Counted from the whole stretch's first letter, positions 1 to 63,789 are shown. The stretch: 63,789 bases of DNA, filler included, from 9 parts of 9 records of this genome joined end to end with filler, not necessarily neighbours in it, one strand, 5' to 3'. The notes: a model not told the origin generated them from the sequence alone. Numbers and translations are program-made.

Positions 1-168
1 GTCCACCGGCACGGGCTCGTCGCCCTCGGGCGTCACGTACCAGACACCGCCCCGCCAGCCGGTTTCCACCCTCAAGTCCCCGGCCAGCCCGCGCTTGTGC
101 CAGAGCTCGGTTTCGACCACCGTCTTCTTGTGCCGGTTGGACACCTTGTAGGTCCTCGCGGCCGCCAT
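1..168 (-). CDS. Hypothetical protein, N-terminal part, runs off the window start
   Basis: ATG at 168 on the minus strand, open to position 1: MAAARTYKVSNRHKKTVVETELWHKRGLAGDLRVETGWRGGVWYVTPEGDEPVPVD. GC3-rich codons; divergent from ATR. Confidence 0.6.
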   Translation of the reverse strand, partial: MAAARTYKVSNRHKKTVVETELWHKRGLAGDLRVETGWRGGVWYVTPEGDEPVPVD

Positions 169-334
169 CGGTCCACCGGGTCCGCCGCGCAGCGGAGCAC
201 TCGCCGTGCGGTGCGGCGGTCTGCTCGACGTCCGAGGTCGCCGCCTGTGATGAAGGTCGCGCGGCAAAATTTGAGTGCGGTGGTGGCGGGGCTGAATGGA
301 CTGAGGCTCGGGGAAGCGAGCAGCGGGCTGGGCG

Positions 335-3300
335 ATGCGGGGGGAGGAGGACGAGTTCGCGCTGTTCATGCACGAAGTGCTCAGCCAGGAGAGCGACGCG
401 GCGCTGGCCAAGCGGCCGCAGTTTCTAAAGTTCTTCCCGCACGTCATTTCCCAGATCGGCGTGTCGCCCGGGGGCGCGCTGCTCGAGGGTACCTCGGCGA
501 TGGTCCAGCTGGTCTCGTATCTGTCCGAGTCCAACCGGCACAACCACGTTCTCCCCCGGGGTCTAGTGGAGAACACGGTGCTGGTGTTCAGACTGCTCGA
601 GCTGATGAAGGAGCCCTCCCTGGTCCACCAGTCGCGGGCCTGGACGGATTCGCAGCAGGTGCTCCTGTTCGTGGTAGACACCATCAAGCAGAAGGGTCAG
701 CAGGAGCTCACCGATGTGCTGGTCGGCTTTAGCGATCTGCTCACCACCTTGGTCGATTGCCAGCTGCCGCACCGGTTCAGCGGGTTCAGCGAGCTCGCCC
801 AGCGCGCTGCCAGGCTGGCCGAGCGTGCGGAGTATCGCAGCCTGCGCCTGGACCAAGCCCTGGAGCGGCCGCAGCTCGATCTTGAGCTGACTGCGAGCGA
901 GCACGTCCACCAGCTGCTGCTCGGTGTGCTTCCTGTGGTGGTCAAAGCAGTGCTCATGTACCGCCAGAGGGCCGGCGACCCGGGCTTTCTGCATGAGGCG
1001 CTCACCCGGATCGCGCGCGCCCCTAGCTGGCCAGCGGCCGTGCGCGCGTGTGCGGTCGAGTCGCTGGGGACCGTGCTGGCCGCTGGGGTGCTCCAGCGAG
1101 GGCCGGCCGTCGTGACCGCTGTGGTGCACACAGTGGCATGCGTGCTGCTCGAGGGCCACAGGGACGGGTTAGCGCCGAGTTGCCTTGAGGACGCGATCGG
1201 CAGTTGCCTGCATGCGCTAGCAGACACGGTGCCGGCGCTCGCTGGGCTGGCTGACCTGCCGTCAGGAGTCTAAGCCAGGTGCTCTAGCGGATGCGGTGCG
1301 GCTGGTGGCCGCCCAGGAGATCAGCTCGGACCTGGCCATCTCTCGGTGTGTTGGGTGGTCGGCCTGCCTGAGTCTCGGGGGGCAGGCTGGCCAGCGCAGC
1401 GAGTGAGCGGCTGCAGACTGCGCTTTGCAGATGGGAGGTACTCAAATTAAAGGTGCAGCCGTGGCGGATGGAGCTGGCTCCGCGGCTGGTGCAGTTTGTG
1501 GGCAAGCCAGGGCTGAACGACCAGCTGGTGCGAGTGACAGGCGGGCGAGGCGAGCCGGGGCAGGTGGCTTTATTTAGTTGCTGCGAGGAGTCGGCAAGGT
1601 CTGAAGCAGAGATGCGGCGGAAGCGACCGAGGGAGGAGAGCGAGGAGGCGGCAGGCAGGCTGGAGCGGCCGGACGTGTGTGATCTGCTGATCAAGCACGC
1701 GACGAGCACGCTGGAGGGCGGGGTGCAGGCAGACCCTTGTACTGTGAGCAGGGTGATCGTGGCGGCGAAGGTTTGCAGCGCCGCACAGAACGAGCTACGG
1801 CGGGGCTGGCCGGATCTGGTGGCAGTAGGGGTGCAGATCGCCAACATGGTGGCTGCAGAGAGCACGCAGGACTGGCAGTTAATTCAACTTGTGGCTGTGA
1901 TGCTCGCACAGCTCTATTCAGACAAGCTTAACACGCCAAACTACTCACAAGTTCTGCTTACAGCCATGGCCGCCCCATTCTCGCCCCGCGAACCGACTGG
2001 TGCCATCGACAGCGCCCCGGGATGGCGCGAGTGCGCGTCATGTGTCCTGGGTTTGATCACAGAGCCTAGTTTCACAGGGCTTTCCTCCGATTGCATCATC
2101 ACTCTCATGAAGCGTGCTTTGGGGTCAGATAGCCCACCAGAGCTGCAGCTGGCTGGGTTGGGAATGATGCCTAGGCTAGTCCTCAAACTAGAGCCGCGGT
2201 ACATGGCAAGCGTGCGTGATATGCTATGCCGGCTGCAGCCTGACCAGGCGACAGCTCAGAGTCCAAACTTGTCAGTGGAAGACGAGAAATTGATGGAGAA
2301 GCTTGCTGGTACAATCGGGCTGGTGGCCTGCGCGGCGGCCCAGCCCGAGCCTGGGCCACCCGAGGCTAAGTTCAGTTGCCCTGTGTGTGACAACACGAGC
2401 GCAGAGCCTCAGAATAAACCTCAGTCCGGTCGGAGCACCTCGTTGCTAGGGATCGGATCCTGGCGTAGACTGTGTGATTTGCTCCACCCGGATGTGCCCA
2501 AAGGGGTTAGGCTCGAATGTGTCAAAGCGTTGCGTCGGATATTCGGACACTCTCAGAGCTCGGAGATCGTGGCAGCGCGGACCCAGATGAACCATCTTCT
2601 GGAGATATTCATGCACGATTCCGACCCCGAGATACGCGAAGAGATGTGCCTAGTGTTCCCGTGCGTGCTTTCCTGCGAACAGGAGCTCGACCAAGTGATC
2701 TTGAACGCGCTGATTGAGGCCCGTCAGGGCGAGGGCAGCGTCAAGCCTAGGATGGCGATGATGAGGTGCAGCTGGCCAGCTGCTGTAGAGTGTGATGTGG
2801 GTGCAGGTCTCTTGGGGCAGTTGGGAGTGTGGCCACGGGGCCGCATTTTGTGGCCACGATGCAGGCGTTAATGGACGAACTCGGCCAGACTAACCAAGCT
2901 CTGCGGAATGCGGCTTACAACCAGATCTTGACAATCACTCAAAACTGGTCGATGCGCAGCGAGGGCGCCGAGTGGAACCCTCTGTCGTTGGTTTCGACCA
3001 TAAAAAAGATGATCGCGCAGCATGACAAAGACGGGCTGATCCCTATGTACTTGGCTCAGGCGCTCGGAAACCAGCACACTATGATGGTAGACGAGGTACT
3101 CGATGCCTTGTTCGGCGACACGCCACAGGAGTACTTTCAGCGGAAGGAGAACTTGGTCGCGGCAGCCTCTGGGATCCTCAAGAACAAAGCGCTCTGGCCG
3201 TTGCTGGACGACATCGGCAGGGTAGTCAAGAGCAGCCCTAAGACGATTCTTGTCGAGAACCGGCAGATTGTGATCCAGCTTCTGCGGCAAGCAGACGATG

Positions 3301-6300
3301 AGAAGCTGCTCGAGCAGCTACAGCACGTGGAGCAGATTACATGCAGCAAGCTCGGAGATTGGATGCGGGACTTGGGGTTTGTCTGGAAGATTCTGGACAC
3401 GTTCATTCCGGATCTAGGCCAGTCCGAGACCTGCAGGGTGCTGCAAGCCCAGCAGATTTTACAGAGCACTGCCCGAATGGTGTTTGAAGGCAGCTCAGCC
3501 GACACCGACAGCGCTTGTTTGTCCCAGTTTGCGTCGCAGCAGATTGGGTCGGACCCGGAGCATTTGAAGGAGCTTTTGGACCGAGACTTCCTCTACATCA
3601 TGCACACGTGCATTGAGCCTCCACTCAACAAGGCGAGCGGAGCAACAGCTAGCAAAAGTCAGGTGGTTGTTGAAGAGGCTCGAGTGAGGCTGCGGAGCCT
3701 AAGCGAGCTGTGCAAGCTGATGGGCTCCAGCATCCTGAGTGCATACGTCCCGAAGGTGATTGTGGCGCTGAAGCATGTTCTGGAGCATCAATCGGACTCG
3801 TCCATCTGCGAGGCTGCTCTGGATGCATTCCTGACATTTGTGCGCGAGCTGACTCCAAGTAATGTCGGACACTCACTGTCGCAGATTGTCGTGATTGTCC
3901 TGGAGCACGTGCATACCCATGCTAGTAAGGCCATAGCTGTCCTGGAACTGCTCATTGTGCACGGCGGGCCGGCGCTTGAGGACCAGTTTGAAGAAATTCT
4001 ATTCATACCGTCGACAGCCACTGTGCCTGCGCTCCGGCGGGTGAACGAAGCCCTATCCAAGGTGACTGAAAGCCTCAGCCTGGAGCGGTGGCTCGAGATC
4101 ACAGCTGGTCTGGTGGCGCATGAGAGCGAGCAGGTGTCTGTCATGGCCCTGTCGCGCCTTGAAAGGCTGCTGCACGAGAATAGGAGTCAGATTCATACAG
4201 ATTACGTGATGCAGGCCGATCGCGTGTCGCCTGTGATCGAGACTGTGCTGCAAGTGCTGCTGCGTGCAGCAAATAACCGGTTCGGTCTGGATGGCCAGCT
4301 ACTTATCACCAAGTGTCTGGGTGAACTCGGTGCCATCGATCCTGCTCGTGTCAACGTGCTCCACATCTCAACCTCTAAAGTCGAGCTCAGGCCTGAACAA
4401 CTGGCTGTCGCGCTGATCGAAAGCCATCTTGTGAAGATGGTGCGCGGAGCTCGAAATCGGGATGACCAGGCATTGGTGAACTTTGCGATTCAGGAGCTGC
4501 TCAGATATCTCGGCTGTGACCACACCGACCAGAGCGCAACCGAGACTGTGCTTCAGGGATTTGAAGAGAGCACGCAAGTTCTGATCAGGCCTTGTGCCTA
4601 TTCACACTATAACAATCAAGACAAGAAAACGCAGATTGATGGCACAGTCTATGCCGCTGGAATGACGTTTCAAGAATGGATCTACGAATGGATCAAACGG
4701 ATGGTCGCGGTATCCGATTCGGACTATGCTGCGGTGTTCACCGCCTGTGCGCTGGTACTGAAGCTTGACACCAACCTGGCATTGTACTTGCTACCGTACG
4801 TGGTGTTTGAACTCTTAGATGCGGAGGGACGGCGTCACTTGGTTCGTACAGAAATCATGCAGGTTTTCAAAAGCCACATGCCTGACCACGATCAGTCTTT
4901 TGACTCGAGCACAACAAGACCGGACAGCAAGCCCGTAGACATGGAGTGGCAGCTCTGTGTTCAGGCAATCTTCACCCTTCTTGATACACTAAAGGAGTGG
5001 TCGGATCGCAGGATGCAAGAGGCCTGCGACCGCAGGATGCAGTCACAGGCGCACCGCGGTCAGCCCAGTCAGGCAACAACAATACCCGAGAAAATCAGCC
5101 ATGTTCAAGACTTGCACAGCGCAATCTCGTACCGCACTCTCGCATCAGCTTCCTTTGCGTGTGGAGCTTATGCACGCGCACTCCAGTACTTTGAGCTGCA
5201 CCTGCGAGGGCAAGAGCTCGGCACTGCTTGGCCGCCAGCTTTGGCCTCCAGATCTGGCCTGACGATGCAAACCAGGAGCAGGTTCACTGGCGAGTTCAGC
5301 GCAGAGGATGTCGAGTTCCTGCAGAGCATACTGAGCAAGCTGGAAGACTCAGACGCACTGACAGGGCTGGTGACTCTTCGTCCTGAACGCGAGCTTCCCA
5401 AGCCTGGTGACCTGGCACTGCACTTTCAGCAGGCAGGAGTCTGGTCCGAAGTCGTACGCTGCTACGAGTTTCAAATTCAGCACGACTCTAAGGACCTGCA
5501 GGCGCAGACAGACATGGTGACGGCCCAGCTAGCTGCAGGGCAGCTCCGTGGGGCGCTGCTTGCCACTGATGGGCTGATAGCACAGAGTCCAGAGCATGCC
5601 TCAACGCTAGCCGCACTTGGGATCTCGGCAGCGTGGAGGCTGGGGGATTGGACTCGAGTTGATCAGCTTGCAAAGCGGGCCACGCCATCTTCGGTTGCGT
5701 CATCTGTCGAAGTGCTGACAGGCCGTGCACTGAGCGCTCTGCATAATAAACAGCTCGATCGTGTGAGCGCAGAACTTGCTGAAGCCAGGCGTTGCTTGAT
5801 GGCGCCAATCGCGGCAGCTTCGATGGAGTCGTACAGAAGAGTGTACCCCATGCTCGTCTCACTGCACATGCTGCAGGAGATTGAGCAGGCTGTCATGCAG
5901 CTTGCGCAAGATAGCACTTGTCTCCCCACCAGCCAGCTGCTGCACGCCTGGAAAGAACGGCTTGAGTCGATTGAAAGCACCGACCGGGCTGTCTGGGAGC
6001 CTGTTTCGGCTGTCCGGCGGGTCCTGTTGCCCCTAGTGACGGGCTCGGCACACCAATGCTGCAACGAGGTGACGCACTTGTGGCTGCAGACTGCTCAACT
6101 AGCTCGAAGCGCCGGGCAGCTTGAGACTGCAGCGTCCGCACTGCTCCAAGTCGAGGCAGCTGCCCCAGGCGGAGGGAACTTGGCGCCAGGTGTTGCACTA
6201 GAGCGCGCCAAGTGGCATTGGGACCGCTTGGAGTTTGATGCAGCGATGTTCTCGTTGCGCAAGCATTTGGACGACCCTTCACTGGACGCCAACAGGAGGG

Positions 6301-8463
6301 CCAGCGCACTCCTGCAGCTAGCTCATTGGGGTGCTGAGAAGAACACTTTCGGCGCCCCTGAGCTCGTGGAGCGGTTCAAAGAAGCGATAGACCTTGCGCC
6401 AAAGGGGGAGATGCCTTACTTCTCACTTGCCAAGTTTTACGACAGGCTGTACACTGCGCACGGACAAACAGAGGCAGCCAAAGGGAACCACCCAGAGAAG
6501 AACATCATGCAGGACCTCAAGTACTTCAAAGTAATCATTGAGCATTATGGCGAATCACTCAAGCGAGGACACTCCCAACTCTTCCACTCAATGCCAAGGA
6601 TGCTGACGCTGTGGCTGAAGGCTGCTAATGTAGACACCAGCAAGAATAGAGAGGGCGAGGACACGAAGACGGCGATCAACAGCATAATGGCGCAATGCCA
6701 GAAATCCCTGCCAGCGTATCAGTGGTACACGGCATTGCCTCAGTTGATCTCGCGAATATGCGAGCCCAACATAGAAGCTCATCAATTGATTGGCAAAATC
6801 TTGTCTAACGTTGTGATAGCATACCCGGCGCAGTCGCTCTGGTCGGTGGTGGCAGCTGGGCGATCCAAGAACCAGCAAAGGCGCAGTCGCGCCCTGAGTG
6901 TGCTGCAGTCGGCGACCAAAATGGCCCAGATGCAAGCCCGCAAGTCGAGCCAAAATTCGATTAAAGACCTGATCCAGACATGCCAGAAGATGGTGGACTG
7001 CGTGATCGAGCTGTGCAACCTCGACGTCGACGTCCGAAAGTCGCGAAGATTCAGCATCTCCTCGAAGCTCAAGACTCTGCACCGGATTGGGTCGCTTGGG
7101 GTGGTGATGCCTCTGCAGTCCTCGTTTTCTGTCACGTTGCCGCCCTCCGGACAAACGGATCGCAAGCATGTAGCGTTTGCACTGGACCAGCCAACACTAT
7201 CGAAGTTCGAAGACGAGGTGGAAGTGTTGCACTCTCTTCAGAAGCCCAAGAAGCTAAAGATTATTGGCAGTGATGGCAAGAGTTACACCTTCTTGTGCAA
7301 GCCCAAAGACGACCTTCGCAAGGATTCACGGATGATGGACCTTAACTCCACAATTAATAGGTCCGCCGACCGCTGGGGTCTGTCTGAATGATGGTTGCTG
7401 CTGCAGATTCTTTAGACGAGACCCTGCCAGTCGGCGACGCAACCTCCACGTGCGCACGTATGCAGTCGTGCCCCTCAACGAGGACTGCGGATTAATAGAG
7501 TGGGTCCCGAGCACTGTCACTTTCCGGTGAAATTGCCCTTTCGATTGGGTTGTCTTAGTGGTGTGTTCAGCTCGATTCTGCAAAAATTATACCAGCAGGC
7601 TGGGCTTTACAAGAAGAACTCACAGAGCGAGATCAAGAGTCTGTACGACAAGTTTGATAAGGGTCAGACCGGACTCTCTAGAGTGGACTTCTTCTCAGGG
7701 ACAATGCTCAGGAGGTGTGCGCTACCGCGGTGCGAATCAGACTGACCTGGGGGCTAGGTTTCCTCCAGTGATGCACCGTTGGCTGCTGAATTCTGCTGCC
7801 GATCCCAACTCGTGGCTCACTGCACGCCGTGGCTACACCACCACGCTAGCTGTCATGTCGATCATAGGACATGTGGTCGGGCTCGGGGACCGGCACGGAG
7901 AGAACATCCTGTTTGACAGCTCGAATGGCGACGCCGTGCATGTAGATTTCAGCTGCTTGTTTGAGCAAGGCAAGACACTTCAGATTGCCGAGCGGGTATA
8001 ATTGCCCGCTTGCGCTGGTGATTGATGCTTCTCAAGGTTCCGTTCCGGTTGACTGCTAACATTGTCGATGGGCTCGGGGTGACTGGCACTGAGGGAGCGT
8101 ACCGGCGTGTCTGTGAGGTGCGATGCCGCTGCTGCTGGCAAGCTCGAGCTGCCGCTAGGTGACAATGCGCACTCTGAGGAACAATCAGGACACGCTGATG
8201 AATGTGCTGGAGACGTTTGTGCACGACCCTTTAGTCGAATGGGCCAAAGCCGGTGGCCACCATGCAGAGCTGTGCTGAATGGGCTGGGGGCAGGCGACAT
8301 TTCGAGTCGCATCATGGCTAAGATAGAGGCCAAGTTCAAGGGCAAGGAGCTGGAGGAGTCGGAGCCGTTCTCCGTGGAAGGCCAAGTGCACTACCTTATT
8401 AATGAAGCCACCTCGCTAAGCAATCTGTCGGAGATGTACATCTGGTGGATGCCTTGGTGGTAG
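335..8463 (+). CDS. ATR: Serine/threonine kinase ATR (PIKK family), multi-exon
   Basis: FAT region ([12 protein letters not shown]), kinase motifs [28 protein letters not shown] and VHVDFSCLF, and FATC end [12 protein letters not shown]. ORFs join through introns such as 1229-1265, 1346-1385, 2766-2806, 7361-7406, 7527-7570, 7715-7757 and 7996-8036. Confidence 0.95.
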
Positions 8464-8994
8464 CTCAACTAGCGTTTAGTAGTTGATATTACGCCGCTCG
8501 TGATCCTGCGCACGCTCAATACACGCCCAAGCCGCCGCAATAGCTGATAATTATATACCACAAGTAGCTGATCATGCGTGATCATGACCGTTGATATAGA
8601 CTCAATCAGTCTTACTATTGTACAGACGTTGCATGTCAAACGTACAAGTCATGATCATTACATGATCACGACTTGGTAATGATCATGACTTGCAGTACTT
8701 GCTCATTAATACTTGTTCATCGTCAAAAGAAATACCTAGTGCTTGCGAACGATCGCTGCTGGTTCGGAGTGATCATTATTCAAAAAAGTATTCACAAACT
8801 AAGGCAACAATTGCAATTAATTAGTTAAATATAATAGTATTCGAACGATTCTGTTGAATGATTGAAATTGACATCATTGCGCGATTGTGTGTCTGTTGAG
8901 CATCTATTGAATAGGCCTGGTGAGTGTGTCGACCACAACTCACAAGTGCCATCATCTGGGAATTCGGTTGTTTCTACTCCCGCCGGCAATGAAT

Positions 8995-9159
8995 TCACCA
9001 GTACACCCTGCCCTTCACACCCCGGAGGGCGACCATTAGTCTGCTCGGGATCGAGTTTGAACCCAGGTACAGGTTCGAACCGACTTGGATATTGCCAAAG
9101 GACTCTGGAAGCGATGTGAGTTTGTTCCTAATCAGGTTCAGGTCCCCACCGACTTTGAG
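8995..9159 (-). CDS. C-terminal fragment of a leucine-rich repeat protein (VGGxLxL-type repeat), truncated by the contig end
   Basis: Minus-strand translation LKVGGDLNLIRNKLTSLPESFGNIQVGSNLYLGSNSIPSRLMVALRGVKGRVYW*, with two LxLxxNxL repeats. Not in the ORF track. Confidence 0.75.
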   Translation of the reverse strand, partial: LKVGGDLNLIRNKLTSLPESFGNIQVGSNLYLGSNSIPSRLMVALRGVKGRVYW

Positions 9160-9161
9160 AT

Positions 9162-9261
9162 NNNNNNNNNNNNNNNNNNNNNNNNNNNNNNNNNNNNNNN
9201 NNNNNTTAATTAATTAANNNNNNNNNNNNNNNNNNNNNNNNNNNNNNNNNNNNNNNNNNNN
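9162..9261. other. Artificial contig linker (N44-TTAATTAATTAA-N44)
   Basis: Identical 100-nt spacer with six-frame stops. Also at 19074-19173, 28303-28402, 38979-39078, 43092-43191, 49878-49977, 53484-53583 and 59726-59825. Confidence 0.99.
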
Positions 9262-9404
9262 CTGCTCGGTCTGGGCCGCGGCCCGCCGGGCATCCGCCGG
9301 GCCGATCCGCGTTGACGGCCGGTCGCTGGTCACTCAGCCGCTCAATCAGCAATCCCATCGTTTTTACTGCTAGCAGGCTCTGCCGCGGGCACGGCGCCTG
9401 GGCG

Positions 9405-9813
9405 TCAGGTCATTTCCTCGACGCCGACCTTTCTCGCGCCCCTGGCCTGCTGCCAGCCGAGGATGCGGGGCACGAGCAGCACCGCAAGAGAGATGACGAG
9501 CATTACGAGCACGATCAGCCAACCTCGGGCCGGCCGCGGCGTAGCCGGGGCCGGGGCCGGGGCCGGGCTGGCGCTGGGGGCGGCACTCGAGGGCGGGTGG
9601 GTGCTGATGGGAGTGGGCTGGCCGGTGGGCTTGGTCCATTTCACCTGCGGTAGGCTGAGGGGCGGGGGGAGGGCCGGGGAGCACCCCTTGAGGGAGCAGT
9701 CCGATCATGGCCGGGTCCGGCTCGCCCGGGCCGAGATTGGCCTGCCCGGCCGCCCGGCCCACCCAGCAGAGCGCCAGCAGCAGCGCCGCCCCCCGCCGGG
9801 CGCCTCCACGCAT
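9405..9813 (-). CDS. Small type-I membrane protein (signal peptide, Pro/Ser/Thr stalk, one TM helix)
   Basis: MRGGARRGAALLLALCWVGRAAG... joined by a ~40-nt GT-AG intron to VKWTKPTGQPTPIS...PAPAPA...WLIVLVMLVISLAVLLVP. The 3' end is uncertain. Confidence 0.6.
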
Positions 9814-9899
9814 CACTGGAGCCGCCTCCAGCAGCAGCAGAATCCTTGGAGAGGCGCCTCCACTTTCCGTTGACACGCCCGAGCCCGGGCTCACCGAGG

Positions 9900-12800
9900 A
9901 TGCTGCTGGCCGCTGTTGCTGGGCTGCTGTTGCTGTGCGGGCACGGCGGTTTGGCCTCGCCGATCGGGAACGGGCTACTGCTGCCGGCCAGCCCGGCCAT
10001 TCAGTACAAGCTCGAGAGCTCTTATGGCTGCTTCGACACTTGGACCTCCACCCTGCCGCACGTGGTTCAAGTGACTATGACCCGGGAGCCTGGCAAGAAT
10101 TGCGCCGGGGCGGCCACGCTGGCGGTCCGGGGCGATACCGCCATCGACAAGCGACACGCGCTGTCGGTGTTGGCCTCCAATCTAGGCACAGACCAGACCG
10201 AGCAGTGGCGGGTGTTTGTGGATCGAGTGGATCGAATACAGATCCTCACCACTTTCCGGGACTTCTACATGGACGACGTGGGCATCTTCAAGGCGCGCCG
10301 CACGGCCCGGCCTGGCCTGATGCCCCCGGCCGGCAGGTCCAAGCCTTCGACAGCCAGGGCAACCACTTCTCCACACTGGACGGAATAGGGTTTGAATGGT
10401 CCGTGATAGCCCGCCAGCCCAAGCGCACCGCAGCGCTCAAGAAGGCGCGCTGCCGGCTGGTCCGGGGCGAGCCCGGCGCAGGTGCGGCTGGCTGAGCTGC
10501 ACGACACAACTGAGCGGATCACGCCGGCGATGCTCGCCATGGAGGCTCGAGGGCTGCAGCCGCACATGGTTGCGCTGCACGGAGTGCTCACCGGCAAAGT
10601 TACCGTCCAGTGCAAGATCAGCCAGCAGCCGTTCCAGGCGGTCGAGCCCTCCGCGGTGGATGTGCATGTCACCGAGGCGCTTCAGCTCCGGCCTGCGCAG
10701 CCGTCGCCGTTGGTCGTCCCTCCGCTCGCCTCCTTTCAGTTCACGCTGCTGGCCTGGCGCGGCCGGCGGCAGCAGCCGAGCAGCAGCCGACCGCGCGAGC
10801 GGATCGGGCAGCTGCACATATTCGATATGCCGAGTCCTCAGTACAAATGGCGCTCGGAGGACGATGCTGTGCTCCCGATAGATCGGGGCACGGGCCAACT
10901 GGTGGCCGGCAAACTGGGCCAGTCCACTGTGCACGTGGAGGACCGCAACCTCGAGCTGAACAAGCAGTCGGCCATCGTGACGGTCGCAGAGCCCCACAGA
11001 CTCCGACTCTTTCTCGAACGGCTCTCGAAAGACAGCACACGGTGCGGCCCGCGCCGCCGGCCCATGACTGACCAGGCTACAGCTGGTCCGAGCTGCGTCG
11101 GCCGGAGAAGGGTGGGGCGAGCTCGCTGCAGCTGCTCCGGACTGGCTGGCCTTCGGAGGGGACGATCGCTCGGATGCTACAGGCACACGAGTATGAACTC
11201 TCAGCTTTCATGTTCTCTGAGAGTGGTGCGGCCCGGGCGGCGGAGGCCGGGCGAGCGCGGGTAGGGCTCGAGATGCTGATCACGGACAATACCAAGATCA
11301 GCTTTGATGTGGACCCCGTGTATCTGGAGGCTTCGAAGCAAGCGGGCGGGTCAGTGCTGTTGAGAGGCTTGAAGCGTGGCATGACCACGGCCACGGCGCG
11401 GCTCGAGAAAATCATCCCACCCGAGTGCGGATGGGCTGGCGACTGCCCGTGGCAGGCAGTGCTGGCTGGCCAGGTGTGGCGGCTGTGTTTTGGGCGGGGT
11501 GAGCCGGGTGACAGGCGACGGATTGGGCTATCAGTGCAAAACTCGAGATTCTGATCGACGACCCTGTGCTCGCCGTCCCCAGCTGCCCGCTCAGGTTCCC
11601 GGCGGTGCACGGGGTCGGCCACAGCCTGAATCTAGCCGGAAAAGGTGCGCATGGCCCACAACGGCCGTAACCACATTCAACAGGCGGCTCTGGAGCTTAC
11701 AAGTGGCAGTTGATGCCTCCCAAGCAGGGGCAGCACAAGCCGGCTGTGAGCGTCACCCCGGCTGGGGTGGTGTCTGCCCCGGGCGAGCCGAGCAAGGACG
11801 GCGCTTCGGTGATTCGGATCACCGACGCGAGCCTGCCACTCAACTCGGCTCTTTGCCCCGTGAGCTGCTCAGTCCCGACTCACCTCGAGGTGCTGGCTAC
11901 CCCGCAAGAGCTGCCGGTTGGGGGCGAGCTGCTGCTCGAGATCCGGCTGACCGACGCCAACGGTGAGCTGTTCAACAACTGCTCCGCACTGCCGCTCCGA
12001 TGGGCGCTTTCGGATAGCTCTATCCTGTCGAACTCTAGTGTTGAGCGGCCGGCCGGACTCAGACCGGGCGTGTGCGCCTGGCAGCGGATGCGGGCCGAGC
12101 AGGCCGGCAAGCTAGAGATAGCTGGCCGGTTCCAGAACCTTCACGGGAGCACGAGTGTGAGCGTGTTCAGGCCTCTTACGGTGGTCAGTCCTCGCTCGAA
12201 GCGACTGCTCGTTGTGCTCGGGTCGTCGGCCACTATCGAGTTTGGAGGCGGCCCGTTCGGGGGCGCAGGCAAGCTGGTGGCGTCCAAGCCGGACCAGGTG
12301 CGACTAACGGCCCGAAACGACGATGCTGCCCAATTCATCTGGGAGGTTACATGCCTCGAGCTCGGGAAGCAGCGACTGCTTGTGCGGATAGTTCATCCAG
12401 CCAATCGGTCCAAGTTCTACGAGCAGCCTGTCGAGTGGGAGTGCGCCGTCCCGAGCGCACTCGCAGTAGTGCCTGGGTACGAGCCTTGCAAGCTGGCTGC
12501 GCAGCCACCTTTGAGCATCATACGTCATGTGCTCTCGCGAAGCACCGTAGCTACCAGGCTGCTGGCTTTCAGCGCGGCCGGAGTACAGTTTGACGGGACA
12601 GATTCAATCCAGCCCGAGTGGACAGCTCAGCCAGTGGCGCCAAACACTGTCCAGCCGGTGCTCGAGTCGGGCAGTTCTAGGCTGGACAACTGCTCTTGCA
12701 TCTACCGACTCGCTCAGATCGGGGGCGACGGTGAGACGATCCTGGTGCAGGCAACTGCCAACCAGGTGAAGCTAGTGAGCGGGTCGATGGTCGGGTTCTC

Positions 12801-15800
12801 TGGCAGCGCAAGCCTCGAAACACCGCTGAGTGCAAGCCTCGAGCTCGTCCCGACCGCCCACCCGTCGCTCAGCCCGGACCGGCTGCTCGCTTTATGCGAC
12901 CCGTCGAACGCTGTCAAGCTCCGGGTGCTCGGGGGGTCAGGCTCGATGCAAGTGGCGTTCTCGCCGAGCTCTGTGGCCTCGCACTCGACGGACTACTCGA
13001 GCTGGACTGTCGAACTCGTCCCCAAGGCATGCAACAAGCAAGTGGTGGTCACAGTAACCGACTCGCTGCTTCATGGCTCCAAGCCTGTCTCGGCCACAGT
13101 TACATTCTCCGATGTTGAGAAGGTCGAGATCGAGGCAAGCCCGCAGCTCGAGCTTGGCACCTCCGAGCAGGTCACGCTCTCGGTGTTCGGGATGGGCGGA
13201 GACCAGTTTGGCTCATCCGAAATCGGCAAGATGCACGTGAGTTGGGAGAGCCTAGACCCAAAGCGGCTGCTGCTCGAGCCGCATAAGACGGTCGGCAGCG
13301 AGGCCACTGTGCAGGCGGTGGCTCCAGGGCATGTTTACATCCACGCTGCAGTCCAGGCGGTCCGAGGGCCTACTGTGGTGAGCTCCAAGCACCAGGTCCG
13401 GATATTCCCAAAGCTGCAGCTGCTCCCTCCACAGCTCGACCTTCTGCTTGGGAGCTCGTTCCAGCTGCAGCCGTCCGGTGGGATGCGGACTGGGGTGGCG
13501 CCTTCGTTTGAATCTTCAAACAACCAGTCTACTAAGGTACTAGAAGGCTCGGAAGGGACAGTGCATGCGGCCGCTGTCGGACTGTCGACAGTGACGCTTA
13601 CAGAGCTCTCATCAAGCGCCAAGCAGCTGGCTAAAGCCCAGTCCATAGTGCGCGTGGTCTCTCTTTCTGAGTTCCGGATCGCCCTCCAGTCCTCCAAGCT
13701 GCTGCTGGGCAACGAAATGTCTGTGTACGTCGAGGGGCCCAACGGTGAGTCACCTTTCATGTTCTCTTTCGGCGCAGCCGACTCTTTCCGCTGGGAAGTC
13801 TCGGACCCGTCAGTGCTGTCTCTAGTCTCTGCGTCCGGGATGGACACACCAAAGTCGTCGGGGTCTTTCGGGGTGAGGCTGCGGGGACTCTCTCCGGGCC
13901 GAGCGGAGGTCCGAGTGCATGTGGAGTGGCAAAAGCCGTGCTGCTCGAAGACGCTCGAGTGCCAGGTGGCAGACACTAGCTGCCCACCGCAGACAGTGAG
14001 CTACTCGACCTCGGCTGCGATTGTGGTGAATGAGGCCCTGGTTCTGGAGGTGCGCAGCCCGCTTAGAGTGTTGCAGGTGGGCTGAGTGGATGGGTGCAGG
14101 GCCCGTCGGAGGTGACGCTACCACCCAACACCAAGTATGCGATCAAGACCAATGCGGACGAGGCTCAGTTGGTCTTCCAAGTTGTAGGGACAGAGGGCAT
14201 TGTGACCGTGGACGCCATGGGCATGATCACTACTCGGGACACACTCGGCACCTGCCACGTGCTGATCCAATCAGCCGCAGCTGACCACTCTGTGGTGGTG
14301 ACTGTACATGTCCGCCAGATGCATCAATTGATGCTCGTCCCTCCGATCATCACGGCTGTCGGCCAATCAGACGAGCCCAGTAGCAAGTCGGTGCTGCTCC
14401 CTGTTGGCTCATCTGTGCTGATGGATGTCGTGGTGGCCGATGAGGCGAGTGGCCGCCAGTTGCTGTAAGCGAGCTGTGAGGACAGGTTGGTAACAGCTTC
14501 ACCACCATCGGCAACATGCCCGTGTCGTTCCTGCGGGACAGGACCGATGTTCTCAAGGTGGCTTCAGACTGCCCTCCACTTTTTACCATGTGTACCCTGC
14601 TAGGTGGATAGAATCAAAAGCAAGCCGCTCCAATTCAGGGTGACGGCAAAGAGCCCTGGTGACGTCGCCATGAGGATGTGGATCGACAAAAGGCAAGCCC
14701 GCCCATAGCGGCTGCTGAGCTCACTCGTGCTGCCAGTTTCTCCTCCTCGCCTGGCGCCGTGCTGGACGACTTTGTCCGCATCTCCGTGGGCAACATCATC
14801 GCCCCACAGGCAGCCACTGTGCTGGTTGGAGGCTCTGTGAGCTTCTCACTCACCTCTGGGTTTAAGAACACAAGCTCAGCAGGCAGCCCGACCTGGACTG
14901 TCGCCAATTCTGACGTGGCCGCAATCGACGCTGTCACCGGAGTGGCCAGCAGCTTGCGGGCAGGCTCCACATTAGTCCAAGTGAATACTGAGGCCATGCG
15001 GTCGCATGGACTGCTCACTGTGGTCCGACTGTCGTCGACCGGAGCCTCGATCGCTCCGGCCCCAAGGCAGCCGCAGCTGAGTGACTTCGACCAATCACGC
15101 TCGTATTACTTTGAGGTTGGTGCCAAGGATGCAAGAGGGGTGCTCATCTCGCCGTCGGCGAGCACGCCGGGTATCCGGCACGCAATTGAGCTCAAATGCT
15201 CGTGCTCTGGACCGGCTGCTAAGTGGGCTACCCCGTCTGCACAAACGGACAGCAAGACAGGCCAGCTGCGCTGCATGATCCGCTTCCGCCAGATGCCAGA
15301 TGACACTCCGAGCCAGCAACCGCTCACAATTACTGCTACAATCAGCGACGCTGTCGGCAGCGACACTGTCCGTGTTTCGACTGAGGCGACTGTAATCCGA
15401 GGCCTAAAACTTGCCCAATTTGGGGAGGTTCTGAAGAAGCAAGAACTGGCGCTCAGTGGCCCGTCGGAGCAATATGAAATACGTGGGCACTGCCCAGGTG
15501 AGGGGGTGCAAATCCAGTCGGCATCCAAGGCGATCTCAGTTGGGCCTGTCACAGCCGCTGGACAGGACGCATACAGCTTTAGTATCAAACAAGCCGCGTC
15601 GTCCCCCCTGCTGTATAGAGGCAGCTTCATCACAGTGAGCTGTTCAGCTACGGTGCTACCTGCCTGCTGCTAATGCTGAGCCTCCGGTCAGGTGCAGAAG
15701 CTCAGAGTCCCGGTGCAGCTCCAGGGTGGCGAGGCCCTGGCAGTAGACCCCGAGTGGTGAGCATCGAGCCAGTGCCCATTGCTGACCCCCCGTGCAGGCT

Positions 15801-16110
15801 GCAGGCACAACTCGAAGACAACCAGCCTGCGCTCGTGCTGCTCGTCACGGTGCTGGCTATATTCGTCGGGCTCTGGTTCCTGAGCAGCTCGGCCGGCTCC
15901 AAGCACGTGCCGGCCCCGGCCCAGTACCAGTCGCCGCTGCCGTCGATGCCCCCGCCGTCCCGGCCGGGCACATTCTCGCCGGGGCAGGATTCCATACTGC
16001 GGTCGACTCCTCCATCGTTTGGCCGCCCAACTCGGGCGTCGCCGAGCCACTCGGGATGGGACGATTCGCCACTTAGACCTGTGTTTAGCTCTGCGAACCA
16101 ATATAGCTGA
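9900..16110 (+). CDS. NUP210: Nuclear pore membrane glycoprotein GP210/NUP210, multi-exon
   Basis: Signal peptide MLLAAVAGLLLLC; GP210-like N-terminus LLLP..YKLESSYGCF.W and VDRVDRIQILTT..VQAFDSQGNHFSTLDGIGFEWSV; serial Ig-like repeats; C-terminal TM plus Ser/Pro tail; about 13 micro-introns. Confidence 0.9.
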
Positions 16111-16449
16111 AGGGATCGGGACTAGCGATCGATATCACTAGGATTTCATGTAGCTGTGCTTGCCCCGTTGCAAGACTTCGTGTGCACAGACAATCGAATA
16201 CAGCAATTTTATGCCATTTCATTAACGATTTGATCACAATTTAACAGTAATATTAATAACGGTTGCAAGTAGGTCCATCCGCCCCTTTTATATAGACACT
16301 TCTGTGAGGCGGAACACATACTTTGAACAAGAGCTATGTAAAAGAGGGATATCACTAGGATATCACGATTTGTGCATGTTTTAATAACGCAGTGATCCAT
16401 TTTATCCACGTGTGTCCACTAGCATCGACCTACATTTTCGGGCCACGGT

Positions 16450-17679
16450 TTAGTCCTTGTGGAGGTGCTTGAGCGTGGTATCTTCGCGCACCACAGTCTC
16501 GAAAACCTACCCCAGCCATCGATCGGCCAGCTTGGCCGTGCGCTCAATTACATTGTACTGGAACATATACTTCACGCCTGCAGAGATCAGCGCCGCTACG
16601 ATCAAGTACACAATGAAGTACTGCAGCAGCGCGTACCGAATCGTCTCGAAAAAGCCGGGCCGGTACCTGCCAACTGACTCAGCCCAGGCCGCTGGGCTGG
16701 GCCACGCACAGCACATCTTGCTCATATGGTACCCTGAGCGTCGTGTACAAGTTGAACTCATCGGGCCTGCCGGCCACCCACACCGTGGCCGGGTTGCCGG
16801 GCTCAGTGGTCGCTGCCCACCCGCGTCAGCCGGCAGCGGCAGTTGCTGGGCTCACTGTTCCGTTTTCGATACTCATTGAGAAGTGATGTGAATCGGGCCT
16901 GCGCCACAGAGTAGATCGTGGTACTATTGAGCAGACTGCTGTTATACACAGTCTGCCACTGTGAAGACGCGTCCAGATAGCTCCGTTGGCTGCCCCCAGC
17001 TCGCGCCTGGCCATCGACGGCCGCTCACCGCAGATCGACATCGGCGTAGAAGTGGCACTCGGATCCCGGGACCGACGCTGAGTAGTCGAGGTACATTGCG
17101 GATTCCATCTGGAGCTTCACCCTGTCGTCCAGACTGTAGTCGAAGAACGCGATCAGCCGGGCGTGGTAGATCGACTCAGTCGAGGCCAGCGGTACCCGCG
17201 CATTGATGTAAATATTGTCCGGCTTACCGTCAAAGTTCACATCCTCCGAGCGCGACTGCCACACCGGGCTCAGCCGCAGCCCGGGGGGTGGTGGGGCGCC
17301 TGGATCTCGCTCGGGCGGTAGGTGGTCTGCAGCATGGCATTGAGCTGGTCGTAAGTGCTCCAGACCAGCTCGGAGCCGGTCTGGTCCCCCCACTCAGGCC
17401 GGCGGCTAGCCGGGGAGCACCGTGTTGCCCTCTAGCATCAGTATCATCTGATATTTAAACTGGACGGTCGGCTGCGTCCACAGGTAGGCTCGCTTCAGCC
17501 AGAAGGCTGCACCCGGCCGGTGAGCTGGGTGGCCGAGCGGCCGCACGTTCTATGTTGTAGCTAATCACGAACGGAATCACAATCTGGGCGGCCAGCGATA
17601 GCGCCCGGAATATGAAGGCGGTGGAGAAGTAGGAGCCGTGGTAACGCCGCATCACCGGCCACGAGAACAGCTGCACCAT
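16450..17679 (-). CDS. TMEM231: Ciliary transition-zone protein TMEM231, multi-exon
   Basis: MVQLFSWPVMRRY..., FWLKRAYLWTQPTVQFKYQ, EDVNFDGKPD, YRPGFFETIRYALLQYF and spliced end VFETVVREDTTLKHLHKD* match the TMEM231 layout. Confidence 0.88.
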
Positions 17680-17811
17680 CCTCACCCGCTGGCCCTGCCG
17701 CTGGCGTCTGGCGTCTGCCGGGGGTCAAGTGGCGATTCCAAATAAAAATCCGAATGCCGTTAGTGTGGCGCCGGAGGTGATCGGAGAGGGTGGCCTGGTC
17801 CCCGCAATCCA

Positions 17812-18981
17812 ATGGCGGGGAACTACTGGAAGTCGACGCACTGGTGCGCAGCCGCTGGGGCCTCGGCTGAGGGCGCGCAGCAAGCTGACCGACCGGCTCA
17901 ACAGCGCCGAGTCCCGCAGCCAGCACGAGAAGGCAGCGCGCCCGCCCGGCCCCGCGCCAGCCCTGCGGTCAGATCACTCGAGAAGACTGCAAGGCTGCCA
18001 GTTTGCCCTGGGAAGCCGCCCGTCTGCTCCCGATGCACCTAACTCAGCGTGCCCTCCGGCCCGGGCGGCAGCGGGCGACGCCGGGCAGAGATATTCCGTT
18101 GCGCGCGGATGCTCGACTTGCGCGTGCAGGTGGCGGCCACGGCCAGCGTCTACCTGAAGCGGTTCCTGGTCCGGTGAGGGGCCGGCGGTGAGTCGAGCTG
18201 ACGCCCCGGCAGGATGGGCCTCACACGCTGGGATCCTGGGCTGGTGGCACCCACGTGTCTGCTGCTAGCCGCCAAGGCGCCGGCCGGATGGTGTAGGGCG
18301 AGCCGGGCCGGAAGGTAGAAGAATACCCGCCTAAATGGCAGACCCACCCGCCGAGCCCGTTCGCGGTGAGAGTCTCCGACTGCTGGTGCCGGCTCGGCGG
18401 TGCGCTGAGTACAGGCGTGTGCTGAGAGCGTGCAGGCAAGCACTGTGCGACCGATCCAGGTCTGTTATTGGAGATGGAGTTTGTGGTGGTGGACGCGCTG
18501 GCCGACTCTCTGCTCGTATGCCATCCGTACGCCGCGCTGGAGGTGCGGTCTGTCGGTTGGTTGAGTCTCAGCCGTTGCAGGGTCTGCTCAAGGACGCAGG
18601 CCAGCCACAATTGCTTGAGCATGCTTGGTGAGGGTGGCGGTGGCGGGGGGGAGACTGGTATGGTGCAGGAGCACCGTGAACGATGCGTATATATCCGATG
18701 TAGTGCTGCTATGGCCGCCGCATATTGTGGCGGTAGCGAGCATATCGATAGCCGCCATCCTGAGGAAGGTGGACCTACGTCAGTGGCAGGCCTCGCTCAA
18801 TTGCGATACGGAGCACATTGGGCAAGTGATGACAGAGATGCTGGCAGTGTACGAAATAGTCGGAGATAAGCAAAAGTTTGAAAACGAGATGGCGCAGATC
18901 ATTTCGAGTCTCGACAGATTCTTTGACGCCGCCAATTCAAAACGCGCAAAACATGATTACAATAGCCGGTCACCCAATTGA
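17812..18981 (+). CDS. CCNC: Cyclin C (Mediator kinase module), multi-exon
   Basis: MAGNYWKSTH, QVAATASVYLKRF, TCLLLAAK|VEE, LLEMEFVVVDALADSLLVCHPY and VNDAYISDVVLLWPPHIVAVA; 7 micro-introns. Confidence 0.9.
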
Positions 18982-19173
18982 TTGACTGAATCACAAGTAC
19001 AATATGCGACATAAGTCCCCCTTGGAGGGTCAGTTTTTGCATGTCTAAGTGCAAACAATTACACGATTTCTATNNNNNNNNNNNNNNNNNNNNNNNNNNN
19101 NNNNNNNNNNNNNNNNNTTAATTAATTAANNNNNNNNNNNNNNNNNNNNNNNNNNNNNNNNNNNNNNNNNNNN

Positions 19174-20315
19174 GCGCGTTATGCCCTCCAGAGCCTTGGC
19201 CCGGCTTGCAGCACCAGCACCAGCACCATCGCCTCCAGATCGGCCTCGGCCTCCCCACGCCACGGGCAGCCTCGCTGTTAGCGTGGACCAGATCGCGCTT
19301 GCACACGGGGCACGAGTGCTGTTGGGTGGTGAGCCAGCGGTCTATGCACGGCGAATGGAACTGATGGCCACATGGGAGCATACGGACCTTCTGGCCCTCT
19401 GCAATCTCGTCCAAGCAGATACAGCAGTCCTCGCCTTCCTCCGGGCCGGCTTCCCGCTCCGGGAATGAGACCACAAACCCGGTCGGGCCGGGAGGTTCGA
19501 GCCCGCGGACTTGCCGGAACCAGATGGCCGTCAGATGTTGCCGGAGCCACCCAGCGAGCATCATGCTAAAGAAGATCAGCATCACAGCGCCCAGCAGCAG
19601 CACGTACCGGTGAGTCTCGTGCCTGCCGACCGGTGAGTTCAGCCGGGCTGGCGGGCGGCACAGGTATTCGGCGTTGACTTCATCCATGGTGCACGGCTCC
19701 AGGACTATGGAGACTGGCTGAGCGCTCGAGGCGTCGGCAAGCAGGGCAAGCCCTGAGGACTGTCCCACGAACACAGAGGGGATGCTCACGCCCGGTCGGA
19801 TGGACGAGGCGCCCATCCGCACCACTTGATCGCCCTGGCAAGACCGACCCTTCAGCCAAGGCCTAGGCCGGGCGGCACCCGGCTATTATAGACTAAGACA
19901 GCGGCCGCGCCGGCTTGCTGAGCTTGTTGGATCTTGTGCACAAACGAGCAGTTGCCGCGGCTGACCAGAGCCACCCAACCGGAGGAGTCGGTGGAGGGCG
20001 CGGCCCAACCGCCAGGACCGCCGTCAGAGTTGTTGCGACCCTCAGGTCCCGCCGGCTGCGATGCCGGGGCGCAGCCCTCGCAGCAGTCGCGGGGGACCGT
20101 GGGGATCAGTTCGGCGGTGATCTGGCTCCGCAAGTACGGCGGGATCGCCGCGCACCTGCCCCGGCTAGAGGCGGGCCGGGCGGGGCGCACATGGAGGAGT
20201 AGGAAACGTTGTTGGACCGGACGACGCGCCGGGCGGCCGGGGCGGCGGCCGAGGAGCGGAGAACAGTGGCCGCGATTAGTAGCAGCGACCAGCTCGAGCT
20301 TGGCCGTCCTGGCAT
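19174..20315 (-). CDS. PA-domain, TM, RING-H2 E3 ligase (RMR/RNF13-like), 3' truncated
   Basis: Signal peptide; PA motif VALVSRGNCSFVHKIQQAQQAGAAAVLVYN; TM helix; RING-H2 CCICLDE...LPCGHQFHSPCIDRWL...CPVCK. Confidence 0.9.
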
Positions 20316-20459
20316 GCTCACCAAGCACAAGGCAACAACAACTGGCCCAAGGCCCTGATGTCGTCACCCTTGGGTCCAAGGCTTGCACTCGTGATGGCGT
20401 CAGATTCCGTTGCAAAATCAATGGTTGAAGACGACCCTGCAATTATCTAGGCTCGCGTG

Positions 20460-22296
20460 ATGGGGTGCGCAGCGTGCAGCGCGATGGAGGACACGGATGA
20501 GTACCACGAGTGCCGGATCCAGGAGATGCCCCAGCCTGTTTCACTCGCCCTCTTCCTTGCCCACCGCACCGCCCGGCTCCGCACCGCCGCATGGCTCCGG
20601 CTGCTCACCCGATCCGGCCTGCTCCCAGCTCCCGATCGCCCCAAGCTCTCGCACGCCGGGTTGGAGCTCCGGCTGCCGCTCACACCCGATCTGCTACAGA
20701 CTGCCGTGCTAGAACTGGCTGCCGGCAGGCCAGTGGCCCCTGGAACCCTCGGGGGGCTGATCCGGGCCGCCACACGCGGACTGGCGGGTCAGCCTAGCCT
20801 GCTCCGGGTGGGCCTGGCGCGCCGGGTGACGGTCGCCGGCCAGCTGCGCGGGAGCCTGTCCGACTTCAAGCAAGTACTCGAGCGGAGCGGGCTGCAGCAG
20901 GAAGGCGACAGCGCGCTGGTTCTGGCCGGCGGGATCATCGGGCCAGCCGGCGGGCTGCCGGTGCTGATCGCGGCGCTCGGCTGGCGGCTCCTGGCCCCGG
21001 ACCGGGCGCTGCTGCTTCGGGGAGGGCCAGAGGACAGCTGTGTGGCTCAGACTGACGGGGTGGCCCCGCGGCCTAGAGCCGGCTGAGTGCTGGCAGTTGC
21101 TTGAGGAACTTAGCTCCATCTTCAGTCCGGCCGAGGCGCGCGAGCTGTTCAGGCTGTGCGGGCTGGCGTTCGCGGCCATGCCGCTGGTGAGTGCTGCGGC
21201 TGGCTCTAGTGAGCGTCTCGCAGGCGGTAGTGCTCGCGGAGAGGGCGCTGGTTGTCCACGGAGGGTTGTGGGACGGGATGGCAGGCCGGGCCGGGCTAGA
21301 CCTGCTGGCGGAGCTGTCGCGGGCCCATGAGGGGGAGGCCATCCCGGAGCTGGCTAGTTTGTCTACTGGTTTGGACCGAGTACCTGGGCCGGGCAGCATA
21401 GTCGAGCAAGTTGTGTGGGCCGAACCGCAGCTCGTGGGGCAGAGGCGCCCGCCTGAGCCAGCCCGGGCTGACTGGGGGGCAGCGAGCCGCACGGGCGAGG
21501 GGGAGGGTACAGCATGGAGCGTCTGCAGACGGCGCTGAGCAACGCAGGACTCGCGAGCATGATCAGAGGCCAAACGGTCCGGCCGGCCCCGGCCCGGCTG
21601 AGCTGCGTGCAGGCGCTCGGAGACCCGAGTTGGCGGGTGTGGGAGCTGGCCGACGGGGCGAGCCGGCTGTATGGGGTGAGCTCGTCGGCCGGGCCGTGCT
21701 GCAAGCCGGAGGCGGCGGTGCTCGTATTTCACCCGGACTGGCTGCTGCCGGAGCCGCAAGGCTGGCACAGCCGGCACCAGAAGGGCTGGCCGCTGCTCGG
21801 GCCGGAGGAGCTGGTGGCGATGGTCGGCTGGCACAAGCACAAGATCGAGCGCGCTCTGGGCCCGCATACCAGTCAGGCCGGCACCTGCACGAGAGGCTGC
21901 TGGGAAGCGGCGATGGAGGCGGCCGTCCCTTTCAAGATGCCCTGGTCGGAGGTGCAGCCGCTGCTGGCCCCGGAGGATCAGAATGGGGAGCTCAATGTGA
22001 GCCGGTTCCTGGGTAGCCTCGACAGCGACTGCTGTACCGAGCGAATGGGCACCTCGGGCGCCAACTCAGCCAAGCTTGAGGCAATCGGGCTGTACATGCA
22101 CAAGGCCGGCTGCCAGGAAGTGATGTTCGACCAGCTGAGCAAGATGTGTGCGCTGTTGAACAAGCACGATCCGCCGGCGCTGGCAGGGGAGCGGCATCTT
22201 GAGCCGCTGAATGCGGGACGGGTGTTTGAATTGTTTGGCAAACGGAATAGCGACGGGATCAGTCTGCAGGAGGTGCGCAGCATGGTGCAGCTCTAG
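20460..22296 (+). CDS. PPEF/RdgC-like PPP phosphatase with degenerate catalytic motifs and EF-hand-like C-terminus
   Basis: MGC N-terminus; VTVAGQLRG, LAGGIIGPAG, LRGGPED, LVVHGGL and VVWAEP sit where GDxHG, GDxVDRG, RGNHE, HGG and WSDP are expected; C-terminal FGKRNSDGISLQE. Confidence 0.7.
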
Positions 22297-22467
22297 GTGG
22301 AGCTCGCGGGCATGCACTGCATGAATTAGACATATCGATACTATCGGTTTAATCATATTTAAAAATGTACACTTGATGCCTTACTTGTAAGTCCTATTGC
22401 ATGTCCTATTGCCCCAACAACGTCGCCGAGACAGCCCGACCAGCAGGGAGCCTGGGCCGGTGCCCGG

Positions 22468-23493
22468 TTACCAGAGCCCGATCCTGTCCTCCATATCGTC
22501 CTGGTTGTGGAAAAGCTCCACTACCTTGTCCACGCAGCCCTCCTCGTCCATCAGCACGTGCTCCACGTCCTTGGGGTAGTACCCGTCCTCGATCAGCTGG
22601 AGCCTATCCTTCTGGTACGGGTAGATCGACCGGCTCTTATGGTCCTCATGCCGCTGGACCAGCAGCTCAGCCATCGTGGTGGTCATCTCCTTGATACCGG
22701 TGTTACTCTTGGCACTAACAGAGAAATAGTGGCAGCACGGCTCTCCGGTGGTGGCACAGGGGCCATGCGTGCTGTTCCATTCGGCCACCTTGGCCTGGCA
22801 CTCAGCGTCCGACACCTCGGTTGCGTCCAAGTCCGACTTGTTGGCTACCAGGGCGATCATCGCGTCCTCGCCCTGCTTGTACTTGGCCCAGCGATAGAAC
22901 ATGTCCACTCCGTTCACGATCACGCCCGTCACCGTGTCCGGCACGCCATCGAACGTCTTGCGGTCATTCGGATCGAACACAATGAAAATGACGCACTGCT
23001 TGCAGCCCATTGTTTTGCGCATTTGCTTCCGGTAAATCATCCGTCCCATCCTGGCGTTGGGCGCGACGTACTTGAGCTCGCGCAGGTAGTTGCCCTTGTC
23101 GTCTTTGCGCACGTGCCATTCGTTGTACATCTGGCCGGAGGTGTCCCATATCGAGACCAGGTCCTTCTCCGCCCCGAATGGTCCGATATCGTACAGGAAG
23201 CGGCCGCCCGAGGTGGACTCTTCGTCCTCGTGGAAGGTCTTCTTGGCCGCTGGGTTTCCGAACTTCTCCAACATCCGGTTGGCCACGGAGGTCTTGCCCA
23301 CTCCGCTGATCCCGGCGAAGGCGAAAAAGTGGTACGGTTGGGCGTCCGTCCAGAGCTCGGCGTCTTTCAGAGCCTCGTTCAGCTCGTTCGGGTCGCCGAT
23401 CCGCTTCTTGATGAACTTGCGCTTGACCGGGTCGATGAACGAGGTGACTTGCACCTTCTTCACCGTGGGCTTGGCTACTTGCTGGTCCGTCAT
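22468..23493 (-). CDS. Divergent Rab/Ras-superfamily GTPase with C-terminal UBA-like domain, intronless
   Basis: G1 GISGVGKT, G2 ESTSG, G3 WDTSGQ, G4 NKSD and G5 SAK; likely start MTDQQ at 23493. Confidence 0.85.
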   Translation of the reverse strand: MTDQQVAKPTVKKVQVTSFIDPVKRKFIKKRIGDPNELNEALKDAELWTDAQPYHFFAFAGISGVGKTSVANRMLEKFGNPAAKKTFHEDEESTSGGRFLYDIGPFGAEKDLVSIWDTSGQMYNEWHVRKDDKGNYLRELKYVAPNARMGRMIYRKQMRKTMGCKQCVIFIVFDPNDRKTFDGVPDTVTGVIVNGVDMFYRWAKYKQGEDAMIALVANKSDLDATEVSDAECQAKVAEWNSTHGPCATTGEPCCHYFSVSAKSNTGIKEMTTTMAELLVQRHEDHKSRSIYPYQKDRLQLIEDGYYPKDVEHVLMDEEGCVDKVVELFHNQDDMEDRIGLW

Positions 23494-23610
23494 TGCCTCC
23501 TGTACTGTGTGCGCGGTGCGGCGTGTGCGCGATCCAGTCGAGTGCTCAGTGATAACTCTCCGCCCTGCCTTTTTTCCTGATTTTCGCATTTCTTGTCCGT
23601 TGTCAACCCC

Positions 23611-24106
23611 ATGCCCAAGCGCGGCAGTGCCTCGCAGGCGGCGGCGGCGGCCGAGGAGCCGGAGCTGGAGCTGGTGGGCGGGTGCACGGCGCCGGTCAGC
23701 TCCCTGGCCAAGCTGAACACCCTGGTCCGGCCGGCCTGGGCTGGGGGCGGCAGCGGGGGGCAGGCGCGCCGTGTGCGAAAGATCATGCAAGCAGACGATG
23801 AGGTCGGCCGTCTCGGGCAGGGCACCACCGTGCTCGTCGGTCCGGCCAGCCGCGCGGGCGCCGGGCCATCCGCGGGGGGCAGCCAAGGCGGTGGAGCTCT
23901 TCACGCTGGAGCTGGTAGATAAGGCGGCCCAGTGTGCCCGGGCCGAGGGGGCCAACGCGCTGAGTGCAGAGCACCTGCGCCAGTGCGTACAGCAGCACGA
24001 GCAGTTCGACTTCCTGCGCGCGATCGTGCTGCAGAGTGCCCGCGGGGCCGAGGGCGAGACCGAGCCGCCTGCCAAGAAGCCTAAGGTCGACACCGAGGAG
24101 AGCTAG
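23611..24106 (+). CDS. DRAP1: NC2 alpha (DRAP1/BUR6) histone-fold protein
   Basis: ARRVRKIMQADDEVGRL...AKAVELFTLELV...AEHLRQCVQQHEQFDFL; two micro-introns. Confidence 0.85.
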
Positions 24107-24190
24107 CACGCACACACTGTGATTACACCTACTATATAGACTCTACTCATGTATCATCGCGTACATGTTCGCGCCTTTTATACGGGCATT

Positions 24191-25052
24191 TTATCCGTTG
24201 GGCGGCACCGCGAAGTCGCTCTTCCTTAGTTTAAAGTCTCTCATGGCGCTGTTACTCGGCGGCCTGCTGATCGCTTTGCTCAGCCTGGCTTCACTAAGCT
24301 CCCGCAGCCGCTCCCTACTCAGGCCCCAAGCCGTCCGGGCATACAGCTCGAACAAGTGCCGCACGTCCGCCGCGGCGTACTCAACCAGTCCCCGTGGGAG
24401 TGGCCGCTCAGCCCATGCCTCCGCGCTGCCACCCTCCCTTGGATCGAACAGCGCTCGGCCCCGCTCTGCCCCCCCCATAATGGCCACCGGCCCGCCCGCC
24501 GCACCTTTGAGCTGCTTGAGCCGGGCGCTCTGAGCCAGGGGCAGCGCGTAGCCCAGCGCGCGGGACAGCCCGTGAAGCCACTTGCCAGCCGGCCGGGCCG
24601 CAGCGGTGTAGCTGACCTGCAGGTCGAGGGCTCCGGCCAGCCGCAGCCCGTGCAGGTGCCACAATGCGTCCGCGTCCTTCCGGCAGTCGTAAACCAGCTG
24701 CCCCGGCCGATCGGCCCCAGCGCGAGGGCCGCGCGACCTTCTGGGGCCGATCTGCCTCGAGAAGCGCGCGCAGCGGGCTCCCCAGGCGGAGAAGCTCGGG
24801 GCAGGCGACCATGTCGAACAGGTAGACCGGCCCGGCCCGGTCGGCCAGCTGTATCAGGCAGACTGCCCCGTGCCGCCCGAGCCGGATGCCCTCCAGGTCC
24901 AGCCCCACCATCCCCTGCCCCGCCAGCCGGGCGCAGGCCGCCGCCGCCTGGGCCGCCGACTGGACGAGCACTGGTCCGGCCCGCAGCACACGCCAGGCCA
25001 CCAGGCACACGCCCGCCAGGCATGCCCCCCCGATCCAGACCCACACCCACAC
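24191..25052 (-). CDS. DEDDy 3'-5' exonuclease, EXD1/Egalitarian-like
   Basis: ExoI VGLDLEG, CLIQLA, VYLFD, spliced ExoII QK|LVYDCRKDADAL, DLQV and ExoIII YAAADV. The start codon is uncertain. Confidence 0.85.
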
Positions 25053-25088
25053 ACTGCGTTGTTGCCCGATCCCAAATCCGTTAAAACA

Positions 25089-26714
25089 ATGCTGGACCTG
25101 AGCCGGGGAGAGTGTCGCTGGAGAGATCCGGACGGACTGGTGGTGCAGCCGGCCGGGACCGGGCCGGGCGGGCGGCAACTGCTGCTCCGGTGCAAGCTTG
25201 CCCCCGACCCGGGGCCGATCAAAGGCCCCGGGCTGGTCGAGATGGCAGGCGGCCGGCTGCGGGTCTGGGTGCCCAGCAGCACCGAGCTGCGGCTAGGGCT
25301 GGCCGACGCCGCGAGCGGCCGGTCGATCACGCCGGAGGAGCTCGTTGTGCGGGTTGAGCTGCCCCGGGGCGGGTCTGTGACTGCTGGAGGCTTCGAGGGC
25401 TGGGAACTGGGCCCGGGGCTCCGGAAGCAAAACCTGCCCGATGGCCAGACCAAGTTCGGGGCCGACCGGCCGGGCGCCGGGCTGACGCTGCGGTACGCGC
25501 GGTCGGCGAGCTGGCAGATGCGGCTGGAGGTGGCCGGCGGGGCTGGTGGGGCTTTTCTGTTTGGAGAGCCGGGGTGCGAGCCGCAGCCGGACGGGTGGAG
25601 GGCGGCCGGGGCAGCTAAGGGCGGAAAGGCGGTCGGGAAGGGCAAGCCCAGCGGGCAGCCGGCTGGTAAGGGTGGCGGGAAGACCGGTGGCAAGGCCGGT
25701 GCGAAGGCCGCAGGTAAGGCGGGGGGGAAGGCTCGGGGTAAGGCGGGGGGGAAGACTCGAAAGCAGCTGCAGCCTCCCGAGACGTCGGGCGCCATCGCCG
25801 ACCTGCTATCATCACGCAACCCGGCACCGACCATATCAGACTCCCTTGCGGAGATCTCGGCACTCGGTGACCCTGCCGCAGTCCTGGCCACTCTACGCAC
25901 CAAAAAGGCCTCCCGGACCAAGCCGGTCGGAGCACCAAGGGTGCCCACAATCTCGGACTCGCTGGCGCAGATCTCGGCGCTTGGGGAGCCGGCGGCGGTG
26001 CTTGCTGCGCTCAAGAAGAAGCAGGCGGCCAGGGCGGCTAACCCTGGCGTGAGGCGGTCGAAGCCTCGGCCAGGAGATTTGTTTAAGAACATGGAAGCGC
26101 AGCTCAAACTGGCCAAGCAAAAGACCCGAGTCCAGCCCAAGCCGGCCCCGGCCCCGGCCCCGGCAGCCAAAGGCTCTCGACTGGGTGTCTTTTATGAGCA
26201 GCACAGGGTCGAGCCGAGGGGCGAGCTGGATCCGTACAGCCCGACACACGACGGGTTTGTCTCGTCTGTGGATAAGCTCCGGGTGCGGCTGGCCGAGCGG
26301 AGGGACACTGGCCTCGAGCTCCGGCCTGCGAAGACTGTTAGCTCAGTGAGTACCGTGAGCGATCGGCTGGGCTCCGAGGGTGGATCGGATTGGCCGCAAG
26401 AGATGGCCTCGGGGCCGCGGCAGGAACTAGCCCAGGCGCACGCGGAGGCCTTCGGGCCGCCGGAGCCGAGCAGGGAGCAATGGGAAGGTCCGGCCATGCC
26501 AGTGGGGCCGGCGGAGCCTTGGCTGATGCGGTACCCTCCAGGGCCTATCGCTTACCCTTCAGACGCTTGGCGGTTCGGCCCGGGAGGGGTGGCGGGCGAG
26601 CCTGTGATACCCGGGCCGGTGGACCACCTGGGATGGAGGCGGAGCGTGGGCGCCCGGAGGAGCTGCAGCCCGCCACCTCCAAATCACGACCGGCTACTGT
26701 ACCATCCGCTATGA
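25089..26714 (+). CDS. Hypothetical protein with Gly/Lys-rich tract and duplicated 21-aa motif
   Basis: Long ORF from AAAACA-ATG at 25089; GKGGGKTGGKAGAK tract; PTISDSLA(E/Q)ISALG(D/E)PAAVLA occurs twice. Confidence 0.7.
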   Translation: MLDLSRGECRWRDPDGLVVQPAGTGPGGRQLLLRCKLAPDPGPIKGPGLVEMAGGRLRVWVPSSTELRLGLADAASGRSITPEELVVRVELPRGGSVTAGGFEGWELGPGLRKQNLPDGQTKFGADRPGAGLTLRYARSASWQMRLEVAGGAGGAFLFGEPGCEPQPDGWRAAGAAKGGKAVGKGKPSGQPAGKGGGKTGGKAGAKAAGKAGGKARGKAGGKTRKQLQPPETSGAIADLLSSRNPAPTISDSLAEISALGDPAAVLATLRTKKASRTKPVGAPRVPTISDSLAQISALGEPAAVLAALKKKQAARAANPGVRRSKPRPGDLFKNMEAQLKLAKQKTRVQPKPAPAPAPAAKGSRLGVFYEQHRVEPRGELDPYSPTHDGFVSSVDKLRVRLAERRDTGLELRPAKTVSSVSTVSDRLGSEGGSDWPQEMASGPRQELAQAHAEAFGPPEPSREQWEGPAMPVGPAEPWLMRYPPGPIAYPSDAWRFGPGGVAGEPVIPGPVDHLGWRRSVGARRSCSPPPPNHDRLLYHPL

Positions 26715-26826
26715 TCCTGAAAGATTGCTTGCTCGGCTTTGACTGTATACAAGGGTAGAGAAAGTTAAATGAATTCGGCTATTTAAGGCGATTCAAATAA
26801 TTAAGTTGTATCTACGGAATTGTTGG

Positions 26827-27504
26827 TTAGACACACAAGGCGAATCCATAAACAAACAGAAAAGCCAGGAATCCGATACTAGTCAGCGCCCAACAACAGA
26901 AGCAGCTATAGTTATTCACTCCAATCAACGTGCCGGTCCACACGCAGAAGTGGTCGTAGCCGTCACACAGCACGTTCCCCTCCGCAGCCCAGCTAGTGGC
27001 AGGGCCGGCGTAAGACTCGGCCTGCGGCACCCACCGCCAGTTTGGCTCCGCTGGCTGGGCCGCCCGCTGTGCCAGCCCCGGGTCTCGGCAGGCCGTGAGC
27101 AGGTAGCAGCTGGTCGCCACCAGCCAGAGCCCGGCCAGCACCAGGGAGGCCCACACCGGCGCCTCCCCAGCGCACGCGCCCACCCCCGCGGCCCCGGCGG
27201 CTAGATAGAGCAGGAGCATGGCGACACTGATCGGCCAGCAGGGGCCAGCTATCAGCCACCAGCCACCGGCGCTCGACCGGCCCAGCGCACTCATGAATCC
27301 GATCCGGCGGATCCCCGCGCACCGGTGTGTTGGGTGCCACTCGCCTGCGGCCGGCCCGCCCTGGCAGCCGCTGATGGCCTGGACCACGCAGTCGTCGTCA
27401 TCCACGCGGACCCGGAACTGCCAGCTGTCCAGCACTGGCTCCTCCTCCTCCTCATCCCCCGGCCCGCCTGGGTCGCCCTCCTCGAGAGCCACTGCCACTT
27501 GCAT
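26827..27504 (-). CDS. Short divergent DHHC-family palmitoyltransferase (DHFC variant)
   Basis: Two TM helices, TACRDPG, GYDHFCVWTGTLIGVNNY and a C-terminal TM. Confidence 0.75.
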   Translation of the reverse strand: MQVAVALEEGDPGGPGDEEEEEPVLDSWQFRVRVDDDDCVVQAISGCQGGPAAGEWHPTHRCAGIRRIGFMSALGRSSAGGWWLIAGPCWPISVAMLLLYLAAGAAGVGACAGEAPVWASLVLAGLWLVATSCYLLTACRDPGLAQRAAQPAEPNWRWVPQAESYAGPATSWAAEGNVLCDGYDHFCVWTGTLIGVNNYSCFCCWALTSIGFLAFLFVYGFALCV

Positions 27505-27550
27505 CCCGAGCCTGTTTCCGTTATTCAAGCTTGGAAGGCAGGGAAGCCCG

Positions 27551-28302
27551 ATGGGCTCTACGTGCTCCGGAGGCACCGGCGACGACCGCGAGGACGGGGT
27601 GGTGGGCCGGACCCGGCAGATCCAGGAGCAGGCAGCCTATCCGGCCGACTCTTACGCCTTTGTCTCGGTCGAGCCGCAGGCCGTGGACGGAGAGCCCGGC
27701 CGACCCTTCGAAGTCAGGGTGTCCTGCCTGGCCCCTGGCTGGCAACTCAAGCAGCAGCTGTGCGCCCGGTCGGAGCTGACCAGCTGCTGGGGCCGCCGGC
27801 GGCTCCGCCCGGCCGAGTTCGACCTGCTGATTGGTACGGCTGAGGTGGACGGGGGCGCGACCACGCTCGGGGGGAGCGGGGTGCTCGACGGTACAAAGCT
27901 GACGGCCGTGCCGACCCCGGCGGCGGTGGAGCACTGGCGGTCGAACCAGGGCAGCCAGCTGCTTTTGTACGGCGGCAAGCTGGTCGGGTCCCCGATCGAG
28001 TACAACAACACGCTCCAGATCCTGGACGGGTCGAGCCTGCAGACGGCCCACAGTCAGACGCTCTCCCCCGGCCGGAGCGGGGCGGCCGGCGTGGTATGGG
28101 ACTCGCGGGTGTACATCATGGGCGGCTTTAACAAGGTCCGGACCGATCGCGTCGACGTGTTGGACCTTGTTGAGCTGACCTGGTCAGCAGGACCGCCGCT
28201 GCCTGAGCCAGTGGTCCGGGCGGGCGCGGCGGTGCTGGACGGCGGGCGGATTTGCCTGGTGGGCGGGTACACCCAGCGGGCGGGGAACGACGCCTACCTG
28301 CG
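27551..28302 (+). CDS. Kelch-repeat protein with possible N-terminal ubiquitin-like domain, 3' truncated
   Basis: Kelch motifs LLLYGG, RVYIMGGFN..W..GPPLP and RICLVGG; upstream LKQQLC...TTLGGSGVLDGTKL resembles a UBL. Confidence 0.75.
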
Positions 28303-28586
28303 NNNNNNNNNNNNNNNNNNNNNNNNNNNNNNNNNNNNNNNNNNNNTTAATTAATTAANNNNNNNNNNNNNNNNNNNNNNNNNNNNNNNNNNNNNNNNNN
28401 NNAGGAGAGGTAAACTAGGAGAGGTAAACTAGTATATTGGGGACTCCGCGGAAGGCATTGGTCCGCTCGAGCTTCTTCGGGTTGCGCCTTGAACATCTCT
28501 GAACGATTTATGGTCACTGGTTTTGCGTCATTCAAGTCAGAGTCGGCAGCTCAGATCGGTCAGTCCGAGACAGCTTCCCGGGAACC

Positions 28587-30410
28587 ATGCTGGCGGTGGC
28601 AGAACCGAGCAGTCCGGCCGTGGGGAGCGGGCGGCGGGTGCGGGTGGGAGGGGCGGAGTGGCTCGCGCCGGCCCCGTTGTCCGCGCTGGTGGCCACCGCC
28701 AACGGTCTGTTCGCGCTCACCAGGCCGGGCGGGCTGCACAGCGTGGAGCCCGGGCGCAAGCGGCGCCGCCCCAGCCGCCCGCCGGTCTTCCCCGGAGCCA
28801 GCCTGCTCTGCCCGGGCCCGGACGGGCGGCTAGCGCTCGGGGGCGGCCCGGTCCTGCCTGGGGCCCTCTGGCTCTTCCCCCCGGGCGCCAGCGGGCCGCC
28901 AAGCCAGCTGGAGCTCGGCCGGGCCCAGCTGACGGCCGCCGCGCACGGTGCCGGTCCGCCCAGGGCCCAGCTGAGGGTATCGGCAGCCAAGGACGGCTGG
29001 TTGGTCGGTGACGCAGCCGGGGTGGTTTGGCAGCTCCGGGCGGAGGGCCCGGCCCAGGTGTGGCGGGCCGGGGGGCGGCGGCCGACTGGGGGCAGCGGGT
29101 GGCTGAGGCGCCCGGCGGGGTGATCGGGATCGCGCACAAGGCCGACCGGGTGGCGCTGCTGGTGCAGGACGGCAGACTATACACCTGTCGGCCCAGCGAC
29201 TGGCGGCTGGAGCCGGCCAACCCGCCGATAGGGAGCGGCGCCAGGCTGGTCGGGTGGGCGGGCGAGCAGCTGGTGCCCTGCCGGCCGGCCCGGGGCGAGC
29301 TGGGGGCAGCTCTGGCTGGCTGGAGGGGCGGTGTGGCGCGGGCGGCTCGAGACTGGCCAGCTGGTGTCTGGGCAGCTCGCAGTGCGTGGGCAAGTGCTGA
29401 GCTGCTGCATGCACAACCAGGCTTGCTGGGTGCTCACCGCCGACGGCACCGCGGCCGAGCTGCCCGACACCGGGCTGCGCGACTCGGCCCGGCTGGAGAA
29501 GGCGGCCGCACTGGCGCTCAGTCAGAGCGAGGCTGCTGCGCGGGTGCAGGCCAAGCTGGAGGGCGTGCGCGAGCATCAAGCGGCCGGCTGGCTGGCGAGG
29601 GTGCCACCGCCAACCCAGATGAGCCAGATCAAGTGCCGGCTGACCGCTGGGTGGCCGAGCACGCTGCAGGTCGAGCTGAGCTGCGCCAGGGGGCTGCTCG
29701 GCTGGCTGGCTGAGCGGGCGGTGCTTGCTCTCTCACTCATATCTGAAGACCAGAGCCGGCCTGCCGCCCGCACCCTGCTGCTCCGGCTCGATACCCTCTG
29801 CCGCGCCCAGAGCGGTGCTGGCCGGCCGGGGCTGGGCTAAGGGTTGGCAGGGCTCTGGCGGGGATCAGTCGAGCTGCAGGTGAGCTGGCTGGAGCACTCG
29901 CGCCTGTGGTGCCTGCCTATGCTCTGCCCGCTGATTGGGCTGCCGGGGCTCTCGATGGCCGCTGTCCGCCCGCTGGCTGAGCCGGCTCTGCTCGACATGT
30001 TCGACTTTGGGGCCCCGGCCGCGCTGACTGCGGCTGGGCAGCCCGCTCTCCGGCACGCCGGGTCTATTCCGCTAGAGCCGGGCGGGCTGGCTGGGCTTCT
30101 CCCGGCCGGGCTGCAGCTGCAGGCCGGCGGGGGGACAATCCGGCTGCTGGGCGGCAAGACGCTGCTCTCAATCGAGCTGAGCGAGCGCGGGCTCCGGCTG
30201 AGGAGCAACAGGCCCTTACCAGCCGCCCGGGCGGCGCTGGTCAGCAGGCTGGCCGGGCTGGGTCAGCAGGTTGGCCGGCCGGAGCAGCTGAGGCCCAAGC
30301 TCGAGCTGATGGCCCGGCTGACCGAGGCCGTCCGGGCCGGCGAGCCAGGCACGATGGGTCAGCTGCATGCAGTCACCCAAAGCTGCTACCAACTAGCCCG
30401 CGAATTGTGA
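28587..30410 (+). CDS. Multi-exon hypothetical protein (possibly FAAP100/FANCB-like)
   Basis: ORFs 28587, 29027, 29331 and 29844 join through 36-38-nt GT-AG introns. The order beta-rich N-terminus, helical coil, beta region and helical end fits that family only weakly. Confidence 0.55.
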
Positions 30411-30947
30411 TACTGTTACAGATATGCAATTGTCAAAGGCACGGGCCGCGTGTCAAGTGCTGCTGCTGGTATACCCAAGTAATACCCAAGAGCGGCGACC
30501 GAGCGACTTATTGCGAAGCCGAGCTGATACAATCATGTTCACCAACCGACGGTTACCGACCACCGTTGATTGCACGATTCAACGACTGCACGGCTTACAA
30601 GATCTAGACTTAGTGAGCTCAGTGATTACTATCTAGATAGTACCATAAATCTTTTGCAAGGGGGGTACGACCGTAACGTCCGAAGCTACTCTATAAAGCT
30701 CATGAAAGCTCAATCTAGTCACGTGGTGTCACGAATCAGCTCGTACCATACATTTATGTTTTTATTAATTCCACGTTCTGTTTAGTTCACCAGCACGAGC
30801 CTCGTGCTAGTTACATGTACTATACCGACATGTACAGTGTTGCAATGCGCTCTTGTTTTCCTTGTGATTGTACAATCAGTAGCACGGTATGTTTAGCTTT
30901 CATCATAAAAATAGCTTCCAAGACAAGTACCGTGATCATCTGACCTT

Positions 30948-32337
30948 CTACTTTTTCCTGTTGTCCCTCTCATGTTGCTTAGCGTTATCTCCCGCTCTGT
31001 GGTTAACTGCACCCGGCACGGTCAGGGCTGGATCGGGCGGTCGGCTCACTCGAGCGCATGAAGCTCTGGTCCATGATGTTCAGCCTGAGGTCAAACTTCC
31101 TTATAACCGAGTTCTCGTACATCGACTTGACCAGCTCCTCGCCCCCGGCATCGGTGATCCCGCTGTCCTGCATCCAGACTACGTTCAAGGTCGTGTTCCG
31201 CCTGATTGCTGTTGCAATAGACTTGGCGCCTGGCACTCTCTCACACACAAACCAGCCGGCTATGCCCGACCTGCATCGCCGGACTTGTTGCGGCAGATGG
31301 CCACCATCTGCAGGTTTGGGTTCATAGCGATCAGCCGAGCCACCCCCGCCGCGCCTGCCCAGACCGTCACCCGATGCGACCCGAGCACAGCACCGTCTGC
31401 CGTGAAAGCGTTCTCACGCAGGTCGAGCGCTGTGATCGATTCGTGCTCTTCGAGCGCCCGGCACAGCTCGACCGCCCCCTCCGACTGGATCAGGTTCTGC
31501 CAGTCGGTCAGCACTCGCCGCACCGCAGAGCGTGCCTGGCGCAGATTGAGCGAGAGCAGCCGCGGGGCGCCGCCGTCTGCCAGCGAGTCGGCCAGGGCGC
31601 AGGCGCCGTCGATCTCGAGCTCGCAGTCGCGTAGGCTCAGGTGCTGCAGGTGCTTGGCGTTCTTGAGCGAGGCCGCCAGCCGGATCACACCCTCGTCCCC
31701 GAGCATATTGAAGCTAAGCCCGAGCCTCTTAATCGGCACTCTGTCCGACAGCTGCCCGATCCGTCGGCCGCCGCCGCCCCGGCCGGGCCACCGCGTTGGC
31801 GATCGCTCGGCATCCGGGCTCGGCGATCTCGTTCTCGCCCAGGTGAAGCTCGCTCACCGTCTTGGAGTCGTTCAGCGCCTGCCGCCCGGCTCGCCCGGCC
31901 CCGGCCCGGGGGGAGACCTGCATCACGCGGGAGATGACGTCATCCCCGAGCCCGAGCTCGTCTAGATCCACCACCCCGATCTTGCTCTTGTCCCGGGCGA
32001 GCGCTTTGACCTGCCCCCGACTGGCCGGCGAGCCCCCCCCCTCCGGGCGCCTCCTTGACCACTTTGTCCTGGCTGACGCCGTTGAAGCCGCGGTAGGCCA
32101 TCACAGCCACGTTGTCGGACGGGGTCTCGGAGCCCACGTGCCAGTAGGCCCGCTCAAAGGCCCCGGTGTAGGCCTGGCACTTCTTTACCGCATACTCGGA
32201 CCACTTGCCTGCGCCGGGATAAGGCCGGGCACGGGACGGGGCGCACAGTTGCGCACGGTGGGCTTGTCGGGGGACCGGCCTGAGGCCCGGGTTTTGGGGA
32301 TCTCTGGGCAGACGTCCTTCCGCTTCTTGGCCATCAT
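30948..32337 (-). CDS. RNI-like leucine-rich repeat protein, multi-exon
   Basis: Repeats LDELGLGDD, LHLGENEIAEPG, LGLSFNMLGDEG, LSLRDCELEIDG and LDLRENAFTADG, joined by micro-introns. Confidence 0.85.
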
Positions 32338-32568
32338 GATGCCGAGGAGGTTGGCTCCCGATCCAGTGACCGTTGCAACGGAAGAAGCGGGTCTAGGTCC
32401 AGGACGCTCTGTGATTCATGTTCATCATGCCGTGACTGACCTAACTTTAAGATACCGTACAATCATGGTGATTGTCAAGATTGACCTTTAAATGAACACC
32501 AGCTGTCCACACGAGTTGTCGAAGTTCATGGCCGAGTTTCCGGTCTTAATGAAAGCACGAGAGTAGCT

Positions 32569-33522
32569 CTACTGCTCCGAGATAAACTCAACTATTATCG
32601 GCACGTGGTCGGACGCAGCAGCCCACTCCGGCTGCTCGACCACACCGGTCGAGCGCACCTTGGCGCCCGAGGAGACGAACACTTGATCGAACCTGGACGC
32701 GTCCTGCCCGTGCCCGTGCTCGGCAAGATTCTGCTCTCGGCAGAACCGCATCCCGGGCCAGCCTTTCCACGAGTGCCCGCCCACGCCAAAGTCGCAGACC
32801 TCCACCCCGTTCGCCGCCCGCACGTCCACTAGCCCGGCCTCGGCCGCTGCGGCCGCCAGCGCGTCGTACGTCTCGGGGCCGCCGGCACTCGGGAAAGTGT
32901 TGAAGTCGCCCCCGAGCACCAGCACTGTCTTCGGCCCGGCCCCGGCCGCCGCCCGCGCCACCGCCATCCGGGCCGACTGTTGGCGCGCCAGCTCGCCGGC
33001 GTGGTCCAGGTGGACGCTCGCGCAGTGCCAGATCCAGCCAGTGAGCCGGTCGCGGAACCGGCCGACCACCCCAGTCCGCTCGAACTCCGAACCGTCCCAC
33101 TTGTCCCCGCCACTCGCCTCCGGTCGGTCCGACGAGAACCAGAACGGAGCGAGCGGCTCGAGCAGCTCCAGCCGCTCAGGCCGCCAGGCGAACCCGTTGC
33201 CGTCGAACGCCTGGCCTTGCTTGGGGGTCTCCTGGTCGCACCAGCGGCCCGGGTCGCACGGGCAGACCTCCACCCGATAATCGGGCAGCTCGGCCTGCAG
33301 GTCGGCCGCGGCCGGCGGGCCCGGCTCCTGGATTAGCAGCAGGTCGCACCCTAGCGCCCGGACCGCCTCGGCGGCAAGCGGCCGGCGGTGGCGCCACTCG
33401 CGGTCGGTGCCTTGGTCCCGGTCGTGGTCCACTTGGATGTTCCAGCAGCCCAGCCGGAGCACCCCGTCGCTCGCCGGCAGCGGCCACTCCCGCTGGGCGT
33501 GCAGCGCAAACTCCGGAGGCAT
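32569..33522 (-). CDS. Endonuclease/exonuclease/phosphatase (EEP) family protein, intronless
   Basis: WNIQVD, IQE, SVHLDH, GGDFN, FDQVFV and SDHVPI motifs. Confidence 0.9.
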   Translation of the reverse strand: MPPEFALHAQREWPLPASDGVLRLGCWNIQVDHDRDQGTDREWRHRRPLAAEAVRALGCDLLLIQEPGPPAAADLQAELPDYRVEVCPCDPGRWCDQETPKQGQAFDGNGFAWRPERLELLEPLAPFWFSSDRPEASGGDKWDGSEFERTGVVGRFRDRLTGWIWHCASVHLDHAGELARQQSARMAVARAAAGAGPKTVLVLGGDFNTFPSAGGPETYDALAAAAAEAGLVDVRAANGVEVCDFGVGGHSWKGWPGMRFCREQNLAEHGHGQDASRFDQVFVSSGAKVRSTGVVEQPEWAAASDHVPIIVEFISEQ

Positions 33523-33602
33523 TGGCGTGCAGTGCACGGAGGCGCAGTGCCTGGCGTCAGCAGTGCGGGGCCGCTCCGAAATTCCGTCCGTTTGATTTGA
33601 GA

Positions 33603-34974
33603 ATGGAGGGTTTGTCCAAGGACCGGGACTTGCGCCGGTGGCGGGACAAGGTTGTGGAGCTGATGAAGGCGCTCGAGAACTCGCAGGCCGAGGCCGCCAC
33701 CGCCAATGCCACCGTGGCTAGGCTCGAGCAAAAGCTGGCCGGCGGGTGCCGATCGCCGCCGGCTGGCTCTGACCGGGCGCAGGGGCCGGATGTCGCCCCG
33801 ATCGCGCGCCGAGCTCAAGGTGGGCTGCGGCCGGGAGCGGGCTGACTGGGCGGCAGACGGTCGAGGCTCGGATGGTGGCCGCGGAGCACAAGGCGTCTGT
33901 GGCCGAGGTGGCCTCGCGCGAGCACCAGTCGCGGGTTCAGCACCTGCGCGAGCAGTCGGCCAGCCAGCTCAGGGAGAAGGTGACCGGCCCGAGGCTGTGG
34001 GGTAGCGAGCGGATGGTACAGGAGCAGCTCGAGCAGAAGGTGAGCGAGCAGGCGGCCACAATCGCCGAGCTGCAGGTGACCAGCGCGCGGGGCCGCCGGG
34101 GCAAGGCCGGACAGGCAAAACTGAGCACGCAAGAGGCCAACAGCTGGTCGCCCGAGCGAAAGCGATTCATGGCGTCGTACGAGGCGGAGACGGACGCGGC
34201 GATGGCGGCGATCGGTGCGGGGGGTCCCCCGGGGTGGTGGATAGCTCGGGGCAGGCGCATGGTGCGGCTGGGTGGCTGAGCAACTGGATCACACCAGCGC
34301 AGTGATGGCCTGGGTGGCTGGAGCCAGCGCGCCCGACGTGCATCAGTACTCGGGCCGCACCAAGACTGCAGGACTCACCAACAGCGGGAGAGTGACAGTG
34401 GAGGAGCTGCAGAAGGCGCGTGTCGAGACCAGCCTGCGGAGGTGGCCTGCCGCTGAGCTGTGCGCTGACCGTGGGCAGCCTGCGCCGGGCGTGCGAGCTG
34501 TGCGTGGGGCAGCTGCAGGAGCTGCAGCATCGGGAGGGCGAGCAGAGCCAGCATCTGCGGGCGCAGCTTGCCAAGGACCTGGATGCGGAGCACGATTCAG
34601 TTGAGATGCTCCACAAGCAGCTCCAGCAGCTCTGCGTGGCCCCAACGCCGCTAACCGAGCCGGAGGCTCTCGCTCGGGCTGAGAAGATCGCTCAGCTGCC
34701 ATCAGCAGCCAGTGTGCGCCGGCTGGTGAGCCTGGCCGCCACTACACATGCAGCTATGCAGTGTCGAGCTGCTGTGGCTTCATGGAAAGGCAATTTGATA
34801 GAGGCCAAAGATATGGGAACCGAGCACAAAGTTGTGTGGAAAACGCTGCGCTCTATGCGCAAAGAGCGAGACTCGGCCACCTCCACGCGCGAGAAGATCC
34901 GGGCGGAGATGCTGGCGTTTGATGCTCGGATTGTGGACCAGGTCGATCACATTGGGATGCTGCACACTGCGTGA
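33603..34974 (+). CDS. Coiled-coil hypothetical protein, multi-exon
   Basis: MEGLSKDRDLRRWRDKVVELMKALENSQAEAA...; heptad-rich segments in shifting frames separated by ~40-nt introns. Confidence 0.65.
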
Positions 34975-35169
34975 GCGGTCTTGCTGGTTAAGCCAGTACA
35001 AAGTACTGAGTTGTAAATTATATGTACGCACGCAGTTTTCACAATTAGCAGGAATAATAATCAGTGAATTCAATGGATCCAATGTTCATTCAAATTAAGT
35101 CTCACTTAGTCTCACTTCAAAGATTTCCGAATCGTTGTGTCGGCATTAATTTTGTGCCGAAGTGCTTAG

Positions 35170-37678
35170 TTATTGGTTTTGAGCGTTGAGCTTGTCACGC
35201 TGTTCTTTTTCGACCGTCAAGTTGCTGAAATCAAACCATAATCTATCGTACTTGAAGTCGGCATGGATTTCGACAAGGTCGCCCTGCTTGACCGGTGTGA
35301 TGCGCCCGCCAATCCCGCCCAGGTAGTAAACCACCTGGTTCCAGGCGCGCTGCCACGGCTCGCGCTCCTCGGACGGGGCTGTCGAGTAGCTGTGTGCGCA
35401 GTTGCCCTCGTGGTCGCTGAAGCACAGCTCGTACCAGACCAGAATGAACTGGGCGGCCCCGGTTGCAATGGCCGGCATCTCCTCGTAGTTGAAATCGCTT
35501 GTCCGGAAGCCTTCGCCTTCGAGCTCGATCTGGAGCAGTTGGACAGGGGCCGTGAGCAGCTTGTGAGGGTACGACTGCAGCCGGACGTACTGCCGGAGCT
35601 TGCTTATCTCATTCAGCGGGTGCAGCTCGAGCCCGACCGCCTTTGAAACATGGAACAGTGTGAGCAGCTCGGCAGACTCGGCCGCTGCAGCCATAACCTT
35701 GACCTGAGCTGGCACCACCCTGCCGTTGGGCTTGAGCAGCTCGCGCCTGGCGTGCTCAATCGTGCCGATCACGCCTTCGTTCAGAGGGTCATCTCCAAAC
35801 ACTTCTGCTACCACCTGCCCGGCCCGGCTGTGGCGCGCGGCTCAGCAGGCCAGCTCACCACATCGGCGTGCTCCGAGAGCGGGGGCGGGCCTACTGCCAT
35901 GTCCTTTGAGTACTCATTCACGAGCGATATTGAGTCTTCCAGCCCGTTCCGCCCAATCAGTGTCCTGCCGGCCCGCATCCGCACAGCCGGCGGCCGGGGG
36001 GGGCTACCTGGCGACCTCGGCCATCGCTTCATCCTGCGCCAGCCAGTCAGCTGCGAGCGAGCAGGCTAGTTTGCCTTCTCCACAGCCACCACAGCCTGCG
36101 CCCCGAGCCTGGCCGCACACATGGAGAGCAAGCCTGAGCCGGCGCCAATGTCCAGCACTGTAGCCGGCTCCCCGCTGATTGCACAGGCCAGCCCATCGCG
36201 GAAGGCCTGGTATCGGGCCGTGTCGTTGATCATCACGAAATGATACGGCAATATCTCATACCTGGCCCCGAGCTCGCGCCCGACCAGACCGCGAGGCACG
36301 CTTCGTCCTGGTAGTACACATCCGAGTGCGGGGCCCATTGGGCGGGCATCTCGGGCCTTTCGATCTCAAAACTCACCCCTGGCTGAGCTCAGCCCCAGAG
36401 CACTCTGACCAGCACCGTGCCGCAACCGATCGATGTCGGCTCGGAGGGTCAGCTGCTCCCCGACTTGCAGCTCGGTCTGGCCGTCGACGTACGCGGCGAT
36501 CTGCGCGGGCTCAGCCGTGGCGACGGGCGGCTGGCCTGGCTGTAGTGCAAGTTGCCCGGCTCGAATGGAGAGTTGCCCGTCCAGCACCCGAGCTCGACTT
36601 GGTACCAGTAGAGCACGCAGTCCAGCCGGCCCGGTCGGATCAGCTCCACCTGAGTCGGCTGGCCGGCCGGGGGGCTCTCTTGCGCGTTCAGATCCCACTC
36701 TAGCAGCACGGCCGGCTCAGAGAGCATGCAGGCGGTCGTGTGCTCGTGCCATCGGACCACTCGCTGCCACCGGCGCATCCGATCGAACAGCTCGAGCCGG
36801 GTGCCGTCCAGCTGGACGTTAGGCTCTATCCTGTCCAGCCCGACCATCGACTTGCTCTCCACACAAGCGGCCATCAGCCTCAGCCGGCCCGGCACCACCC
36901 GCGCCCCTCCGGCCAGCGCCCCCGACTGGCGGGCCCAGCTCAGCTCGGCCCGGAAGGAGCGGCCGGAGTGCGGGCAAGCGGCCAGCGGGTCCATATCGAA
37001 GGCCTCGATCAGCCTGGCCACAGCGAGTTCGCACCCGGCGCCTTGGTGCGGCTCTAGCCCGTTCGCTGTGACCTGGACCACGGCATCTAGCTGGTTGGCG
37101 GCCACCACGTTGCTGATCATGTGCTGCGAGGTCAGGTCGCCCTCCTCGAGCGGCACCAGCACCTTGGTCGCCCCGTGCCGCCCGGCCAGCATCCCGAGCA
37201 CCCCCGCCCCGGCCGCCCCGCCCAGATCGAGCACCGACCGGCCCGACAGCTGGCCCAAGATGGCCTGCTCGTACGCCTCGAGCGCCGGGTGGTTGAGGCT
37301 AGCAAAGGTGATCCCCACCCGGACCCCCAGCGCCCGGGTTCGGGTGGCCAGATGCGACAAGTTCTCGCGAGCCGACTGGAAGCTCGGCTTGAGGCTGAGC
37401 GCCTTCAGGTAGCACATGATCGCCTTGTGCAGCTCGGCCGGCTGCTTGAGCACCAGCACATTCCCGAGCACGAACGCCGCGTCGTGGCCCGGCCGGGCTT
37501 GCAGGCTGCGGAGCAGCGCGCTCTCGGCGTCGGCCAGTCGGTTCTCCCTTAGGGCTGTCTGGCCTAGCTTGTACAGCGCGGTGGCCTGACGCCGCTGCTC
37601 CTGCTGCTCGTCCGTCAGGCCGCACTCGCCCGGACCCCGCAGCTGCTCGAACAGCCGCCGAATGTTGCCAACGTCCAT
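35170..37678 (-). CDS. TPR plus tandem PRMT-domain protein (PRMT7/PRMT9-like)
   Basis: TPRs (ALYKLGQTAL.., AAFVLGNVL..); domain 1 VLDLGGAAGAGVLGMLA; domain 2 YHFVMINDTAR, VLDIGAGSGLLSMCAARLGA and AEVFGDDPLNEG. Confidence 0.85.
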
Positions 37679-38017
37679 GTCGCACCCGCTCGTGCTGCTC
37701 GAAACCGCGCGAGTCCAGCTGCCGAGTTTAACGGCATGACTATCCCGCTCATCCTGCTCATCTGACAATGCATACACGAACGCCCACACCAAGAGAATGC
37801 CAAACGCACGACCGGTGATGCAGGTTCGCCCCAGAGACTGAAACACTGGGAGTCCTGCATGACATTGTAATCTTATGTATATGTAATAAAGCGCGCACTA
37901 CCTGTTATTATTAATTATACAATCATAGAGAGGGTTTTGATCAAGCTAGTGATCCGGTCAAGGCTTATGATCCGTTGGTCGATACCGACTACCGTGATAC
38001 AGCCCGACAGCCGCCCC

Positions 38018-38978
38018 TCACCGAGCTGGAGGCGGGAGCACTTCGGCCTGCAGCCCGGTGAGCACTGGCAGCGCAGCTCGGGGCACCTGGTGCTCCAGAT
38101 GGCCCGAGTACCGCCGGGTGTTCATCCCGGTCAAAAAGTCGTTGTAGCTGATCTTGCCATCCTGCGAACGGCTCAACTGCTGCCCGGCAGCCGCAGTTAC
38201 ATGGTCTGTGTCAAACAGCGAAAGCAGCGCTTTGAGCGTGTTGCGATCGGTCTCGATATTGAACTCTGCATCACGCGCCAGTCACAATCGCGGCCCACCC
38301 GACGCGGACCTTTGAGACAGCGCTCGAACTCCGCGACCGAGATGAATCCGTCAAAGTTCTTGTCGAGGCTGATGAACGCTCTTCGCATCGACACCCACTT
38401 GCTCTGGATCTGCGTCACAAGTTAGTTGCTCCAAAACCGCAAGCCACCTTGGCCCGGATTTGATCGGTCAGCAGATGGGTCTTGCACAGCTTGGGCCTGC
38501 ACATGCTCTAGAAACCCTGTCGCACCGGCTCTAGAAACACCGGTGTTCGCTCTCTGGCGAGCGAGCCAGCTCGGCGCGGCCTCCGATCATGTCGCAGAAC
38601 TCAGTGAACGAGACTCGGCCGTTGGCGTCGCCGTGGAAGGAGACCATTGTGCTGCACCCGCCGGTGAGGCCGGTCAGCTAGCTGGACGCACCGGATATCG
38701 GCATCGGTGGCATCCACGTTGAACTGACGGAATGTGCGTTGCCAATCAAACACAGAGATGTAGTTGTTGCAGTCCTGGTCGAAGGCCCGGAACGCCTGCT
38801 GGATCGAGCCGTACTTGCGGTTCACCTGCAGCGGCTGTGAGCGTTTGGTTGGGCTGGTCGTACCTTGTTCCGCAGCACAGTGAGCAGCCGCTCTCGCGTG
38901 TACCGTGTGGGCTGAGACACCGCGGAGGACGCATTCCCCTCCTCGTCCACACCCAGCCGCGCCTGCTGCTCGTCGGTG
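38018..38978 (-). CDS. Multi-EF-hand protein (EFCAB6-like repeats), 5' truncated
   Basis: KYGSIQQAFRAFDQDCNNYIS, KWVSMRRAFISLDKNFDGFISVAEF and FDTD|QDGKISYNDF. Confidence 0.85.
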
Positions 38979-39080
38979 NNNNNNNNNNNNNNNNNNNNNN
39001 NNNNNNNNNNNNNNNNNNNNNNTTAATTAATTAANNNNNNNNNNNNNNNNNNNNNNNNNNNNNNNNNNNNNNNNNNNNCA

Positions 39081-41777
39081 GCTGGAGGCCCAACAGCGCG
39101 AGCGGCAGCTGTTCCACGCGGAGCTCGACCGCGCGCTCCGGATGCTCGGAACCAACGGACTGGACCAGCTGCCCCAACAGCCGCCCGCCCGCTCGTACGC
39201 AGCCGCGGCTCAGAGCCCCAAGGTGGCGATCGAGGCGCCCTCGCACGCCGCACTGCCGTCGTCGGACGTTGCGGCGTTGCTTGGAGTCTACTCGAAGGAG
39301 TACCAGGTGGAGCTGCCTCAGGCCGCCCCGGGGGGTCTGGAGGGCCGGGAGCTGTGTGGCTGGCTGCGGCAACACTACTACCCGGGGAAGCTGTATGATT
39401 ACGGGACGAGCAAGAATTTTATGTATGGATTTATTGACAACAGGAAGGGGCACATCGAGGCCATCTACACCGGGGACATGCTCGCCGTCCGCGAGCGCGA
39501 GATGCACCAAGCCAAGGCGGCCGGCAAGGAGGCCTATGACGCCACCGGCTCCGGCAAGGGCTTGAACGCGGAGCACGTCTATCCACAGTCGATCCTCAAA
39601 CGAGCCGGGCTAGGCGACACAGCCAAAGGCGACCTGCACCACATCTACCCGGCTAGAGTGGCCACCAACCGGGTCCGGTCCAATCTCGCCTTCGGGGAAG
39701 CCGCGGACGGGAAGGCGGTGGACGGGCTCGGCCGGCAGTCAGACGTGCCCTCAGCTCGGGGCGCTGAAGTGAGCCAGCTGGACAGGGCCGCCGGCCGATT
39801 CGAGCCGCGGGATGTGTCCAAGGGCAACATCGCCCGGGCCGTGTTCTACGTGGTTGCTGTGTACGGCGACGCTTTGCTCGATGGGCACGATCAGAAGATT
39901 CGGGACGACGACTTGAAGTTCTTTGACATCATGCGCTCGACCCTGCTCGACTGGCACGTCAGTGACCCCGTGGACATGCCGGAGCTCCGGCGGTCGTTCG
40001 CGATCGCCAAGGTCCAGAAGAACCTGAACCCGTTTGTGATCTTCTCCGACCTGCCCGCCAGGCTATTCGGCGTGCTTCCTCCGAGCGGGCACGTGGAGTG
40101 GGGCCGAGCGCCGCCGTCAGCCACTATCTGCGGGCCAGAGAGCATGGCCCAGCCAGCCGACCTCAACTCGCTGTTCCCACTGCCGGCGGCCGAGCCGCCC
40201 AAGCCGCTGGCTAGGTCGTGGCCTGCTCCAGACAGCCCTGTGCTCCAGCTGCCGCTGAGTGCCAGGCCGGACAGGCTTCTGGCAGAGCTTCAGGTCAAGC
40301 TGGCCGAATCGCACGGACTGCTTCGAGAGCAACTCGAGCACAAGAATGGAGCGATTGTGTTCACCTTCACCCGCGAGATCGGCGAAGAGCTCTGCAGTGG
40401 GCTTAAAGACGCCAGATCCCGACGAACACTCGAAGCTCTCCAGCAGGGTCAAGAGTACTGCATTATCCGGTATGGCGCGCTGGTGGTGTCGGTGAGGGCT
40501 GCCGTTTGGGATTGGCTGACTGGGCGGGGCAGCGGGACGATGACATGCCGTGGGTGCTCCAACAGCTGCGCGAGCACTCTCAGTTCCCAGCGGTGCTCCA
40601 GGTGCTCCCGATGCAGCTCAGGGAGCGCGACGACCGCCACTGGGTGACGGTGACTGAGCGGCAAGTCGGGGACTACCTCGATCACCTGAACAAGCCACCC
40701 GAGGCCCCAAGCGCTGACGGCGAGATCTTCGTGATGCAGTACAACGTGGAGAACTTGTTTGACACTTTTGATGATCCGGATCACGACGACGACGAGTACA
40801 CGCCCGATGGCCGGATGAAGTGGACTGAGCCCAAGCTCGAGCTGCACATGCGGATGCTCGCCAGGGCTATCAAGTTCGTCAACGGCGGCCGCGGTCCAGA
40901 CGTGCTCAGCCTGCAGGAGATAGAGAACAAGGAGGTGCTCGACCGGCTGCGCCAGGAGCACCTGGCCGAGCTAGGGTACGGCCCCGCTATCCTCGAGGAG
41001 GGGCTCGACAAGCGTGGGATCGACGTGGCGCTCCTCACACGGCTCCCGGTGGTCAGCCACCAGCTGCGCGAGCCGTACGACGAGAGCTGGGTCAAGCCTT
41101 CTCGGCCGGTGCTCGAGGTGGAGCTGGAGGCCGGCAACGGCAGCAGCCTGCACGTGATGGTCAACCACTGGCCGTCTAAGCGAGGCGGCGCGGCTGCAGA
41201 AGCCGATCGGTGTAAGGTGGCAAGGCTAGTGGCCGGCCGATGCAAGGAGCTGGTAGCCGCCGACCCGAACGCGAGCGTGGTGATGCTCGGCGACCTGAAC
41301 GCCAAGCTGGGCGAGCCGCCGCTTGGTCCCGGCGCACTCCCGAGCACGTGGGACATGCACGCGGTGGTCGAGGCCGGCGGCGAGCTTGTCTTTGACGCGA
41401 TGCACGACGCGGGATACAACAAGCCCGGCCAGCCGCATCGGCCGCCGGAGCTGGCAGCAACCAATGGAGATCCGCGGCAGGTCGGGACGGTCGGGACGCA
41501 CTATTATTGGAAGGATCGGGACTACAGCTGCCTGGACCACGTGCTGCTCTCGCCCGGGCTGCTCTCACCTGGGCTTGGACTGGCCGGACTCAAGTACATC
41601 CCTGGATCGTGCCAAATCGTGTGCCCCCGATTCATGTGCCAGAGCACCGGCAAAGACCGCGGCTCGCCCAAGCGGTTCTGGCCGTTCTGGTGGAAGAATC
41701 GGCCCGGGATGCCAAAGGAGGACGATCTTGGGTTCAGCGATCACTTCCCAGTTGTGCTGCGACTGGCCAGCTGCTAG
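39081..41777 (+). CDS. Endonuclease I (His-Me finger) fused to an EEP nuclease, probably 5' truncated
   Basis: EndoI motifs NAEHVYPQS, DLHHIYPA..N..RSN, FEPRDVSKGNIARAVFY and DPVD..E..R; intron 40492-40532; EEP motifs YNVENLFD, LQEIEN, NHWPSKRGG, GDLN, DH and GFSDHFPV. Confidence 0.9.
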
Positions 41778-42142
41778 ATGATAGCGGTTAGATAGCGGTC
41801 CCCGACGGACGGTGCAGCAAGACACGACACGTGGGAGATCAACGGCACAGATGACACTACATGTACGGATGACATGGTTACCGATGTTTTAGTATTAGTA
41901 CGATACAATGACCCTATTATGATCAGGCCAAATTTGGGTCATACGTACAGTACGTGTGCTTTGGCAACTATTAAGTATCATGTACAACTATTGATAAGAA
42001 ATTTGGAATCAAACATTCTTGGACTGTGTGTGCTAAGCAACTCACTACTATCAATCAACTAACAGGTCCCACGACCGGGCCCCATCTTAGGAGTTCTAAC
42101 ATTACATTTGAGAGTCAGGGCTGTCAGGCTCACATTCCTTCA

Positions 42143-43012
42143 TCACGCTTGCTCAGCTTCCTCCGTATCGGTCGCCTCGACAGGCGGCCACTCCATTATC
42201 TCGAGCCAGCCAGCCGCGTACCGCCGCCCGAACCGCTCCAGACTTGCAGTGTCAAAATGCAGCCAATCGCCACGGTGGGTGAGACCTCCAGAGCCTACCA
42301 GCCCTGCCATATCTGTGTGCTCCGCCGTCTGCTTCAGCTGCCCCTGGACAACCCCGGCGTGCTTGCACCGCTCGGCGCTCATGCCTTGCCCGGCGAACTG
42401 CCCGAGCTCTCCGATCAAGAACGGGACCGGCTTGGCCAGGTCAGCACACACCACCGAGTGTCCGTCCCGTAGGCTGTCGATCAGCGCCGATAGCCGAACG
42501 GCCACACTCTCGGCCAGCAACAGCTCGCCGGCGTCGGTCTCTCCCTGGTGCCAGAGCACGCCCGCCAGCTCGGTGTCCGGCTGGGCCAGCGCGGCCCGTA
42601 GCCGGCTTACAGTGTGCCGCCATAAGTCGCCGTCCTCGCCCGGGTTGGGCGGGAGCTCTGCTGCGCACGGCTCGGGGGCGTCCGCCAGCGTCGCCTCGGG
42701 CTGCGGCTGCCACCGCGAGAGCGGCGAGCCGCCGTAAGCGCACGGTACCAGCCCGATCCGTTGGAACCGGGCCGTGAACTCCGGACTGGCTAGCAGCGCG
42801 CTGGCGAAGGCGGTGGCGAGGCATCCGCCGATCTTGCCGGCACTGGCGGCGATCGGGGGATCGTTGTGCACCGGGAGCTGGAGCGGGCCCCAGCAGTTGA
42901 GGTCGTACGAGAAGCACAGGATCCGGGGGTCGGGCGGGGGTGGCTCAGTGGGCAGCACCCCCCGCCCGCTCATGTTGGACTGCCCGGCCAGCAGGAACAC
43001 GCCGGTGGGCAT
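42143..43012 (-). CDS. SASA-domain SGNH carbohydrate acetylesterase (CE6-like), intronless
   Basis: FLLAGQSNMSGRG, IGLVPCAYGGS, WHQGETD and DWLHF. Confidence 0.92.
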   Translation of the reverse strand: MPTGVFLLAGQSNMSGRGVLPTEPPPPDPRILCFSYDLNCWGPLQLPVHNDPPIAASAGKIGGCLATAFASALLASPEFTARFQRIGLVPCAYGGSPLSRWQPQPEATLADAPEPCAAELPPNPGEDGDLWRHTVSRLRAALAQPDTELAGVLWHQGETDAGELLLAESVAVRLSALIDSLRDGHSVVCADLAKPVPFLIGELGQFAGQGMSAERCKHAGVVQGQLKQTAEHTDMAGLVGSGGLTHRGDWLHFDTASLERFGRRYAAGWLEIMEWPPVEATDTEEAEQA

Positions 43013-43191
43013 TCTCAAGGACGGCCGAGCCGAGAGCCACCCGCGCTCGGGCCAGCTCGAGGTCCGGTCCTCGCGTGCCAAGAGGGGGGGGNNNNNNNNN
43101 NNNNNNNNNNNNNNNNNNNNNNNNNNNNNNNNNNNTTAATTAATTAANNNNNNNNNNNNNNNNNNNNNNNNNNNNNNNNNNNNNNNNNNNN

Positions 43192-44100
43192 TGGACCGAG
43201 TCCTGCCCCCGCCCATCCCCCCTCCCCCTTGCTGGCCGCACCAGCACGGCAGAGATCCCGACGTGCTGCTGCTTCCTAAGACTGGCCAGCTCCCCCCTCA
43301 GCAACTCGGTCTGCCGCCCGCTCGCCGGCCCAAGCCATGGCGCGCACCTCGTTCTGGGCCAGCTGCACTTGGCTCCGCAGCCCTTGCACCTGCTGGTGCT
43401 GGCTGCTCTCCCTCTGCTGCATCTGCTGGTTTTGCTCCTGCAGCTGGTTCACTCTCCCCAGCGCCTGAGACAGATGGTGCATCTGCAGCCCGCTCCCGCC
43501 GCCCACCCCGCCCCGCCAGGCGGCCACGGCACGGTGGCAGGCGCTCCAGTGCATCGCTCCCGCCAGCCCGCGCAGGATCCGCAGCCCCGCTTGCTTGTCG
43601 AACAGCGCGCAGTTCAGCACCAGCGCCTGAGCGTCGGCCACTGCCTTGCGCGTCTCCGCCGCCCGGGCCCGCAACTTATCCCGCTCGACGACCAGCTCAG
43701 CCCGCTCAGCGGCCCACTCGGCCTCGGCCGCCCGGAGCCGCCGCAGCTCGTCCTCGCCCGCCTGGTGCGGCACCCCTGAGGATTCTAAGTGCTCCGAGCG
43801 CAGACGCCCCACTGGCGACAGACTGCGCGGGGCTGGGTCGTAGTAAGAGGCGGCCAGCGGGCTCCCAGAGGTCTGTGCCCGGCCGGCAAGCACCCCCGCG
43901 CGCAGGGGACTGCCCGGGGAGAGTGGACTGCCCAGCCGGCCGGCCGAGCTTGTGGGCTTGAACGAGCCGTCGTTCCCGAGCCGCTGGTTGAGCCCGGCGA
44001 GCACCCCGACCAGCCCGGCCCATTCCCCCGGCTGCGAGTACCCAGCCGGTCGGCCCGCGCCGGAGGCCCAGCCCAGCTCCTCAGGGCGGCCAGTAGCCAT
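43192..44100 (-). CDS. Coiled-coil hypothetical protein, 3' truncated
   Basis: ORF of 274 aa with Ser/Pro-rich N-terminus and coiled coils (ELRRLRAAEAEWAAERAEL; QLQEQNQQMQQ). Confidence 0.6.
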
Positions 44101-44491
44101 CGATCAGGTGTCAGGACAGGTTTCCCAACCGCCGTCAACCGCCGTGCTAAAATCGGCCTGCTACTGTAAAATCAGTGAAATGTGCCCGCGATCTACCCGC
44201 GATCCGACTGTGCGCGGTGCTCCCAGAGGAGGCGGGGGGTTGTAGGGTACCCGTGGGCCTCTAGGGGGTGCCTAGAGAGGTGATTCAGCCGGTTGATTTC
44301 TTTATTGATATCTAATTGATAATTAATCGATATCGATTCTTTGCCGACTTTTCGACTTTTGCGCACGTTATACATTTTCGGTAGGGCATTCGCACGTCTC
44401 CATCTCATTGCGCCTTAATGCAGACGGACTGATGAGGCTCGCACGACTGATGAGTTCGTATCTAAATAAATATACAGTGATCTTGAGCTGC

Positions 44492-45641
44492 TCAAACAAT
44501 GGTGATGTCGGAGCAGCTGCTCCACACCTGCGCGGTCTCCTCCACGTCCCACCGCCACCCCAGCACGTACTCGCCTGCCAGCCACGCTGCTCAGACACCC
44601 GGGCGGCTGGGCACCGGGCGGCGTGTCGGAGGGCACTCGGAGCACGTCAACAACCGACACAGCGAACGGGCGCTCGCCGGAGCAGAGGTTGGTGTTGCCG
44701 GGGACCTTGATCGAGTCGCACGGCGGCTTGAACTCCCACTCGGCCGAATAGGCCCCGATCGAGCCCTTCTGGGTAGAGTCAGGGATAGGATTCACCGCCC
44801 AGCTCTCGCCGACTGGCAGCTGACCTTCCGCAGTGATGGCCGCAACTGAGCCGTTGGCGTAGGCGTACTTGCTCGGGATCAGCTGCCGGCTGCCGTTGCC
44901 GTACTGCAAGTACTGGCGCCCGACGAACGGGAGCGGCATCCGCTGGAAGCACTGCTCGGTGAGGTTTGCGCTCGACGGGCACAGCCGGAGCTGGTACCCG
45001 CCTCCGTGGTTGGCACGCATGCCCCACACGATCTCGGCCTCGGCCCCGGCGGTCCAGCTAGCCTGGGAGGGCATCGGCCTGAGCACCTGGCTGCCCAGCT
45101 CGCCGTGCTTGGCGTTCGACGTGTTTATAAACCCGGCCGCCCCGGGCCCGAGCTCGCCCGGATAGCCGCCCCCGGCCTTGCCGCACGGGTCGAAGACCGG
45201 GGCGGTGCCCGGGGCGCGCCAGGGGTTCCACCTGTAGATGTCTGTGTCCGCGTTGCACGGGGCCTTGACGTTGTAAGTGCGGAGTCGCTCGTCGCACACC
45301 TTGGCGCGCATCCCGAGACCGCAAGTGTCAACCTGGTCCCGCGCGTGGACCCCAGTGCAGTGCGGGCAGCCGATGGTGCACCCCTGGGAGAACCAGAAGC
45401 ACGTCTGCCCGATGTTGCAGGCCGAGGTGCCGTTGGAGCACCAGCAGCCGCACGAGGCGCCGTAGGGCAGGCAGGCGGCCCTGCCGTCGTACCCTGGGAA
45501 CTTGTTGGCTCCGAATCGCGGGTCGGTCCCAGCGTCGACCGCGTTCCGAGGTCTCGGGACGATCAGGTTGGAGTGGGCGCGCGTCACCAACGGGAGCACA
45601 GCCAGAAGAAGCACAGTGAGCGCAGTGTGCCTCATCCCCAT
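44492..45641 (-). CDS. Secreted lytic polysaccharide monooxygenase-like protein (AA16-like)
   Basis: Signal peptide ending TRA, then mature His1 (HSNLIVPRPRN); ANHGGGYQLRLCP; after one intron EYVLGWRWDVEETAQVWSSCSDITIV*. Confidence 0.85.
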
Positions 45642-45707
45642 CTCAGCTCAGAGCTCGAAAGTTCCTGATTTTAGAAGCGGGGAATCAGGCGAGTTCACTG
45701 CCACACC

Positions 45708-46268
45708 ATGGCTGGCGGTCGGCACCGCGCCTTGCGGCAGTGGGCGCGCTGGGCGATGGCGGGCGCGATGGCGGTGCGAGTGCTCCAGTCTGTGAACCTG
45801 CTCGGGGACGGGCCGGCGCTCGGGCTCACGCTAGGGCTTCTCGGGGCGGCCGGCGGGCTGCAGCTTCTGTGCCTGGAGGCCAGAGACTTCTCCTTCACCA
45901 GCTGGTTCACGCTCTGGCTGGTCGGGACACTGGGCGGCGGCGCGCTGGCGCAGGCCGCGATCGGGCAGACGTTCCTCATCCCTTGGGCCGAGCAGTACCT
46001 GCCGCAGCTGGCGGCGGCGTTGGTGCGGCTGGCGGTGCATTTGTTCGGGGCGTGTGCGCTGGGCGGGCTGCTAGTGCTCAGCGAGGGCCTGGAGAGCACC
46101 CGGGCTGATCTGGCCCGGGATCTGGGCGACACCGATCGGGATCGGGAGGAGAGGGCCAGGCGAGAGCGGGCGCGGGCTGAGCATGAGCAAAGATGGTTTC
46201 GGAGGGTGATCGGACGAACGGACGAGCGAGATCGGATGGCTAGCTGGCAGCGGGAGCAGGACGGCTGA
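45708..46268 (+). CDS. Small multi-pass membrane protein with Arg/Glu-rich C-terminus
   Basis: ORF of 186 aa with 3-4 hydrophobic helices; divergent from the LPMO. Confidence 0.65.
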   Translation: MAGGRHRALRQWARWAMAGAMAVRVLQSVNLLGDGPALGLTLGLLGAAGGLQLLCLEARDFSFTSWFTLWLVGTLGGGALAQAAIGQTFLIPWAEQYLPQLAAALVRLAVHLFGACALGGLLVLSEGLESTRADLARDLGDTDRDREERARRERARAEHEQRWFRRVIGRTDERDRMASWQREQDG

Positions 46269-46363
46269 CACTGGGTGTCGCGACGCCGGTGCTACGCAGC
46301 AGATGATGTTGTGGCCGGAGTTCAAATGTTGCGGTACGACAATGTCATGCACTTGGAGGATTG

Positions 46364-46392
46364 TACGAGTACGAGTACGAGTACGAGTACGA
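46364..46392 (+). repeat. (TACGAG)n microsatellite
   Basis: About 4.8 tandem copies: tacgagtacgagtacgagtacgagtacga. Confidence 0.9.
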
Positions 46393-46671
46393 CGATCGTA
46401 CGAGCGCGAGCACTTGAATGTTCAAATTGTTTAATTACAATATTTTATTATCGTAGCGGCCACAGACATTTCACGGCCACTTAGATCTACATGTACATGA
46501 ATTGTACTATCGTGTACAAGTCTATACAAGTCGAGGTTCAGTGCTAGTTCAGGGCAGTGTCTGATGGCAATCTGACCGAATGGCATTGTATGTTAATTGT
46601 ATGTACTTGAGTTTGCGACTCTGCGCTGTTCTCTCTGGCCACCCAGGTCGTCGGCATCGATTAAGCATCGG

Positions 46672-49429
46672 TTACACGTTATTAGTAACATCGGTTCTCT
46701 GGGTGCTCTGTCCGCTCTTCTCCGGATCCGACGAGATCGCCCGCAGCTGCTGCTTCCTCCGCTTGTACTCCACCTCGTCTATCTCGCCGGCACTGCGCAG
46801 CTTGCGCAGATCGTCCAGTCGGGCCCGCTTCTCTTCCTTGGAGATCGACTCTTGGATCGAGGGCAGCGGCAGCTCGAGCTTGTCGTCAGGAGGCGGCCCC
46901 GCCTCGCCCATGATCAAGTTCGGAGTCACGCCGGCCTCGGACGGCGTGTCCTTGCTGAGCAGGTCTGTGTTCTCTGTCAGATCGTCGGCTGTGGGCGCGT
47001 CTTCCAGTGTCTCAAACAGTCGGACGGTGGCATGTCCCATCACCTCGATTTCGGGAATGCTGGTGGTGAAGATCACAGTCTTTCGCTTCCTGGAGCCTCA
47101 CCAGTCAGTCAAGGCTGCGAGCGGTTAAGCACCTGGCATTAAAGTCGAGCTCGTCGTCGCACTCATACCCCAAGCCACGGTTGTCGATCATCGACTTGAG
47201 CACGCCGATCACCCTATCCCGACTCTCCTTACTGAGCACGTCGAGCGTGTTCGAGAGCAGAAGAACATCCACCGAACTGAGCAGCGCCCGTGCGAGCGAG
47301 ATCATCACCCGGTCGCTGTTGGACAGCCGCTCGCCGTGAATCCCAACCGTCCGGTCGCCATACTTTTGCTGGAGATGCCCAACCCCAAGATCCTCGCACA
47401 GCCCCCAGATGTGCTCCTCCTCAATCTCCTTCTGGTTGCCAAACCTCAGATTCTCGAGCACAGTCTTGTCGAAGATCGCAGGCTGGTCGGTTACGTATCT
47501 CACCCGCAGGTCTTCAGGGTACCAGAGGAAGCCCTTGGTCGGTATCAGGATCTTCCCGAGCAGCTTGAGCAGCGTCGCCTTGCCCACGCCGTGCTCCGCG
47601 CTCACGGCGATCATCCCTCCTTGGTCGATCACCAACCAAATCGGCCCCATCGCCGGGCCTTCCTCGTTCACCTGGGTGTAAGCATGCTCCACCCCGGCGA
47701 ACACGATCTGGTCCTCGTCGAAGTCCGAGTGCGCCGCCTGGTGCTCGGCAAGGCTCTTGACCCGGTCCTCCCTCTGCTGCAGCAAGGCCTTCCGCCGGGT
47801 GGGTGCGTTGAGCATGGCAGCCACCGACTTGATCACTGCGTACCCGTTGACCATTTGCATCACAGAACCGAAGAGCGAGAGCACCTGGTAGTCGAAGTTG
47901 AAGATGGTCATGATCAGCACCACAAAGTCCCCGTACTTCATGTTGTTATCGATAGCCTCGTGCGTCGCTACGACGAACACGACCGCTGCAAGCGCCTTGT
48001 GGAACCACTTGACAATCCAGCAGGTGCGCAGATTGTAGCTCTCCTCCACTCCACCGGTCTCGTCCGACTGCGAGTGAATCCGGTTGAACTGCTGGCACAC
48101 TTGGCCGCCCATCCGGTGGCTGGTGATACAGTTCCGGAGCTCAGTTGATTCAGCAGTCAAATCCCTCCACTCGCGCGACTCCTCGTGGAAAGCTTGGTAC
48201 AGCAGCGCCTGCTGAGGGGCCCGGCAGTAGAAGACCACAAGGTCGAACGCAAGCATGACGATCGGGAAAGCCACCAGCCAGGCCTGCTTGCGCACCGTGA
48301 AAATGATTATGCACATCATGGTGAGCACGACCAGAAGGTTCTGCCAGAGCTCAAACAGGTTGAGCCAGACCAGCTCGACGGTCTTGGCCAGCCCGTGCCC
48401 CATCAGGTCGACCACCTCGCTCCACGGGAATTGCTGCTGCGCATCCATCGTGAGCTGCAAGTTGCTGTTGAGCACCGACGTCCTCAGGTGTGCCCTCGCC
48501 TTGCCGCCGAGCCCGAGCCCGTGGCACAGCTCCTGGACCACCACCTCCACGAATCCGTTCATCACGTACAGCGCGGCCAGCAGCCAGAGTCCTGTGTGCG
48601 AGTCCTCGGGTATCACTGTGTCCACGGTCACCAGCAGCACCAGCGTGTTTATCAGCCAGCCGACCGCAGGGTAGCTCTGTCCCCGCACCCTCATTGGCGG
48701 CCGGGCGCGGGCCTCGCCTTGCACAGCAGGGCGAGCAGCGTTTCGTCCGGGAAATAGTTGGCCATGTGACGGAGGAATCCCGATACCATCCTCAGCTGGT
48801 TGTCAGTCTCTTCAACCTGCGAAGGGAACGCATCCTGCGCACGAGCTCAGCCGACCCGTCGGGCCCAGCGGCACGCGCCTCGTTCAGGATGACCACGGTG
48901 GTGGACTTGAGCTGGCCGAGCGCGCAGTTGACCGGGCTGCGGGTCGGAATCAGGGCCGGCGGGGGGTAGGGCTGCCTGTGCAGGTGGACGTGCTGAATCG
49001 CCTCCATGTTCCATACATCGTTCTGCTTGATCTCCAACGGGAACGACCGATCGAACTCGCCCTGGTGCATGGTGAGCACCCCGGCGAACTCGCGGTAGCT
49101 TTCTTTGATCACGCTCATGTTTTCGGTCTTCCATTGGACCGAGACGTCGCCTCTCCCGAGCCCCTTGCGCACCACCTCGATCTGAATGCTCCCCGCGTCC
49201 TCGCTGCAGAGCTGCTCCACAACCCGGAACGACACCTACCCCCCCCGTCCGCCCCGGCCGTGCTATATCCCACCGTGTCCTTCTCGAGCTGCGGCGGCGG
49301 CTGCTTGCTCTTCACCAGCGGGAGCCCGCCTTTAGTGAGGACCGGCTCGCTCAGGTGCGGCACCCGAACCTCGGCCCGCACCCGCCGGATCTGCCCGGAG
49401 GCCTCGATCACCGCCGGCAAGCTGCTCAT
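46672..49429 (-). CDS. Calx-beta domain plus ABC half-transporter (TMD plus degenerate NBD), multi-exon
   Basis: Calx-beta (CSEDAGSIQIEVVRKG..VSVQWKTEN..GVLTM..EIKQND); about 6 TM helices; NBD with SAEHGVGKAT, TVLENLRFG, LSNSDR and VDVLLLSN. Confidence 0.85.
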
Positions 49430-49519
49430 CGCCTCACAGCAGACCGTGTTGCCAAACCATTCGCAATTTTCGGTGAATCGCAACGGCAGCTCATCAGCAG
49501 CTGCAGCCAGCCTGTGGCG

Positions 49520-49835
49520 ATGACTGGCACCGGGCGGGCTCGGGGGGCGCTGGCAGTGGTGCTCGGGGAGCGCGGGCGGGCGGGAGCGGGCGGGGCAGAT
49601 GTCGGTGGTGTGCGCGGGATGCGTCTGGATGATCCACGACCAGCAGAACAAGGACAGAGCGGTGCGTGCCCAGCCGGGGCGCCTGGCCAGCCGCGCGCAG
49701 CGCGCGCGCAAGGGAGTGCTGGCCGAGATCGAGCAGGAGCAGCGGCAGCTGATCGACGGTGCCCGGCCCAGGAAATGGGCAGCGCTGACTCGCCGGGCAG
49801 CCCAGAGGCAGGCCGGGGGGGAGCCGGGCCGATGA
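49520..49835 (+). CDS. PET117: PET117-like cytochrome c oxidase assembly factor
   Basis: Spliced MTGTGRARGALAV|MSVVCAGCVWMIHDQQNKDRA|RARKGVLAEIEQEQ matches the Pet117 pattern vHxxQxxDrxxlrxGV; three micro-introns. Confidence 0.7.
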
Positions 49836-50133
49836 CAACGGGGGAGCGAGCCGAGTAGAGCTGTGGTAGAGCTGTGGNNNNNNNNNNNNNNNNNNNNNNN
49901 NNNNNNNNNNNNNNNNNNNNNTTAATTAATTAANNNNNNNNNNNNNNNNNNNNNNNNNNNNNNNNNNNNNNNNNNNNTGAGAGCGGCGGGCTGCTGGACG
50001 GGCTGCGAGTGGTCGAGCCTGCGCAATCCAAAAGTCCGTTGCCATCCGGCTTCGAGCCCTCCAGAGCACGCCGGCCCGAGACACAGTTGAGGTGAGCCGG
50101 TCGGCGGGCGGGCAGAGTGAGCCGCTCCCAGGA

Positions 50134-51468
50134 ATGCCGGTGTACGAGTGCCGTCGGCCGTGGCCGGTGCATGCGGTCGGGTTCAAGCGGGGCGGCTGGA
50201 CGATGCAGCACAAGCGGCGCGGACCGGTCGACTGCGTGCTGGCCGCGTTGGCCAGCAGCGGGCCCCGCCTCGAGAACCGCGTGGACATAGGTGCGCGCCC
50301 GGTCGGCCCGGCCAGCCCGGGGCAGTGGCGGTGCCGCGGCGGAGCGAGCCTGTGGTAGAGGATGGGGCCGTGGAGCTGGTCGAGCCGGTCCTCTCGTTCG
50401 CCCACCCGCACCCGACCACAAAGCTGCTCTGGTCCCCAAACCCGCGCGATCAAAACAGGCTGGCCACCGCCGGCCAGCAGCTCCGGCTGTGGCAGTTTGA
50501 GCCCAGCGGCTCGGGCCCTTCGCTCTCCGGAGAGCTGCTTGACCAGCCCTCGGTCCGGAGCGGCTGGGAGTCTCAGTCCGATCAGGCCCCGATCGCCGCC
50601 ATTGTGAGCGCTCGGGCGACCAGTCTGATCGGCGGGCCAGGCGGGCGACGGGGGGCCGGTGATCTCGTTTGATTGGGCTGAGGCTGCGACCGACCGGGTT
50701 GTGGTCTGTGGCCTGGCTGGCTCAGACGAGGCCAACTACAGCGTCTGGTCGCTCGGAGGAGAGCCGCGCAAGGAGTTCCAGCTGGGCCCGGCTGGTCTCC
50801 AGACCGACTTCTACGACGTGCGCCCCGGCCGGGCGCCGTCGAGCGGTGGGCGCAGGTCGGGTTCCAGCCTGGGAGCGAGGGACATGTTGCGGTCGCGGCG
50901 TACAAACATCAGGCCGGCCAAAGCGGGCTGATGCTCGTGGACGATCGGCAGCCGGAGCCGGTGCCGGTGCAGGCCCAGTCGGGCGGGCTGCCGGTGAGCC
51001 TGGACGGGTTAACTAAGCTGCACTGGAACCCTACTGTGGGCAGCCAGCTGTCCTGCTCGCGCCCGGGTGAGCTGCTAGTGGGCGACCTGCGGGGCAGCCA
51101 GCTCTGGGTCTCGCAAAACAAGCTCACCGCGACCGCCGGGGCCGCCTGGCTGCCCAAGCTAGTGCAGGGCGAGGCGGGCGAGCCCGAGGCTCGTATGATT
51201 TCAGTGTCTACTCGACCTGGGAGCAACCCTTACCTCTGGAGGGTGTACGGAGAGCCGAGCGAGCTGCTGCTGCGCGAAGACCACTACCTGGCGCTGGGCA
51301 ACTCGCTCGACGGGGACAACCTGCCCACCAACGTCCAGTGGTGCCACGACGACGAGCGCTTCCTGGCGCTCGTGTTCAGCCACAAGATGCAGGTTTACTG
51401 CCGAGCCGGAGCCGGCTTGAGCAGCGGGGTAGGTGTTGGATGTGGGGCAGTTGCTCATGTACAACTGA
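50134..51468 (+). CDS. Divergent DCAF7/WDR68-like WD40 protein, multi-exon
   Basis: YECRRPWPVHAV, ENRVDI, FAHPHPTTKLLW, LATAGQQLRLW and API..FDW parallel the DCAF7 N-terminal motifs. Confidence 0.75.
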
Positions 51469-51629
51469 ACACGACTGCACGTCGCATGAGCTTATTGCAT
51501 AAGTATCATATGGGATATCTATTGAAACGACACATTCTTTTAGTTTAAACGGCGACTTATTTGTGGCAAAACTGAGCCTTATATTCGCAAAGTTGGCCTT
51601 GACAGCCAAGCAGTCCAAGCTATAAGTGC

Positions 51630-53000
51630 TCACGCCTTCGAGTCGTCTTGCGTCATGACGTATCCGCCTTGATTCATCTTCTGCGTGCCATATCCCTTCG
51701 CTGCCAGCCGTTGGCCGACTGCATTCGCCATCACCACGCTCCGATAGGCGAGGCCCTTGGTCTGCGCTATAATAGTCTCGTACACCCCGGCGTGCTGGGT
51801 GCCCATCACCACGTGGTTGGAGCGCGAGTCGATCTTGGCGTCGAGCGAGGCGTTCCGGACCAGGTTGACGATCCACTTCTCGGCTTGGTTAGGATCCTCC
51901 ATGTGAAGCTTCTGCGCCAGCATCCCAATGTCAATCTTCCGGTGGATCCTGCAGTAGGTCTCAAAGATAAACACCCGGGCGTTCTCCAAAAAGTCCTCGC
52001 GCAGGTCCCGCAGGAAGTAATCGTTCTCAATCGCCTTCTCGCACTCTCCCAGCTGGATCTGAGCCTGATCAAAGTCAAAGTCTACGTACAGACACTCGAT
52101 AAACTGAGTGACCGGGTCCTGGTAGGTGTACTGCTCCTGCTGGATCACCTTGACCAGGTCCTTGAGCAGATTCCGCCTCCGCTTGTTGCAGATGACTGCA
52201 CTCGTAAGGTACCGCAGCACATGAGGGCAGTTGGTCTGGATTGTATTCAGGTAGCGTTCGCTAAAGCACAGATCTATCATCCCGTTCCGGCCCCGCTCTG
52301 CCACCGGGTGCTTGAAATAGACAAACAGACTCCAGTGGATCAGCCACGAGCGCTGCTGCAGCTGCTCCAGGTGTGAAAGGTTGCTCCTTGCATCGATTGC
52401 CTCCCGCAATTTGGTCAGGTCCTCAATCGCCACGTCCCAGTTGCCCATCAAGATCTCCGCCGCCAACTTGCCCCACAGCGAACTCAGCTTGCTCGCCTCG
52501 TCCTGCCCTACTAGCCAGTAGTGCGCCAGCAACGCAGACGCGTCCTCGTAAGCCCCGCATTCGAACTGAATCTTGCCATAGTTGTACAGGGCCTCGATCT
52601 GCTCCGGGAGGATCTGGTGGGCCTCCTGCAGGTAGCTCGGGTTGAACAGCTTCTCCATCCGCAGCTGCTTGACCACCGCCTGGTCCTGGAGCAAGTCGAG
52701 CATAGGCTTGCACCGCTCCTTGGCCGCCGGGATGTCCTTGACGATCTGTTCCCGGCGCTCGGTCAGGTCAGCCGGGACCTGCTGGCCCGGGTGGAGCTGC
52801 TTGAAGATCTCCTGGGCCGAGTCGGCCATGTTGGTCCGCTTGAGCAGCTCGAGCTTTGCCTGGACCAACTCGACCGCCGGCTTGCTCGGGTCGGCCGGGT
52901 CGGCGTACACCTTGTGCTCGGCCAGAAAGTCCAGGATCGGGATCATCAGGTGCGCGTCCAGGAACTGGCCCACCTCGGACGACAAATCATACGCAGACAT
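51630..53000 (-). CDS. EIF3E: Translation initiation factor 3 subunit E, intronless
   Basis: MSAYDL..FLDAHL, SSLWGKLAAEIL, LQQRSWLIHWSLFVYF, IFETYCRIH and WIVNLVRNASLDAKIDS. Confidence 0.97.
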   Translation of the reverse strand: MSAYDLSSEVGQFLDAHLMIPILDFLAEHKVYADPADPSKPAVELVQAKLELLKRTNMADSAQEIFKQLHPGQQVPADLTERREQIVKDIPAAKERCKPMLDLLQDQAVVKQLRMEKLFNPSYLQEAHQILPEQIEALYNYGKIQFECGAYEDASALLAHYWLVGQDEASKLSSLWGKLAAEILMGNWDVAIEDLTKLREAIDARSNLSHLEQLQQRSWLIHWSLFVYFKHPVAERGRNGMIDLCFSERYLNTIQTNCPHVLRYLTSAVICNKRRRNLLKDLVKVIQQEQYTYQDPVTQFIECLYVDFDFDQAQIQLGECEKAIENDYFLRDLREDFLENARVFIFETYCRIHRKIDIGMLAQKLHMEDPNQAEKWIVNLVRNASLDAKIDSRSNHVVMGTQHAGVYETIIAQTKGLAYRSVVMANAVGQRLAAKGYGTQKMNQGGYVMTQDDSKA

Positions 53001-53110
53001 CTTTGGTGTTGAGAGAGCGGACACCAACCCGGCGCGTCGTGCCACGAGCGAGCTTCGGCGCGTAGAGAAAGAAATGAAAAATCGAGGAAAAAGCTGCAGT
53101 GCGAAGAGAC

Positions 53111-53460
53111 ATGGAGAGCCCACCGATTCCGGGCAGGCCGGCTGGGGATGCTGGGGCCAGCCGGCCGGGGCAGGCTTCGAGGTGGCGCGCGAGCTGGGCC
53201 GGGGGCACGGGCAGCCGGTGCTGCTCTGCACCCGAGCCGAGGACGGCCGCCAGTTCGCGGTCAAGCAGTTCTCCAAGCGGGCGCTCCGCCGGCGGTGCCG
53301 CCCCGCCCTCGGGGCAGGCCGACCGGGGGCAGCCGGCGCGGGCCGGGGCACGACCCGGAGGCGGAGGTCCGGAGGGAGATCGCGATCATGAAGCGCGTGG
53401 CGCACCCGAACTGCGTGCGGCTCGAGGCAGTGATCGAGCATGAGCAGACGCTATACCTCG
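53111..53460 (+). CDS. Protein kinase N-lobe (CAMK/CAMKK-like), 3' truncated
   Basis: FEVARELGRG, FAVK and VRREIAIMKRVAHPNCVRLEAVI, across two micro-introns. Confidence 0.85.
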
Positions 53461-53583
53461 GTGCCCGGGCCGGGGGGGGGGGGNNNNNNNNNNNNNNNNN
53501 NNNNNNNNNNNNNNNNNNNNNNNNNNNTTAATTAATTAANNNNNNNNNNNNNNNNNNNNNNNNNNNNNNNNNNNNNNNNNNNN

Positions 53584-56500
53584 CGAGGCTCGGAATCCCT
53601 GACAAGGCTCCGGGCGGATGGGTGACAAAGCTCGAGCTGGCCACACTGATTCAGGACACCTCCAGCCTAGTTGAGCTATCCAGGCCGCCCGCGATCGCTG
53701 AGCTGAGAGACTTTGAGCAGCTGGTCAACAAGTTTAGCACATCTTACGGCCCGACTGCTGCTCTAGGGCTGCTCACGCTCATCCGGCGGCGGCTGCACAA
53801 CTGCCAAGTGTCCGGGCTGGCCAGGGCGCGCGTGCCAGTCGAGCTAGAGGCTGCCCGCCAGCCGCACCAGGAGGATCTGGCCAGTCCTCTCCAGCGGGTG
53901 TATGGAGGAGGGCGGCAGGCCGGAGTTTTTGTCGCAGTGGCTGGGCTGCTTTCAGAGCTTTTGGACTCAAAGCAGCCGACCACACACGAATGGGTGCCAA
54001 TGCTGTATGGATACCAGGAGCTGGTGCAGCCGTCCACTGGGCTGATGGTAACCGGATTCCACGGCTTTTGATGTATAACTGACGGCAGGTGCTGGATTGG
54101 CTTCAGCCGATCGCGACCAAGTTTGGATTCTTCTGGGCTGGACTGCTCGCGCGGCAGGTCCAGCCGGGCCGTCCCAAGCGCGTCTGACAGAGCCCAACTT
54201 ACAGATCGTCCATCGGCTCAACTGCAAGGGCTCTGGGCGGGCCAGCTCGCCGGGCTCGAGCCGATCCGGGTCGGTCCCGTCGCTTGGTCGAGTATCGCTC
54301 ACCTCGTCGGTGGCTTGCCGAGCCCGGGCCGCTTTTTATGGCTGGGGCAGATGCCTGCAGCCGGCGAGGAGTTCCAGCCAGTCCAGCTGCGGCAGATTGA
54401 GGAGCTGTTCAGGTGGCGCTTAGGCCGACAGAGGGCCAAGCGGTGCGGACGCAGGCACGGAGACGTGAACGGGAATGGGATGCTGGACAAGGCAGCCATT
54501 CGTCAACGTGATGATGATATGATTACTAATGTGCTGCTGGCGTGCAGGTAGAGCTGTTGCTCTTCTTTGGAGGCGACGCTGATCGGATGATGGTCAAACT
54601 TGACACAAACGACGACGGACAGGCTCCTGTTGGGCCGGGCAAGTTTATTGATAACCGGGGCAGGTGTCGATGGCCGAGTGGATTCAATTCATGGCCCAGC
54701 TCAAGCACCAACGGGGCGACGCCTTCCTCAACTCGATCATTAGGCCCTGGCCAGCCTCTGGTCAGGCTCACTCTGCAGCAGGTTTTGGCAATCACGAACG
54801 CATGAGACGCTCAGATCTATCAACGCAGACCAAGCCGGCCCGAGCCCACTCGACCGCTCCGAAGCCACCCGGCAGCCCCGGGCGTGTGCACAACTCACTG
54901 GCTCGTCCAGGCTGGCCGCGCTGTACTCGTCGGCAATGCAGCTGGACCCGACCATCTTTGGCCGAGTGAGCGCCTCGGGGCTGTTTGTAGCGCTGGGTGG
55001 AGACGTCCAGCAGTTTCTTTCGGAGCTTGTGATCCAGCCTGACGGCACGGTGCGCCAGACTGCCTTCCCCCCCGAGCGCCGGGCTAGGTCCGGTTCTGTG
55101 ACTTTCTCAAGCTTATGCGGAGATTTAAAGCCGAGTCAGGAGGTATGTGACTTGTTCGAGCTGGGCGTCTGCCTGTGACCTGGGCCAGGCACGATGCTCA
55201 CTAGTGCGCTCGAGCTCTTCGAGAAAAGAGTGGCTGAGGCCGCCGAGGCCAAGGCTAAACGCAAGGCTCGCAAGTTGCCTGGTGGATTCAGCTGGTTGGT
55301 GTGCATTAAGTACGGGGTGCAGAGTCGCTCAGACTGAGGATGGGCGCTCTGTACAAGCAGACGTGCGCGCTGCTGGCAACTGGCCAGGACGAGACCAGCC
55401 TGGACTCTGCTGTGCTGAATGTGGCATTCGGACGGGTCTTCCCCAGTCTCAAGGGCCAGGTGAGCAGCAGCAGTAGTAGTGGAGTGTTCCCAGGCCTGAG
55501 AAATGAGGTGACAGGTGCGGCTGGATGACTGGCTCGCGTTTGGCACTGAGGTTCGCAAGGACCACGGCGAGATGTTGCTGCACTATCTGATAAGGCAATC
55601 ATTAATATCATTGATCATGTTCAAATGTCAAGTCAGGTTCATCGAGGCCCGCAGCAAACAGCTCCGCGCATGCTTGCAGCTTGAGCCTATCCCTGAGCAC
55701 CAGCTGGCGCTGCTCGTGGAGGAGCTGTTTGGGGCCATCTGCACTGGGCAGCCTGCGAGCGTTGGGCGAGCCGAACTGCTACAGCTATCCAGTGAGGAGA
55801 TGCTCGACCCGAAGCGGTGGCCGGCCTGCTGGTGAGTTGGGTCGGGGGTATTTCGAGCCGGCTTGGTAGGTATCCGTTGCTGACACTCCACGATACAAGC
55901 TCAGTCTCGCTCGCGCAGTTCCAGCAGCTCATTGACGCTCTTCAGGCGCGCCACCAGGCTCGCAACCGCTGAGCCTCGGCAGCCTGACGAGGGCAAATGG
56001 CAACCTGGTCAGCTGCACCGAATCCATGGGTGCAGCTCGGTACTTGCGAGCTGGCTCCACCAAATCAGGCAGATCTGGTGCCTTAGTTATCGGATGTCCA
56101 CTGAGCTCATCTGCAAGGTGTCGCCGACGATTGGAACACCGAGCAGTTCTTCCTGAACCGGACCGTGCGCGCGCGCTGCAGCTGTTTGCCAAGAGCAGTC
56201 AGGGCGAGCCTCAGCTCAGCCTTGCCTCGCTGGCTACAGCTGACTGGCTTGAGGCCGTGCCAGTGAGCAGCTCGATTGCTAATAATCCCTGGTGGTGATC
56301 TTGTTGCAGGATAAGGATCTAGACCTCTGGTTTGGGCTGGCGGGTGGCGGGCCGGTTTCAGAGCACTGTTGGCTGGCTGGGCTGGAGGCATCCAGGCCAT
56401 GTGGTGTGTGTGAGCCGGTCGCAGGTTCTACACGGGGAGGGCCGCGACGTGAGCGGCCAGCTCGACAAGATGAGCCAGGCTGCCGCAGAGTTCGAGCTCA

Positions 56501-57283
56501 GCTTGCAGGCACCCAAGCCCTTTGGAAATAATAGGATTATGCAACAGCTTGCAATAGCTTTTAGGTGGCCATAGCAGGTCAAGACTGAGCGTTGGTGGCA
56601 GGAGGTCATGATCACCAGCCCAGCCCCTGCACCCCGTTCGCCCCGCTCGGCTCAAGCGTCTGCCAAACTTGCGCCGGACGATTGCGGTTTGATTGTCCAG
56701 ATCTTCACGGCGCTCGACACAGACGAGGACGGGACTGTGTGGCTCAAGGACTTTGTGTATCGCTTTGGTGAAGACCGCTTTGAGCTTCTCCAGAGCCTGA
56801 TGCGAATCCAGAAGGCACTCACCTAGCATGCTGGCTGCTGACGTGGTCGCAGGATGAGCAGATCCAGCCGACGCTCAGTTGCGAGCGGTTCAAGCAGTTG
56901 TTTGAGCAGGCGGTCGAGCGAGGTTGCCCCCTGTCACAGGTGAGCGCCCAAGCAGCCCGCGGAGCTTACTCACCGCGCTTTGGTAGCTGCGGAGCTTCCT
57001 CACGATCCTAGTGGATAGTCTGCACAGGGAACGAGAGCGGCAGCACCGAGAGTCCAAGCCGCCGCCCAGTCCACCCGCTCAGCCTATCCGGCTGCCAGAG
57101 AGGATTCCTAGCCCGAGTGCTTCGATTACTACTACTGACAGTCACACGAACATCCGGACGAATGCCCGGACAAGCAAGTCTGGGCCGGTTGAGTGCTGCG
57201 CGTGCAGCTGCTTTGGGAGCAAGGACCCTAAAGATGACGATGTTGAATTCGACGAGTTTACAGACCACAGGGGTCAGAATTGA
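53584..57283 (+). CDS. Large multi-EF-hand protein, many exons, 5' truncated
   Basis: EF loops GDVNGNGMLDK, LDTNDDGQ|VSMAEW and LDTDEDGTVWLKDF; internal repeat QRGDAFLNSIIR|F and DHGEMLLHYLIR|F; many micro-introns. Confidence 0.75.
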
Positions 57284-57614
57284 TAAGTCGCAACAATAAG
57301 TGCAATATGAGGAGCATTGGGCGAGCGACTACAGTAGTTGAAATTCCATTTTTATGATTATATTGAATTAAATCTAGACTAATGCATAAATTTATCCATT
57401 CGAGATCTTGACATTCAAATTGGTCAACACCTCTAAAGTTTAACCGGTACTACTAATAAAGTACCGTACTTGATAATACCAACTGTCGTATTTTTACCGA
57501 CCCGTACCGGTACCAGTGGCGGCGTGCCGAGCACCCCGAGACAAGCTGGTGGGCGATCGCGCTCGGGACACCCCCTGGTAGTACTGAGAAGGGATCACGC
57601 TAAGGTCATTTGCG

Positions 57615-58451
57615 ATGGTCGAGCTGCACCAGCGACAAGTGCCGGCATGGGAAGCTGTCCGGGAGCCGTGCCCGCTGGGTCAGTGTTGCGATCTGGGCAA
57701 TTTTCTCGACCCCGCCCCGCCCCCGCCACTCGATCCGGCCCAGCTGGCTCAGACCCTGCGCAACGCCCAGGCCCGATGCGACGTCGACCTGCTCCCGCCC
57801 TACCCGCCAAAGAAGCGGACCCCACGGGCACTCGGGACGCTGGCGAGCAGTGCCAATATCCTGTGTATCATAGGCTCCATCGTGGCGGCCACTCATGTGT
57901 TGGCGCTCTCGCTGTTCAGACTGCCCACGGGGCTTTGGTGGCTGTGCGTCGTGCTGCTATACGCCCAGGCCGCGTGCGCGCTGACACTGCTCTGGCTGAT
58001 CGTATGTGGCAGCTCCGGTGAGATCGATCGGACAACTGAGAATGCTTTCCCGGTGCCGGAGGACCTGTTGGAGGCATTGGAGGATCCCGCGGTGCAGGCG
58101 GCGATAAGGCAGCCCGGGACGTGGATCTCTAATCCACAGGACCCTGAGAATGGCAGATCTTACTGTGTCCGCTGCTACCTGTGGCGGCCAAACAAGGGCC
58201 CCGCTGGGTTCAAGCCGCACCATTGCTCAGTGTGCCAGCGGTGCGTAACAGACTTTGATCACCACTGCGGATACTATGGACGGTGTGTCTCTGGGTTCAA
58301 GCCTTTCTTCTGGTCGAAGGAGTTTGACTGGAAGTTGTACCGACCGACAGGCAACTTCACATACTTTTGGGCGCTGCTCGGTGTGGCTGGCACGGGGGCG
58401 ATCACCGGTATTGTCTTTGTGGTGTGGGCGTTGGTGCTAAACTTCGGCTAA
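57615..58451 (+). CDS. DHHC palmitoyltransferase
   Basis: Two TM helices; YCVRCYLWRP..HHCSVCQRCVTDFDHHCGYYGRCV; C-terminal TM. Confidence 0.92.
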   Translation: MVELHQRQVPAWEAVREPCPLGQCCDLGNFLDPAPPPPLDPAQLAQTLRNAQARCDVDLLPPYPPKKRTPRALGTLASSANILCIIGSIVAATHVLALSLFRLPTGLWWLCVVLLYAQAACALTLLWLIVCGSSGEIDRTTENAFPVPEDLLEALEDPAVQAAIRQPGTWISNPQDPENGRSYCVRCYLWRPNKGPAGFKPHHCSVCQRCVTDFDHHCGYYGRCVSGFKPFFWSKEFDWKLYRPTGNFTYFWALLGVAGTGAITGIVFVVWALVLNFG

Positions 58452-58530
58452 CCCTAAGGTCCCCTAAATACTTCGGTAAAGATACGGTAGATGTTTATTC
58501 ATAGATCAGCCCAGTGTGCCGTATCGTGTG

Positions 58531-59607
58531 TCAACTAGATCCGCAGGTCCCGTTCTCGCCCCAGGCTGCCGTCTTGCGGCTGCCGATCTTGAGCTTGATT
58601 GCCCGCTGGGCTATTGCAGCGCCAACAAAGTGCCGTGTACTCGCCGTGTCCAGCTTCTCCCGACCGTGCAACACCCGCCAGTTATCTATCACCACCTACA
58701 GCATAGCTAAGTAACACGAAAAGCCCAGACATCCTACGCACCAGCATCCCGGGCTGCAACTGGACCTTCACCCGAGCCGCCTCCAGAGCCTCATGGAACT
58801 CAGCAAGTGGCTCCCGGAGCAGTGGACTTACCTGCAGCCCCCAGCTCAGCAGGCCGGCTCTCAGCGCGGCACCAGCGACTGGTTGCGGTCATGCATGTTC
58901 CAGATCAGCCGCGGCAGCCCTTGCTCGGAGGCCTCAAGCACCGAGTGAGTGGCCGCTGGTGTCTCGATCTCATCATCGTCCGCAAACCCGCCAGACGTCC
59001 TAACCGGCAGCTGGCGCAGCAGCCGGCGACTGCGCTCGCCCAGAGCTCGGACTGCTACAAACCCGTCCGCGAATAAATTCTGGGGCACCGCGCCAGACAC
59101 CGCTGCCGCCCCCCTCGGCCACAGCCGGCGCAGCGGCACCCACCTTCCGCCCCGAGCACCACTAGCCGCGGCGGCTCCGGAAGGTACGCGCCGTCCGTGT
59201 GCAGCGGCAGGTCCTCGTACGAGTAGTTGGGCGACCCGGCGTCCACCCGGTTCTGCCAGCCGCAGATGTAGCAGTCCTGCCCGGCCCGAGTCCCCGCCGC
59301 GGCACGTGCCGGCGACCTTTTCGAGCCTTGGGAAGACCCAGAACGGGCGGGGCTCGACTGCGGCGGTCGGGGGGAGCACAGTCAGATCCAAAATCTCCCG
59401 GAGTCTGTGGACGTCCAGCCGGTCGCTGGTCTCGATCAGCGCGATGCCGTCGTCCAGCACCGCATTGAGCACCGCCCCGGGTTCCAACCTGTCGGCCGAG
59501 AACCGGGCCGGCTTGAACCCGACCGGCCAGCCCGTCGGGGCCGGGTCCCAGCCCGCGGCCGCTCCCAGCGCCAGCAGCACCGACCAGATCGGTCGGCAGT
59601 GCCGCAT
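58531..59607 (-). CDS. TauD/gamma-butyrobetaine-hydroxylase-like Fe(II)/2OG dioxygenase with signal peptide, multi-exon
   Basis: YSYEDLPLHTDGAY, NLFADGF, VQLQPG and DNWRVLHGR; N-terminus MRHCRPIWSVLLALGAAAG. Confidence 0.85.
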
Positions 59608-59878
59608 CCCGTGCGGTTGTTGTTGTTGCGTTTATTAGTTTTATTACGAGTCGTACAGGTAGTCCTCAGGAACGTCCACTGTCAACTCATCAGCTGCCGG
59701 TGGCTTATAGTATGTGCCTTCCACCNNNNNNNNNNNNNNNNNNNNNNNNNNNNNNNNNNNNNNNNNNNNTTAATTAATTAANNNNNNNNNNNNNNNNNNN
59801 NNNNNNNNNNNNNNNNNNNNNNNNNGCACCTCTTAATTCAATCCCAACACCCCCCCCCACGTAATCGAAATAAATATT

Positions 59879-59886
59879 TATATAAG
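59879..59886 (+). promoter_or_regulatory. Possible TATA box
   Basis: TATATAAG about 28 nt upstream of the ATG at 59914. Confidence 0.3.
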
Positions 59887-59913
59887 AGGACGTCGACACG
59901 TTACCGGTAGGTG

Positions 59914-60796
59914 ATGCGGGCGCTGCTGCACCGGATCGGGGGGCTGTGCGGGGGCTGCGCGGGGGGCGGGCCGGAGGAGGGCACCGAAACAGTATACGAG
60001 CTAGGGCTCAGCCCGCCCCCGCCCGACCTCGCAGGGCTGAGCATCCGGGCGAGCGCCCCGCTGACCGAGTGCGCGCAGGGCCTGCCTCGGGCGCTCACGG
60101 GCGGGCAGGCTGCGCCGGGTGGTGGCGATCAAGTACGGCCTGCACCCGAGCCTGGCCCGGGAGGTGGGCAGCCTCGAGCTCTGGCACGAGGGCCGGCCGC
60201 TTTCCCGGCCGGAGCCCGGTGGCGAGCGCCGTCTGGATGAGCTCGGGCTGAGGCAGGGGTCGACGATAGAGGTCCGGGGGGTGGAGCAGGCCCGGACTGG
60301 CCAGCGGGAGGTGGCACAGACGGTGGATTTGCACGAGGCGTGCACCCATGGTCAGACCGCCCACATAGAGACGGTGGCCGCGGCGGCGCCCGAGCGGCTG
60401 GAGGAGCCCGACCCGAGCGGGCGGAGGCCGGTGCTGCTGGCGGCGCTGTGGAGCTCCAAGGACGGCGGGGCTGGGCTGAGGGCGCTGCTGAGGGCTAAAG
60501 TGGATTGTAATGCGGCCGACAACAGGGGCCGGACCCCGCTGCTTGCCACAGCGGGCGAGGGGCAGTGCGAGACGGTGGCCGCGCTGCTTCGGGCCAAGGC
60601 CGAGGTGAACAAGCCCAGCTCGAGCACCGGCCGGGCGCCGCTGCATCTGGCGGCGGCTGGGGGGCACGGGGGCACCGTGAAGGCGTTGTTGCAGGCGAAG
60701 GCCGATCCAAATTTGCAGGACAACGGCGGCCGGACCGCTTACGATACGGCATATAGCCCTATCGCGTTCCGCACCATTGCCGCCGCTTACTCCTAG
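59914..60796 (+). CDS. Ubiquitin-like domain plus ankyrin-repeat protein
   Basis: Intron 60069-60108; UBL-like RRLDELGLRQGSTIEV; ankyrin repeats GRTPLLATAGEG, GRAPLHLAAAGGH and GRTAYD. Confidence 0.88.
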
Positions 60797-61139
60797 TGTA
60801 AAGTAAGCGACTGTGTAAAGACTGTGTAAAGATAATCAAGACTGTGTTTTATATCAAAGCAACGCACGATCGCAACCACGACTTCACAAGCATTAGTGCG
60901 GAGACTTGCCCAAGTTTCACGCGTAAGTCGGCGGAACTGTTGGCACCGGCAGCCCCACATCTGTCCAACCGGCGGTTCCGATCACGCCGATCACTCCGAT
61001 GAGCGCCGAATCGATATCCAAGATCAGGGTTTTTTTTTTGCACATTCTTTTCGGCATTTCGATCTTTGTCCGGAGCACGCGGAGCCCGGGCAGCCCCAAG
61101 TCCACGATTGTATCGCCAGCTGCCGGCAGCGCCTCCTCC

Positions 61140-63623
61140 ATGAGCTGGAGCGACTCCAACCTGTTCGACCGCTGGTTCGGCGACGACTCTGCACCCGCCG
61201 CGCCACCGCCAGCCGGCAACAATCCGCCGCCGGCCGAGGAGCCGCCGCCGCCCGCCACCGAGCCGGCGACCCCGCCGGCCGAGGAGCCGGTGGCCACATC
61301 CCCGGCCGCGGAGGAGTCGCCCGAGGCGGTCGAACCGGCCGAGGAGCGGGTGGCTCCGTCCTCCCCGCCGGAGGTGATCCAGGAGGCAATAGAGCTCGCC
61401 AGTGCGGTGGCCAACCAGTACGGCGCTTCGTCCAAATCGGCCCGGAATCTGGCCTCGCCGGAGTACGCCAAGGAGAAGATCCGGGAGCGCAAGCGCAAGG
61501 AGAAGCTGAGGCAGGCCAAGAGCGAGGAGGCCAAGTCGGACATCAGGCACACGCTGCTCTCGGCGATCGAGGTGGCCAAGGAAGTGGCCTTGCCGCCGTC
61601 CCCCACCCAGAAGAAGCGGACCAAGCAAGTGGCCAAGCGGGTGGCCGTGCAGGCCTGGAACGCTGGGCACGAGCGCGGCAAGGAGCTCGGGAACACCCAG
61701 CAGAGCTATGATAATACGAATAGCACGCAGCAGGGCTCGACAAACCAACTCAACGCCAAGTGCTCAGAGTACGAGGCAGAGGTCGAGCGGCTGCAGGCCG
61801 AGCTGGCCCGGCTGCAGGCCGCCAGCTCACCGCCCCAGCAGCCCAGCCCGCCCTCTCAGCAGCCCAGCCCGCCGCCCCAGCAGAATGCTTTGGCCAATAC
61901 GCCGAGTCCGAGGTCAGTCCAGCAGCAGCTGAGCCAGCAGCTGAGTCCTATCGAGGTGCCAGCAGCGGCCAGCCCGCCCAGGCCAGTCCCCAGCCCGTCC
62001 CGGCAGCCGGCGCAGCGCGAGAAGCCGGCAGCTAAGAAGCAGTTCTCTGAGCTGGTCTGTTTCCTGGAGCAGAGCGGGGTGGTCGGGCCACCTGGCCAGC
62101 AGCGGCCAGCCCCAGCCACCCCGGAGACCCCCAAGCTCCCGGGCCAGTCGGCCGGCACCCCGGGCTCCAAGGAGTGGCGGCCGCGGGTGCTGGGCAGTCC
62201 GAGCCCGAAGCCTAAAGTGGACCAGGCGGCGCTTGAGAGCAAGGACACTGAGCTGTGTGCGCTGCAAGAGGAGCTGCTGTACGCCCCCAGGAGTGAGCGG
62301 CGGGCCATCCGGGAGAAGATCCAGACCCTGGAGAAGGAGGTGACTGAGCTGATCGGAGCCAAGCCGATGACCAGCAGTTGCCTGACTAACGAGCCGGAGG
62401 TAATGCCACCCAACGCTGTGGTGTCGCCGGCCCGGGCCGCCAAGCCGGAGGCGGCCGGTTCTAATGGGGCCTCCCCGGCCCAGCCCAGCCCGGAGGCTAG
62501 ACTAAAGGAGCAGAAGCTGCTGGCGCAGAGCATTCGGAGCACGGAGCGTTTGATACACCGATGGTGAGTGTTTGATACCTTGCGAGCTGAGCGGCTGGCA
62601 GGGCGATGGATCAGGAGGCCGAGGTTGAAGTCGAGCCGGAAAAGAAAAAGCCGGGCAAAGGGGGCAAGGGCGGCAAGGGGGGCAAGGGGGTGCCCGGCAA
62701 GGGGCTGGGCAAGGGGCCGGCGCGCAGCTCGAGCTTTGTGCAGCGGAACTCAAGCATTAAAGCTATGTACGATAACGTGTTCAAGGAGATCAACAACTCG
62801 TCCAAGCCAGCCAAGGGCCAGAAGGCGCCCGCCGAAGCCAAGAAGCCCAAGCCGACCGGCGACCTGCTGAACGAGCTCAAGGGCCAGTCGGCCTTCTTTA
62901 GGGCGGTCCAGAAGCAAGCCGACGACCTCGGGCCGCGGATCGCTCTGCTCTGCCCAATTGTGCAGAAATTCAGCACCTCGAGTGCCGAGGAGCTGGTCGA
63001 GTTTGTGTCGCAGCTGGAGAAGTCGCTCGGAGTGCTCGAGGACGAGGTGCAGGTGCTCAAGATTGCCTGCCCGGAGTGGCCGTCAGCCAAGGTGAGCACG
63101 CTGCGCGAGCTGGCCTCGCGGTACACCAACCTCGACTGGATCAAGGAATGCCTCGACCGGGTACCCGTGCGTGATCTGCCGGCCTCATTGCTGGTGCAGG
63201 AGAGCCCCGCTGACCCGTTTGCGGCCGCAAGTGAGCTCGAGGAGACATTTGAGACGGCGAGCAAAGAGCTGGACGTGTACTTTCGGAAGAAGGAGGAGGA
63301 CCAACCCCGATTCCGGGCAGTCGGGCTAGACTTCAGCTGGCAGAGCTTGACCGAGCTGCGAGAGAAGACCGTCAGCCTATCCACGCGCTACTGCGAGATT
63401 GCGTTGGGACAGTGGCGCGAGCGCGGCAGGGCAAAGGACGGCAAGGTGCAGCGGACGCTCGGCCTGATGAAAGACGCGCTGGGGTGTGAGACGGCTCGGG
63501 CTGGCGACTTAGAAGGCTGGCAGGTTTGGGTTCAGAGTGCACAACTATGCGGGTGGGTTTAGTGAAGAAGCCGCTGAGGTTTACGAGCAAGTGCACAAGG
63601 CTTACCAGCAGCTCAACAAGTGA
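61140..63623 (+). CDS. Pro-rich and coiled-coil protein with C-terminal CHUP1/IPGA1-like domain
   Basis: Introns 62564-62601 and 63484-63523. The C-domain reads VQRNSSIKAMY, ELKGQSAFFRAVQKQ, ELVEFVSQLEKSLGVLEDEVQVLK, EWPSAKVSTLRE and FGFRVHNYAGGFSEE. An alternative ATG lies at 60999. Confidence 0.85.
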
Positions 63624-63789
63624 CCCGAGTGACCGGGAACAGACGGGACTTGGCGAGTTTCAAGGCTCACATACACTTGACTCCCAAGCTGTAAAAGCGT
63701 GCACGAGCTTGCATGAGCTCGAACCATGCGAGCTCTAGATCTACATTAAATTCAAATAACTCGTACATGTATAGGCACAATAGCCCTTT

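Follow-up and report, generated by a model that had tools for sequence, protein, structure and literature searches.

Tiny introns with GT and GC donors in genes of a GC-rich, probably marine eukaryote

The DNA considered here (63,789 nucleotides in its entirety, hereafter the window) raises the question of whether short intervals that begin with GC and end with AG are introns of its genes and, if they are, how common they are and how they may be recognized. The initial annotation listed 15 such introns; its observation of tiny GC-donor introns is partly confirmed here and its interpretation is partly supported. All 15 intervals do begin with GC, end with AG and stand directly 3' of an exonic AG, and they are 37-56 nt long (37-44 nt in 14 of the 15). 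By itself, however, this pattern is not above chance in the window: there are 710 AG/GC sites and 1038 AG/GC..AG pairs 36-56 nt apart, and 185 of the 1038 combine CAG with a length of 37-46. The bare pattern being so common, it is the context that decides which pairs count as introns.

Introns removed from RNA are seen in TMEM231, which adjoins the listed genes and, alone among the genes here, is covered by RNA throughout. In metatranscriptome contigs from two studies (runs X2 and X3), this gene has seven introns of 39-45 nt spliced out, six of them GT-AG and one GC-AG:
16507..16551, minus strand, GT-AG intron of 45 nt (contigs of X2 and X3)
16667..16709, minus strand, GT-AG intron of 43 nt (contigs of X2 and X3)
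16813..16855, minus strand, GT-AG intron of 43 nt (contigs of X2 and X3)
16990..17028, minus strand, GT-AG intron of 39 nt (contigs of X2 and X3)
17256..17299, minus strand, GC-AG intron of 44 nt after an exonic AG (skipped by an X3 contig with 81 letters on the shorter side)
17381..17420, minus strand, GT-AG intron of 40 nt (contig of X3)
17507..17546, minus strand, GT-AG intron of 40 nt (contig of X2)
The joint at 17256-17299 allows four cut positions, only one of which yields GC..AG, and no other register gives a canonical pair. The RNA proof of this intron is one contig of one run. It is absent from the list of 15 and is the sole AG-preceded GC donor found independently of that list. Metatranscriptome contigs bridge none of the 15 listed introns, NUP210 being covered in its exonic parts only and cyclin C being uncovered. 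As a separate observation, one X2 contig contains three odd joints whose ends are non-canonical (skips of 111, 274 and 68); these may stem from another organism.

At the protein level, the claim that the 15 listed intervals are used as introns divides into three parts: seven have independent support (17933-17972, 18277-18314, 36034-36074, 10445-10481, 54492-54547, 54623-54663 and, more loosely, 10293-10336), six are compatible with such use (14445-14485, 14693-14736, 21445-21482, 32011-32050, 48677-48717 and 48835-48878, with donor-blind ranks of 1-3) and two are unsupported (54744-54781 and 55595-55636). In cyclin C, seven of the eight junctions, including both listed GC-AG introns, are gap-free against three transcript-derived relatives (P0298-P0300) that are 60-67% identical to it over the last exon:
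17844..17880, plus strand, GT-AG intron of 37 nt (junction without gap against P0298-P0300)
17933..17972, plus strand, GC-AG intron of 40 nt (K/I junction gap-free against P0298-P0300; donor-blind rank 1/163)
18049..18088, plus strand, GT-AG intron of 40 nt (alignment to P0298-P0300)
18174..18212, plus strand, GT-AG intron of 39 nt (alignment to P0298-P0300)
18277..18314, plus strand, GC-AG intron of 38 nt (donor-blind rank 1/64)
18415..18459, plus strand, ambiguous intron 6, GC-AG of 45 nt, or GT-AG of 51 nt if taken as 18409-18459 (both in frame)
18543..18580, plus strand, GT-AG intron of 38 nt (alignment to P0298-P0300)
18628..18668, plus strand, GT-AG intron of 41 nt (alignment to P0298-P0300)
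Splicing at 18277-18314 restores the reading as had been proposed, giving ..LLLAAK/VEEYP.. against ..LLLASKVEEYP.. of P0298 with no gap, while intron 6 is left undecided by the relatives because their loop there is longer.

The PRMT gene, which is PRMT9-like, can be compared with a solved PRMT7 structure:
36034..36074, minus strand, GC-AG intron of 41 nt (spacing to the PRMT7 structure; rank 1/27)
35965..36007, minus strand, GT-AG intron of 43 nt (frames and PDB alignments)
35815..35858, minus strand, GT-AG intron of 44 nt (frame reading)
In the PDB alignment, the exon upstream of 36034-36074 ends at an E opposite residue 94 of 4c4a, and the exon that follows a 9-residue mini-exon aligns from residue 105/106; the 10-residue spacing is therefore exact across the GC-AG intron and the next GT-AG intron. 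Reading through 36034-36074 meets an immediate TAG.

The following introns and candidates were placed in NUP210:
10293..10336, plus strand, GC-AG intron of 44 nt (frame switch between Pfam-matching ORFs; rank 2/86)
10445..10481, plus strand, GC-AG intron of 37 nt (PF22969 profile continuity; rank 2/41)
11035..11075, plus strand, further candidate GC-AG intron of 41 nt, after an exonic CA, not AG
14050..14099, plus strand, GT-AG intron of 50 nt (long-ORF junction, frame reading; the automatic ranking penalised its length)
14445..14485, plus strand, candidate GC-AG intron of 41 nt (compatible; rank 3/30)
14693..14736, plus strand, candidate GC-AG intron of 44 nt (compatible; rank 2/22)
At 10293-10336, the reading switches from the Ig_NUP210_1st ORF to an ORF matching Ig_NUP210_2nd (profile positions 16-47), the latter match beginning at most one codon from the acceptor; among GT alternatives the best has 59 nt. 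At the next intron, position 47 of PF22969 lies at nt 10429, five more residues lead to 10444 and the following exon begins at profile position 53, and therefore continuity is exact, without gap or overlap. The in-frame GT alternative 14459-14496 (38 nt) scores nearly level with 14445-14485, and 14693-14736, whose best GT alternative is 59 nt long, opens into ORF 14663-15670 with an Ig-like domain.

Four introns had been claimed in the EF-hand gene:
54492..54547, plus strand, GC-AG intron of 56 nt (canonical loop restored)
54623..54663, plus strand, GC-AG intron of 41 nt (loop restored; rank 1/137)
54744..54781, plus strand, claimed GC-AG intron of 38 nt (unsupported; rank 6/169; coding signal weak on both sides)
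55595..55636, plus strand, claimed GC-AG intron of 42 nt (unsupported; AT-rich; rank 68/239)
Both canonical EF-hand loops exist only with the first two GC-AG splices. The 12-residue loop DVNGNGMLDKVE arises only with splice 54492-54547, a length outlier of donor-blind rank 32/40, and is lost with the in-frame GT alternative 54508-54551, a rival of typical length (44 nt). The S100-A11 loop aligns with the exon preceding 54623 through that exon's last residue, loop position 7 (a weak match, E 0.05), and splice 54623-54663 then gives DTNDDGQVSMAE, a loop that the GT alternative 54629-54663 disrupts by inserting two residues. GC-AG introns are real in this DNA: one is established by RNA and seven listed ones by homology.

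Further introns come from other genes of the window, those of the ATR kinase having been located by tblastn of 150 ATR homologues as frame changes with contiguous query residues:
2766..2806, plus strand, GT-AG intron of 41 nt in ATR (long-ORF junction; donor-blind rank 1/36)
7361..7406, plus strand, GT-AG intron of 46 nt in the ATR kinase (tblastn, ATR homologues)
7996..8036, plus strand, GT-AG intron of 41 nt in the ATR kinase (tblastn, ATR homologues)
8118..8158, plus strand, GT-AG intron of 41 nt in the ATR kinase (tblastn, ATR homologues)
8253..8293, plus strand, GT-AG intron of 41 nt in the ATR kinase (tblastn, ATR homologues)
21445..21482, plus strand, candidate GC-AG intron of 38 nt in a gene of unassigned family (junction of coding ORFs 21191-21535 and 21472-22293)
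31752..31791, minus strand, GT-AG intron of 40 nt in the LRR gene (rank 1/76)
32011..32050, minus strand, candidate GC-AG intron of 40 nt in the LRR gene (compatible; rank 1/93; GT alternative 32011-32059 of 49 nt)
40492..40532, plus strand, GT-AG intron of 41 nt between the Endonuclease I and EEP ORFs (rank 2/115; the candidate ranked first lies shifted by 3 nt)
47090..47132, minus strand, GT-AG intron of 43 nt in the ABC gene (rank 1/26)
48677..48717, minus strand, candidate GC-AG intron of 41 nt in the ABC gene (compatible; rank 1/27)
48835..48878, minus strand, candidate GC-AG intron of 44 nt in the ABC gene (compatible; rank 2/69)
50818..50855, plus strand, GT-AG intron of 38 nt (rank 1/115)
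62564..62601, plus strand, GT-AG intron of 38 nt (rank 4/13)
Only the last of these, among the GT and GC candidates, takes out the stop separating ORF 60927-62564 from ORF 62591-63559. One single intron spanning both candidates of the ABC gene scores poorly, and at 48835-48878 the GT alternative, 48796-48842, differs from known introns in its A-rich 3' end. The interval 21445-21482 is the best GT or GC candidate at its junction (rank 2 overall). The gene labels NUP210, cyclin C, LRR, PRMT, ABC and EF-hand stand, but 'PPEF-like' does not: the 22 ORFs of 20429-22319 gave no phosphatase or EF-hand family match against Pfam, the sole match at E<=1 being the unrelated Herpesvir_UL11 (E 0.36).

The introns are indeed tiny, the 24 supported GT-AG introns having a median length of 41 nt (sd 2.9, range 37-50). 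The 16 GC introns, i.e., the 15 listed and 17256-17299, have the same median (range 37-56) and do not differ from them in length (Mann-Whitney p = 0.88). The supported range as a whole is 37-50 nt plus one intron of 56, a narrow distribution near the lower limit that is characteristic of the tiny-intron regime, and the density reaches 7-8 introns per gene of 1.2-1.3 kb. Most introns begin with GTG or GTA; their 3' part is G-rich, ends mostly in GCAG and has a branch motif resembling CTGAC/CTGAG that lies 11-19 nt upstream. The GC set has GC at positions 1-2, AG at the 3' end and AG in the preceding exon in 16 of 16 cases, and G or A at position +3 in 14 of 16, as expected of a compensating match in the region of U1 pairing. 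Donor-blind ranking places 12/16 of the GC set at rank 1 or 2, compared to 12/17 of the introns established by RNA or homology.

In a sample selected without regard to GC, which comprises seven introns by RNA, four of the ATR kinase and nine at long-ORF junctions, the GC-AG share is 3/20, or 15% (exact 95% interval 3-38%), having been 1/7 by RNA and 1/11 once the ATR kinase introns are included. At a share of 1%, three or more such introns would be found with a probability of 0.001, two of the three being deduced from coding frames, while the 1/11 of the hard-evidence part would be expected with p = 0.10. These figures support a GC-donor share well above the approximately 1% of animals, fungi and plants, and we infer that the share itself is about one in seven.

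In our opinion, these introns of about 41 nt are probably ordinary ones of the major spliceosome (U2-type) in a marine eukaryote of high GC content (62%), about one in seven of their donors being GC placed directly after an exonic AG. A change of T to C at intron position 2 would cost one base pair with U1 snRNA, which pairing of the exonic AG may offset, and high genomic GC content, whether by mutation bias or by biased gene conversion, would drive donors from GT to GC where such compensation exists. The narrow length range suggests that whole introns may be recognized by their length, as the initial annotation had proposed. The relaxed 5' splice-site recognition that it also proposed is not shown here: the donors seen are GT and GC only, mostly followed by a purine, with no GA or other donor among the introns examined. 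The U12-type donor motif is [AG]TATCCTT, and it is absent from the start of all 40 introns examined. No snRNA, whether U1, U5, U6 or another, was found in the window.

The proposed compensation by exonic AG fares well in the counts, although the role of AG can only be suggested from them: AG precedes 8/8 supported GC donors, seven of which come from a list that may have been picked for AG, versus 7/24 GT donors (Fisher p = 0.0006), which fits known compensation. It is possible, but unlikely, that GC-AG introns are real and common while the strict exonic AG is a selection effect of that list and many exon contexts are tolerated. The wording of the initial annotation ('those listed here') allows for a chosen subset, the NUP210 candidate 11035-11075, which the donor-blind ranking puts first where ORFs 10410-11261 and 11072-11551 join, has its GC donor after CA, and the AG-preceded GC donors independent of the list number one. 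That one, however, is the donor proved by RNA, and the contrast with the GT donors agrees with the known behavior of GC donors, which must match more closely elsewhere in the donor site (cf. PMC3167603).

We consider it very unlikely that the listed pairs are mostly boundaries fitted by eye, with nearby GT sites being the true donors or the stretches being coding, and with a true share of about 1%. Such an explanation would draw on the frequency of the bare pattern, on the zero of 15 listed sites proved by RNA, on 55595-55636, which is a multiple of 3 without an in-frame stop and therefore could be coding, and on the in-frame GT-AG alternatives present at most listed sites. It would also draw on the behavior of a permissive ab initio gene finder, which, when allowed GT plus any second dinucleotide, used the latter roughly by frequency (GC 19, GG 17, CG 16, AG 16), introduced two false introns into an ATR exon that homologues span without interruption, recovered 3/7 RNA-proved introns and was not counted as evidence. 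Yet RNA proves a GC-AG intron in the sole fully covered gene, and seven listed junctions are exact at the protein level where splicing at the GT alternatives would remove or insert conserved residues. These alternatives are mostly 49-89 nt long, beyond the range of 37-50 of supported introns, two of them (14459-14496 and 54508-54551) being close rivals, and among in-frame GT or GC alternatives 13/15 listed introns rank first.

It is hardly credible that the introns are non-standard, either structure-defined 'nonconventional' ones as in euglenozoans or copies of a mobile introner family: although they are 71-72% GC, with C-rich 5' and G-rich 3' parts that look pairable, and share 8-10-mers between different introns about twice as often as shuffles, their borders are all GT or GC with AG and not variable, their folding energies do not depart from those of dinucleotide shuffles (average z of -0.14 for 24 GT introns, -0.09 for 16 GC introns and -0.08 for 40 exon pieces) where euglenozoan introns have a stable end-joining structure, and the 40 introns of this small single-window sample have short k-mers in common (18 shared 10-mers versus 8 expected, shuffle maximum 20), not the long shared stretches of near-identical introner copies.

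Major-spliceosome introns of this size with about one-seventh GC donors match a known kind as far as the share is concerned. The share is unusually high, as claimed, relative to model organisms, being about ten times higher than in animals, fungi and plants, for which GT-AG is given as ~98% and GC-AG as ~1% (PMC7072748) and where GC-AG introns are likewise spliced by the major spliceosome; it is not unusual relative to GC-rich marine algae. Predicted GC-AG introns are reported to make up 14-17% in Aureococcus anophagefferens and ~14% in Pelagomonas calceolata, which was attributed to high GC (bioRxiv 10.1101/2024.10.30.620910). These pelagophytes are likewise marine protists with GC-rich genomes, but their introns, by the averages given in the same source, are long (103-177 bp) and sparse (0.1-0.9 per gene), whereas those described here are ~41 nt and dense. 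The comparison with Emiliania made in the initial annotation is apt, since the report on E. huxleyi describes a 65% GC genome with 56-64% GC-AG introns whose acceptor is fully canonical AG, with confirmation from RT-PCR and ESTs (PMC4028052); GC donors predominate there, GT donors here. In a comparison of eIF3e, nothing pointed to a closely related named organism. Gene finders that allow GT donors alone would misread genes of this kind. No description of the tiny-intron regime combined with GC-rich introns was found in the literature searched. Ciliates and nucleomorphs have a very narrow range of intron lengths, which suggests recognition of whole introns. The introns described here resemble theirs in being tiny and in their very narrow length range, but those genomes are AT-rich, whereas the introns here are 71% GC.

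The window is 62.2% GC over its 63,789 bases and contains 704 N in eight paired runs, which belong to eight masked places, each with 12 letters flanked on either side by 44 N, that interrupt several of the genes. Its gene content, established with Pfam, is that of eukaryotic nuclear genes:

Features of the window (strand where assigned)
to 8463: ATR kinase
about 9.5-16.1 kb: NUP210
16.4-17.7 kb (16418-17724), minus strand: TMEM231
17.8-19.0 kb: cyclin C
Ras/Roc GTPase plus Kelch protein
LRR protein
TPR-PRMT protein, best PDB matches PRMT9
39079-41777, plus strand: Endonuclease I and EEP ORFs
42146-43090, minus strand: SASA-type esterase
divergent ABC transporter
51633-53450, minus strand: eIF3e, a single exon without intron
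DHHC and ankyrin proteins
9162-9261, 19074-19173, 28303-28402, 38979-39078, 43092-43191, 49878-49977, 53484-53583 and 59726-59825: masked places

The best matches of eIF3e, found among Logan, JGI and EukProt sequences, are 88, 83 and 67% identical, with named organisms following from about 54%. Three marine or aquatic metatranscriptomes each contain about 6% of the words sampled from stretch 9262-19073. Ahead of the start common to all homologues, which span 75% of the ORF, the eIF3e frame continues without a stop for some 150 codons.

The initial annotation had listed 15 GC-AG introns in NUP210, cyclin C, "PPEF-like", LRR, PRMT, ABC and EF-hand genes, and all 15 intervals indeed start with GC, end with AG, are preceded by an exonic AG and measure 37-56 nt. 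The label "PPEF-like" (20429-22319, plus strand) was not supported: no ORF of at least 22 residues in this region gave a Pfam phosphatase or EF-hand match, and the only match at E<=1 was the unrelated Herpesvir_UL11 (E 0.36). Taken alone, the AG/GC..AG pattern means little as evidence of an intron, and the two strands of the window hold 1038 such pairs 36-56 nt apart. An ab initio gene finder allowed to use GT and one other donor dinucleotide chose GC 19 times, GG 17, CG 16 and AG 16, roughly tracking the frequency of the permitted dinucleotide, and it recovered just three of the seven introns that RNA later proved. It also placed two compensating false introns of 44 and 52 nt (7527-7570 and 7717-7768, plus strand) in an ATR exon through which the homologues run without a break, and thus GC-rich DNA easily yields spurious tiny introns. 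The gene finder was dropped as evidence after the other-dinucleotide control. Since the pattern is frequent and the gene finder accepts any dinucleotide, each claimed intron has to be backed by evidence independent of its donor letters.

For the TMEM231 gene such evidence is provided by RNA. When aligned to positions 9262-19073, contigs of two metatranscriptome runs, X2 and X3, leave out seven segments of this gene, each 39-45 nt long, and once every equivalent register is checked six of the joints are GT-AG. For 17256-17299, a joint carried by a single X3 contig with a shorter side of 81 letters, GC-AG is the sole possible reading, and an exonic AG precedes it. One X2 contig has three further joints (skips of 111, 274 and 68 nt) with non-canonical ends, which were set aside, as such joints often stem from other organisms. 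The contigs of the three runs, which cover 9262-19073 partially (exonic pieces only of NUP210, none of cyclin C), bridge none of the six introns listed there.

For other genes the junctions can be judged by homology. A search with the last exon of cyclin C gave three relatives of 274-282 residues, 60-67% identical, from cDNA-sized contigs or a transcriptome, and the spliced model aligns to them without gaps at seven of eight junctions, including both listed GC-AG ones (..SQHEK/ITRED.. and ..LLLAAK/VEEYP..). For the eighth intron two readings compete, GT 18409-18459 and GC 18415-18459; both donors lie downstream of a textbook-looking GTGAGA at 18366 (plus strand), which is coding according to the three transcript-derived relatives. 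In the PRMT9-like gene, the alignment of a 62-residue exon to PRMT9/PRMT7 structures runs to the final E in ..AVE (4c4a residue 94), and that of the exon two introns downstream starts at residue 105/106; GC-AG 36034-36074 together with GT-AG 35965-36007 leaves exactly the 10 intervening residues, and the GT donor 9 nt upstream would remove the conserved VE. Consecutive parts of the NUP210 Ig-like domains are spread over three reading frames: exon 10337-10444 carries PF22969 profile positions 16-47, and positions 52-108 follow from 10479. The profile is thus unbroken across 10445-10481, with neither gap nor overlap, and the match restarts at most one codon from the acceptor of 10293-10336. When both listed splices (54492-54547, a length outlier at 56 nt, and 54623-54663) are made, the EF-hand protein has two 12-residue loops of the canonical pattern, and either in-frame GT alternative (54508-54551, 54629-54663), like leaving the sequence unspliced, costs it one or both loops. 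The exon preceding 54623 aligns with the S100-A11 loop through its last residue (E 0.05); the exon that follows 54663 had no match in PDB. Pfam searches with single exons, run on 93 ORFs, yielded no more than faint matches to Cyclin_N, LRR_6 and EF-hand, a search with the ABC exon returned 10 remote matches and no close relative, metagenome contigs held no related locus for the NUP210 exon or the cyclin C alignment, and homologues gave no mapping of the N-terminal ATR exons.

The remaining eight listed introns were approached by ranking all in-frame candidates near each site on retained coding log-odds, a 3' matrix and the length distribution, the last two derived from supported GT introns only and the donor letters being ignored. 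The fixed-position 3' weight matrix, whose scores for introns and for other AG sites lie only about one standard deviation apart, was used solely within these rankings. Rank 1 or 2 was reached by 12 of 17 introns known from RNA or homology (leave-one-out) and by 12 of the 16 introns of the GC set (the 15 listed and 17256-17299), and 13 of the 15 listed introns were first among their GT/GC alternatives. Six candidate introns (14445, 14693, 21445, 32011, 48677 and 48835) ranked 1-3, with a close GT rival (14459-14496) for 14445-14485. Intron 54744-54781 ranked 6, and 55595-55636, which is AT-rich, stop-free and a multiple of three in length, ranked 68. The GC-AG listing is real at the level of sequence borders, and about half of the listed introns are verified as splicing events.

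The share of GC donors was estimated from samples picked without regard to GC. It is 1/7 in TMEM231 by RNA, 0/4 in the ATR kinase domain (tblastn of 150 homologues) and two of nine usable long-ORF junctions (21445-21482 and a new candidate, 11035-11075), the other seven being GT; a tenth long-ORF pair, in the ABC gene, is without a good single-intron solution. Pooled, this gives 3/20, or 15% (exact 95% interval 3-38%; probability of at least three at a 1% rate, 0.001), so that the share is truly elevated over about 1%, as had been proposed; with hard evidence only it is 1/11 (p = 0.10). At least 16 GC-AG introns in a window that may have, at a rough guess, a hundred introns in all would fit this share.

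The 24 supported GT introns have a median length of 41 nt (range 37-50) and the 16 GC introns one of 41 nt (37-56), with no difference between them (p = 0.88). Introns are 71-72% GC. In the supported ones, e.g., 17381-17420 (minus strand) and 8253-8293 (plus strand), G makes up 41-48% and A only 8-12% of the 12 positions ahead of the final AG (-14 to -3), so that a polypyrimidine tract is absent. The 3' end is mostly GCAG, and CTGAC/CTGAG-like motifs, read off the intron sequences, lie 11-19 nt upstream of it. An exonic AG precedes 8/8 supported GC donors, seven of which come from the initial list, versus 7/24 GT donors (p = 0.0006). The NUP210 candidate 11035-11075 (plus strand) is preceded by exonic CA and, if real, would break this rule. 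The 40 introns compared do not form a repeat family, and an introner origin was rejected; so was definition by structure, folding being no stronger than in shuffles. Lengths divisible by three occur in 3/21 introns of the frame-independent sets (TMEM231, ATR, cyclin C, PRMT; 7361-36074), a low raw count of the kind that selection against reading through tiny introns would give.

In animals, fungi and plants GT-AG introns are given as about 98% and GC-AG as about 1% (PMC7072748). E. huxleyi is reported at 56-64% GC-AG (PMC4028052) and pelagophytes at 14-17%, with introns of 103-177 bp as opposed to about 41 nt here (bioRxiv 10.1101/2024.10.30.620910); for Diplonema, few GC-AG introns and a median intron below 1 kb, some being far longer, are described (PMC10161547). 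High GC-AG shares and their connection with GC content are therefore already known, being published for GC-rich marine algae, and the window adds an intron-dense, tiny-intron case; our literature searches gave no description of a high GC-AG share in a genome whose introns are both dense and 41 nt long. The initial interpretation, relaxed 5' splice-site recognition with a compensating exonic AG and length-based intron definition, is supported in part. It is conceivable, if rather doubtful, that in a marine eukaryotic lineage without a named close relative the spliceosome handles 41-nt, 71%-GC introns with G-rich tails under a strict two-state donor code. GT would then be used in any exon context and GC only after an exonic AG, and the G-rich tail would replace the polypyrimidine tract. 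With such a code, nature would provide a case where the pairing of U1 at -2/-1 is precisely what permits C at +2, and introns at once tiny and GC-rich would be a distinct combination that has yet to be described; the AG rule, if genome-wide, would offer a clean natural test of exon-side U1 pairing compensating a weak donor. For the annotation of eukaryotic genomes assembled from ocean samples it is relevant that gene finders restricted to GT-AG would overlook or wrongly place roughly one in seven of this organism's introns, and since 14 of the 15 listed lengths are not multiples of three, a missed intron would mean a frameshifted protein model.

The bacterial-looking Endonuclease I and EEP nuclease ORFs stand in a eukaryotic context and are connected by a 41-nt GT-AG intron (40492-40532); these and the SASA-type enzyme may be old gene transfers that later gained an intron. 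The homologue of TMEM231, a ciliary transition-zone protein (16418-17724, minus strand), is expressed in marine metatranscriptomes, and the source organism therefore probably builds a flagellum.
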